A DNA stretch of 64,000 nt from Okamejei kenojei (taxonomy: Eukaryota), in assembly GCA_035221665.1 (NCBI GenBank), contig CM069132.1, positions 66,898,001 through 66,962,000 on the forward strand, read 5' to 3'. The translations under genes and the position numbers were made by a program. Below the pieces are notes generated by a model. That model ran no database searches and was not told the origin of the DNA. It was given only the letters and a program-made list of their open reading frames with translations. Positions 1-64,000 of this stretch are shown here, piece by piece. Each line of letters starts with the position of its first letter. The first letter of the stretch is position 1.

Positions 1-800
1 CATGGTGATGTGCGGGAAAAAAGCAATCAATGTTATTGGCGTTGATAGGTCTGGAGACCTGCGATACGCTGGTAAATCTAATATTTCCACAAACCACAGA
101 GACGGTAACATATGCTAACATTGTGACAACCTCGTGAGAATAGTTTAGTTCGATACCAGTGGAGTTTGGCATGTGCAGCTGAAAACCAATGGGAATAATT
201 GGTAGATAAATGGACAGGCCAAAGAGACTGGCACAGTGTGGAATTTCCAAGTCATTTAAGAATGCATTTTGTTGAATTGATTGGTGTGTGGATCGACAAA
301 CAAGACAATTGATGCAAAATGATTTAATACTTGATGCTGAAGAAAGCATCACAAAAAAAGTTAGCCTCCAGTTAAAATGTATTGCTTAAAAATCTGCAGC
401 AAATTTACTCAGAACGTTGCACAAAATGCAAACAGGGAACAGATAATTTAATGATAGCATTAATTTCTATCTAACCATGTCATGTGAATACCACAAGCGG
501 ATTGTGCAAGAAACCAGTCAGCCACACGAATGCAGGAAGCTTGCAGGTCATCGCGTAAAAGGCGGGAAGCCTAGCCAAGGGTGTTGTGTGTATCAGAATG
601 ACCATGCATGTTTGCACAAAGTTAAGTTGGTCGAAAGAAGATGCAAATCCCTGTAAATGATCACAGCTGGTGAGGATGGTGGTCTCTGTATGAGCGACAA
701 ATACAGGCAATTACAGGCATACTACCATGAGGGCAGCTACGATGACTGAGGTGTCATCACGAATGGTATTGACAACAGTCTATCTTGTGGGAAGGAGTGT

Positions 801-988
801 AGGGAGGAACTGCAGATGCTGTGCTGACACAAGTGCTGAGTAATATAACGGGTCAGGCAGCATCTCTGGAGAAAAAGAATGAGTGACGTTTCTTTCTTTC
901 ATCTGCAAAAGTGTTCTGACCTGAAATGTCACTCATCTTTTTTCTCCAGAGATGCTCCCTGACCCACTGATTTACTCCAGCACTTTGT
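801..988. mobile_element. Penelope-derived short element, head-to-head palindromic pair, degenerate hammerhead core
   Basis: Inverted arms (gggtcaggcagcatctctggagaaaaa / ttttttctccagagatgctccctgaccc). Flanked by a ~23-bp direct repeat gtctatcttgtgggaaggagtgt (778-800) / gtctatctggtgggaagaagtgt (989-1011). Confidence 0.75.
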
Positions 989-2124
989 GTCTATCTGGTG
1001 GGAAGAAGTGTGGTCTAAAAAAAAGAGCCTAAAGGAAGTTAAATGTGCAACCTTCCTGGGAGAAGGTTCAAGAGATATTTTGCTGAATAGTGGAGGTGCT
1101 GTTGAGCTAGAAAACCATAGAAAACTCATGGGGCTCGGGGTCAAAGGCTGTGCTGAAGCAGTGTGGCAGTTCCTGGAAATGTGATATCTCCAGATGGGGG
1201 TCTGTGCGAAGAATGGATAATATTAACCGAGGCTATACCTACAGAGATATAAGGTGCACAATAAAAGCATTCTTCAAGAGACATGGGGAGGTGCATTGTG
1301 AGCTGTTCAGGTGAAAGATAGATAGCTAAGGCTGGGCACAAATCTGTTTCACAACCTGTCAACAAGTAAAGCAAGTTTTGCAGCAATATGATTGGAAAGA
1401 AACTGCTGAGAAGGCTGCTTCCATGAGGTTGAGAAACAAACCGGTGAAGCAAAGTAGCACTAAACTAGATTAGAACGAGGTGTCCCAGAGGAAAAGGCTT
1501 TGAGTCTGGGTCCAATCAAAGAAGTCCCTTTGGAGTAGCCTGAGGCAAAGGCATCTGTGACTTGGCAATTTCGGAACAATGCGCCTATTCACATGCCTCA
1601 TATGAAGGCAGTTGAGAGAAAAGTCTGTTTGAACAGCATGAAAGAACCAGTACATAGGACCAGTTCTAGAATAGCTGGATGTCTACAAGAGCCTACAAGA
1701 AAAGGGAAAATTAATATGAAGTGCTGAAATGTGTTGCTATTGATTAAGTCAGGCAGAAGCAATACAGAAGCTGAGACTATACGAGTTCTGTGAAAGCACT
1801 CAGTTGTCAACCAGACTCTCGCTATTTGCAGATTTGTCCAATGGATTGAATTAAGTAGAGGTTTTCCAAGAGTAATGCATTGTAATTTGAAGACAGCTCC
1901 AAAACTCTGATAATCCATTGAAGCATGTAACAGTAGGCATAGATTTACTAATATCAGCCCAATAGAGCACAACTGGAGTGCGGCTGGACAGATTGAAAAG
2001 ATTCATGTTAGAGTCAAAAGTGTTCGGGATGTCTCAGAAAAATAAGTTTGTGACTGCAAACGTGAGTGGGAAAATGGAAAGGTGCATTGGCTACAGTGAG
2101 GCAGATTGGGAGTTAATTCAAGGA

Positions 2125-2635
2125 AGACTCTATTGAACTTCTACAGGAGTATTGAAGAGAGTAAACTGACTGGGTGCATCATGGCCTGGTTCAGTAACTC
2201 AAACAGCCGGAATGGAGGAGATGACAGTGCGTGATGTACACTACTCAGTCCATCACTGTCTATCATCAAAGGAATACGTAGGAAGCACTGCTTCACAAAG
2301 CATCAACTATCCTCAAAGATCCACACAAGTCTGGCTATGGTCTCGTTTCATCTGTACCATTGGGGGAAAAAAAGTAGAAGAGTTTGAAACTCATAATGAC
2401 CAGCTTTAACAATAGCGTAATCTCAGCAATTATTAGGCTCTTGAACACTACACAACATTAGCCTTTACTATGAATGACTTTGAACACTGTCTTTGGTTGG
2501 ACTTTGGACATTTTATTTCCACCTGGATTATGAATTTTTGATTAATAGTGAGTTTACAGGCCTGTTAGCCTACTGCAAGTAAGAATTTAATTGCTCTGTT
2601 GTCGTTACATATGACAATTAAACATTTTTGACTCT
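2125..2635 (+). mobile_element. Degenerate 3' fragment of a Rex1/Babar-like non-LTR retrotransposon
   Basis: Translates TLLNFYRSIEESKLTGCIMAWFSN, resembling the Rex1/Babar RT C-terminus. Ends in a catatgacaattaaac..ttgactct tail. Confidence 0.6.
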
Positions 2636-2715
2636 AAAGATGGAGATCAATGAACAACAGAAATAGAAATAGTTGAGTGAGTTGAGGACATTGAGCAACA
2701 TACAAATACAATGAA

Positions 2716-2790
2716 AGACACAAAGTACTCAAGTAACTCAATGGGTCAGGCAACATCTCTGGAGAACATTTACGGTTGGGATCCTTCTTC
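2716..2790 (-). mobile_element. Penelope-derived short repeat fragment
   Basis: agacacaaagtactcaagtaactcaatgggtcaggcaacatctctggagaa matches the family seen throughout the window. Confidence 0.65.
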
Positions 2791-3018
2791 GGGGGGAGGG
2801 GGAGTGGTAAAAGTTGGAAGAGAGGAGGGCGAATGATCAATTTAGCATAGGTCCAGAATTAAATGAAGCACCATCTGTCCTGACAGGCTAGGTGCAAAAA
2901 ATGATTATTAAGATATTTATATGTTCTGCATTTTGTTCATCTTGTTAGATAGTTTTAGAATTTAAGGGTCATAGCATTGGGTTTTAAGCTACCCAAGTGG
3001 AATATGAGGGGCTGTTAA

Positions 3019-3355
3019 ACCCCTGTTCCACGGTACGAGTTCATTCCAAGAGCTCTCCCGAATTTGCCCTGATTTGAACTCAGACATTTACGGTAATGGC
3101 CACTTGTCGGTACTCGGGGCTCTTGTGGACATTTTTCAATGTGTTGAAAAATCTTCACGAGTCTTATCGTGCTTACCTGCCATTAGCGAGTCTTCCCGAG
3201 TACCTGCCATTAGCGTTACGAGCCGCTAAGTGATGTCCCCGAGCTCCGACGTACCCGCTACGTTCATTCTCCTGCTTACCCCGAGTTTGATTTTTTTTAA
3301 ACTCGGGAGAGCTATTGGGAAACTCGGGAATGAACTTGAACCGTGGGACAGGACT
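3019..3355. mobile_element. Non-autonomous TIR element (PIF/Harbinger-like MITE)
   Basis: Inverted ends cctgttccacggtacgagttcattcc / ggaatgaacttgaaccgtgggacagg, taa/tta flanks. Same end type as 26584-27188. Confidence 0.65.
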
Positions 3356-3449
3356 ATTATAATTACAGCTGCCATCATGTTTGATATGAGTTATTAGCCT
3401 CTGTGTTAAACTTTATATGAGCAGTTAAGTGACAAACAAAAATTATAAT

Positions 3450-3586
3450 GTTTAAGAAAGAATTGCAGATGCTGGAAAAATCGAAGGTAGACATAAATGC
3501 TGGAGAAACTCAGCGGGTGAGGCAGCATCTATGGAGCGAAGGAATAGGTGATGTTTCGGGCCAGGGTCTCAACCCAAAACGTCCAC
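3450..3586 (-). mobile_element. Penelope-derived short element with a 13-bp TSD
   Basis: Family sequence flanked by a perfect direct repeat caaaaattataat at 3437-3449 and 3587-3599. A short inverted piece lies at the right end. Confidence 0.8.
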
Positions 3587-4710
3587 CAAAAATTATAATC
3601 GATCCAACATTTCAGAGGAAGTAACATTGAAACAATTGCAGTACAAGGTGTGCCACTGCATTTTATACAAGGTGTATCTTCAGCGGGGATCTGTTTGAAT
3701 CATTCGTTGGTGCCTGGAGTGGGTATTTCAAGATGTCAAGAAAAGTGCATTACTCAATGGACAAAGAGACCAAGTGCTTGATTTAATTCATAGTTGCATG
3801 TTTATGGAAATAATTAACCTATTGTAGAGTTTCATAAATGTCAATATTTAATTGTATCTATTGGCAAATGGAGCGGAAACAGTGCAGAGCATACACGTGT
3901 AAGTGTACCTTTAAGAATTGAGTTACTATGTGGTGTGACTTTGCACGTTGTGGGCCAGACCCTGCTGTTTAGTTGAGAGTTACTGCCTGCCATAAAGAAT
4001 ATTCTGTTTATAGCTCTACTTCTGTTTATTTTCTAATACAAGCAGCAACACAAAGGAACCTACAGATAGCACAGGTACAGTCAACTGACTCGGGCGTGCT
4101 GCTCAAAACCATGCTTCTACCATAGGGAGTTCATGCTTCTTGCCTGACTCTTGAAATTATGCGTGGTTACAGGGCATAACCTTGCTGAAGACTGGAAATT
4201 CAATGGGTTGCCTATTGGGGCTCACATTGATGTATACAGTGTATGAAAGAAACATCTGTCGCTATAGTCCAAAAAGCAAACTGTGTGCAAATCCCTTTGA
4301 GCTAAGGTTTTATTTTAATGCATTTATATGCGCCATATAATTTCCTCTATCCGAGCCCTTCAAGATTTTGAAGACATTACAATATCTTACTCCAGCCTCC
4401 CTGCTCCATTGGCAAGAACAACAGCTTCTCTTGTTCATTTGTTTTAGCTAGAGAAACTTCATCTTTGTGACCATTCAAATAAATCTCCTCTCTCTTAAGG
4501 TCTTGACCATTTCGTCACAGCAAGTGGTGCCCAGAAATTATCTTCATTCTCCACTTGGGTCATAACCAGTGTTTCATACAGGTCTCGCAACGGCTTCAGA
4601 CAGAATGTTTCATGGAGAAAGGGAACAAAGGTGGAGTGTTAATGTTCAGGAAAACTGACAGCATTTTGAGAGTTGTCTTTAACCTCTTGCCGGTGTGAGA
4701 TAAGGGATCC

Positions 4711-4782
4711 ACAATAGACATTAGGTGCAGGAGTAGGCCATTCGGCCCTTCAAGCCACCACCGTCATTCAATGTGATCATGA
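4711..4782 (-). mobile_element. CR1-type LINE 3' tail fragment
   Basis: taggtgcaggagtaggccattcggcccttc..cattcaatgtgatcatg matches the tail at 20647-20875. Confidence 0.7.
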
Positions 4783-6989
4783 ATGTAGTGGCGAGGATTT
4801 GTCGCAATCACAAGAGGTGAACTGATATTTTGAGGAGGTTGAACGTCTCTGATTTATCCTGTATTACTAGTTTTAGTTTGAGCAATTAGTTTCCCAGGTC
4901 TGGAAGTACACTCTGAGATTGGATCATTGACTCTGGCACCATGTGTGGGCCAAGAGGAGCACCAGTTCCCACTATCAGAGTCACTGTCAGAGTATCTCAT
5001 TTCAGACCCTGCTTGGGTTGTATTTTTTGTTGGTTGGCGGCGTGGGCATCTTTTCATGTTTGGACTCCCTAGATTGACGATTAGGCACAGTGTTTATCTA
5101 GCCTACTCTTAAGTTCTTCTCACCAACTGATGTCATGCTTGTCAATTGGCTTGACTTCCTGATGGAAGAAAATATTCACAGCCAAGGAGTTAAACTTACC
5201 CTTTGAAGAGAAGCACCTACATCACCTCATGCCTACATAAACCATCCAGTAACTTTCTGGTTCTATGCTCCATGTATATCTCCAAGTATCTTCTAAGCCT
5301 TTTGTTGGAAGGATTTATGTGTTTGACCTGGATATGGCTTTACATGCAGACAGTTGCCCTGTTAATTACAGCTCAGATTTAGACAACAGAAAGTGATGGA
5401 CTTATTCAGCAGTGGTGAGTGTCTGGAATGCTTGGGCTTATTCAGGCCCTGTCACAGTATACTGGAGAGACACTTTGATTGATGGCATGAAGATACTTCA
5501 CTGACCCAGACAATCTCCAGCAATTGTTATGTGTCCGTGTTCCATGGGTTACATTATCATGGATTTTACATTTTTTACAATAATTCGTCATGTAACCCAT
5601 CTTTTTTTTTTTGTTGTTGTAGATTTGTGTTTTTTTCTGCAGGAGTTGTCTTGTCTATGTGGCACTAGAAACATTGTCTTATTTTACCAACAAACCATTT
5701 TCCCGTTTATTATGGAAATAGGAATGCTACAAGATCATGTGGCCATAGTTTTTGCATGGGGGACTGGAATCTTATCTTATCTTTTGCTCCTGTAGCCAAG
5801 TCTTTGCAACCGCCAAACAATATGCCAAGCTAATTTAGGCTTCTTCTAATATATCCTTTACGTTTACTTTATACACTATTTACCTAATTCTTCCAATTAT
5901 ATCTTTCCCAGCAATAGAAGGCTGCTTTGATATGAAGATATTACAAGAAATTTCTCCCCTTTTTATCTATCTGCAGAATACATGTCTTCTTTCACTTTTT
6001 TTTAACTGTCTTTTCCAGTGGTCCATATGCTCTTCAAAGACCTGCAGATGATAAAGGTCATCCCACTTCTTGTTTGTGTACCCCAATTAAATCAACTATT
6101 ATCCTTTACATCAACATGCTTCATTCTTCATTCCAAACCTAAACTGATATTTGATTCATTTTCTATTTTTGTATATGATTGGCTGCCTGGTGATTTTCAA
6201 CCAGCTGCCTATGGAGGAAACTTTATTATCTCTACTTTCATTCCTGTGCGATATAAACACCATATCATTCAGCCCTAGTATCTATGTTTCTGACATGTAT
6301 TCCTATTTCATATCCAATTGGGCGTTGCTGCCCTTTGAATCAGAATTAGATTTCAGGATTTGCTAGCAAATCCATTTCTTTATGTACGTATCAAGATCTA
6401 TTCAAAGGTCGTGTGTCATATCATAACAAAATATTGTCTCCAATCCACTTCTTCAAAAAATTCTCAGTCGGGTATTGGCATTTTTATTCTGTCAGTCTGT
6501 GTCTGGCTTTTGTTTATTAAAAGTATTAAAGTGTTTTAAATTTCCATTTACTAAATCTTGCTGAATTATTATCTTTGTCCTTTTAAAACCAACCAAACTA
6601 TTGGGTTTGTTATGAACTTTGTAATTGCCATGTTTTCTCTTATCACCTAACCATGTACATTATATGCAATCCTTTCTGCACTCTGGCATTTGTCCATATT
6701 TTCGAGAGGGGATTAGTGTAGAGGATTCTAGGAGTTAACAGTACATGTACCATGTGCAGATTCTGCTGTGATGTAAGTGTATTCTGGAAAAGTAGGAGTT
6801 GCAGTAGATAGACTGTGGTAATGAATGCTTTTGGTACATTTGCCTTTATATGTCAGGGAATTTAGTTGTCGAAGTTGTAACCAGAACTAGAGGAGTGGTT
6901 TTAGGTGAGTAGGAAAATAAAGATTTAAGTGGACACACTGTAGGGAAATAGCTTTTTTACACAGAGCGGTGGTGATAACTGATACAAGC

Positions 6990-9900
6990 TACCTCACAGA
7001 AAAGTGTGATGTCAGGTTTACTCGGATATTATCAGTACCACGGGACAGTCAGAGTAGAAATAGGAGGCTAATGCAAATGATATACGTCGGCTTGAAAAAG
7101 GTGGTGCAGAGGGGGAGGGATTCAAATTTTTTAGGGCCTCACTTGTTGGACCAGTTCTGGGGGGGAGGTGGGATCCGTACAAACAGGAAAGGTTCTGACT
7201 GGAATGGAAATGGAACCAATGTTCTTGGGGGAGTGTGTGGCTTAAGTGCTGTAGGGGAGGATTTTAAAACTAATGATGGCTAGTGGGAGGGTACAAGAGC
7301 AGAGAGGCGGAGCGGTGTTAAAATGAGGGTAGAAGCATTAGGTTCGTGTAGCATGGTGAAAGGTAAGACGTAGAGCGCAGCAGTAACAAAACCAGGGCCT
7401 TAAAATCAAAATAGGGGCACTTTTTCAGCAAAATTGTATAAGGGGTAAGAATGCGTTTGTAAAGGACAACGCTGAACGGCTTTGTGTTCAATGAAGGAGG
7501 ATTCGTAATAAGGTGGACGAGTTGACCGTGCAGTTAGATACTTTATGGGGGGAATATTATGATATAGTTGGGATCACGGAGAATGGCTTCAGGGTTGACG
7601 TAGGCTGTGCGGCTGAAACTCCAGGGATATTCTATATTCAGGAAGGGATAGCTGAGAATGGATAAAGGAGGTGGAGTAGCGTGCTGGTTATTTAGTTAGA
7701 GAGGTGATATAAAAGCAACGGAATGGAAGGACATTCTGCTTGGAGGATGTGTGGAATCGGTAATGGGTAGAGACTTACTAAAAACACTAAGGGGCAGAAA
7801 ACGACTGGTGGGTGTTGTGTACAGGACCACTCCTAGAACAGTAGCAGAGATGTTGTGTGGATGGTATCAAACAGGGAAATTAGAAATGCGTCGCGACAAA
7901 GGCACAAACAGTATATAATGGGTGACTTTCAATCTACATACTAAGGATTGGGTTACTCAAATTGGCAGGGGTGCCTGAGGAAGAAGGATTTTTTTGGATA
8001 TGTATGCGGGATAGTTATTAGACTCAACATGTACGAGGAACCAACGAAGAGAGCAGGTATTTTAGACTGGGGATTTTGTGAATGAGGAAGGGGTAATTAA
8101 GCCGTCATTTGTTGGTTCGTGCCCCTTGGGCTAAAGGGTGACCATAATAGGTTGAGTTCTTCATTAGGATGGAGAGTGGACATTGTTAATTCAGAAACAG
8201 GGTTCTGAACTTAAAGAAAGCGTAACTTTTGAGGGTATGAGGAGCGTGTAAGTGTATTGGCCAGATTGACTGGCAATTGAATTGCTAGAAAGTGGTGACG
8301 TGTGTGGAGTATAGCTGAATGGAAGACATTTAAAGACTTTGCATGTGTGGTGTAAGTACAAAAGATTGTGTTCAGATACATGTTTTGGCAAAAGAATTAA
8401 ATTCGGTGGAAGGTAGTGCATCCGTGGTGATCAACACAAGGGAAATCAGGGATAGTATCAAAGCAAAGGATGATGCGTACAAATGTAGCCAGATAAAAAG
8501 CAGCGATACCAGAGGACTGGGAGAAATTCACTGGAGACCTTGCAGAGGAGGACAAAGGGCTTAATTAAGGAAAGGACAAATAGATTATGAAAGAAAAGAA
8601 AACTCGCAGGGACATAAAAAACTGACTGCAAAAAGTTTTTATAGATATGTGAAGAGAACAGAGGTTAGTTTTAAAAAAAAATCGTAGGTCCTTGCACAGT
8701 CAGAAAAGGTGAGTTTGTCGATGGGGAACTAAGGATTAGTGGCGGAACCAATTGACCTACTATTTTGGTGTCCGTGTGCGTTCTATAGGAAAGACATTAA
8801 ATAATCTGCCTGAAATAGCAGGGGACTGTGGGTCAAAGGAGGTATGCGATTGTGGGAGAGTATATCCGGTCAGTCGGGAAGTGGTGTTGGGTAATTGTGA
8901 GAAGTCGATTAAAGCCAGCATAACTCCCCAGGGCCAGATAGGGCTGCAATACCAGAGTACTTAAGGAAGTAGCTTCAGGACTATAGTGGATGCATTACGT
9001 GATAAAGTTCTTTCAAAACTCTTTAGTATCTGGAGTAGTTTTCTGAGATTGGCGGGTCGGCCAATTTTAAGTAACCCCTTTTTTAAGAACGGGAGGAGCG
9101 AGAAAACGGCGGAGTATTTACAGACAGTTAGTCTAATCATCGGTAGTGGGGAAACTGTAGAGTAGTTATTAATGATGGGATAGCAGCAGAATTTGGATAA
9201 AGTGGTGGAATATATTGTGACAAAGGTCGTGCATGGATTATACGAAAAGGTAAAGATGTCATGGTTGAGAAATGCTTTGTGGAATGTTTTCGGAGGATGA
9301 TAATACTAGTAGCGTGGATAAAGGGGCAGAATCCAGTGGAGTGTGGTTATGTATCTGGACGTTCCAGATGAAGCTTTCGACCAGGGTCCCACATAAGAGA
9401 TTAGTATACAAACTTAAAGCATACGGTATTAGGGGTTCATTAATGATGTGGATAGGAGAACTGGTGGCAAAACTGGAAGCAATCGAGTAGGATTGGTAAA
9501 GAGAGTCCTTTTTCACGCTCAATGGCAGGCACTGAAGCTAACTAGTGGGGTACCGCAGGCTCTCAGTGCTGGTGACCGCGCAGCTATTGTACAATATTTA
9601 TTATTACATGATTTGGTATGGGGAATCTGAAGGCAATATCTCCACGTTCTGCGGATGACAACTTAGCATGGGGGGCAGTGTTCGACAGGTGAGGAGGATG
9701 GCCTATTCTAGGAGTCTGCAGGTGATTGGATAGGCCTGGGTGAGTGGGGCAAATGTTTTTGGCAGATGCTAGTATAATGTGGATAAAATGTGCAGGTTAT
9801 CACTTTTGGTGGCAAAAACAGGGAAAGCAGACTACTTATTATAAATGTGTGGCGCATTTTTTAGGAATAAGGGAGAGAATGCAGTGTGACCTGGGTGTCA

Positions 9901-10686
9901 ATGGTTACTCCCAGACCAGTCTCATTTGAAAAGTAGGCATGCAGGTGCAGCAGGCAGTGAAAAAAAGCGATGGTTATGTTACGCTTTCAGTAGCAAAAAG
10001 GATTTGAGTACTGGAGCGAGGAGGTTCTACTTCAGTTGTACAGGGTCTCTTGGTGAGACCGCCACACCTGGTAGTATTGCGCGTGCAGTTTTGGTCTCAA
10101 TCTGAGGAAGGTGAGACATTAGGCGCTATAGAGGAGAGTGGCGGGAGCGAAGAGAATGTTCACCAGATGATTCCCTGGGAGTCAGGACTGTCCTTTGAAG
10201 AAAGAATAGGATAGACTCGGTTTATACTCTCTGGAATTATGGGAGAATTAAGAGGTGGATCTTATAGAAACTTAGTAGTCACATTCTTAAGGGGTTTGGA
10301 AAGGCTAGATGCAGGAAGATTGTTCCCGAATTTTGGGGAAGTCCCGGACAAGGGTTCAGGCAGCTTAAGGATAGAGGAGGTATGAGGGAAATCCTTTAAG
10401 ACCGAGATGAGAAAGGACTTTCTTCACACAGAGAGTTGGTGAGTCTCTGGAACTCTCTTGCCACAGTAGGGTAGTTGAGGCCAGTTCATTGGCTATATTT
10501 AAGAGGGAGTTCGGATGTGAGCCCTTGTGGGACTAAGGGATCAGATGGGTGTATGGAGAGAGAGGCAGGGTACGGGATACTGGTGTTGGATGATCAGCCA
10601 TGATCATATGTGAATGGCGGTGCAGGCTCGAAGGGCTGAATGGGCCTACTCCTGCGCACTCTTAATTTCTATGTTCTATGTTTCTA
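6990..10686 (+). mobile_element. Long CR1/HER1-type LINE (end of ORF1 esterase, ORF2 APE-RT, 3' tail), heavily indel-corrupted
   Basis: Recognisable pieces: ORF1 end (WNGNGTNVLGG), endonuclease ggtgactttcaat (GDFN), RT actagtggggtaccgcagg (TSGVPQ) and gcggatgac (ADD), tail atttctatgttctatgtttcta. No long intact frame. Confidence 0.85.
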
Positions 10687-12969
10687 AAAATAACATTCAT
10701 GATAAGGGAATTTGGACAGGTATGTGGAAGAGGAAAGGTTCATCAGGGATATGGGCAAACAAAATGCAAATTAAATGGGAGCTGTCTTCTAAGAGGCGCC
10801 TGTTTCATGCTTATCACAAAGTTCATAGTTGGAGGAGAACTGAATTGGACCTCTGCAATTTCCATTTTCACTGCTCTCAAAAACCTCAAATACATAAAAT
10901 CTTCCGTTGTCTGCTTTTTACCTGATTTTAAGTTGCATTCCATTCTTAGACTACCATTTTATGTTTAAGACTTTTATTTCCTTTTTGCATTACCTGCTAA
11001 TCTATTCTCCTACATTCCTGTTGCCTGAACAATTATTTCCTGTTTTGCTTCTCTTTTGTAGGGGGGGGTTTTGTGGAATGATTTTGTTTTAGGTCTCTGT
11101 TGAGTTATGAACCTAATATTTATTATAAGCGTCTTTTATCTAGTAATTTTTTTTTGTCCTGTATCTCCAAACCCCAAGGAGCTGCAGCTTTAGAAGTCTT
11201 TCTTTGATCCCTTGTGGCGTGTGTCTGTTGTGAGATCAAACCACCCTCTCTTTAAAGGGCCTCGTTAACTTAAACGATTTATTTTCTGTTTAATTGTCTG
11301 GAATTTTTGTTTTATTATCTTTGATTTCTTATCCATTCTGGCCTGGATTTCTGTTGTAGGTTCTGAAATTAGCAATCATCCAGATGAATGTTTTTACTTT
11401 CAGTATATCTTTGCCTTTAACTATCCTGACCCCCAAGTTAAGGGAAAATAGTATGGAGAACTGAAAGGAGGATATATAAGGCTATATAATCTGATCAGCA
11501 TGGATCTATCAAAAGAAGGACATAAAATTACTTAAAATTTGTGGCAAAATAATAAAAACAGAAATTAATAAAGTTCATTTAGAAAATAGCAATTTGTTTT
11601 TTTGTACATCTTTTGTACTTCCATCTTGATTTGTTGTACTTTAATCAGAGTAAAGTCTTCACAATAGTGCAAAGTGCGCATTCTCATTGCTATCTCACCA
11701 TGTACAGGCATATTTACAGTTAATAATTAACATAGAACAGAGATCACTTCCACTTTACTAGGATAGCTATAAAACTCAATTGTGTCATTCAGGTTATTGT
11801 TTTTGTTTCTAAGCTCTTGTGCCGCTTACCGAAGACCTTTATTTTGCTTGAGGAACAATACTGGTTAATATGTTTTCAAATTGCTACCAATGCATTATAA
11901 CTGGAGGATACAGCTGGTTTGTTTTGTTGAGGCTGCAGGATGAAAGCAAATCTAAACACCGACTTATTCAGCAGTTCGAGATACATTAACGTTTTTTTAG
12001 GCATGAAGATTAAATGTTTGGTACAGTTTCAAAATCATTAAGACCACTTGCAATAAGGCACTATACAATTTAATGAAAGAATACTAAGTGCCATTTAAAG
12101 TACCTTGTGAGACTGTTTACAATGAAAATGTGAAGTGGCTCAGGTTTCCTCAACATGGTCGGTCTTGCTGGTCAGAGGCATGATGTCTGCAAAAGGGAAA
12201 AGCAAATAATTGTCTCGGCTGAGGTATAGGGAGTGGGGAAATGGCTCCTGTCTGTCGTGCTCAAGTGCACTTGAAAACAGGGTGTCTGACGGCATAATTG
12301 AGATATTAGCTTGATAGTTATTTCCAATCTCCCAAAGTGCAGGATTGTGTGAGACCCAGGGAGCACTTCACAAGAAAAAAACCTATTTGTGGCAAAGCCC
12401 TGAGACATTGGATACAGTGAGATCTATCTATAAGTGGTCTTACTGATACTTCTTTCAAATGGTCTTTATAGATAGTCAGTCTGATAACACAGTGAATCAA
12501 TCATTCATTACTTGGGTGTTTTTGCAGATGGTTGCAAATAATAGGTGTGGTCTTTAAGAAAGGTGTTATTGAAAGCAATTCCTCTGGAACCCCATAATTT
12601 GTGTATCGCAAAAAATATATTAACATTTCCGAATGAGATCTTCATAAAACCAGTTCTTGCTTCAATTGAGAGTCGTTTGACTTCCAGTCACCCTACCTGC
12701 ATGCACTTTGGTCTTATGCGGAGCTTATGCTGAGCTTCTGCTCTGGATAATTAGGTCTCGGGCAGCATGGCACCAGAGCTCTATTCCTTCTCACCTCTGG
12801 GAGGGTTCAACAGAAGACAATGCTGGGCAAAGGAACTTCTATTGAAGTCTGTCATCAGAATCATTGACCATAGAAACAGGCCCTTCGGCAAAACTCGTCC
12901 GTACCAACCATGATGCTCCATCTAAGCTGATCCCATTATATTATATCAAAACGCTCAGTGTTCAGAGGT

Positions 12970-13060
12970 CGCAACCTTCACGTGGTGTCCACCCTGTTTT
13001 TGACCAATGCAATCAACTCTGATGTGCACAAAAAATTAGATCTCAAATAGAACAAGTTGA
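12970..13060 (+). repeat. Dispersed ~90-bp repeat of unknown class (copy 1)
   Basis: gcaaccttcacgtgg..ccaccctgttt..aatgcaatcaac..gtgcacaa..agatc..aaatagaac recurs at 32175-32254. Confidence 0.7.
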
Positions 13061-13534
13061 ACCGACAAATACTGCAAAAAACATTATATCTAATTGATAT
13101 GACACTTTTCAAATGTTTAAGGCAATCAGAGAGACATTAAAAAAAATTACAAATTTAATGTAAATAATTTGAAGAGTAATTGATGCAGAGTGTTTTTTAT
13201 AATAAAAAATATACTAATTTGAAAAGCACACTAAACACTTAGAAATAATTGAAAATAATAACTAACCAATTAAAATATATATATCCCTTCCCTTTTATCT
13301 CAATTTGCAGGCGAAGAATGGTGATGGGAGTAAATAGCATCCAGTTTAGACTAAGAACTGAGAGACAATGCCTCACCATCAAGAGCACTATTTTGATGTT
13401 GACCAGCTATCTCATCTATGATTCTCGAACTTTAGCTCCTGATTAAGAATTGTCTTGACAGCTCACAAACTGATTCATCTCATTTTGTAAGTCTGTTGAA
13501 AAAGTTACACGTAATATATTTTTACACTGATAGT

Positions 13535-13690
13535 GTGTGGCTTCAGGCTTCTGCATCTTCAGCCTGAAAGTATTAGCAAGAAGAGGACAGGGTCCAGGTG
13601 GTGGGGATCCTTGATGATAGATGTTGTCTTCACGTGGCAGTGCCTCATGTAGATGGCATCACAAGTGGATAGGGTGGTCAAGATGGGTGG
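13535..13690 (-). mobile_element. Rex1/Babar-like LINE fragment
   Basis: Reverse complement resembles the 2260-2400 part of the Rex-like fragment (aagcatca..atc..caaggatcc..ac..ctgg). Confidence 0.5.
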
Positions 13691-13985
13691 TGAATAAACC
13701 CTCACAGGTTGACTTTTGAATGGGACAAATGGGACTAGCTTAGAAGGGACATTCAGATAGGCATGGACAAGTTGGGCCGAATTACCTGTTTCTGCTCTGT
13801 ATGACTCTATTTCTTTCTAACTTTCCCCCCATCTCTTACTAGGAATTCAGCAACGTTTCTGCACAGCCAAGACCATGTTGTGACCGGCATCAAATCCTTA
13901 TTGCCTCTAGCTGGCAGAGTTCTTGGAGATCAGTTCATCCATAAATATTCCACATAAACTACATTCCTATCCGCTACATTCCTAT

Positions 13986-14078
13986 GTCTGAAGAAGCGTC
14001 TTGACCCGAAACGTTGCCTATTTCCTTCGCTCCATAGATGCTGCCTCACCCGCTGAGTTTCTCCAGCACTTTTGTCTA
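13986..14078 (+). mobile_element. Penelope-derived short element with a well-preserved minimal hammerhead-like core
   Basis: CTGAAGA-A-GCGTC-TT-GACCC-GAAAC-GTT at 13988-14015, followed by the family body. Possible ttcctat TSD. Confidence 0.75.
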
Positions 14079-14599
14079 GCTTCCTATCATCTAATCTTAT
14101 TCTCGTTCCACAAATGCTGACTGCTCAGCTGAGCATTTCCAGCATGTTTTGTTTTGGTTTTCAATTCTATGGATGTTGTCAGTTTATTTTGTTTGTGCAC
14201 TATTTAATTTAGGATGGGGATAGTCTATTGCTGGAAGTTAATGTCTGTTAAGGAGTTTTTTAAAGGAACAAAGTTTAAAAACTACTCCAGCCCATAAAAA
14301 AAGAACAGATGTCACAGCCATAAAGTTTTGGCGATCGGATTTAATTAGAATGTTGGCACAATAAAGCTCAAATCTCCCAAATAATCAGAGGGTGCAATTA
14401 ATTTGAATGAAATGACAGAGGGTTGACCTGTTAGGTAAAGAACATCCTAAAAGTTCTTAAAAAGGTTTGTGTTCCAATCCCGTGAAAGGGAGCTTCTCGT
14501 GACAGTCACTACTCGCTTGAAGTATGATAACTTGGCAAGATAACTGATTTCATCAAATGTTGTTATTATTTCTCAGGTAATATTTCGGAGGAGGAACAA

Positions 14600-15103
14600 T
14601 AGAATTTAATAGACTATGTTCGAGAGTTAGATAAGTTCTTCTCACAATTGTGTGGAGGAAATGTGTTTGGTGAAGGACACACTGAGGTGTTTCGATACAA
14701 TTGAGTCCTTGTGCATAAATCACTAAAAGTTAAAATATAGGTATTGGAAACAATCAATAAGGCAGGCAGTATGTGGGCCTTTAATGCAAAAAGGATGATA
14801 GTTACACAAACTGGAAAGTAAAACTCAGTGGGACAGGCAGCATCTTTGGAGAGAAGGAATGGGTGATGTTTCGGGTCAAGACTCTTCTTCAGACTTCTTA
14901 GTGCAAAAGGATTTGAGTATAAGAGTCAGGTTGTTTATGTTCCATTTAATACATTCATACCACACTATTTTATTGGGTGCTAGTATGCTTCCATAGGAGA
15001 TCTTGCATTTAGGTTTGGTCTCCTTATCTAAGGATACACTTGCGGCAAAGGGAACGCATGAAAATTCACCTGATTGATCTCTAGAAATGTTAAGACAGCT
15101 GTA
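14600..15103 (+). mobile_element. Old CR1 ORF2 3' fragment, interrupted by a Penelope-derived repeat (14803-14895, minus) and by the element starting at 15104
   Basis: Diverged matches to CR1 (aaaaggatttgagtataagagt, tttggtctccttatctaaggat, ttcacctgattgat). It continues as ggagagattg after 20511. Confidence 0.6.
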
Positions 15104-15704
15104 CAGGTCCGTATGTACGAAGCTTTTCAAAAAATGGGGTGTGTAGGCATGACAGGATTACCAAAAAATGTTATATGAAATAATTGTGCACGCAAGCGCA
15201 TCATTACCAAAGCGGGAAGCCCCTCACGTCCCCGGGTTCCAGGGCCCCTCTTAAGGTCCCTGAAAGCTCTGGGGTTTTAGATTGCTTTCTGGTGCATTTA
15301 CTGAGAACTTATTTTGGAGAGTTTTGCACCCAAATATGACCCATATTTCAGAAATAATTTTGGTTGAGTCTCAAGAGTAATATGAATGGGTGGAATAGGA
15401 TGATTGGGGTCATTGTTGGATACGTATTTTTTTTATCTATTGTAAGGAATTGTTTGTCCGCTTGTTTTAATAATCAAGTTGTACTGTTGCAAACTGTTAT
15501 ATGTAAAATGTTATAAAGGGAGTAAGCAAAAACTGCATAGAACATACTACGTTTTTTGCAGAGTGAGAGTAAATAAAATATTTTTTCAGAAAATGTTTTT
15601 TGTGTTGATTTGATTGCCTGTTACTGTTAGACTGTGTTAGTGTGTGCAGTGCCCCTTTAATGGTCCTCCTGACCTAACAACTTCACATCACATCAACTTC
15701 AACA

Positions 15705-15978
15705 CAAAATAGTTCTGTTTTCCGAGAATGTAACTGTGCAAACCTACTCACCACTTTGTCCACGTCTTGGGCAAAAGTCATAGTGAATGTGAATTAAGGC
15801 GAGTGCAGACAGCCTGTCATTGTTTATGGAAGTCCTGGTGTAGTGATGCAGGCGACGGACACTCGTGGCACGCCTACGCAAACCTAGTCATGACTTTGTC
15901 CAGGTTCTGGGCAAAGTCATAGTGAATGTGGATTAAGGCAATTGCAGACAGCCTGTCATTGCTAATGGAAGTCCTGGT
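15705..15978 (-). pseudogene. hAT transposase C-terminal dimerisation-domain remnant, tandemly duplicated
   Basis: Minus strand reads TRTSISNDRLSAIALIHIHYDFAQNLDKV, then RRLHHYTRTSINNDRLSALALIHIHYDF-(frameshift)-AQDVDKVVSRFAQLHSRKTEL. This matches the hAT C-terminal pattern (R-S/T-x-x-x-x-RL-x-x-LAL-x-x-I-H). Confidence 0.8.
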
Positions 15979-16158
15979 CTTTCCTTCTTTGAGGATGTGA
16001 AAACGTGTTTGTCCTCGTTGGCTGGATCAAAGTAAGATGCCGAGTGAGATCGTGCCCCCTGGAAGCATGCCGCCCGAGGCGAGCATCTCTCTGCCGCTCA
16101 GGCTCATGTCCAAGGGTCCCGGCTACCTCCGCAGTCAAATGGAGGGGAACAGGCAGAG

Positions 16159-16956
16159 TTGGCAGAGCGCTGTCTAGAGACTGGCTGCCGACAAGGCCAA
16201 TTACTTGAAGAGACAGACGGCGAGGGGGTGCAAAGTGGAGCCCAATGGTTTGGGCAGCTCTGCCTCCGAGGAAGGCAGCGGGGCCAGCAGCAGCATGAAG
16301 ACTTACCTGGCCTCTGGCAACCCCCAGCAGAGGGGCAGCTGGGGCTCCTGCCTGACATTGTGCGTCGCTCCAGCTCCAAGAGGCAGCTCAGGTCTGACTC
16401 GCTGGTCATGCACCGGCAGAAGTGCGAGTTTGTGCGAGGAGCGGCGGCCACCAGCAGCGCCCGCAGTTTCAAGGGCACTGGCAGCCTGGTCCGGCAGCTG
16501 CTGCCCGGCTCTAGTGGTCGGGGCGACAAACAGCAAGGGCTGGCAACGGGAGCAGCAACCCCGGAAGGGGGAGAATTAGCAGAGGGTACAGAGGCTGCAG
16601 CACCCAAGGGTGCACAAGTAACTACTCCAGCAGCACCCAAAGGTGCACAAGTAACCGCTCCAGCAGCGCTCCAGGAAGCACCAGTCGCCACACCAGCAGC
16701 ATCCCAGGGTGCACAAGGAACCACGCCAGCAGTGCCACGAGAAGCAGCAGCAGGTCGCCCCAAGGAGCCGCTCAAGCGGCAGGTTGGTGAAGGCGGAGTA
16801 TGGCGCTCGCATTCCGAGCTCAGCTGCCACTTTTATCAAGCCTGCTCGGGCTTGGACAGTTTCTTCGAGCACAGCGGACTCGAGCCTGAGGCGATCGAGA
16901 ACCTGGCCAGGGAGAAGTTTTCCACCGACGCCGCCTTCGAAAGCCTTGCCCTCTAG
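16159..16956 (+). other. GC-rich 265-aa open frame inside the hAT-like element, product unknown
   Basis: ORF track. It contains a 30-bp tandem unit (AAPKGAQVTT-like), and both strands are open, so coding status is uncertain. Confidence 0.25.
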
Positions 16957-16968
16957 TTTTGCAGCGTG

Positions 16969-17210
16969 AAAGGCCTGTCCCACTTGGGTGACATTTTCGG
17001 CGATAGCCTGAAAAAAGGTTGTCGAGTCGTGGTCACGTCATGACGCAGCCTGATGCGTGGTGACGCATGTGGTGACACGTGTAGTGACGAGCGGTGACTC
17101 CCTGTCACCTATGGATTTTGGAATGTTCATATTCCAGGAGCAACATCTGGGTGTCTCATCATGTTGTGCGCCCTGTCATACGATGACATATGCTGTCCTG
17201 CGGGTGATGG
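16969..17210. mobile_element. Partial Harbinger-like MITE nested in the hAT-like element
   Basis: Starts aaaggcctgtcccacttgggtgac, the same end as 26584. No second TIR found. Confidence 0.55.
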
Positions 17211-17444
17211 CTGGTTAGGGTTAGGGACCGCAGATGGGCTGTAAAATATTCTTCCTTCAATGCATGGATTTAAACACTAATATATTAAAATTAAAACATT
17301 AAAATCAATTGTGCAAATGAAAAGATGTCTGTCCAGTTTTATTTACAGATGTATTGGTCCGCTTCCAGATCCAATCACCATATCTAACTTTTCACAGGGA
17401 TGGATTCAGTGAGTGTAGACTGAACTCCCCTCTTCCCTCCACCC

Positions 17445-17454
17445 CCCCCTCCCC

Positions 17455-17528
<74 letters not shown>
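17445..17528. repeat. Poly-C tract
   Basis: About 70-80 nearly uninterrupted C residues. Confidence 0.95.
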
Positions 17529-18749
17529 TTCTCTTCTCCCTTCTCCACTCCCCAGGGCTCTCACTTTTTTCCCCTGTTACCAGCCGGGCAACCTCGGCAG
17601 CTTTTTAGGTTGTCAAATGACAGTTTAGATGGTCATTTAACACGGTTTGCATGACGCGTGCAATAATGTACTCGGACAAGTGCGTGGTTACCAGTCGGAA
17701 TTATGCTCAGTGAAGCATTCACATATTAATTCTGCTTCAAATAGTCACAAACTAAACATAATCACCAATCAAGACATGATATATACCACAATGATATGCA
17801 GCAAAATTATAATACAGTATCTCAACTCTTTTTACACATTGCAATGAATGCAATTTCTATTATTTCTTTCCACTTCCAAACAAAAATGTGATTGGATTAT
17901 TCAGTATATGATCAACCTGTGTCAATAAATGCTGGATCATGGTAACATATATGCTTAACTATGCACACTACAGATTGATGCAGGGATGTTTTCTGTGAAG
18001 GGCCGAAAATTGTCATGACATGGCCATAGCATGGGTTATTATTGCTATTGGTACAGAAACACTCTTGCTTTCCACATGATTTATCCACAACAAAATATAC
18101 CGGTTGCAAGGAAATTTCTAAAGGCATTTTATGATAATAGCTGTTAAAATCGACTATACCCATCTGACAGGTTAAACATGACACTAATTGACAAGAGATA
18201 GCCAAAGGGCATCAAATGCAGCAAATGTTCTTTTGGCAATATGTTTAAAGTTGTCAAAACGCCACATTACTAGACATTCAGATTAGATGAATGTGTTGTG
18301 AACAGCAATGAAAATACCCAGTTTGTACGCACCAGATTTTTAAAAGATTATTGATAAACGCTGTTTCCATCATTCCCACTTCAGAATTAATGTTAAAATT
18401 ACAACTGAAATTTCTCCTGACCAAATTTGTGATGTATATGACCGACTGTAGAAGTAAAACCTGGATAAATCCAATTTATAGTTGTGAATGTTGCTCATTA
18501 AATAACTACAGTATTGAGACTCCATATTAAGAGCATTGATTTGCCGTTAAAATAAATTCTGTAATAACGTGTCAATGGTGGCAGTGACAATTGAACACTG
18601 CGGTTTTAACATTTCACGCGTTCAAAATTTAATTAATCCATCTTTATGAATTAAAACAAATAATAACATTGGGAATTAAAACACATTTGACTGCATTCCA
18701 TTATCAAACATTGTCAATGTTCGCTCTGAAGAAATTTCCAGTGCAATAG

Positions 18750-18752
18750 GGT

Positions 18753-18785
<33 letters not shown>

Positions 18786-19400
18786 TGAATCAGTGATGGA
18801 TAGATGGCGGGGGGGGGGGGGGGGGGGGGGGGGGTGTGTTGAGAAGGCAGTCGGTGCGGAATGGATTGATTGAGGCAGGGGAATTAGTGTGTGTTGGTTG
18901 GAGTAGGTAAAATTGTGAGGGAGAGAGCGCAGGAGATGTCAGTGGGGGAATACGGGATGGATGGGGGGGGGGGGGGGGAAATCAGTACAGGATGGAAGGG
19001 GGGGAAATCAGTACAGGATGAATGGGGGGGGGGATCGGTACAGGATGAATGGGAGTGGGTCAGTACAGTGTGGATCGGGGGGTCTATGCAAGATGAATGG
19101 GTGGTCCAGTACAGGATGAATGGGGGGGGAGCAGTGCAGGATGGATAGGAAGGGGGTCAGTACAGGATGAATTGGGGGATGAGTGTAGGATGGATGTGGA
19201 GGTGGCAGGACAATCAATGCAAGGTGGATAGGGAGATCAGTGCAGGATGAATAGATGGGGAGGGGAGCACAGGGGATGTAAGTGAGGACTGAATAGAGGG
19301 GGGGAATGTGGATCAGTGTGGGGTGGAGAGGAGGGGGGTGGAGAGGAGGGGGGCGTACAAGGGAGAGAGAGAGAGAGGGGAAGGGGCAGAGGAGGTGGTG
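18750..19400 (+). repeat. Poly-G runs and a degenerate G-rich minisatellite (gggggg-atcagtacaggatgaat-like unit)
   Basis: Repeated tcagtacaggatg(a/g)at separated by G runs. Confidence 0.85.
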
Positions 19401-20646
19401 AGGAAGGAAGGTCAGCACTCTTCGGACAACACTGGCATCATCACCCCGCAGCCTTGGCTGTCCCTGTCCACTGCCAAGTGCCACCGCCAAAGGGGTAGGC
19501 AGTTGGGAACTCCTCACCACCGTCTCATCTCCTCCGCCAGCCAACAGGAAGGTGCGGGGCCGAGCGGTGCAGGTGCTTCAGACGGCAGAAGGGGGTCTCC
19601 CCCTTCTTTCCTCGCTCCCTCCCTCCTCCCAGCCTTGGTGTGCATGAGGGTTTGTTTTGAAAGCGGTTGCCATCGTTGGCGCAGTGGCACTCAGCGGCCG
19701 CTGTGAGGGCTGGCACGGTGCATGAAGACATGGAGCCGCCACTGTTGCTGTTGCGCGGGGCCCGTCATTCACTCCGACCCTCTGTCACCCCGCACCACAG
19801 CCGTTGCCGCCGCCAACCAGAAATGATGGGGGGGGGAAATGCGAGGGCCCGGTGGGGGTGCGAGGGCCCGGTGGGAGTGCGAGAGCCTGCGGCGTGGGAT
19901 AGGAAAGTCGTGGTGGGAAAGAGGCAAAGGACCGGCGGGGGGGGGGGAGAGGGGGTGGTGATGTGGACCCGGCCAGAGCTGTGCCTGGTGTCTGGTCATG
20001 GCCGCTGCCAGGACTGGGTTCAGATTCAGTCCTTCCTGCTTCCCGCCCGGCGACGGGAGAATGGTCTCCCCATACCGACAGCCGACAGTGGCCGGGACCC
20101 GTTGGCGAGGCTCTGACGCCGCGGATGGAGCCCATGGACTGGGTGGGCAATAATCGCACCCACCCCCCCCCCCACCGGAGAAACGGGAATTTTTTTTTCC
20201 AAACCATCCCATGGGTCGGATTTGACCCTTCGCGGGTAGTTTAACACTCCCGATATAAAACAAACAGATCCCCCCTCCCATCAACGCAAAGCCATATTTC
20301 ATAGTCCCACTCACCCAAACTAGGCCAGGAGCATCGAGGCGATCTGATCCCGCCCAATACGCACGCGCGGATAGACGGCGACATTTTGCGTTGCTTCTGT
20401 GTCTTTGATCACCAGCTTCCCCCCACAGGCGCAGATGTCCGCAAATATTTTTAGAAAAAAGGGGGGTGCGGTTGCACCCAACGCACCCCCTCTTCGGTCG
20501 GCCATGCTGTAGGAGAGATTGTCAACTTTACCCTTATGCTTTTGTGTTTAGAACAAGAGTGAATCTATCGGAACATACATGATTCTGACAAGACTTTACA
20601 ATACAGATGCCAGGCTGTTTTCTGGCTGTGGTATCGAACACCAATC

Positions 20647-20875
20647 TTAGAAACATAGAAACATAGAAATTAGGTGCAGGAGCAGGCCATTCGGCCCTTC
20701 GAGCCTGCACCGCCATTCAATATGATCATGGCTGATCATCCAACTCAGTATCCCGTACCTGCCTTCTCTCCATAACCCCTGATCCCTTCAGCCACAAGGG
20801 CCACATCCAACTCCCTCTTAAATATGGCCAATGAACTGGCCTCAACTACCTTCTGAGGCAGAGAATTCCACAGAT
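20647..20875 (-). mobile_element. 5'-truncated CR1-type LINE 3' end
   Basis: (tagaaaca)n tail followed by ggtgcaggagcaggccattcggccc. Clean counterpart of 10440-10686. Confidence 0.9.
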
Positions 20876-21740
20876 AATTCACAGAAGGGGTGTTCATTCA
20901 GTGCTGAGATAAGAAAATAATTTCCTCACCTTGAGGTTAGAGGATATTGGGAATTCTCTACCCAAGAGGCTTCTTGGGCCTCAGTTGCTGAGCGTATCAA
21001 AAGATAAAATATTCAGTGCATCAAGTAAATGCACATTCAGAAAGCAGTATTGAGGTGAAAGATGTCTAGGCTTATTGAATGGTAGCCAGAACAAGGAGTC
21101 AAATTATTCACTATTTCCTCTATTTCCTATGGCCTTATGTTCTTGGCAAGGTTTGAAAGGGCCTTCAATGGCATGGTTTGAATTTCACCTACATAATTTA
21201 TGATATTTAGTAAAACACATACAAAAGGTAATTGAGATGGGAAGGTTGAAAGATAAAGATGGAATTACTATGGTGAGAGTAAATATCGTGGTCAAAGGAT
21301 AGGGTTTTGATAGGGAAAGCGCATTACAAGTTGCGATGTCAGTAACTAATGGCAATCATCTTCTGTAAGCAGGTTAAGAAATAGAAATCTCTTTGCAAAG
21401 CTGATGATAGAACTGGTCTACTGGGAGTATTTCCAGACACAATATGGCAAATGTTCCTCTCTTTGTCTCTGGGATAAAACATTTCTTTGCCATTTCATGA
21501 ACAAGAACTCAAGGAATGGCATGTGCTGGAATCTTGAGCACAACACAAAGTGGTGGAGTAACTTAATGGGCCCGGCAGGATCAGTGGCGGGATTGGAGAG
21601 ATGACGTTTATCCATTCCACGTACAGATGTGGCTTGACCTGCTGAGCTCCTCCATCACTTTGTGTTTTGCACAAGGAAGCATTCAGTTGTGCTGGTTCTT
21701 TTAATGAGCTGCCCAGTGAGTTCATTTGCTCAGTGGTATT

Positions 21741-24572
21741 TCAATAGTCAATGGTCAATAGTCATTTTTATTCGCCACATACACAATGAAGTGCAGTGAA
21801 ATGAACTTGTCATCAGCGGTACAATAGAAGAACACACAATACACAATAAAAATTTAACACAAACATCCACCACAGCATTCATCACTGTGGTGGAAGGCAT
21901 AAAGTTCAGTCAGTTCTCCTCCATTTTCCTCTGTGGCCGGGACCATAAACATCCGCTGTTGCCGCTGCAGGCGGCCAGATGTACAGGCAAGGTAAGCCCC
22001 GAATCGGTGCTTCCCTACCGGAGACCGCGGCTTCAAGATGGTGTAGGCCGCAGGCCGGCGGTCGTAGATCTAAGTCCCAGCCGCGCCACTTCTGTTTCTC
22101 AAATGAGGTTCAAACGAAATTTGGTTTCTGCAGCCATACAACAAGAAGAAACAATTTTACAAGTCACACAACCAACTCAATTCACACAAACCTCCATCAC
22201 AGTGAATCACCTCCTCACTGTGATGGAAGGCAAAGTCTTGTCTCTCCCCTGCTCTCCATCCTCTCCCGATGTTAAAGCCAGGTGATGTAAGGCCCTGCTC
22301 CGGGTCTTAATCTTCGGTATTCACCAAGGAGAAGGATATTGAACTCTGTGAGTTAAGGGGAAAAAGTAGAGTAGCTATGGAAACTATGAGATTCAAAGAG
22401 GAGGAAGTACTGACACTTTTGAAAAATATAAAAGTGGATAAGTCTCCAGGTCCTGACAGGATATTCCCTAGGACATTGAGGGAAGTTAGTGTAGAAATAG
22501 CAGGAGCTATGACAGAAATATTTCAAATGTCATTAGAAACGGGAATAGTGCCGGAGGATTGGCGAACTGCGCATGTTGTTCCATTGTTTAAAAAGGGTTC
22601 AAAGAATAAACCTAGCAATTATAGACCTATTAGTTTGACGTCAGTGGTGGGCAAATTAATGGAAAGGATACTTAGAGATAATATATATAAGCATCTGGGT
22701 AAACAGGGTCTGATCAAGAACAGTCAACATGGATTTGTGCCTGGAAGGTCATGTTTGACAAAACCTTCTTGAATTTTTTGAAGCGGTAACTAGGGAAATT
22801 GATGAGGGTAAAGCAGTGGATGTTGTCTATATGGATTTCAGTAAGGCCTTTGACAAGGTTCCCCATGGGAAGGTTGGTTAAGAAGGTTCAATCTTTGGGT
22901 GTTAATGGCGGAGTAGCAAGATGGATTCAACAGTGGCTGAATGGGAGATGTCAGAGAATAATGGTGGATGGCTGTTTGTCAGGTTGGAAGCCGGTGACCA
23001 GTGGGGTGCCTCAGGGATCTGTGTTGGGTCCACTGTTGTTTGTCATGTACATCAATGATCTGGATGATGGGGTGGAAAATTGGATAAGTAAGTATGCAGA
23101 TGATACTAAGATAGGTGGTGTTGTGGATAATTAAGTAGATTTTCAAAGTCTACAGAGAGATTTGGGCCATTTGGAAAAAGTGGGCTGAAAGATGGCAGAT
23201 GGAGTTTAATGCTGATAAGTGTGAAGTGTTACATCTTGGCAGGACAAACCAAAATAGGACGTACATGGTAAATGGTAGGGAATTGAGGAATGCTGTGGAA
23301 CAGAGGGATCTAGGAATAACTGTGCATAGTTCCCTGAAGGTGGAATCGCATGTAGTAGGGTGGTAAAGAAAGCCTTTGGTGTGCTGGCCTTTATAAATCA
23401 GAGCATTGAATATAGGAGTAGGGAAGTAATGTTAAAATTGTACAAGGCATTGGTAAGACCAATTCTGGAGTATGGTGTACAATTTTGGTCGCCTAGTTAT
23501 AGGAAGGATGTCAACAAAATAGAGAGAGTACAGAGGAGATTTACTAGAATGTTGCCAGGGTTTCAGCAACTATGTTACAGAGAAAGGTTGAACAAGTTAG
23601 GTCTTTATTCTTTGGAGCGCAGAAGGTTAAGGGGGGGGGGGACTTGATTGAGGTCTTTAAAATGATGAAAGGGATAGACAGAGTTGACGTGGATACGTTT
23701 TTCCCATTGAGGGTAGGGAAGATTCAAACAAGAGGGCATGACATGAGAATTAAGGGACAGAGTTTTCGGGGGGTAACGTGAGGGGGAACTTCTTTACTCA
23801 GAGGGTGGTGGCTGTGTGGAATGAGCTTCCAGCAGAAGTGGTGGAGGCAGGATCGATTTTAACATTTAAGAGTAAAGTGGATAGGTATATGGGCGTGAAG
23901 AGAATGGAGGGGTATGGTGTGAGTGCAGGTAGATGGGGACTAGGGGAAAACAAATGGTCGGCACGGACTGGAAGGGCCGAGAGGGCGTGTTTCCGTGCTG
24001 TAATTGTTATATGGTTATATGGTTATATGGTTATATGGTTAATATTGGAGCCCCTGGCGGGCAATGGCAAGTCCCGCGGCCTTTAAAGTCATGCCAGGCG
24101 ATGTAAGGCCCCGCTCTGGGTCGTTTTCAACCCCGCAACTCGGGGAGATGTTTCTGTTGCGGGAGCTCCAAAAAGTGGTCTCCCACCAGGGACCTGTGAG
24201 CTCCCGATGTCACCGTCCACCGTGCCTGCGGCTGGAGCCTCTGAGCTCCGAAGTCGGGTCGCAGCCGCGCACCACCACAGCTCTTCCCCGCTCCGAAGCC
24301 GGCCAGCTCCACGATGGTAAGTCCGCAGGCTTCGCGACCGGAGCCCCCAGGTCGTTCCGGCTGGAGGCCGCTCCACGGTGCTAGGCCCCAACGACAACGG
24401 AGACCCAACAAGGAAAAGTTGGGTCCCCCCGTACAGGGAAGAGACCCAAAAGTTTCCCCAACATATACACAGCTAAAAACAATATAAAAACAACAAACTA
24501 CACATACATGGGACAAAAATAAAAAAAAGACAGACGGACTGCAGGGGCCGCTTCCGCAAGGGAGGCGCCGCC
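21741..24572 (-). mobile_element. GC-rich non-autonomous retroelement with a Rex/L2-like tail, split by a CR1 insertion
   Basis: Tail caatagtcaatggtcaatagtc..tttattcgccacatacac..gtgcagtgaaat at the left. Internal repeat gatgtaaggccc(t/c)gctc on both sides of the CR1. Host sequence is continuous across ttaat. Confidence 0.55.
22312..24038 (+). mobile_element. 5'-truncated young CR1/HER1-type LINE (RT domain, frameshifted)
   Basis: ORFs 22377-22772 (KSPGPD, NYRPISLTS), 22799-23134 ([19 protein letters not shown]), 23360-23647 and 23778-24086. (ttatatgg)n tail. ttaat duplicated at 22307-22311 and 24039-24043. Confidence 0.95.
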
Positions 24573-25865
24573 CATACTCAAGTCTGATGCCTGATTACTG
24601 ACACTTCAGTCATTGAAAACTCATTTTATTACTGTATTCAATCTATTCAAGTTTGGCCACCATTATTACCGTTGCATTTTCCTTTTACCGCCTCTGCTTT
24701 CCACAAAGCACTTCTGTTTCTCTAATCTCATGACATCACTAAAGCTTCACAGACCAGGTACCATCCCAGTGGATGTATGCATCAGACCATTGGGGAATGC
24801 TGCACAGAATGAAACTTTGCCAATGTTTCCAATCAGTTACTTAATTCAACAGTGGATTTAGCAGCAAGCGTTTCACAATTCAATCCTTCATTTCCAATTT
24901 TCCTGTGTGTACTGTGCAGCAGGAACCCTTTATATTCAACTACCGTGAGAAGAATCACCCCTCAATAATCTACTTTCCAGCAGGAAGAACTGTGGAGCAG
25001 GATCTCAATGAATGTCTCCTCCTTTGCCTGGGGACACTGTTATATTATGACTTTTGACCCAAATAAGGTCAGCTAAACTGGCCACAGACCAGTGAACCTG
25101 AAAGAGTGAATCTGAAACTCTCTGGTGTGAATGCATCAGTGACATGCCTGCTGGGAGCAAAATCAACAACATTTTAGAGTTCCTGTGATACACAGTGAGA
25201 TGCTGATTAATTAATCTGCATTCATAACATGTCTTGGGGCAATGCCAAAGTCAAATGACTGATGGCAAAAGATATATAAAAGCTGCCTGTGGCTACAGTG
25301 ATTTGACATAAATCAAGTGGCATCAGTTCCCTGCTGTGGCTATTGCATGATGTCATCTAGCATATAAGACGCTGTGGTGAAGAGTTGAAATTACTTCAGC
25401 ACTTGAGATTCTTCTATATATTAGGAGCACATGCAACAGGAGTTGGTATCGAGTGTCGGGAAGAAATTACTTATGCATGTTCTGAATATTCTCATGATTG
25501 CTATGTTCCACAGCAGCATGAGGCACACTGGAGTTAGTTTTGGCAGGGTACAGTCCAAGCACAATTAAGACTTTGTGTAACTGTCTGGAAGAGTTTCAGT
25601 TAGTGATCTGGTTCAATTAGCTGCCCAAGGAACTGAAAGTATAAAACCTGACCATGTGACATACAGCTAGCGCTACCATGAAATTATATCGTGGTTCGTA
25701 AAACAATTAGGACATGTAACAACATGAGAACAAAATGTGGCACATGATAGAGTACAGTTGCCGCACACCGTGTGGATTGAGTGAAATTCAGTCTATGACT
25801 GCTGACAGTAAGAATTGCTGACAAATTATGAATGTCTGTCTTCAAACTGTTCATGGTTTGTATTT

Positions 25866-25997
25866 AGGAAACACAAGGAACTGCAGATGCTGGAATCTTG
25901 AGTAAAGCACAAAGTACTGGAGTAACTCAGCAGATCTTGCAGCATTGCCTCAGGTCATAGACAGGCAATGTTTCTGGTCGGGATCCTTCTTTAGACT
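25866..25997 (-). mobile_element. Penelope-derived short repeat
   Basis: ggaactgcagatgctgg..ctggagtaactcagc..gtttctggtcgggatccttctttagact. Confidence 0.7.
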
Positions 25998-26583
25998 CTC
26001 AAAGGAGGAGCAGTGAGAGAGGATCTCATAGAACAGAAGGAAAGAGGAGGAGACCTTCTTCAAAGGAGGCATACTTTGAGGAGATTTTTCACTGGAGCAA
26101 CTTCTGGAGGGCATGAACATGCAACAATTCAGCTTAGGATCCTTCCGTGTATTTATCTGGCTTCACATAATTCCCACCTCTTCACATAATACCCTTATAA
26201 TAACCCAGTTGCACCACACTTAAGATATAAAGGTAAAGCATTTTTTAAATTAGATCAATAGGGAATGTTTGAACCTAGACTCACCCCTGCAAAAGAATTG
26301 GATTAGGTGTGACATTGGATTTACACCCCATTTCATTTTACCCTCCTTTGAAATCTGCACTGCAAGGATGCAGTAATTGTGAGCAGGTGTAAAACTAGCA
26401 TTCCACCCAAATCCTTGACTCATGCTTGACAAATGAGATTACAATTATCCCCAAAGCGTCTGTGTATTTGTTCAACAGTCGCGGTTTAACTTGTTGAACC
26501 TCCACATCACCGCAATGACTAAAATAAATGAGTGATCGCACCCATCTCCGGGACCCAGGTCCCTCTGCTGGATGGATGTGTAA

Positions 26584-27188
26584 AAGGCCTGTCCCACTGC
26601 GGTGACCTAGTTAGCGAGTTTAGAAGAGTTTGATCTCAACTCATACTCACAGCATGGTTGACACGTGGTCCTTGGAGGTCTATGTAATTCTCCTTCATGC
26701 TCGAGAGTAGTCCCCGCATACACGAGGCCTCGGTTTTGTCGAGGCGATTTTTTAGCATGCTGAAAATTGTCCGCGAGTAAAAAAAGGTCGGCATAGAAAA
26801 AAATCTATTTTATTTTTTACTCGTAGGTTTAGTCGAAGTAGGTCCTAGTAGGTCGGCATGTTATTCATAGGTTATCAAAGGCAATCAAAGGTAATCGAGG
26901 GTAGTCGAAGGTAGTCGTACATAGTGTTAGTATAGTCGAAGGTGGTCGTCTTCACTCTCCACTATTCGGTGTCCAATTTTCCCGAAGGTAGTCTTCAACA
27001 TAGTCAAAGGAGATCGAAAGAGGTCTTCTATATAGTCGAAGGAGGTCTTCTACATATTCGTAGGTGGGTCTCTACATAGTCAAAGGAGGTCGTAGGAGGT
27101 GTTCTACTTCAGCGATACAACACGACCATGACACTTTTTTAAACTCTCCTAAACTCGTAAATTAGGTCCCTGCAGTGTGACAGCCCCA
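26584..27188. mobile_element. PIF/Harbinger-like MITE with internal short tandem repeats
   Basis: TIRs ggcctgtcccactgcggtgacctagttagcgagtttag / ctaaactcgtaaattaggtccctgcagtgtgacagcc, taa/tta flanks, internal tagtcgaagg-like repeats. Confidence 0.75.
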
Positions 27189-28400
27189 TTAACTCGCATT
27201 TCTCCAAAATACTTGGTGACAGTAAACGTTTCATGACGTGAATTTATGCACCGTTCACAATGTCAAATATTAAATATTGCATTGGGTAATGGAATTTCAT
27301 CAATTTTGATTTATTTTCACAGTCCTGGAAAGATTGTCCAAAGTTTAAGCCAACAGCTGTCTGCTTTTGTCAATGAATATCAAAACAATTACATATGGTG
27401 GATATAAGAAACAAAAACATTTTTTGTTTTATTCATGGTCTGTGTTAAGCTGAAATCTTGTTTTAATGCCTACAAACATTGGAACTCATATCCAAAGATA
27501 AACACAATGTGTCTTCATATCCACTCTGGAAGTACTCTCCCAACAAGACATGGATCTTGAAATATATGTCCATGGATATATACAAATATATGTCCATGGC
27601 TACAGTATATCCAAATATATATCCATGAAATATATTTCCCTGATGCAGATCTATGATACGTCTTGCTATTGATCTATGCTCATTCCATTCTCGAGATTAG
27701 ATTTTAGCTACCTGTCCATGGGTAATAAATTAACAACCAGCTCACGATCTGTGCAATTTTGGCAATCCAACGGGTTCACAAGGCGGAATAATTTGTTTCA
27801 CTAAATAGTTGTTTGAGCTGTCTAACAATGGTGGCACGTTGGAGACAAAGAACCAGATGAACGTAACCTAGGTTGGTTTTCCAATTCCTTGGAGGAACTG
27901 TACTATTCGTTCAAGCCTCATAAATAAAGAGCAAAACCAGATTATGGGTTCCTCCAGCACCATAATCAGGTGATCTCAGTATGGGACATCCTAAAATAAG
28001 TCACATGTGCATCTAAACCTTAACTTACACGTTAAAAGGCTAACTTCAGCAGTCAGTTTGAAAGAAAATTGTGAAACTGCCAAGGAAATGAAGCTATGTC
28101 AATTCCCACCATCGTTGGCAGGCTAATATCCCATTTATAACATTCAAGTGGCCATAAAATCTTCCCTTCCCTGCCTTAATGAATTACTTCTTGTACATTA
28201 CAGTGGATGTTGCATAGTTGGCCTCTATGCTAGTGCTGCCTATTTAGTAGAACAATTCAATTAATCCAATACTCCTGCACTTTCCCTGTAGTATATGTTA
28301 TCCCCCTACAGTTGTGTATTCATTTTTGTTCTGGAAAATGTGGTTGAATCTGCTTTTTCCACCATTTCAGGATGTTCATTCCAAGTCATAACAGCTCACT

Positions 28401-28690
28401 GACTTTAGACTTTAGAGATACAGCATGGAAACAATCCTTTGGCCCACTCAGTCCGCCCCATCCAGCGATCACCCATACACTGCTACTCTCATACACATTA
28501 GGGACAATTTACTGCAGCTAATTAACTTACAAACCTGCATGTCTTTGACATGTGGGGGGAAACCGGAGCAACCTGTGAAAACCCATGCGGTCACAGGGAG
28601 AACCATACAAACAGCACCCGTAGTCTGGATTGAACCCAGGTCTCTGGTGCTATAAGACTGCAACTCTACCACTACACCACTGTGCTGCCC
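28401..28690 (-). mobile_element. tRNA-derived V-SINE (HE1-type)
   Basis: Minus strand shows a tRNA-like head (gggcagcacagtgg.., B-box gggttcaatcc), a V-domain (ttctccctgtgaccgcatgggtttt..ctccggtttcccccca) and a CR1-like tail ending (ctaaagt)n. Confidence 0.85.
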
Positions 28691-29800
28691 TGAGTTGGGA
28701 TTGTGTCGGTAGGAGAAACCTTTGTGCAAAAAATACTTAGATATGTACTTAGAAAGTAGTGACCAATAGAGGTGTGAACTGCGTGATGGTGGGTGGGAGT
28801 GCGCCAGATGACTATCCTGAATATACTGGGCTAAAGAACTGCTCTCTACTATAAATTTTATGTGATTCTATGAAAAATGCTTCTTCATGTCTCCTCTGGT
28901 CATTTGGCCAATCGTTGTAGATCACTGAACCTTGATACGGATATTTTTTATCAGTGGTGACAGTTTCTACGTACTAACCATTCAATCTTTGGAACAACTT
29001 TATTAACAGCTCTCATAATGTTCCCTGCTCTAATGAGATCAGGCCCAGCTTCTCCAGTCTTTCCAGCTCCCCAGCTGTAACACATCTCTTTCTCATCCTC
29101 GCCAGAATGTTGACAAACTTTCATTTCTACCACTGTGGCCAGAATTGTACACAAAATCGAGAGCTGACATACATCATGAAGGGTCAGTAGCTTTTCCTCA
29201 CTTTTGTCCTTCTTTCCACTATTATCAAATACAAGGATCCTGTTTAACCTTTTATATACAGCATTCGCAACATGTCTCAGCTTATTCAAGGTTTTGAGTA
29301 CATACATACCCCAGGTCTGCCTAACGTGGCATTCCATTTTAAAATTACACCATTTGGTTCATATCCTCTCACTTCATTTATTTCACCAAAATTTATCACA
29401 TCATACACCCAACTGTACACCGATTTCACAACACTGTCTGTGTCCCCTGAGGTGTGCTATTGTCTGCCTCATTGATTATATATTTATTAGTTTCGTATCA
29501 CTGGGCAAGATTAGAAAAAAACGTTATATATTCATTAACGTACATCGGACAAGGCAGTGATGCCAATGGCAATCCTTAGCAAACTTCAAATGTCAATAAC
29601 TCAATGACCTATACTTTGCAGTGTCAATAATAGCAGAAGTAGCAACATCCTCTATCATCAGAGCGAGTTCTGGATTTCTATGTCTCTAAAATTGGATCCA
29701 AAAATGTGAAATAGTTGTCAGTAATCCAGTACAGCTTTGCAGGTTACAACATTTGCACCTACCTTCACTGCAATCAAAGGGAGCTACTGGAATGCTATGA

Positions 29801-30974
29801 TAGAAACATAGAAACATAGAAAATAGGTGCAGGAAGAGCCAGCCATTCATTGTGATCATGGTTGATCGTCCCCAATCAATAACCCGTGCCTGCCTTCTCC
29901 CCATATCCCTCGATTCCACTAGTCCCTAGAGCTCTATCTAACTCTCTCTTAAATTCATCCAGTAATTTGGCCTCCACAGTCCAATAAGGCAGGGAATTCC
30001 ACAAATCCACAACTCTATGGGTGAAAAGGTTTTTTTCTCACCTCAGTCTTAAATGGCTTCCGCTTTATTATAAGACTCTGGCCCCTGGTTCTGGACTCGC
30101 CCAACATTGAGAACATTTTTCCTGCATCTAGCTGGTCCAGTCCTTTTATAATTGTATATGTTTCTATAAGAGCCCCCCTGATCCTTCTAAACTCCAGTGA
30201 ATACAAGGCTTGTCTTTTCAATCTTTCCTCATATGACAGTCCCGCCATCCCAGGGATCAATCTCGTGAACCTACGCTGCACTGCCTCAATCACAAGGATG
30301 TCCTTCCTCAAATTAAGAGATAAAAACTGTACACAATACTCCAGATGTGGTCTTACCAGAGCCCTATACAACTGCAGAAGAACCTCTTTACTCCTGTACT
30401 GAAATCCTCTTGTTATGAAGGCCGACATTCCATTAGCTTTCTTCACTGCCTGCGGTACCTGCACGCCAACTTTCAGTGACTGGTGTACAAGGACACCCAG
30501 GTCTCGCTGTCCCTCCCCCTTACCTAACCTCATTGAGATAATAATCTACCCCCTTGTTTTTACCACCAAAGTGGACAACCTCACATCTATATTATACTGC
30601 ATCTGCCACGCATCTGCCCACTCACTCAACCTGTCCAGGCCACCCTGCAACCTCTTAACATTCACAGTTCACACTGCCACCCAACTTTGTGTCATTCGCA
30701 AACTTGCTAGTGTTGCTCCTAATTCCCTCTTCCAAATCATTAATATATATGGTAAACAGTTGCGGCCCCAACACCGAGTCTTGCAGCACTCCACTCGCCA
30801 CTGCCTACCATTCTGAAAAGGAACTGTTCACTCCTATTCTTTGCTTCCTGTCTGCCAACCAATTTTCTATCCATATCAACACCCTGCCCCCAATACCATG
30901 TGCTCTAATTTTAGTCACCAGTCTCCCATGCGGGACCTTATCAAAGGCTTTCTGAAAGTCTAGATACACTACAT
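29801..30974 (-). mobile_element. 5'-truncated CR1-type LINE
   Basis: ORF 30015-30533 (RDLGVLV, LVRPHLEYCVQF, YEERLK), upstream RT motifs, (tagaaaca)n tail. Confidence 0.93.
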
Positions 30975-31459
30975 GGTATCCATGGTATCAATTTAAGAAT
31001 AAATCCTGGTATAAAATGCTCCAAACATCTTACATATCATTGCATAAGGTCTATGTTTGCAAAATTACACCAGGTGCTATTTACTGACGAGCAAACAAAT
31101 ATATTCTGAAAAAACAGCTTTGTGTGGGGGGGGGGGATCACGACAGAAGCCTCCTCCTGGCGACCCCTGGAAGCGACGACGTGATGCACTCTGTGACGCG
31201 TCGGGCGATAATTCTGACAACATGTTGGACGACGACAGAAGCCAACAGCGAGCTACATCGTCTGACGCACGAGCGAACCAGCTTTGTATAAAGTAATTTC
31301 CGTGTGAATTTTTCAAAACATAAAGGAATTTTGAACATACATTTAAAATAAAAGCATATATTTCAACTTTTACTTTAATCACAGGTGTGTGTTCCAATCA
31401 TTATTTAGCACTGTTTAATTGTAATTGAAATTTCTGGTATGCTTTCTCATCTAGTTCTA

Positions 31460-31737
31460 ACGTGGGCAATTTGTTACCTTATCCTTTAGGGTCACGGTTG
31501 CTGGGTGCTTGGACACCCCTGAGAGGTAACTGGAAAACAGCAAGTTCTGGGAAAAGGGATGCCCTCTCCACAGAGATTGTTGGTAGACCGAACACGCACG
31601 TTGACCAGACTTTGGACTTTGGAAATGGCGCCAAAACATGGTGGTGACTACATGTGGAATATATGCAAAATGAATTTCACTGTGCAGTCGCATATGTGAC
31701 AAATAAAGCCCCATTGATCCATTGACTGAACCATTGG
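31460..31737 (+). mobile_element. Short retroposed repeat with a Rex/L2-like 3' tail
   Basis: Ends gaatttcactgtgc..catatgtgacaaataaag followed by ccattga repeats. Confidence 0.45.
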
Positions 31738-32174
31738 ATACTTGTGCTTTCAATGTCAGCAGTGAGTACAGTTCCTTCACCTGTGTCTGCAAATTCTAGC
31801 CTTTAATCAATTGTAACCAACGATTTGTCTCTGGTCATTGATTACTTATATTCAAACTTGTTTTTATTTATTAGAATAGTTATTTTCAGGTTTTTCTAAT
31901 TTTCTTTCTCCTTGATTAATTTTTCCTTGCTACTTTTCACATATCCTTTCCTTTGAAAGTCCTTCAGTGGGTATTCATTCTCACAGCTGCAAGGACTGCC
32001 CTTAAGTCTTGTCATGAACTTGGCTCCAGATCAATTCCCCAAAAGCCTCAGTTAAGGTAGTGCACTGTCTGATGGAGACCCACTTTGAACTATAAGAACT
32101 CTAGTGGTTTTCCTAGTTAGATAACAGTCTCTGTAGGCAAAATCATTGCTGAGATGCAGTAACAGGGTGGGAGA

Positions 32175-32254
32175 TTGCAACCTTCACGTGGGCCGCCCTG
32201 TTTCAACGAATGCAATCAACCTGGCGTGCACAATCAAATAAGATCAAATAGAAC
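32175..32254 (+). repeat. Dispersed ~90-bp repeat of unknown class (copy 2)
   Basis: Matches 12970-13060. Confidence 0.7.
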
Positions 32255-32613
32255 CATCACATTTCTAACTGTCCTGTATCACTTCATCTCATGCCACACC
32301 ACAAATTGGCTGGATTTAACAACACTGCCTGAAGAAGGTGGTAGATGTAAGTACTCCCAGAACATTCAAGAACTATCTAGCGATCACTTGAATTGCACAT
32401 AAAAACTAAGTGTGAGAAGAGCTCAATGGGGCAGGCAGTATCTGTGAAAGGAATTGGACAGACAATGTTTCAGGTTAGATAGCAATTGAATGGCCAAGGC
32501 ATAGAGAGCCATGGACCAAATGTTGACAAACGGGATAGGTATAATTGGGTACTTCATGGTCAGTGTGGACATGGTGGGCTGAGAGGCGTGTCTATGACCC
32601 TATAACACTCCCC

Positions 32614-32649
<36 letters not shown>

Positions 32650-33489
32650 AAAACAATGAGCAGCCTTTGAATGTTAACATCATGCTCACAGTTCACTGAG
32701 AGTATGGTCTCACCACAAAGGGAAACATCTGTGCCAGTGAGTCAATCAAAGGATTCTGTATTGAACAAAACATCATGGGCAACTCAACTTACCTGGGTAA
32801 TGTACATAATTACAATGCACCCATAAGAAATGAACAGCTACGATGATACATTTAATCTATAATAAGACTTCAAACCCACTCTGTATGAAACTCAAGACAA
32901 ATCTCTGTGAATACAGTGCAGCTGTGCTTTTATGCAGAAATTAAATCTGGGCATTTTGCCATTGCTTTATAAAGCAGCATTACAATGCACAGCATGGGAG
33001 ATATCAAAAGGAGTGGTAACACATGTGTAGTATTGGTGGATTGTACCTGTCCACAAATCAAACAACTTCCCAAAGCCATATCAAGAGCTCACTAAGGCCA
33101 AGTAGAATGATTCACTGATGGGAAGTCTTGTATGGCTCACTGATGTTCGGACATAAAATCTTGATATATGTTACTGACATGAAGTTCCATGCTGAGAATA
33201 TGAAGTTGTTGCATCACCATTACAGAAACAAGGAACTGCAGATGCTGGTTACAATAAAAGATAACGTGCTGGATAACTCAACTGTCTGACCCAAGCTGTC
33301 TCAAGCACTTGGCATCACCTTTATAATTGTTTACCGAGCTTCTTTCAGACTAGTTAAAAAGAAAATCTTTGAAGGGAGAGTGTTTGATTAAGGTACTAAA
33401 TTAATATGTTGGCTTGTTGTTGTGAAAGACGAGGATGTGTTGAACTGATGCATATTTCTAGCTTTTCCCTCTTTTGTTGCAGATATCTG

Positions 33490-33750
33490 CCAACTGCAAT
33501 GTTTTCCATTTCAATCAGGGAAAACTGCCAGATTTTCTTTGGAATGGCACCATGCGATCATTTATATTCACCTGAAGGGGTAAATGAGGTCTGAATTTCA
33601 TGCCTCATCCAAAAGGCAGCACCTCTGACATTGTGGTGCTCCCTCAGTATGGCACACAAATGTCAGTGTAAATTTTATATTTAACTTCCGATTCGGGGTT
33701 TAAACCTCCAACCTTCTGACTCAGAGATTTGGCAGTGATCACCGAGGCAC
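33490..33750 (-). mobile_element. Old Deu-domain SINE (SacSINE1/AmnSINE-like)
   Basis: ctcatccaaaaggcagcacctctgacattgtggtgctccctcagtatggcac..tgtcag..aaccttctgactcagag resembles, from recall, the reverse complement of shark Deu-SINE heads and cores. Confidence 0.65.
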
Positions 33751-34338
33751 TGGTTACACAATGATAAGAATTAAAGGGTGGGCAGGAAAGTGAGAACTGG
33801 GGTGGGGGGATTTGAGGGGGTTGTGGGCTGAGGGGGCATACCAAGCTGAACTGCTTAATGAGGCATATGGCATGCTCAGCTTTGTGATGACTAATCTGAT
33901 ATTCAAGCAATTCATGCATACTTGCATCAAAACCAGACATTATTCACCAGTGGGCAGTCAATTAGAATGCAGCATTAGTGCTAAAAATGACCAAGAACCA
34001 TCTCCCCTTGACCCGTGGGAAAATGACCTGCCTTCTTCTGTCCATATTGTTGACAAAACACCAGAACTATGTTTGAAAAGCAACGTGCATGCTCCAAACA
34101 ATTATTAAACGGAGTTTCAACAGCAAAGCCCAAAGACCTGCCTCATGAATTCCAACAACATCTACAACCACAAAGTATTTTTTCTTCGAAAGGTGCAACA
34201 ATTAATTTATCTAGCTCCATGAACATGCAGTACATCACAAAACTCCACAAAATCAGTTGCTAGCCCTGATTTGTTCTGGCCTTTTCTTGCCTCCAGTTTA
34301 TTTTAATTCACCTCCACCCCCTCCCGCACCTCTACTTT

Positions 34339-34472
34339 CAGTCTGAAGAAAGGTTCCATCTCGAAATGCTACCTATTCCTTCTCTCCAGAGATGCTGCCT
34401 GACTCGCAGAGATACTCCAGTGCTTTATGTCTATCTTTGGTATTAACCAGCATTTGCAGTTCTTTCCTACAC
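34339..34472 (+). mobile_element. Penelope-derived short repeat with a degenerate hammerhead core
   Basis: ctgaagaaaggttccatctcgaaatgct followed by the family body. Confidence 0.75.
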
Positions 34473-34493
34473 ATGAAACTGAGTGGGTAGCAC

Positions 34494-35577
34494 CAAAGAT
34501 CCTACAGCGAGCAAGATAGTCCACTCGACTAAAAAGCCGTAGTAGGGACATGGGTAACCTTCAGCACCATTTCAGTAACCGGCTTCCGTTTCCGCACCGA
34601 AGATCCCATAGTAGAGCAAAGATACTAGTGCAGAGACGGAAGCTGGTCACGGAAACATCCTCGAAAAATCAAAGATCTTTGCTAAAAATCTTCTCATTTT
34701 CTTTCTGCCTCACAATAAAAAGCAAATAGATGCCTATGTTCCTTCCACGGCATGTGGGAAGTCTAGCCCGGATCAGCACGGCTGGGATGCCAGGATAAAG
34801 TTGTGGGGAGGCTTGCAATGTATTTTTATGTAATGTTGTCCCTTGTCTGGGCCTTGAATCCAAAATAAAGTTTATCATTATATATAAAAAACTGGAGAAA
34901 TATATATGCGTGTATAATATGATTATATACATCTAAATCACATTCATATATGTGTGTATGTGTGTTCTTTCCTGCACAATCTAATCAGTTGTATGGTCGC
35001 TGAATAAAATCATCCTTAAGTTCCACATCATTTATTAATCTTGCTCAAAACAAATTTTATTTTGTTAAATACTTTATTTAGATAACCCCACCATTGCTGA
35101 CAGATCTCATCCATTCTCTGGCTATTGGGAAGACCAGACCCATTTTATTGTTGAAAAGCAATTCCATCGACACAAAAGGAACATTCCAAGAGTAAAGCAA
35201 CTGGAATTTTCATATTGCTATTATTTTATCAAATACCGCAGTTGTGAACAGTGTGATTAGAAGAATTACAGTGCAAGTTTAATACAAACATCAACTCAAA
35301 CACAGCACACGAGCCATTTAAAAAGAAATTAAAAAAAAAACATTAAAAAAAATAAAATTAAAAAAAACATTAAAAAAAGAAAATTAACAGAATTATAATT
35401 TATTCACACAAACTGTTTCCCCACAGCGTTGATTACACTGCGAAAGGGATAACCAAAATCGGGTCGGGATTACTGAAATGGCCGAAGAAGTGACCGACGA
35501 TCCGTTCCGTTGTGTAATACACGTCAGCCCATTGGATTTATTAGGAGTGGACTATCTTGCTCGCTATAGGATCTTTG
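34494..35577. mobile_element. Non-autonomous TIR transposon, P-element-superfamily-like
   Basis: 33-bp TIRs caaagatcctacagcgagcaagatagtccactc / gagtggactatcttgctcgctataggatctttg (1 mismatch). 8-bp TSD ggtagcac (34486-34493) / gttagcac (35578-35585). Confidence 0.8.
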
Positions 35578-36654
35578 GTTAGCACTGACTAATCACTGAG
35601 GTCAGTTAATGAGCATGCAGCATAATATTTTTATGTGCATTGTATCAGGCCAAATGATGCAAGTTAATCACACATCACCATCTCAGATCACACTTTGCAG
35701 TGGTGTCCAGTTTTGTTCTCATGAAGTACCAAGTTAGGAAAACATTATCCAATGCTGGTCAAGATTCAGCTGGGGTAATGTGACTGCGTGCAGGTACACC
35801 ATTTTTGAAATGATGTCACACCTTAGAGAGGATGCAACTACCGTTTATTCAAAAACTACAGTCGGGTGAAGAAAAAAAACAGAAAAAAACAATGTCTTTA
35901 GTAGGGTCATGTAGGGAAGTTGATGGAGAGATTTGACTGAGATGCTCAAAGTCATGAAAGGTTTAGAAAGAGTAAATGAGAAACTGCCAAAAATCAGAAC
36001 GACAAATTTAAGAATGAGGATATTTTCCAATACAGTATTTGATTATAAACTGTATTAGAAATGTTATTATAAAATGCACTGCCAGAAATGCTGGTGGAAG
36101 CAGATTCAATAATAGCTGGGCCATGGCGAAATAGTGGTGCATGATTCGGATAGCTCTAACACACTTCTGACAGAAGCGTCATAGACTGAACTACCCCTTT
36201 CGGTCCTTTCTGTTCTGTTCTATACATAGAAAGTATCAAAGAAGATATTTGCAGCTTAGAAAGTAATTACTTGGTTTATCATGATTTTTGTTATACCAAT
36301 CACACTGCTCCCTGTCACTCCAGCTCTGCATGTTTTTTTTTTTCTAAATGTTGTCGTCAGAATTTTGCAAGTTTTATTAGGATAAAGACTTCATAGTTAT
36401 TTCTGGCATCGCAGCATGTTCTTACTGAGATTTTTCCTGGATTTCAATCCTTTGTAGGCAGTCTCCAAAGCAGTTGATAATAAGGACAAGGGCCGGAAAA
36501 AATAACGCATTGGGATAGAAACTCCTTCCTGGTCTTGTGTTTCTATGTGTACACCTGGTAGCAGCTGCATATAATACTCAACGTCGAATTTGCCTGCACT
36601 CAAACCCATAGAACCTAATGTGATAGCAATATAAACTACAGCCACAACAACAAC

Positions 36655-37596
36655 AAAAAGGACACAAAGTGCTGGAGTAACTCAGCTTATCAGGATGCAT
36701 CTCTGGAAAACATGGATAGGTGACATTTTGGGTTCAGGACCCTTCTTCAGACAGATTGCGGTGGGGTGGGAAAGGGGTTAAAGCGGAAAAGGAGGAGGGG
36801 CAGGACAAAGCGGACTTCAGGTCTGAAGAAGGACCCCAACTTTTTGCTTCAGAGATGCTGACTGATCCGCTGCATTACTCCAGCACTTTATGTCTACCAA
36901 GTGCAGGACAAAACCTGGTGAGTGAGGGGTGGGGATGTGATAGTCAGATGGATGGACAAGGGTTAATTACATAATATTGGAGAATTCTAATGTTCATACC
37001 ATTAGGTTGTAAGCGTCCCAAATGGAATATTAATATTAAGTGCTGTTCCTTTAGTTTACCCGTGTCCTCACTCTAGCAATGGAGGAGGCCCAGGTCAGAA
37101 ACATCAGTATGGAAATAGGAAGACGAGTTAAAATGGTTAGCAACCAGGAGATCACGTAGGCCTTGGCGGACCGAGTGCACGTGTTCAGCGAAATAGTTGC
37201 CTAGTCTATGCTTGATCTCTTCGATGTAAAGGAGATGACATCGAGAACTCCAGATGCAGTAGTTAAGGTTAAAGGAGGTGCACAATGTACCTCTGCCTCA
37301 CCTGGAATGACTGCTGTGGTCCCCGGGTGGATGTAAGGTATAGGGACAAGTGTTACATCTTCTGCAGTGGCTGGGAAAAATATCTGAGGAAGGGGTGGTT
37401 TGGGTGGGGATGAATGAGTGAACCAAGGCTTCATGGCGATAACAGTCTCCATGGATGGCCTACGTGATCTCCTATTGCTAACTATTTTAACTCCTCTTCC
37501 TATTCCCATACTGACCTTTCTGTCCTAGGCCTCCTACATTGCCAGTGTGATGCCAGATGGAAACTGGAGGACCAACACCTCATATTCAGATGGATA
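36655..37596 (-). mobile_element. Penelope-like element remnant with a GIY-YIG endonuclease fragment and an inverted 3' copy
   Basis: ORF 37073-37285 reads CTSFNLNYCIWSSRCHLLYIEEIKHRLGNYFAEHVHSV..VANHFNS..LGLLHC, a decayed PLE GIY-YIG. 37455-37596 (+) repeats its C-terminal part in the opposite orientation. Hammerhead-type repeats lie at 36655-36900. Confidence 0.88.
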
Positions 37597-37597
37597 G

Positions 37598-37950
37598 TGT
37601 TTTCTTCAGCTGAAGTTACAACTGGTTTTATAGACACAATGAACTGTAGATGTTAGTTAACCAAAAAAGACACAAAGTGCAGTAGTAACTCAGCGGGTCA
37701 GGCAGCATCTCTGGAAAACATGGATAGGCGAACTTTGGTGTTGAGCCCCTTCTTCAGATCGAATAATGGTGCTGACCCGAATGTCACCTATCCATTTTCT
37801 TCAGAGATGCTGGCTGACCTGCTGAGTTAGTCCAGCACTTTTGGGTTTTTTTTTGGACAATTTGTTTTCATTATTTTGTTTCCACAAGCAAAGAAACACG
37901 AGGTTCTTAGGAAAGTTTAGGGATTTTATCTTTCTTGAGACTACCTCAGC
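37598..37950 (+). repeat. Left arm of a ~340-bp inverted duplication (contains a Penelope-derived palindrome)
   Basis: gtgttttcttcagc..tatagacacaatgaactgtag..tttttggaca..tccacaagcaaagaaacacgaggttcttaggaaagtt..ctttcttgagactacctcag is reverse-complementary to 38945-39280. Confidence 0.85.
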
Positions 37951-38944
37951 AAACTTACCACCAAACAGTATAAATATTGAATTCCCCAATTTTAGCTAAT
38001 TAGCTTGTTTGGCCACACAGTGCAATAGTGCCATTTAATTCTCAAACCTCCTACTGACAACACAGAATATTTAATAGGACATCTTTGAACCCATGCCGAG
38101 CTCCACAATGAATCATGATTTTTCAGCATATTTGTAAAATAATCAGTCTCATACCATGCCATAACTCTTCTTGGTGTGACTAGTAAATTAATAACATATA
38201 GGCTTACATCTATCATGAGCAGAGAGAAGACATCAGCCAAAGCTGTCATTTTTTAGACTCCTACTGCTCACAGATATGACAGCAAAGCCTTTTCACCTGT
38301 AGTGGGGAAAAACTGCATTAAAGTAACAAACATCAGCAATCAGTCACATGTTGAATATCAATTAAAAAAATATATTAATGGCCTTGATTGCTGTAAAAAA
38401 ACCCAACTTGCCTTGGAATGGTTCCAAGCAGCAAAATGATAATGGCTCATAACTTAATGGGAATTATTGACATTTCTGTATGCAGCAACGTGTGAAATAG
38501 TCACTAAAGGTCATTCAGTGAGAAAGAAATTGAATGGATATTACAGTGCATTGTTTTAATGGTACTGCAAATCATGTTTTGCACTGCAGTTTAGGATATA
38601 TTTTTGTAATTTGATTTTTATACAAATGGGTCTGTTGTTCTTTAATTTGACACATACGCCTTCAGAAAGACACGTACGCCTTCAGAATGAATATGAGCGG
38701 GCTTGTATAAGTGCCAACAGATTCCAGTCTGAGATATCAATTGATGGGAAGCACCATTTCCCCCCCCCCCCCCCCGTTAGTTACTATAAACCGTGTCATT
38801 TTGAGCTCTCTTGGAAGACTGGGAAAGCCCAGAAGAACCTAGTCCTAATTATTATATAATCGCTAGAACCTAATTAGCGATTTACAGAAGAAAATAAATA
38901 CCTCCTTCAATTTTGCTGTTCTTCTCACTAGAGTGATGACACTT

Positions 38945-39280
38945 ACTGAGATGGTCTCAAGAAAGGCAGCATCTCTCAACTTTCCTAAGAAACTCATGTT
39001 TCTTTGTTTGTGGAGACTAAATCATGTCAACCAGCTGTCCAAAAAAGACATAAAGTGCAGGAGTAACTCAGTGGGTCAGACAGGATCTCCGGAGAACACG
39101 GATAGGTGATATTTCTGGGAGGTAACCTTCTTCAATCTGAAGAAGGGTCTCAACCCGAAATATCACCTATCAATGTTTTCCAAAGATGCCGCCTGACCCG
39201 TTGAGTTACTCTTGCACTTTGTATCTTAACCAGCAACTACAGTTCATGGTGTCTATAAAATCTTTGGCTGAAGAAAACAC
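38945..39280 (-). repeat. Right arm of the inverted duplication, with a hammerhead-like core at 39137-39164 (+)
   Basis: See left arm. Core reads CTGAAGA-A-GGGT-CTCA-ACCC-GAAA-TATC. Confidence 0.85.
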
Positions 39281-40894
39281 ACCCAAACTTGATTTTATTC
39301 TTATGTTTCTATTACAAACATATTCCAAGAGATACAATGAAGAAGAAATCTAAATAATTTTCTCCTTTAGTGTCGAGAATAAATTTGGCACTGTCGCTAC
39401 CACCTGGCTGAAATCAGCTAAGTCAGCAAAGTCCAGGAATTAATGCCTGTGGATTTCCTGGCCTGGATGACTCAGTACAAGGCACATTGATCCACAAAAT
39501 CATTGGGGAAGCTCTGGTTACAGTATATTTAGTTGGAAAAAAAAGATTTTATTTTATTCACTGCATGCTGTTAGTGGTTAAATTAATACTGTAGCAATTG
39601 GGAATACTAATGATTGGCTCATACTAAATACAGCAGGACACCAAAGCACAGTTACAGAATAGCCCCAGTATCACATAGATAATCTTTCTCTCTCCCCTTT
39701 CCCAAAAGCATGATTATGGCATAATTATAGTTCGTTTCCATTTAGTAAAATATGACTCTGCCAGAGCAGTCTGAGAAAATAACTATTTTCTGTAAGGCAG
39801 CCTCTGAGTCTGAATGATCTAGACTCTCACAAAAGCAGAGGATAAGGACTGTAATCCTATCCTTTTGGTTTCATGTCGACTCACATGAAGTGATTTTTAA
39901 GGAAGGCCATGTGGTACTTGGCTTCCTGCAACATTGCAGCTGAAGAATTAGTTGAAATATTTTGGTCTCAGGGGTTAAACAAAGAAAGCATATTCGCATT
40001 GATTCGGGTTGACTTGACACTAAATAGGAAGTTGGAAATGAAGAATCAGCATTATTAATACAAAAAACAGGATGACTGTCGTAGATAGGAACGACAAATA
40101 TGGAAAATTAGAATTTTTTAGTAACTACAACACTGGCAATTGTAAACATGGTTTTATTCTTATTTTCAAAAATAAGTCCCTGTGGATAATATTTTAAAGA
40201 GATAATATTTCTGGAGATGGGACAAGAATTCAGCCCTAAACCTTCAGGTTAGTATGTAACAATATATTTTCAAAGTTTTACTTTTGTGTATCCTTCAGTT
40301 GCCATGGAAATGCTTTGTAATCCTCAGTGGAAAATCTGCAGTAAAAGCTATCTGCAAGATACTTGAGCTCACACGGCCACAATGATGTTAACACTCTTTG
40401 CAGTGACTGATATGGTAAATGTGAAGATTTAGATCCAATCTGTTGGCAAAAAATGTTCTACCCTAAACCGTTCTGACCCTGTATCGTCCAAATCAGTGGA
40501 TTCTTGCAGTTAAAAAGAGCCATGGCTTTTGTTCTCTTCAGCAATAAGACTTCAATTATTTTAAATGTATTTCTGAAACTTTGTTAAAAAATGGGAATAC
40601 TTTCTGACATTCATGGATTAGTTCATTTAAGTACTTTGCCATTATTACCAACTTGGTACATCAATAAAAGAAAGAGAATCCCATTTAATTTTGCCAGGCT
40701 GAAGAAAGAAACATTAACACGATTGCCACCGCTTATCTTTGTATACCATTTGAGAATGTTGAATAAAAATAACATTTTTAATGTAATGCAATGTACTGTT
40801 AGAATAATGTGAAAGTCCCACATTTAAATAGCATCTCTCGTACCAGTGTCCACAACCAAAGGGCGCTTTTGATGTATTGTCACTTTTGTAACAT

Positions 40895-41028
40895 GGTGTT
40901 AGGGGTTATGGGGAAAAGGCAGGAGGTTGGGGTTGAGAGGGAAAGATAGATCAGCCATGATTGAATGGCAGAGTAGATTTGATGGGCCGAATGGCTTAAT
41001 TCTGCTCCTAGAATGTATGAACTTATGG
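40895..41028 (+). mobile_element. CR1 3' end fragment
   Basis: aggggttatggggaaaaggcagga..gatcagccatgattgaatggc..gggccgaatggcttaattctgctcct. Confidence 0.8.
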
Positions 41029-41049
41029 TAAATACAGTAATGACCAGAT

Positions 41050-44000
41050 GATTAGTCATAGAGTGATACAGTGTGGAAACAGACCCTTTGGCCCAACTTG
41101 CCCAACAATGTCCCAGCTACCCTTGTCCCACTTGCCTGCGCTTGGTCCATATCCCTCCAAACCTTTCCTATCCATGTACCTGTCTAAGTGTTTCTTAAAC
41201 GATGTGATAATCCCAGCCTCAACTACCGCCTCTGGCAGCTTGTTCCATACACCCACCACCCTTTGTGTGAAAAAGTTACCCCTCGGATTCCTATTAAATT
41301 TTTTCACTTTAACTTGAACCTATGTCCTCTGGTCCTCGATTCCCCTACTCTGGGTAAAAGCCTCTGTGCAACTACCTAATCTATTCCTCTTATGATTTTG
41401 TATACCTCTATAAGATCCTCCTGCGCTCCATGGAATAGAAACCCAGCCTACTCAACCTTTAGTTCACACCCTCTAGGCCTGGCCACATCCTTGTATTATT
41501 TCCTGAACCCTTTCAAGCTTGACAATATCTTTCCTATAACATGGTGCCCAGAACTGAACACAATATTCTAAATACGGTCTCACCAACGTCTTACACAACT
41601 GCAACATGACATCCCAACTTCTATAATACTATGACTAATGAAGGCCAAAATGCCAAAAGCCTTTTTGACCACCTTATCTATCTGCGACTCAACCTTCAAG
41701 GAATCATGCACATGTACTTCCGAAGAACCATGCATCAGTCTGAAGAATGGTCTTGACCCATAACATCACCCATTCCTTTTCTCCAGAGATCCTGCCTGAC
41801 CCACTGATTTACTCCAGCATTTTGTGTCTACCACCTGTACTCCAAGATCCATCTGCTCGATAACACTAACCAGAGGCCTACCATTTACTGTGTAGGTCCT
41901 GCCCTTGTACGACATCCCAAAATGCAACAACTTACACTTCTCTGTATTAAATTCCATCAACCATTTCTCCGTCTACCTGGCCAATCGATTCAGACACTGC
42001 TGCAATCATTCACAACCATCTTCACTATCTGCAAACCACTAACTTTTGTTTGCTGATGATACTTGCTAATCTTGCCCTGTGTTTTTTCATCCAAATCAGT
42101 GATGAAAAACAGTAACAGGCCCAGCACCAAACCCTGAGGCACACCATTAGTCACAGGCCTCCATTCTGAGAAGCAACCTTCGACCATCACCCATGCTTCC
42201 TTCCATGGAGCCAATTTGCTAACCATTCGGCTATCTCTCCTTGGATCCCATACGATCTAACCTTTCAGAGCAGCTTACCACGCGGAACCTTGTCGAACGC
42301 CTTACCGAAGTCCATGCAGACAACATCTACAGCTCTGCTCTCATCAACCTCTTTGGTCACGTCTTCAAAAAGAATCAATCAGATTTGTGAGGCACAACCT
42401 CACATGTATAAAACCATGCTGACTGTCCCAAATCAGCTCTTGCCCATCCAAATGTCTGTATATACTATCCCTCAGAATACTCTCCAGCAACTTACCAACT
42501 ACAGATGTTAAGCTCAACGGCCTATACTTTGCAGCATTTTCCTTGCAGCCCTTCTTGAAAAGAGGCACAACATTTGCCACCCTCCAATCTTCCGGCACCT
42601 CTCCTGTATTTAAGGATGACTCGTAAATTTCAAACAGGGCTCCCACAATTTCCTCTCTAGTTTCCGGCAATGTCCTCGGATATATCTGATCAGGCCTAGG
42701 AGATTTGTCTACCTTCAAACACGACAGTATCTTCAGTACTTCCTTGATGGTGACCCTGACTGCTCTCGAGACACTTCCAGTGACTGCTCCAATTTCCTCC
42801 CTCCTACTGTCTTTCTCCTCGGTAAATACAGAGGAGCAATACTCATTTAGGACCTTGCTCATCCCCTGTGGCTCTGCACAGAGGTGACCGCTTTGATTCC
42901 CGAGAGGTCCCACTCTCTCGAGTTACCCTTTTTCCCCTTATGTATTTATAAAATCTTTTGGGATTGTCCTTAATGCTACCCACCAGAGCTATCTCCTGGC
43001 CCCTTTTTGCCCTTCTGATTTCCTTTTTTTAAGTTTACTCCTTAGTTCCCAAAACTCCTCCAGTGATGCACTTGATCCCAGCTGCCTGTACCTGTCACAT
43101 GCATCCTTCTTGTTTTTGACTAACGTCTCAATATCCCTCGTCCGCCAAGCTTTCTTATGTTTGCCTGCTTTGCCTCTTCAGTACACTTTTAAAAAGAACC
43201 CACTTGGCCAATGTTCCTTCCCCCTCAAATAACCTGCTCCAGTCAACGCGAGTGAGACCTTCTCTCATTCCCTCAAAGTTGGCCTTACCCCAGTTGTGCA
43301 TTTTAACCCATGGACCCTCTCCATCCCTATTCGTAACTGTCTTAAACTTAATCGAACTGTGGTCACTAGTCCCAAAAGGCTTCTCCACACACACTTCATT
43401 AACTTGCCCTTCCCAATTTCCCGATACTAGATCCAGTGTTGCCTCCACATACTGCTTAAGAAAACTCTCCTGAACACATTTGAAGAATTACACCGCTATC
43501 TAAACCCTTCACGCTATGATTTTCCCAGTCTATATTGGGAAAGTTAATCTCCCTTAACAACCTTATATGACCGGCAGCTGTCTGCAATCTTCCAGCACAT
43601 TTGTTCCTCTAATTGTCATTGACTATTTGGGGGTCTGTTGTACACCCTAAACAAGGTGATCATCCATTTCTTGATCCTCAGCTCCTCCCCTATAGCCTCA
43701 CTAAACAAACTGTCCATAATGTCACCTCTGTTCACAGCTGTGACATCCTCCTTTACCAACAATGCAAACCCCCCCCACCCCCCCACCTCTTTTTCCCTCA
43801 CCCCCGTCTCTCCTGAATCCTGGAACATCGAGCTGCCAGTCCTGCCCGTCCCTTAACCAGGTTTCAGTCATGGCTACAACGTCCCAGTCGCTCATTCCTA
43901 TCCATACCCTGAGCTCATCTGCGTTACCCGTCAGGATCCTTGCATTGAAATATGTGCCGTTTAAACCAACCTTCTTTCCTAGCTCTCTGCTGCTCCCGTG

Positions 44001-45240
44001 TAGCACAAGCAAACCTTCCCACTAGGATATTGGTCCCCCTCCAGTTTAGATGCAGCCTGTCCCTTTTATATGTCACCCCTGCCCCAGAAGAGATCCCAAT
44101 GATCCAGAAATCCGAATCGCTGCCCTGGGCACCAACTCCTCAGCCACAGATTCATATCCTCTATCTTCCTATTCTTACCTTCACTAGCACAAGGTACTGG
44201 AAGCAATCCTGAGATCACTGCCCCGCAGGTCCTGCTTTTCAGTCTTCTGCTCAATTCCGTAAATTCTTGTTGCAGAATCTCATTCCTCTTCCTACCTATA
44301 TCATTCGTGAGAAACATGCACAACAATCTCCAGCTGCTTCCTCTCACACGTGAGGATGCCGTGCAGCCGCTCCGAGACGTCCTGGACCCTGGCACCAGGC
44401 AGGCAACACACCATCCTGGAGTCTCGTCTGTTGCCGCAGAATCTCCTGACCATACCTCTGACGATAGTCTCCCACCACTATGGCTCTGCCTGACGTCACT
44501 TCCCCGTTGAAGTTGGAAGCACAGCCCTGGCTCCCTCTCAATCTTGTTGTGTTGTCCACTCCCAAGAGGGTGTACCTGTTTTCAGTAGGTACAGCCACTG
44601 GGGTCTCCTGCACTCCATGTTTGCTCCTCTTTCTCACAGTCACCCACTTTCACTCTTCCAGTATCCTCGGTGTGACAACCTCACTGTAGGTCCTGTCCAG
44701 GAAATTCTCGTTTTCTCAGATGGCCCTGAGTTCATCCAACTGCTGCTCCAGTTCCCCAACACGTTCATTCAGGAGCTGCACCTGAACACAATTTCTGCAG
44801 GTGTAGTTGTCAAAGCACCAGCAGTGTCCCTGCCTTCCCACATCCTGCAGCAAACACACTGCACCAATTTACCTGCCATTTCTGTAGTGGACAAAAAAAA
44901 ATCACAAATTTCAAATCAAGTGTAGCCTGCTTGCCTCAGCCTCCTCGCCGAATACTCTTGAGCTAACGACTCACACTTTACTCACCAAGGCACCACCACA
45001 ACTAGGCCCTACTTTTATTTGCAGTTCAATTAACTAATTTTACAAATTAGCTAATTTACAAATTTGCTGATTTAGATTCTACAGCCTGGCTTTATCTTCT
45101 GCAGCCAATCCCCACACTTGCTCCATCACCTGCCGATTTTTAAGGCATGTTTTGCAGGCTGGCCCTGACTGGTTTTTAAATGATCCGATCGTGAAAAAAC
45201 TCACCAAGACTTTAACTTCTGCAACCAATCCCCGCACCTG
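41050..45240 (-). mobile_element. Near full-length decayed CR1/HER1-type LINE (ORF1 Zn-finger/esterase, ORF2 APE + RT)
   Basis: ORF1 starts near 44879 (MAGKLVQCVCCRMWE), with esterase pieces (TNDIGR, VISGLLPV, FLDHWDLFWGR). ORF2 pieces: YFNAR, VVAMTETWL, YNRPPNS, LDLV, SDHS, KSPRPD, YRPLSLTS, GVPQGLVLG, NFFTQRVV..WNKLP. 5' boundary approximate. Confidence 0.93.
41735..41830 (+). mobile_element. Penelope-derived short repeat nested in the CR1
   Basis: ctgaagaatggtcttgacccataacatc plus body. Flanked by a degenerate duplication cacatgtacttccgaagaaccat / cacctgtactccaagatccat. Confidence 0.8.
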
Positions 45241-45459
45241 CTCCTTCACCAATTATTGTTCTGTGATCATTTGTATATTTTTTCTCCACAAGTGCTGCCT
45301 GACATGTGGAGCACTCCCACCTCTGCTTTTCCCCTGTGCTGATGATTTACGGATCAATATTGGCCCAATGTGAATGAGGATAATTCTCCTTCTCTTTAAA
45401 ATGACAATAATGAATGTTTTAAGTTAACTGGGAAAGGAAACGGTACCCACATTTAATAT

Positions 45460-45692
45460 AGACAAAAGTGCTGGAGAAACGCAGCGGGTGAGGCAGCATC
45501 TATGGAGCAAAGGAAATAGGCAGCGTTTCAGGCCGAAACCCTTCTTCAGACAGAATAAGGGTTTCAGACTGAAGAAGGGTTTCGGCTCAAAACATTGCCT
45601 ATTTCCTTTGATCCATAGATGCTGCCTCACCCGCTGAGTTTCTCCAGCACTTTTGTCACTTTGATTTTCCAGCATCTGCAGTTCCTTCTTAA
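45460..45692. mobile_element. Penelope-derived palindromic element with two hammerhead-like cores and a 15-bp TSD
   Basis: ~90-bp near-perfect inverted arms. TSD acccacatttaatat (45445-45459) / acccatatttaatat (45693-45707). Confidence 0.88.
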
Positions 45693-45990
45693 ACCCATAT
45701 TTAATATCTTGTTTCAAAATACAATGCCTCTGACAGAGAAGTATCAATTGCATGCAGCAATGGAACATCATCCTAGACTTCTGTGCTCAAGTCATTCCAA
45801 TGTGATTTATAAACATATTTTCATCTGCAGGTTTTGTTTTGAAATATTAAACAGTAGCTTTCATAATTTGGAATGCAATATTAGAACAAAAGAATATAGC
45901 AAAAGAGGTATACTCATGAACATGTTATTTGGCCCCTCTTGCTGTCTCTACCATTCAGTAAAATCATGGATGATTTTACTTCAGCTCCAT

Positions 45991-46533
45991 TTAGTTTACT
46001 TTAGTTTAATTTAGTTTAGAGACACAACATAGAAATAGTCCCTTCGGCCCATCAAGTACACAGCGGCCATTGATCACCCGTTCACACCAGTTGTATCTTA
46101 TCTCTTTCTCTTTCATTCCTTACACATTAGGGGCAATTTAAAAAGGCCAATTAACCTACAAACCCACACGTCTTTGGGATGTGTGAGGAAACCAGAGCAC
46201 CAGAAGGAAACCCACATGGTCACAAGGAGAACATGTAAACTGTGTAGAGACAGCACACGAGGTCAGAATTTAACCCAGGTCGTGATTTGATCCTGATTAC
46301 TAGTGCTGTCTGTACAGAGTTTGTACATTCTCCCTGTTGCCTTGTGGGTTTTCTCCAGTTGTTCCAGTTTCCTTACACATCCCCAAAATGTGCGGGTTTA
46401 CAGGTTTAATTGGCTTCTGTAAATTGTCCCTTGTGTGTAGGATAGAATTAGTATATATGTGATCACTGGTCAGCATGGACTCGATGGGCCGAAGAGCCTG
46501 TTTCCATGTTTCTCTAAACTAAACCAAACTAAA
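45991..46533. mobile_element. Two HE1-type V-SINEs joined head-to-head
   Basis: Minus copy 45991-46281 and plus copy 46282-46533. Each has a V-domain and a (ctaaa)n tail, and both are truncated near the B-box. Confidence 0.82.
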
Positions 46534-46935
46534 AGAAGGTAAGTGAGAAATACCAGCTTCAGCGCACACATTTTCTTTCATCACTGTTTGTACCTGGAAG
46601 AAACGGGTATCAATCCTGCTCACCCAAAGCAAATGCACCACAATTAGTCCCTTCCTTCAAATCCCTTTGTGATCTGTTCCTTCTAAAATTCCACTTTGTT
46701 CCATTGTCTGTTTCACTACATTTGACACTTTTTTACTTCGGAGTCACGTGAGTGATTCCGTGAAGAAGACCCGCCAGGCTGCATGCGCACCAGTACGTCA
46801 GCTGCATTGACGCACGGAGGCTGCGAGGATCAGAGCTCCTCCAGCGGTAAGTATGCAGACTCCAGGTAAGTTTAAAAAAAAACTTTTACTGGAGTTCGAG
46901 TCCGTGCTGGCCGGTACGCTATACCGAGTGCTGGC

Positions 46936-47844
46936 ATGGAAAAAACAGGGAAGGGAAAGCGGCGAGGATCAAGCAGCCGCGGCAGCTCAGGCTTGGAAGC
47001 CCTGCCTCATACCCCTGTTCAGTTGCTAGCTACAGAGATAGTGACTGCAGACTTAGAGCTACACAGCACAGAGCCGCCGCCATTAGGCAATTGCAAGGCA
47101 ATTGATAAGTCTGCTAGATCCACGGAGTCGGGGAATGATTCCTCACCGGTGCTGGATAGAGTGTGTACACACCTATCCCAAGTAGAGGAGATGTTGCATA
47201 CAGTCCTCCAAAGAACTTCACTCCAACAGAAGGAGTGTCAGCGCTCAGAGAAAGATGCACCAGCAGCAACAGTGCTGCCAGAATACCCTTTTCATTTTGA
47301 AGGGAGTGCAATGGATCAGGGCAATCCTGAGCCCGAATTTGATGGGGAAGTTCAGCCAGAAGAAACAGTAGAATTACCAGATGTTCCACCACTGGCATTT
47401 CCATTTGCTGCACCATCAGGAACAGGTGAGCTGGCTACCATAATAAATTACATGGTGTCTCATCAGCTCCAGGAGCTTACTATGGATGAGACAGCCAAAA
47501 AACATGAGCCTCCAAGCAACTGTGAGTTGTTAAGAGTTCCAACTGTGAATCAAGTTATATGGGGTCAAATGGGACACGGCATGCAAAGTCAAGATATTAA
47601 AATCCAGCTGCTGGCATTACAGCATTCGCAAGAACAATGGATGGTGGTTTTGTGGCCAGAACACACCAAGAGCAGGACACCCATTTTGAGATCAATTGAG
47701 GAAAAGGGCTATAAGACTGCGCTTTGCAAGCCAGCAAATATCCAACACCTGAGAGAGGTCAAAGAAATAAATGAAGACACAAAAACAATGAGCTTGATGA
47801 GACCAATGATGCCCGGCAGACAGCTGAAGAGAAAGTATCCTTAG
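46936..47844 (+). CDS. DIRS ORF1 gag-like protein (302 aa, probably internally deleted)
   Basis: First long ORF after the left terminus. KHEPPSNCELLRVPTVNQVIW resembles DIRS1 gag. Confidence 0.75.
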   Translation: MEKTGKGKRRGSSSRGSSGLEALPHTPVQLLATEIVTADLELHSTEPPPLGNCKAIDKSARSTESGNDSSPVLDRVCTHLSQVEEMLHTVLQRTSLQQKECQRSEKDAPAATVLPEYPFHFEGSAMDQGNPEPEFDGEVQPEETVELPDVPPLAFPFAAPSGTGELATIINYMVSHQLQELTMDETAKKHEPPSNCELLRVPTVNQVIWGQMGHGMQSQDIKIQLLALQHSQEQWMVVLWPEHTKSRTPILRSIEEKGYKTALCKPANIQHLREVKEINEDTKTMSLMRPMMPGRQLKRKYP

Positions 47845-48029
47845 AGAACCATCTCAGCATCCGGGGCTACACCAGGGACAAGTCGGTCCTCAGCGCAGGG
47901 GCGTGGATGGTATCCTTCGGCTGGAACATGAGCAACCATGGGGACTACTGCCAGAGGCTGGAGTCAGCAGGGTGCACCAGTTACCAGCGAGGTAAGTGGA
48001 CCTGGTTCTCATAAAAACATATTAAATGT

Positions 48030-49895
48030 AACACAGGAAAAAGTTGGTGGTAGATTACGGCATTTTTTATTACGAATGGAAGCAGCTTAATAAACAGAAG
48101 TGTGATTCACCTCTCCAACATGTTCCTAGTAGAACACTTTATTTTTCACACACAGAAGTAATGGAGGTTCAAGCTGAACTCACAAAATTATGTAACAAAG
48201 GTGTAATTGAGAAAACGGTTCATCAAGTCCACCAATTTGTGTGAAATATTTTTCCCCGCCCTAAAAAGGACGGACGATGCAGAATCATTTTGGATCTGAC
48301 AAAATTAAATCCATTTGTACTCTACAGACATTTCAAAATGGAAACGCTGGTTACGGCCAAGAAACGAATTTCCAGACGTTGTTATATGGCAACCGTAGAT
48401 CTGAAAGACGCTTATTATTCAGTGCCTGTTCGTTGCGAGCATAGAAGGTATTTCAAATTCATTTGGATAAATCAATTATGGCAGTATAAGGCACTGCCAA
48501 ATGGATTGACCTCAGCTCCTAGAGTATTCACTAAGTTGTTAAAACCAATTTTGGGACTACTTAGAGGTCAGGGCCATGTGATTATGACTTATTTGGATGA
48601 TATTTTGATAATTGGGCAAACTAAAGAAGTAGCTGAAACATCAGTGGCAATTGTCAAAACCACATTTGAAAGATTGGGGTTTATCATTCATTTGGGTAAA
48701 TCTAAATTAACACCAATTACCATAATTGATTCTTTGGGGTTCTCAATTGACTCAATTAAAATGGTAATTACTTTGCCCAGGGGAAAAAGTACAGAGCTAA
48801 TTGAGGATTGTTTAAAGTTTTTAAACCAGCATAAACCTTCAATTAGACAAGTGGCGAGGCTACTGGGGAAGATGGTAGCAGCTTTTCCAGCAGTCCAATT
48901 AAGCCCTTGCATTATCAGCAATTACAAAGAGCAAAGGAACAGGCACTCAAGGTATAATTGGGGCATTGTGAAAGGCCCATGCAATTATCAGCAGAAGCAA
49001 TTACTGATATTTTATGGTGGGTCCAACATTTCTCCAGTAGTTTCAGTACAGTTGTGCTAGAATAACCTTCCATGGTCTTACAGACTGATGTCAGTGCACT
49101 TGGGTGGGGTGCCACAGACACAAATTCAAGTTGTGGAGGAAGATGAAGTATGGAAGAAGCGTTGCTTTTGCAGGCATGGGGAATGAAACTATTTAGAGCT
49201 TTTAGGAGCATTTTATGGGCTCGAAGCTTATTGTTCAAGCAAAAGCAGGCTTCCTCTCCCCGCCGGGAGTCTTCATGTTCAGCTCCAAATTGATAACACC
49301 ACGGCAGTCGCATATGTTAATCACATGGGTGGTATCAAGTCAGTATCTTGCGATAGACTGGCAAACCAAATCATGATCTGGTGTATTGACAAACACATCT
49401 GGCTCTCAGCTATTTATCTGCCAGGGAAATTCAATACTGTGGCAGACACCAGGTCACGAAGGTTCCATGACAACATTGAGTGGATGTTGAATTGAGATGT
49501 GTTCAAAGAGATCATTGTCAAATATGGAACGCCAGATGTTGACTTGTTTGCATCTAGACTAAACCACCAGTTTCCCAAATATATCATGGGAACCAGATCC
49601 TGGCGCAGTAGCATTTGACGTTTTCTCGCTGAATTGGGGTGGTATGTATATATATATATACATTTCCACCGTTTTGCCTAATAAATCGATGTCTGCTTAA
49701 AATCAAGCAGGACAATGCTTCAGCGGTACTGGTGATACCCGACTGGCCTACCCAGCCATGATGCCCTTTGATTCTACAGATGATGACACAACCCCTGATG
49801 GCTGTTCCCAAACAAAGGGATTTATTGGTGCATCCGGTAACAGGCGAATGCCATCTGTTGTATGACCGTATTGATTTGTTAATTTGCAGATTCTA
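48030..49895 (+). pseudogene. DIRS pol: reverse transcriptase, RNase H and adenine-methyltransferase-like domain
   Basis: RPKKDGRCRIILDL, VDLKDAYYSV, LPNGLTSAPRVFTK and TYLDDILI (RT). QTDVSALGWG, QIDNTTAVAYVNHMGG and YLPGKFNTVADTRSR (RNase H). PDVDLFASRLN, FPPF and LVIPDWPTQP (MT). Several stops and frameshifts. Confidence 0.92.
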
Positions 49896-50895
49896 AGAAG
49901 GCCATATCTGGGGCATGGATTGTCGGGGCAAACTGTGGACATGCTTACTGCATCTTGGAGATCGAGTACTCAAAAGCAGTATTTTTGTTATGTAAAATTG
50001 GGAAGCTTATTGTATACAAAATGATATTGACTATTGTACAGCATGTGACTCGCATGTTCTGGAGTTTCTGTCAACCCTCTACTATGATGAAGGACTAAGT
50101 TATAGTGCAATCAATACAGCAAGAAGGGATGAAGTCAGACAAACATTCGATTGGGTTTCACCCTCTTGTTGTTCGATTGATGAAGGGCATTTTTAATTCC
50201 AGACCTCCCAAAACTAGATATATGGCTATTTGGGATGTGAGTATGGTCCTTAGAATGCTATGTGAGTGGTTTCCTATCTCATCTTTGTCTTTGACCAAAA
50301 TCACCATGAAGGTGGCCATGCTTAGGGTGTTGGTTTCAGCACAAAGGGTACAGTCATTACAAAAATTACAGTTGGACAGAATGGAAACTACTGCAGACAA
50401 CATTACGTTTTACATTTATGACCTCCTCAAGCAAAGCAGGCCAGGTGTCACAGGGTTTAAAATAGTATTTTCAGCATATCCCACGGATCCATCCTTGTGC
50501 GTAAAAACATATTTGATGCAATACATTGCAGCTACAGAGGGCTTATAACATTGCAGCTACAGAGGGTTTTTTATAACTGATAAACAATCCCATCTCCCTG
50601 TTACAGGGAGATGGGATTGTTTATCAGTTATAAAAAAACACATAAGAGAGTGTCAGTTAACACTATTTCGAGATGGCTGAAACAAGTTTTGATTGATGCA
50701 GGTAGTAACACAGATGGATTTTCATCTCATTCCACTAGGGCAGCAGCTACTTCGGCGGCCAAAGCGAAGGACGTGCCCGTCGATCATATTATGGTGGCCG
50801 CTGGATGGGCAAATGAGCTGATGTTTCAGAATTTTTATCATCGGCCGATTGTCAATCCAGGACTGTTTGCTAATGCCATTTTAACTTCTGTTTAA
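49890..50895 (+). pseudogene. DIRS tyrosine recombinase
   Basis: HPLVVRLMKGIFNSRPP, SAQRVQSL, LKQSRPG, HSTRAAATSAA, AAGW and FQNFY carry the R-K-H-x-x-R-W-Y catalytic set. Frame broken near 50100 and at 50546-50604. Confidence 0.92.
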
Positions 50896-51062
50896 GTATG
50901 TAAATTTAAGGGGTACTGTCGTTTGTTTACATTATTAATTACACCCTATTACTACATTGAATGCAATGTTGCTACTAATGCATTTATTTCTATTTCGAGT
51001 CAATCAATGCAGTGGAATGCTGAGATTTGTAATCTGCGGCATGAAATCACAAAGCTTTGAAC

Positions 51063-51174
51063 TCTTCACGGAATCACTCACGTGACTCCAAAGTAAAATA
51101 GTAAGATTAAACGAGAACTTACCAGTTTGAAGTTTGATCTTGATTTTATGAGGAGTTACGTTGGTGATTACGTG
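51063..51174 (+). repeat. DIRS internal complementary region (ICR)
   Basis: 51063-51098 is the reverse complement of 46731-46766, and 51099-51174 is the reverse complement of 51319-51394. Confidence 0.95.
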
Positions 51175-52380
51175 CCCGCCATGCTCAACCCTCTCTCATA
51201 AAGGATCATATGGTAGTTCTCGAGTCACTGATCTTACTATGTACTTCGGTGATGTTTATTTGAGATTTCATACTGCTGCTTTCATGTTTGGTGCGCATGC
51301 GGCCTGGCGGGTCTTCTTCACGTAATCACCAACGTAACTCATCATAAAATCAAGATCAAACTTCAAACTGGTAAGTTCTAATTTAATCTTACTATTAAAT
51401 ACTCTTGACTCGTATTCACACTCATTCTTGAACAAATCTCCACAAATGTGACAATGCTCCAGCATGTGATTCAATATGTAGTGAATCTTATTGTTATTCA
51501 TTGAATCTCCCTTCAGATGTATATATCTAATGTAAAAGTACTAAGGACATTCTTAGCATTCCCGTGGATTCCCTGGTTAAGATTTGCAAACAGCTCAGAG
51601 GGGCTGAACTTGGGACCTTTTGGTCTTTACTAACTTGGATGTGTTTTAAACTGCATGCTGCACTATGCTTATACAGCCAACAGAAATAATATCATCACTT
51701 GGTGTTTTTGACAAGATGTTTCTAATTACAATGAAGAATTAATTATCTGTCAGCAGAATTACATGGAAACAGTTATGTGCAACACAAAGGAGATAGCTTA
51801 GAATAAATTACTCCCTGAAGAAGGTTAGAAGGGAGATAATGGAGATCCAGAACAGGAAAACATTTCTCACTAAATCTATCACAAATGTTGACTTGGAATA
51901 GTGATATAACTAAAGTTGTTTGTTTAAAATATCTGTTGCATGTGCTTTGTTTTGTTTTCCAGAGAACATACGCTTAAGGTGAAGGGGAAAAGATTTAATA
52001 GGAACCTGAGGGGTAACTTTTTTACACAAAGGGTGATGGATGTATCTGCCAGAGGAGGTGGTTGAGGCAGGTACTAACACATAGATAGGTACATGGACAG
52101 GAGAGGTTTAGAGAGATACCAGACTAAGTGAGACCCGATGGTTCCCATGTTCACACGGGAGGGCTGGTCCCCCAAGGCAATATTCCACCACTCCACAATT
52201 CCAATATTGGAGCGCTAGTATGGGAATTGTGGGCTGAAGGGGTTGGTTTCCAGAGGGCTAGTATGGATATTGTGGGCCAAATGGATTCTTGGGGTGGCAG
52301 CTCAGTCACTCAAGCCTGGTGTGCTGGCATCTCACTCATGGCTGGTGGGCTAGCAGTTGACATGCCTATTCCTTGAAATT

Positions 52381-52790
52381 CCATTTCAAGCAGGTTGCAA
52401 GGCCACCAAATTCAGGTGCAGTTTCCTACCACTTCAAGCAGGGTGCAAGACCATTGAATTCAAGTGCAGTTTCTGACCACTTCAAGCAGGCTGCAAGGCC
52501 ACTGAATTCAAGTGCAGTTTCATACCACTTCAAGCAGGGTGCAGGGCCACCAACTCAAGAGCAGTTTCCTGCCACTTCAAGCATTGTGGAAGGCCATCAA
52601 ATTCAAGTGCAGTTTCATGCCACTTCAAGCTGGGTGCAAGGCCACCAAATGCTAGTGCTGTTTCATGACATTTCAAGCAGGGTGCAAGGCCACCAAATTC
52701 AAGTGCAGTTTCATACCACTTCAAGCAGGGTGCAAGCCCACCAAATTCAAATGCAGTTTCATACCATTTCATGCAGGGTGCAAGGCCACC
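52381..52790. repeat. 48-bp minisatellite, about 8.5 copies
   Basis: Unit ccacttcaagcagggtgcaaggccaccaaattcaagtgcagtttcata. Confidence 0.95.
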
Positions 52791-53006
52791 ATGGCCTTCA
52801 TGGCGTGATTGACAGGAGAGAGATTCTCACCATTTTTTTAAAACACTAATAACACTTTTATTTTGAATTGCTGGGAAGAATCCTCTGCATCTGATGAGCA
52901 GAGGGGGACTGAGTAAGATGACCAAAAATCACAGCCGTAAGTGGTAGCGTTTTATCTAAAATCAATATAGAGTGCAAGCAGGAAGTTGTCAAGTTTAGAC
53001 TTGCAG

Positions 53007-53362
53007 CCATTTGCAGTGCAGCATTTCAAAGCAACCACCACCGACAACCATTTGCAGTGCAGCATTTCAACGCAACCAACACCGACAACCATTTGCAGTG
53101 CAGCATTTCAACGCAACCACCACCGACAATATTTGCAGTGCAGCATTACAACGCAACCACCACCAACAACCATTTGCAGTGCAGCATTTCAAAGCAACCA
53201 CCATCGACAACCATTTGCAGTGCAGCATTTCAAAGCAACCACCACCAACAACCATTTGCAGGGCAGCGTTTGAAAGCAACCACCGCCAACACCCATTTGC
53301 AGTGCAGCATTTCAAAGCAACCACCACCAACAACCATTTGCAGTGCAGCATTTCAAACCAAC
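53007..53362. repeat. 41-bp minisatellite, about 9 copies
   Basis: Unit ccatttgcagtgcagcatttcaaagcaaccaccaccgacaa (starts at 53007 and 53048). Confidence 0.95.
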
Positions 53363-54819
53363 CACATTTTCATTTTCAAACCACATTAAGGGCACTCACA
53401 GTTGAGTAGACATGTGTTCAGTGTTATTCACAGCTCAGAGAGATCTAACCCTCTCGCTTCCTCCATCTTGCAGAGACTGAGTGAGGCACAACACTTCTGG
53501 GTTTTACAGTCCCTCCCCTCTCCCACCAGCAGAGGCAGCCGAGAGAATGTCAACATTTTTTAAACTTTAATAACTCTTTTATTTTTCATCCATGGGAAAA
53601 ATTGTGTCCTGCGCAGCGGAGGGGGACTCTGAGTAACATATCCAAAAATCTGAGCTGTAAGTGGCAGCATTTATTCTAAAATCATGAAACAGGAAGTGGT
53701 CAAGATCTTACTTTTAGTAATATAAGATGAGCCAAATGCAAGCAGATGGCACTAATGTAGCTGGGGCATGTTGGTTGATGTGGGCAAGTTGGGCCTGAAA
53801 GCTGGTTTCCATGCAGTAAGACTGACTCTATGACCACTCAGGAACAATTGATAATAAAAAACATTCTTTTTTTTAAAGTTTTACTTCATATCATTAATGA
53901 ATAGTGAGTGGAAATCAGTCCTGTTTGGAATCATTTTCCAACTAAGCACCTTTTGCACCTGAGCACTTTAAGTCACTCCAATTGCAGCACATTGCCTCCC
54001 CATGATTGTTATGGTTGGATAGTTATCATAGTTACATAAAAATTAAAAATAATAATAAGAAACATCAGGAAATGAAGAGGCTTTTTGGGGAAGAATGAAA
54101 GATCACAGCGAAGCAAAATTAAGTTTGATCAGAGGATTTAAGAGAAGCCTGACAGTCAAAGCCAGTTGAAGATACAACAGCGTTATAATTTAAAAATAAG
54201 CTTTAAACAGACTGTGGATGAAATCAAGTACATTTTCTGCAAGATCTAATCACAAATATTAAAATGCTGTCCCACAAGGTTCTGGCCTAGGAAATAAATG
54301 ATTGAAAGTTCACAGTAAGTGAGATACTTTGAAGGAAATAAATCCTAGTATTGGATAGTATTTACTGAGTCAGGCAACTGAGAAAATGATTAGTGAGGAT
54401 TACTGCTGCTAAAGACAACAGAGTTTATAGACTGGGAAGATAGTTATGCAGTTGAAAATATAAAATACCAATGCCAAATATAACAGGAACACCTACATTT
54501 TCTGTTTAATCCATCCTACTGGCTGCCAGAAACATTGCTGATGGCGAGAAAGAGCATCTAAAGGTGGTGGACAGGCTGCCAGACTGCCCATTCGTGTGGT
54601 CCTTGCCAATCAGGTAAGGAATGAGTCAACAGCCAGAGTTGACAATGGGTAAGAATGGCCAGCAGATGACAGTGATGGAGGAGGCTGGTGAACGAATGGA
54701 GGGGGGAAGTGTACCAGGTTGGTTGAAGAACAACAGCAGCAGGACTGAGAAGACTTGGCTGCAACAGAGGTCGACTCCACTCTGAATAGATCATGTAGAC
54801 ACACAGAGTGTACTGTTCA

Positions 54820-55095
54820 GATTAGGGGATTTGAAAACCAGAGGACATAGGTTTAAAGTGAGGAGGGAAGGATTTACTGGGGACCTGAGTGGTAACTGAG
54901 GGGAATGATCTACCAGAGGAGGTGGTTGAGGCAGGTAGTATTGCAACGTTTAAGAAATATTTGGACAGGTACTTGGATAGGAGAGTTGAAAGAGATATGG
55001 ACCAAACATAAGCAAGTGGGACTAGTGTAGATGGGGCACGTTAGTCAGTGTGAGCAAGTCTGGCCAGAGGGCTTGTTTTCACACTGTATATCTCT
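54820..55095 (+). mobile_element. CR1 3' fragment
   Basis: accagaggacataggtttaaagtgagg..gaggtggttgaggcaggt..ttggacaggtacttggatagg. Confidence 0.85.
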
Positions 55096-56011
55096 ATAAT
55101 ATACCTGCAATACTTTGACAAGCTTTGCAGAGTGAGTCTATGCTCTTCTAAAGTTTCTTGTGAATAGCTTCCTTCAACAAGGAGGACAGCACAAACTATT
55201 GGTTATGCAATCAAGATCACAAGTGTTTTGTTGCTGGCTACAAGGATATCAGTGACATTAGTTTATACTTACGCTATTCGGCTTGCCAAATGATTGCAAA
55301 CTTTCCTCCAACTCTTCATTGATAACACCTACAAAAGACCTCATATGAATTGTTAAGACTCTCAGTCCATTAATGTGCATCTAGTGTGTGGTTGATATAT
55401 CATGAATGCTCGTGCCAACTTTCTTGACAGCTACCACAATGTATTTGTATGATAGTAATCTACAGGCGCACACTATTTGCACAATAAATGAGGGATTAAC
55501 TGTGCTTGAAATGTACATATTCTTAATGTCCACAAGAATAAAAGCTTAAATAACAAAGAAATGCCTATTATTTTAAATGTCGACACCAGAAAATAAAAGT
55601 AAAAGTATCTCACGGCATGTAAAACAATGTAGACCCAGGAAACAGTTCAAGGATGTAATACAATCAGGAGATTCATATGACATTAATAAATCACTGTTGT
55701 ACCTTATGATAGTGTGAATCTCTCGGTTGGGTTTTAGCTATCTAACTTCTTGCTCATTATTCCCACAAATTTGATAGTTTCATTATTTAACCTTAGCTTA
55801 AATGGAAGCTTGCCATCCAATGTAAGGAGGGGGCATGCTATTGTTTAAGAATTATTTTCCTGGCAATTAGAAAATACAACTGTGAGGCATGTGAATCTTA
55901 ACTCAACACAATCAAAATAAAAGATTTTGTAAAACTTAATTCTCAATCACACTGATCCTATTCAGGGTCCTGCTGTGGTCACGAAATGTAAACCAATTGA
56001 AAGTCCATAAT

Positions 56012-56555
56012 GAGGACACAAGGAACTGCAGGCGCTGTCTTGCAGTAAAAGATGCAAAATGCTGGAGTACCTTGGCTGGTTAGGCAGCACCTCTGCCATC
56101 TGTACATAATAAAGGTCTGATTGTCCACAGCTCCAATGGGTGCAGAAGATGAGCACAGCTGTTACGAATGTGACTGCATCCTAGTTCCATGGTTTTAAAC
56201 TCAATGGTCTGATTTTTTGCAAACATGCCAACAGGTATAGCATGCAAGAGACTGCAGGTGTTGCAATCTGAACCAAAAAATAAACTGTTGGAGGAACTCG
56301 GTTGTCAGCAACATCTGTGAAGGCTGAGGAATGGTCAATATTTCAGGTTGAGACCACGCACCAGTCTTTTCCTCCATTGGTGTTGCTTGACTGATTGAGT
56401 CCTTCCCAGAGTTGATTTTTATACCAGCAGGAGAAGAAGAGTCCTGAGCTGAAACGTCACCTGTCCATTTCCACCACAGATGCTGTCAGACCTGCTGTTC
56501 CTTCAGTACTTTGTGTTTTGCTCAAGATTCCAACATCTGCAGATCCTTGTGACTT
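56012..56555. mobile_element. Cluster of three older Penelope-derived repeats
   Basis: Diverged family matches at ~56012-56100, ~56245-56400 and ~56430-56555 (gaagaagagtcctgagctgaaacgtcacc). Confidence 0.6.
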
Positions 56556-57609
56556 TACCTTAGATGTCAGGTTCAGACTCTTCCAGCTGCCACAGGGGTG
56601 AGTCTGCAGCACAAGGTTGTGCAATTCGGTTGGACCGGAGTGGGGAATGGGTGGGGAGTTCAAGAAGCTGGATGATATGTTGGATGATAGTGGTTTTGTG
56701 GATGAGGAGAAATCAGGGGATCAGTGGATTGGGTGATGTTTGAGGAAAATGGCATTGTAAATCCAACTGCTTGGTGTTCAAGGATGCTAGTGGGTTGGGG
56801 GCAATAGGAGAACATGGAGAGGTGGAGGGGAATCAGCCTTGCTTGGATGCTGGGGATTGGTAGAATGGTGGGTCAGAGCCTGGGACTCGGTTGATCATAT
56901 AATCTATGGTCAGCCAGTTGGAGGCTTGGAGGGTTTGGGGAAGAACTTAAACAATTGCAGTGTTGGAGTGTTGAGATAAAGGTATGGGAATTATGACAAA
57001 ATGCAGTGTAAGGGAAGAACTGGAGATGCAAGGTAAGTATTTCACACAGCCTGCCCCTGTCGTCATAAGTCCCAGTTATCCTAGGCATGCCCCATGATGG
57101 AACTGAGATTACATGGCTGAAAATTTCCGGCAATTCTCTGAAAGTCATGTTGAATAGGGAGTAACATCAGCACATGCAGCCCTTGGATTGAAATCATGTC
57201 AGCAGTGAAATGTGACTCGCACTCGGAAGCGCTCAATCAACCTTTAAGTTAGATGTGAACTATGTGGAAATGTTCATTTTTTATGTTTCATTCTGAACAC
57301 GAAAAGGAATTTATTCTGTAGTTCGAAAATGAATTTTTCTTGGCACATATCTCTGTACGAGAATAAAACACATTCAATTTACAAATTAAAAAGCAAAAGT
57401 CATCTGTCATTAAGAGATACAGGCTAAATGTATCATTACAAATTTCAAAGTGGTTACACCAATTTTTTACTGGAATGCCGGTGTGAGATCATAGGCTCCC
57501 TACAGAATTTCAGTGCTCAGGTTTACATCCTTAAACAATTTCAAGGTCCCTTTGTATGGAATAAATGTTGACAAGGGCACCAAAATAATTATGTTACTTT
57601 TCAGCAAAG

Positions 57610-57795
57610 TTGTGCCACGGGAGGGAACAATTTAAGTTCACCTGAGTGGACATGTAGACTCACTGACTGAATGTCTGAATAGCAATTGGCGATTCCTGCA
57701 ATATGTTGTGAGCTCGAAGGTAGCCTGAATTTCTGGTTCAAGCTCTTCTAAAGTGATTTGAACCCCCAAACGTTCTGAATTAGTGACAGGTATAC
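57610..57795 (-). mobile_element. Highly diverged Deu-domain SINE
   Basis: Colinear similarity to 33550-33730 (ttcacctga.., agcctgaatttctggttcaag.., ttgaacccccaaacgttctga). Confidence 0.4.
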
Positions 57796-58136
57796 GATAA
57801 ACTATGTTAGGCATATGTTGGTCAGCAAAATTCAGACCATTCTTATTGACCAAATGGTGAGCTGTGTGCGAGGAGATAAACTTCCGGTAAGAAATTCAAT
57901 TTGTTTCCATCCTGGAAGAAACAATGTAATGTGACCCTGTGACTCGCCAGAATTTATATAAATATACTGTACTATTATTTCAAAGCTATATTCCGTACTG
58001 TGACTATTCAGTATATTAATGGTATTATTAAGAAACTTACAATAAAATTATCATGCTTGATAAAATAGTAAAATAGCAAACAATTTAAATGAATTAATTT
58101 TAAAAAGAATAGCTTGAAGTAATGAAGATATATTCT

Positions 58137-58257
58137 AGGGTCTTGACCTAAAACGTCACCCATTCCTTCTCTCCCTGAAATGCTGCCTGTCCCGCTGAGT
58201 TACTTCAGCATTTTGTGTCTATCTTCGGTTTAAACCAGCATCAGCAGTTCCTTCCTA
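58137..58257 (+). mobile_element. Penelope-derived short repeat
   Basis: agggtcttgacctaaaacgtcacccattccttctctcc..gagttacttcagcattttgtgtctatc. Confidence 0.75.
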
Positions 58258-58869
58258 TTTATTTTCTATTAAGCCAATTTTATCCTGCTTTGTAAATATG
58301 ATTTGTGAAACTGACCTATCTGAGTCAAATACTCATTCTCCGGTCTGTCGGTCACTGTGGTCAGAAGCTAATTAAAAATCCTGCAACTTCAGCATTTGCC
58401 TGTAAAGTGTATGAGTCATTTGAATATATCCAGACATGTGTCATCGACAGCTATGGTCTCCTGGAGCTTGCTTGTGTGCCTTAGGGTGTCAGAGCAGTAT
58501 TTGCCAGAACATTTCCTGAATTAGCTGCACGTATTTTATTCTTCCCTGGGAGTTAGCACTATTAGTGATTGGATTAGAAGATGCACAAAGTTAACAGATT
58601 ATCTATGGTAATGTTCTTTTCTCAACAGTTTTCTTCCTGTGCTTGTGTGTGTTTAAAGAGGCAAAATAACATATTTTCACAATAGCAATAAAGATCTTAG
58701 CAAACATGACTGTTTTGAACAGATAATTGCAGTTAGCAATACTTTTATGATAAACCTCAGACCCCCTGCTACCTTTCCAGGAACCAAACATATTGACATG
58801 CTTCAAGGTCACCATTCTTATAAGTAAAGACAACAACATATATTTTTACAGCAGTTTTAACAGAGTTAA

Positions 58870-59340
58870 TTTTTACGATGTGTGTCTTAAGAGGGTCATC
58901 AAACAAAACGTGATAACTCAGGAGAATGATCTGCAAGGGGAAATGATCGACCACTTGGTCAAACATGTCTTTTGCTAAAAATGGCATCTTAAAGAGAGAG
59001 AGAGAAAGGTAAAGATGCAGTGAGGTTTAGTGAGGGAATACCAGTGAACTAGGCCTAGGCATCTCAAGTGGTTGTCTCTCACGTAAATTGAATAAGGACA
59101 GGACTGAACATTGCAGAGCTGAAGGATGCCAAAGAGGTGAAGATGTGCAAAGGTGATAACCTTTAAAAATGAGAAATTGCCAGGTTGAGAGCCAATATCA
59201 GTTGGTAAATTTTGGAACCATGGGTGAAAACATTTGAAATGTGTTTGAATATAGGCTGCTGAAGGTTGTGAGCTAAAGCTGATGAACAGTATTAACTGGG
59301 CAGCCAAACATTAGAAAATAGCATTTTAGGATAACAAAGG
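58870..59340 (-). mobile_element. Old L2-like LINE 3' fragment
   Basis: cttggtcaaa..catcttaaagagagagag..ggtttagtgagggaataccag..aggcctaggca resembles the antisense of L2 3' ends (recall only). Confidence 0.45.
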
Positions 59341-60004
59341 ATTATCAGATGTTAGAAGGATTTTCAGATGTTAAAGACTGGAAGAAGCTAAGGTTTAACC
59401 AGAGATTTATAAATGTTTAATATGCTATTTTTCTACCTGTTAGAGTCAAATAACCCCAAATAACACTGCCTTATCATGATGCTTCATTGCTTGTAAAGAT
59501 TTATGAAGATGCATCTTCTTCTGGTCGTATACACCTTCACAGTAGTCCTGTTGCTTGTGAAGAGCCACCTGATATGCGTGACTTCATTCCAAGTCACTGA
59601 ATTGTTCTGTCCTCTTCTTATGCCCGACAAAATCATCAATTAGCCCAGATGCACACATTCTCCAAAACATGGTATATTATTGCACAGGATACACTGTCCC
59701 TAAGTTTGGTTATTATTCAAGATAGTTGAAATGTGTATTCTCTCAACCCAATTTCATTACATTTATATAAAACTGGTAATGTTTCTAATAATGATTCTTG
59801 ATGGAACTTGCTGTACACATTTCTCCAGTCAGTATAACAACTATTAGCCTCCTTAATCTTCTTGTTTGCCTTGTATTCCTTAGCTAAACATTTCTTCTTC
59901 TTCTTGGGTAATTCCGTGGATTGAGGTTGACTTGTATCCATTCTGACTTTCTGTGTTTTGAGGTAACTGGAGAGGATATTGTAGGAACCTATGTAACTGA
60001 AGAA

Positions 60005-60092
60005 GTCTGAAGAAGTATCTTGACAAGAAACATCACCTATCCGTGTTCTCCAAATATGCTGCCTGACCTGCTGAGTTACTCCAGCATTTTGT
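60005..60092 (+). mobile_element. Penelope-derived short repeat
   Basis: ctgaagaagtatcttgacaagaaacatcacc plus body. aacctatgt is duplicated on both flanks. Confidence 0.75.
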
Positions 60093-60461
60093 AACCTATG
60101 TCGCTACTTTTTAGTTCCGTGAGCTTTGATTTATCACATCATTCTATTATTTGGTCTTTTGGCAAGTCCACAAACACAATATTTACTGTGCTAGTGTTAT
60201 TAACAATCTTCTTTCAGCTGGTATCAATATCACTGCCCTATGACATACATTCCACAATTCCCGACATCTCCCCTTCTGTACAACTTTAAAATATTTTTGA
60301 TTTCTACCTTTTCCTAGTTCTGGTGAAAGATCATCAGCCTGAATTGTTAACTGGTTTCTTTCTGTAAAGTTGTTGCCTGATCTGCAAAATATTTCCAGCA
60401 TTTCTTGCTTACTTGGCATTTTAAGCATCTGTTTTTTTTAACCATCATTAACCTCTGTATA

Positions 60462-60770
60462 AGGTAGAGTCGCAGGTAAATAGGTTGGTCAAAAAGGCTT
60501 TTGGCACATTGGCCTACTCAGTCAAAGTACTGAGTATGGAAGTTGGGAGTTCATGTTGCAGTTGTATAAGACGTTGGTGAGGTTGCATTTAGATTATTGT
60601 GTTCAATTCTGGGCACCATGTATTAGGAAAGATGTTGTCAAGCTGGAAATGGTATAGAGAGGATTTACAAGGATGTTACCAGGACTAGAGGGTCTGAGCA
60701 ATAGGGAGAGGTTGAGTAGGCTGGGGCTCTATTCCATGGAACGCAGGAGGATGAGAGGTGATCTTATAGA
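60462..60770 (+). mobile_element. CR1 ORF2 C-terminal fragment
   Basis: ORF 60673 reads MLPGLEGLSNRERLSRLGLYSMERRRMRGDLIE. Confidence 0.85.
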
Positions 60771-60845
60771 ATATAATTATGATTCAATCCCATTCCCCTG
60801 CCTTCTCCCTGTAACTTTTGACCACTTTACTAATCAAGAACCTAT

Positions 60846-61290
60846 CATAGAATCATAAAGTGATACAGTGTGGAAACAGGTCCAACTCGCCCACACCAAC
60901 CTACAATGGCCCAGCTACCCTAGTCCCACTTGCCTGTGCTTGGTCCATAACCCCCCCAAACCTGTCCCATCCATGTACCTGTCCAACTGTTTCTTAAACA
61001 ATGGAATAGTCCCAGCCTCAACTACCTCCTCCGGCAGCTTGTTCCATACACCCACCACCTTCTGTGTGAAAAAGTTACCCCCCGGATTCCTATTAAATCT
61101 TTTCCCCTTCACCTTGAACCTATGTCCTCTGGTCCTTGATTCCCCTACTCTGGGTAAAATACTCTGTGCATCTACCCAATCTATTCCTCTCATGATTTTG
61201 TACACCTCTATAAGATCTCCCCTCATCCTCCTACGCTCCATGGAATAGAGACCCAGCCTACTCAACCTCTCCCTATAGCTCATGCCCTCT
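60846..61290 (-). mobile_element. CR1 3' end fragment
   Basis: ORF 60915-61283 reads SYRERLSRLGLYSMERRRMRGDLIEVYKIM..NFFTQKVV..WNKLP, followed by the tail. Confidence 0.9.
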
Positions 61291-64000
61291 TGTCAATCTT
61301 CCCTTTAAAAATAGCTTTTTGTGTACTCAGTGCTATGAGTCCGTACTGCGAGCTATCTCTCCAAGCCCCCTAGTTACTCGCTGCAGAGACCAAAGGAATG
61401 AACAATAAATCATCACATCATGTCTCTGTAGTTACTGATGCATGAAGGAAACTAATAAAGGGTGAAATAGCCGCACAGCAAACATAACATGGTCTGGTCT
61501 TGGGAGACCTCCCCAGCGGGAAGTTAATGGCTGTGACCTCTGTTCTGTTTGCTTCTCTTTTTCTAACGTGTAAGCATTCTGTGTTCCTGCTACTTCAGTG
61601 GTATTTCCTCTCTTGGCAGGTAACAGGCAGTGCACTAATATCAGTAGTCATTCTTTCCGAAAGCATTCTTCTTCTGACAAACAATGGACCAGGTCCATAC
61701 TCCAACTGAACTGTCACCCACTCTCAGCTCCTGTATTAATCGTGCAGCCACATTGCAGGATCTACTATCCTGGTCACCCTCCGGCCCATTGGTGAGGTCG
61801 ATTGAGCCACAAGTGACCAGCAGGCCATCAGTCACAGACCAAATCTGAAATCTCACCCACCTCCAGTAAAAACCCTAGCCTTTGATGCCATGTTGCTCTC
61901 AATGACTTTTAATAAGTGTTTCTAACAGTTGTTTAAAAGTATTCTGAATGGATTGTAAAAAAATTAGGTTAATTAAAAAAATTAACATGTTGTAATAAAG
62001 AAAAATACATTGAAAATGAGTCAAACCTCTTTAAGGTCCACAACCTAATTCAAATGAATGAGATAATTGTTTGTAAAGCAGGGGTTCTGGAAGCAGCAGG
62101 ACTCTGAGAGAATTATTTTGTGTGACAGTGAGTTCAGTGGTGGAACAGGAGGTCTGATGTGAATTTTAGCCTGTCTCCAATTCTGTGCTGTAGAGCTTGG
62201 CTACACAAGTGAAAGACTCTTAACCTTGGAAAGGGAATGGGCATTCACTTCCCATACAGCTTCCGCAAATATCAAACCTGGCCTGTCTCAAAGCCTGCAA
62301 ACTTAGCAGTCTCAAAAGTAGATTTAATGTTTATAAATACTGCCATTACTTAGGTTCATCATGTTCTTGAAAAGAAAGATTTAGAAAGTTGCAGCCCTGA
62401 TGCAAAGTCTCAACTAAAAATGTTAACCTACTCCGTTTGCCTCTACAGATACTGCTTGATTTGCTGAGCTTTCTCAGTGTTCTATTTGTGTTCTACATTC
62501 CAGCATCTGCATATTCTTTTTATAGATAATTTAATAATTTGGCAATTCATTAAAATGTATTAATACATCATCCATTTGTTTCTTTGTTTGGCCAATATTC
62601 TTTCCCTTTATTTCAGCAAAGGATGAAAAATTACAAGGTTGCATCTGGATTAAAGCAAACAGTGAATTTAGGTTCATCGAAGAAATAAATCAGCAATTCC
62701 TTGTTGCCACAAAACAAATGTACAAACGTGATGTTGGAGGAGATGGTTAACTTTTACTTTATCTCACTGCAACGTGCATCATTTACATTTCTTTTAAGCC
62801 ACTGATTTGAGAAACATTTATAAAGCTACCTATAATGCGTGACATGTGATCGAGATATCTTTCTCGCCAATGGGGCTGTGTGGTATAATTGTTACCAGGG
62901 CCAGAGCAGATCTGACAGTTATCATAAATATGCCAAAAGCCAGTTAAATGCCACATCAGTAAAAATGAAATATTTTCAACACAGTAAACATGAGTGACAG
63001 TTTTGCCATCCAGATGACCCCTGGTATTTATTACATTTACTTCATGCATTAATTACAATTGCAGATGATATTAGGATGCTGTCATATCCCCCATCTATAA
63101 ACATAAAATGTCACATTTCATCTTGCTTCAAAACTTTGAAAGACATTGTTAATGTTTGAGATGTGTTATCTGCTCTAAGTCAAAGATATCTGACTGGAAC
63201 TATATGCCAGATGTGCTTCACTTTCTGCCAAGGTAGTGCAGATCTCTGTGCGCTCAGCGCTACAGTTTTCCCTTTGGATTTATGAAGCATTTTATAAATA
63301 ACATTTAAATAACTCTCCGATATTCTATGTTAAAGTTTGTCTCACACTATCTGGAGTTCATTGTAGAGCTTTGGAAACATTGAGTTTTCTTCCTCGAGGT
63401 AAACCCAAGCCCCTTTCTGAAATTCCTTTCAAGTGTCTTAAAAATGTATAGCATATACTTTCCATTGGTACAGAGTTAGGCCAGTTTGATATTGCTACAA
63501 GGAGAAGGATATTATATTTGAGGGTATTGGCTAGTTTGTAGAAGAGTATGGTATTATATATATTTGTTGAACACTCATTGTGACAATCCTAAAACATAAT
63601 TAATTGGTGGAATTCATAATTGTTTCTATCGACAGGCCTCCCAATTACATTTGCATTCTAGGAAACAGGAATGATCTGAATCTTGGTTGCTCATTTACAT
63701 TTTACTAGACAAATGCACTATGTATTATGCTAAAAACAAACTTTCAAAAAGAATGGTGACAATATGCAGCATCTTTTAACCATTTGGGCAAGAAATAACA
63801 AAATTGTTGTTAAAAGCAATGTTTAAGAGCATCCCCAATTGTTCCAGTCCATTTCCAAAAAATACCAAGTCTTGTTTGTATGAATGCCTGTTATCCATAT
63901 CATTTTTGAAAATGACCTAAATAATCTTTAATGTGTTACACCTCCTGTCACACGTGCACATTAATCACACCTTGTTGGTAGCATTATGATCTCCAATGGT

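What the first reader, a model, noticed from the sequence alone, without database searches (positions are those of the whole stretch)
801..62515. Abundant Penelope-derived mini-elements carrying minimal hammerhead-ribozyme-like cores
Seen: more than a dozen 90-250 bp copies of one family. Those that keep the head start with CTGAAGA-A-[stem-loop]-GAAA-(C/T)(G/A)T(C/T). The best cores are 13988-14015 (+), 14863-14893 (-), 39137-39164 (+) and 45522-45549 (-). Two stem II variants (GGGTCTCGACCC-type and GGGTTTCGGCCC-type with a UUCG loop) both keep pairing, and the helix III position is a self-complementary ACGT or ATAT. Established: Penelope-like elements carry minimal type I hammerheads with palindromic helix III that are proposed to cleave as dimers. 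Inference: this is a high-copy non-autonomous, ribozyme-bearing family mobilised by a PLE, whose GIY-YIG remnant sits next to such repeats at 36655-37596. If the locus is transcribed, the RNA would carry many potential self-cleavage sites.
Basis: partly seen in the sequence, partly recalled or inferred. Interest (0 to 1): 0.75.

Follow-up and report, generated by a model that had tools for sequence, protein, structure and literature searches.

The report
Penelope end-stubs carrying decayed hammerheads
About thirty short repeats in this fish DNA match the end piece of a Penelope-type jumping gene and carry its stripped-down self-cutting-RNA motif, mostly mutated; they are likely one-off insertion leftovers of a known kind rather than a new self-spreading ribozyme element.

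Summary
The repeat family is real: 31 arms at 25 loci, 4.6% of the window. One copy follows a Penelope-like GIY-YIG remnant in sense; its closest named relatives come from cartilaginous fishes. Across subfamilies the hammerhead core is better conserved than the rest (7% vs 17-20% non-CpG mismatch), so the motif is the known minimal hammerhead of PLE pseudo-LTRs. The copies are decayed. Only 1 of 16 core-covering arms keeps core, G10.1-C11.1 and a 4-bp stem II; none adds helix I of 2 bp or more. ATAT/ACAT variants follow CpG decay, and stem II shows no significant covariation. A separate non-autonomous family is not supported: junctions differ between loci, TSDs mark separate insertions, some copies run on into the UTR, and there are no tandem arrays. 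Known PLE traits are present: optional tail, head-to-head inversions, TSDs. One point stands out: 5' ends cluster at the ribozyme's first bases, here and in a public DNA run, and 24 of 31 arms span the cut site, so the template was likely uncut RNA starting there. The scan noted this before, in this and other genomes.

The parts
778..1011 (.). Head-to-head fold-back: arm 801-893(-) with tail, 5' end at about +19; arm 901-996(+) without tail; 23-bp TSD with 2 mismatches (778-800 / 989-1011)
2710..2830 (-). Arm with internal deletion and pyrimidine-rich upstream sequence (likely PLE 3' UTR)
3437..3599 (.). Tailed arm 3454-3565(-) plus a short inverted head piece 3563-3584(+, E=0.45) that stops near the predicted cut site; perfect 13-bp TSD
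13985..14091 (+). Solo arm. All 11 core nt intact, ACGT palindrome, GUU triplet, stem II 3 of 4 bp, helix I 2 bp; candidate 7-bp TSD abutting position -2 (read by eye)
14104..14154 (+). Old body-only fragment
14789..14912 (-). Solo arm 14802-14896 with a short direct duplication of the head; core intact, ACAT (not palindromic), stem II 3 of 4 bp; 8-bp TSD
21509..21673 (.). Old fold-back; arms start at +21 (-, tailed) and +30 (+, no tail)
25872..26145 (-). Tailed arm 25872-25997 of an older subfamily with pyrimidine-rich upstream sequence, and a weak head fragment 26103-26145
32396..32477 (-). Old arm, 5' end at +14
33227..33283 (-). Body end plus tail only
34290..34468 (+). Tailed arm preceded by a polypyrimidine tract ending in CAG (likely PLE 3' UTR)
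36656..36973 (-). pLTR arm 36656-36754 and 3' UTR, in sense behind the GIY-YIG remnant
36800..36912 (+). Separate arm (36821-36898, core partly deleted) nested in that UTR; perfect 10-bp TSD
36974..37459 (-). 5'-truncated PLE ORF remnant: Cys-rich linker and GIY-YIG domain, with two stop codons in the aligned frame
37468..37593 (+). Inverted piece of the GIY-YIG C-terminus, head to head with the main copy
37597..37952 (.). Fold-back (37635-37761 -, tailed; 37756-37846 +), both arms starting at about -1, inside a 350-bp segment duplicated in inverted orientation
38943..39280 (.). Second copy of that segment (82% identical, flanks at single-copy depth). Holds the arm at 39137(+), the only one with core, G10.1-C11.1 and 4-bp stem II; helix I 1 bp
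41735..41832 (+). Solo arm, GAAA mutated; gapped TSD of about 21 bp
45278..45312 (+). Weak body fragment (E=0.0045)
45445..45707 (.). Fold-back of the UUCG-loop subfamily: arm 45453-45553(-) without tail, arm 45564-45690(+) with tail, duplicated head at the hinge; 15-bp TSD with 1 mismatch; arms 90% identical
56017..56552 (.). Three old arms: 56017-56095(-), 56245-56365(-, with a weak opposite arm 56361-56429) and 56432-56552(+, tailed)
58137..58256 (+). Tailed arm, 5' end at +7
59986..60101 (+). Solo arm 60003-60097 with duplicated head; core nt intact, stem II 2 of 4 bp; perfect 9-bp TSD
60320..60431 (+). Old-subfamily arm
62397..62513 (+). Old-subfamily arm with tail (N7 = U)

Best explanation
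The repeats match the end piece (pseudo-LTR) of endonuclease-bearing Penelope-like retrotransposons and are likely one-off, extremely short insertions made by those elements, each carrying a now mostly mutated copy of the element's minimal hammerhead. Shown: a shared head, two fixed 3' ends (about +92 and about +122, the tail), TSDs, head-to-head pairs, and one copy continuous with UTR and GIY-YIG. Inferred mechanism: the PLE protein nicks target DNA and starts reverse transcription inside the RNA at one of two sites behind the ribozyme, as shown in vitro for the anole PLE (PMC11167929). If it starts in the downstream pLTR it gives long, variably truncated copies such as 36656-37459. If it starts in the pLTR at the RNA's 5' end it runs off after about 90 or 125 nt, which would explain 5' ends piled at the first bases of the core. 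Copying from both nicked strands, or fold-back at the small natural TCAG-T-CTGA palindrome, would give the head-to-head pairs. The template was uncut, because 24 of 31 arms span the scissile bond. The ribozyme was under selection in the parent elements; in the inserted copies it is a passenger lost by CpG decay.
For: Sense linkage to GIY-YIG; relatives with RT plus GIY-YIG; closest named hits from Rhincodon, Leucoraja and Hypanus. Two 3'-end clusters: 12 of 31 arms end at +89 to +96 and 13 of 31 at +120 to +123. TSD score >=8 at 6 of 23 tested boundary sets against 3% of 150 random spans. Hinges differ between loci: +19/-2, +21/+30, about -1/-1, and a duplicated head. Among 190 pairs of upstream flanks, the 12 best-scoring pairs are all fold-back arms. 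Four arms have pyrimidine-rich upstream DNA (0.78-0.82; 0.7% of background 40-mers reach 0.80). Core non-CpG mismatch is 13/193 against 348/1717 elsewhere and 184/1115 in the body; base-matched permutation P=0.0001 and 0.0014. 14 of 25 non-UTR arms start at -5 to +1 and 1 of 25 near the cut site. In DNA run X1 the loose ends on the head side pile at 14892-14895 (525, 558, 744 and 1510 contigs): AT-rich foreign DNA at two places, a fold-back head at one, a mixed purine-rich consensus at the fourth; no pile at the cut site is among the six rows shown.
Against: No full-length element and no assembled genome were available, so the RNA start is inferred only. The profile begins at -6 and cannot see upstream homology; UTRs differ between subfamilies, so some old arms counted as starting at the head may carry unrecognised UTR. 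In one search the homology of the window copy itself ends at -3, so the largest pile (1510) mixes true ends, UTR-bearing copies and fold-backs; 115 smaller rows were not shown. The seeds were chosen from head-bearing copies and the arms are related, so the conservation P values are too optimistic. Most loci (17 of 23 tested) show no TSD at score >=8. The sequence before the core reads as well as a 3' splice site as it does a transcription start. An earlier scan note on another genome reports arms starting at the cut site (e1-9162017; not tested here).
Confidence: 0.75

Rival explanations
1. Same PLE stubs, but the fixed 5' boundary comes from structure and not from the RNA's end: reverse transcriptase stalls at the purine-rich core or the pyrimidine tract, and the small palindrome in front of the core lets the cDNA fold back or anneal to the target.
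For: The natural TCAG-T-CTGA palindrome sits exactly at the hinge of the fold-backs at 37757 and 45549-45569. PMC3846280 ascribes palindromes at inverted junctions to self-priming. 525 contigs of X1 continue as a fold-back head at this point.
Against: TSD-bounded solo copies (13985, 14802, 41735, 60003) also stop within about 13 bases of C3 without an inverted arm; two of them re-copy the head as a direct repeat, as expected from jumping at a template end.
Confidence: 0.3
2. A true non-autonomous family (SINE-like or retrozyme-like) of 90-250 bp derived from the pLTR, transcribed on its own and mobilised in trans by the PLE.
For: Very high abundance (25 loci in 64 kb). pLTR positions are covered roughly 5 to 20 times deeper than GIY-YIG positions in run X1 (4.6 and 20 million against about 1 million; summed contig depth, not a copy number). 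pLTRs can act in trans (PMC3846280), and animal retrozymes derive from pLTRs (bioRxiv 10.64898/2026.07.22.740005).
Against: No head-to-tail array of the unit. tRNA-type or other promoter heads are not evident in the alignment. Hinges and 5' additions differ at each locus. The same layout recurs in subfamilies 60-92% alike. Some copies continue into UTR and ORF. The only pair with shared flanks is a local inverted duplication at single-copy depth.
Confidence: 0.12
3. The copies act as live ribozymes that cut host transcripts of this locus.
For: 4 of 16 core-covering arms keep all 11 core nucleotides. A FAM110-like exon at 16048-16956 hints at a host gene (at the Pfam cut-off).
Against: 1 arm passes a relaxed descriptor and none with helix I >=2 bp. 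Predicted stem II pairing is about 0 in context for all 7 arms tested. No tandem partner for a dimer. Non-palindromic ACAT (7) is not depleted against ATGT (4). Published min-HHR monomers showed no cleavage and dimers little (PMC4209133).
Confidence: 0.04
4. The hammerhead resemblance is chance in an ordinary repeat.
For: No Rfam hit; no significant covariation; RNAalifold finds no consensus structure; helix I is only 2 bp; the consensus head folds stem II with probability 0.07.
Against: Core conserved above the rest while N7 and loop II vary. The bulge after A9, G10.1-C11.1 and the palindromic 15.2-16.2 are the unsearched traits listed in PMC4209133. The motif lies where PLE hammerheads lie.
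Confidence: 0.04

Closest known systems
Minimal type I hammerheads (min-HHR) in pLTRs of metazoan PLEs (Cervera & De la Pena 2014, PMC4209133; parts 1-2 of 4 read: abstract, results, discussion, start of methods)
   Same: Core boxes, unpaired base after A9, G10.1-C11.1, no loop 3 with palindromic 15.2-16.2, location in the pLTR; mostly dispersed single motifs and opposite-strand pairs ascribed to truncated PLEs.
   Different: Helix II is 4 bp with a YNCG-type tetraloop (7-8 bp in Schistosoma). Helix I is 2 bp (4-5 bp typical; 2 bp in D. virilis). The parts read name no cartilaginous fish. Density here is far above the 4,000-9,000 motifs per genome they give for coelacanth and Xenopus, although those counts are of intact descriptor hits.
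Complex insertions of EN+ PLEs of the Neptune or Nematis type (PMC8557442 and PMC3846280; passages read)
   Same: C-terminal GIY-YIG with a Cys-rich linker, strong 5' truncation, inverted 5' copy head to head, optional 30-40 bp tail on one side, TSDs, solo pLTRs.
   Different: Most insertions here are reduced to 90-230 bp and many begin at one place. Clade not fixed: no RT fragment of the PLE in the window.
Anole Poseidon element PAc (Frangieh et al. 2024, PMC11167929; parts 1-2 of 4 read: main text and start of methods)
   Same: Two internal RT start sites that define the tail, AT-rich targets, uncut RNA as the dominant template.
   Different: Other clade; its pLTR extends well upstream of the HHR; the text read does not describe run-off mini copies in the genome.
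Non-LTR retrozymes (bioRxiv 10.64898/2026.07.22.740005; parts 1-3 of 5 read)
   Same: pLTR-derived, type I HHR, reported in one chondrichthyan, with dispersed monomers.
   Different: Defined by tandem units each with a complete HHR; none occurs in this window.

Membership tests
EN+ Penelope-like element (pLTR-derived insertion) | GIY-YIG endonuclease at the ORF's C-terminus, upstream of the repeat in sense | tested here: met
   441 relatives at E<=0.001; longer relatives carry RVT_1 plus GIY-YIG; tblastn places it at 36974-37459(-). The remnant itself has no Pfam hit.
EN+ Penelope-like element (pLTR-derived insertion) | PLE-type reverse transcriptase in the same ORF | tested here: inconclusive
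   The copy is truncated at 37459; RT-bearing relatives hit only the linker and EN in the window.
EN+ Penelope-like element (pLTR-derived insertion) | Optional 30-40 bp tail at the 3' end | tested here: met
   3' ends cluster at +89..+96 (12 of 31) and +120..+123 (13 of 31); the fold-backs at 801, 21509, 37635 and 45453 have the tail on one arm only.
EN+ Penelope-like element (pLTR-derived insertion) | Inverted 5' copy, head to head, with TSD around the whole insert | tested here: met
   TSDs of 23, 13 and 15 bp around the fold-backs at 801, 3454 and 45453; inverted ORF piece at 37468-37593.
Neptune/Nematis clade | Zn-finger-like Cys motif in the RT-EN linker; RT phylogeny | tested here: inconclusive
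   Cys-rich linker aligns with relatives; no RT for a tree.
Minimal type I hammerhead of PLEs | CUGANGA and GAAA..UH core, conserved above its surroundings | tested here: met
   caveat on seed choice and relatedness.
Minimal type I hammerhead of PLEs | Bulged base after A9, G10.1-C11.1, palindromic 15.1-16.1 | tested here: met
   In the window consensus and in the loose-end consensus and majority letters of DNA runs; lost in most single copies.
Minimal type I hammerhead of PLEs | Helix II supported by compensatory changes | tested here: inconclusive
   72% of cells pair, better than any slid register, but covariation is not above shuffles (104/500).
Minimal type I hammerhead of PLEs | Helix I of 4-5 bp | tested here: not met
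   2 bp in the consensus, as in the D. virilis variant of PMC4209133; a spliced form might differ and was not testable.
Minimal type I hammerhead of PLEs | Self-cleavage as a dimer or with protein help | not testable with these tools
   Needs an assay; the laid runs are contigs.
Non-LTR retrozyme | Head-to-tail tandem units, each with a complete HHR | tested here: not met
   No such array; nearest same-strand cores are 313 bp apart and both defective.
Non-LTR retrozyme | Circular RNA intermediate | not testable with these tools
   No raw-read RNA run was listed.
Independent non-autonomous retroelement family | Copies share a diagnostic junction or own head that the parent lacks | tested here: not met
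   tested within this window only.

The most novel reading that the evidence does not exclude
These elements start their RNA at the first bases of their own hammerhead, which leaves the ribozyme without a usable helix I and so switched off. Internal priming near that 5' end yields fixed-length run-off cDNAs, like retroviral strong-stop DNA, which are integrated singly or head to head and have become the main product of the element: several per cent of a cartilaginous-fish genome. The copies would be a genome-wide in vivo map of RNA start, both RT start sites and the cut/uncut state of the PLE ribozyme.
Probability: 0.35. Interest if true: 0.55.

Novelty: new member of a known kind. Interest (0 to 1): 0.27.

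Why it matters
As a ribozyme discovery it matters little: minimal hammerheads in PLE ends, and their dispersal as truncated single or opposite-strand copies, are in print since 2014, and these copies are mostly dead. The value is as a record of mechanism. The role of the PLE hammerhead and the origin of inverted pLTRs are open questions (PMC8557442, PMC11167929). A family this abundant, with fixed 5' and 3' ends, makes them testable by counting ends in one assembled genome and by 5' RACE. I found no paper on these elements in cartilaginous fishes in the held library, which lacks most subscription papers, Repbase and Dfam.

Tried and rejected
Rfam scan: no hammerhead family at E<=5. No whole genome is held, so no direct copy count. 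Word-indexed protein searches with the GIY-YIG remnant found nothing; Pfam and PDB sequence searches were blank too; only the full phmmer search worked. Motif scans of metagenome and viral contigs: 0 matches. No RNA holder listed; the one 'RNA?' run laid (X21) is flagged as probably DNA and says nothing on expression. RNAalifold on 20 arms: no consensus structure. Single-copy folds: z from -2.2 to +2.1 for 9 sequences, no consistent signal; the best one includes part of a fold-back. One search used a structure shifted by one column; it is discarded and one search replaces it. A nearest-neighbour estimate puts the hammerhead dimer of the consensus head at -6.1 kcal/mol against -24.9 for the best dimer fold; the model ignores core tertiary energy, so this is weak. 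The sigma-70 scan is irrelevant to a vertebrate. Lunse et al. 2017 was not held; I saw it only as summarised in PMC6765202 (passages). Rejected: counting 37597-37952 and 38943-39280 as two insertions (one local inverted duplication); reading ATAT as covariation; reading summed contig depth as a copy number. Dropped from the conservation test: 3 arms with fewer than 55 aligned bases, and in the second run the two short arms of the duplicated locus (31 to 28 to 26 arms). Supplementary files of PMC4209133 and of the bioRxiv preprint were not read and may list shark or skate motifs.

Full report
Observation. The hammerhead pattern occurs 13 times in the window against 4.8 expected; 7 of these rows, at 6 loci, belong to one repeat family. 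A profile built from 18 window copies finds 31 arms at E<0.01 and two weaker ones; the reversed window gives one hit at E=0.07. The 31 arms lie at 25 loci and cover 2,968 bp, 4.6% of the window, 16 on the + and 15 on the - strand. Pairwise identity among 20 arms is 59-92%, and the alignments show several subfamilies. Numbering below sets C3 of the core to 0; the predicted cut lies after +27.

What it derives from. The arm at 36656-36754(-) follows, in sense and through a pyrimidine-rich stretch, an ORF remnant at 36974-37459(-). Read with X at its stop, the last 105 residues have 441 relatives at E<=0.001. Of eight looked up, the five closest come from Rhincodon, Leucoraja and Hypanus, and longer ones carry RT plus GIY-YIG. 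An Atlas search also points to GIY-YIG (score 0.95, family on 18% of that cluster's members). The remnant includes a Cys-rich linker, which PMC8557442 names as the mark of the Neptune and Nematis clades. An inverted piece of the same domain abuts its 5' end (37468-37593 +). No PLE RT fragment was found in the window. The host is therefore likely a cartilaginous fish.

Insertion anatomy. The 3' ends fall into two groups, 12 arms at +89 to +96 and 13 at +120 to +123, with 6 elsewhere. This is the optional 30-40 bp tail of PLEs (PMC8557442), which marks two internal RT start sites in the anole element (PMC11167929). Five loci are head-to-head pairs of two strong arms, four after counting the duplicated one once, and two more have a weak second arm; in the four, the tail is on one arm only. 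TSDs scoring 8 or more were found at 6 of 23 boundary sets (23, 13, 8, 10, 15 and 9 bp) against 3% of random spans; a gapped one lies at 41735, and the rest show none. One arm is nested in the UTR of the GIY-YIG copy with its own 10-bp TSD. The fold-backs at 37635 and 39039 are one insertion, duplicated with its flanks as a 350-bp inverted segment (82% identical; flanks at single-copy depth).

Is it a hammerhead? In consensus, yes. Non-CpG mismatch to the column majority is 13/193 in the core against 348/1717 in the rest and 184/1115 in the body; base-matched permutation gives P=0.0001 and 0.0014, and the 16 arms that span the whole unit give 11/156 against 111/699. These P values are optimistic, because seeds were head-bearing copies and the arms are related. 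N7 and loop II vary more. The consensus has the bulged base after A9, G10.1-C11.1 and a palindromic ACGT, the traits PMC4209133 lists for PLE min-HHRs. Public DNA runs agree: their loose-end consensus and majority letters restore ACGT and the CG in the loop. Against: no Rfam hit, no significant covariation, no RNAalifold structure, and helix I of only 2 bp. In run X1 only 7 of the positions reached 4% variation, six in the head and none a core base, but most body positions were equally quiet, so that test does not separate core from body.

Are the copies live? Almost certainly not. Of 16 arms covering all 11 core positions, 4 keep them all, 3 also keep G10.1-C11.1 with a cleavable triplet, and 1 (39137) also has a 4-bp stem II. 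A relaxed descriptor finds only that arm, and none with helix I of 2 bp or more. In 160-nt context, predicted stem II pairing is about zero for all 7 arms tested; fold-backs bury the core in the long hairpin. All four CpG sites are heavily decayed. ACAT, which breaks the dimer helix, is more common (7) than ATGT (4), which keeps it. ATAT is the double deamination product, not covariation.

Non-autonomous family or stubs? The window favours stubs. There is no tandem array. Hinges differ between loci, and solo copies have different 5' additions. Upstream flanks are shared only among fold-back arms. Four arms continue into pyrimidine-rich UTR-like DNA and one on into the ORF. In run X1 pLTR positions are covered about 5 to 20 times deeper than GIY-YIG positions; the tool warns that this is no copy number, but it fits 1 ORF-bearing locus in 25. 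PMC4209133 already reports min-HHRs mostly as single motifs, and as pairs on opposite strands, probably from truncated PLEs.

The one unusual point. Twenty of 31 arms reach the head. Leaving out four UTR-like arms and one copy of the duplicated locus, 14 of 25 start at -5 to +1, 11 start inside the unit, and 1 starts within 3 bases of the cut site (P=2e-8 against uniform starts over -5 to +62, a null that ignores ends further upstream, which the profile cannot see). 24 of 31 arms span the scissile bond, so their template was uncut, as in the anole assay. In run X1 the four largest loose-end piles on the head side lie at -3 to 0: two lead into AT-rich unrelated DNA, one into a second head, and the largest is mixed. 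I infer that the RNA's 5' end lies there and that priming in the first pLTR gives run-off copies. The bases before the core, TCAGTCT, fit a vertebrate initiator consensus and, with the pyrimidine tract, also a 3' splice site (both consensus motifs recalled, not from a call). In D. virilis an intron ends at the 5' side of helix I (PMC4209133; intron position in PMC2377424, passages read). These readings cannot be told apart here, and a structural stop at the small palindrome is a live rival. The idea that the fixed start marks the RNA start also stands in earlier notes of this scan, which are not independent evidence; one note on another genome reports arms starting at the cut site.

Literature seen. 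PMC4209133 and PMC11167929: parts 1-2 of 4. bioRxiv 10.64898/2026.07.22.740005: parts 1-3 of 5. PMC8557442, PMC3846280, PMC2377424, PMC6765202: passages. No supplements. Searches for these elements in cartilaginous fishes gave no paper on them; only listings were seen.

Verdict. A real, very abundant family; a new member of a known kind. PLE origin and min-HHR identity are well supported; a separate non-autonomous family and active cleavage sites are not. Interest 0.27. The boldest reading left open, fixed-length run-off cDNAs from an RNA that starts at its own disabled ribozyme, has probability about 0.35 and would deserve about 0.55.

Noticed in passing
window, tailed arms (e.g. 45566-45691 +): A 9-10 bp stretch of the body (+45 to +54) is the reverse complement of a stretch of the tail (+102 to +113), recognisable in the 13 tailed arms printed. 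It pairs in the fold of 45566 and could be the stem-loop at the RT start sites; folding z-scores are not significant.
   Followed up: partly
window 3563-3586 (+): The short inverted arm of a TSD-bounded insertion stops within about 3 bases of the predicted cut site; a single case.
   Followed up: partly
window 14893-14904 (-), 59995-60006 (+), 45545-45583: Short direct duplications of the head at the 5' junction of three insertions, as from template jumping at an RNA end.
   Followed up: partly
window 37597-37952 and 38943-39280: A one-off 350-bp inverted duplication (82% identical) around about 1 kb of single-copy DNA; it cuts off the inverted GIY-YIG piece at 37596.
   Followed up: yes
window 46876-50895 (+): A retroelement with RT (Pfam RVT_1, 4e-19) and a tyrosine recombinase fragment (Phage_integrase, 3e-6) in several frames; DIRS-like by this combination (label recalled).
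   Followed up: partly
window 16048-16956 (+): A 302-codon open stretch with a FAM110 C-terminal domain at the Pfam cut-off (7.6e-6) and a 33-bp coding repeat; the frame stops inside the domain, so the gene may be split or broken. No usable Atlas hit.
   Followed up: partly
window 9350-10687, 22311-23945, 29801-30968, 41056-43487, 60461-61294 and others: Many fragments of a LINE with RT; a GDSL-like esterase piece at 44069-44581(-) (below cut-off). CR1-like by recall.
   Followed up: no
window 52381-52791 and 53007-53365: Minisatellites of 48 bp (8.6 copies) and 41 bp (8.8 copies) side by side.
   Followed up: no
window 28404-28642, 46000-46533, 46727-46792, 51063-51396: Other dispersed repeats of a few hundred bases; not identified.
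   Followed up: no
proteins P0002, P0003, P0007, P0132: Database proteins in which the PLE GIY-YIG end is fused to unrelated host or LINE domains; probably gene models that took in PLE fragments.
   Followed up: no
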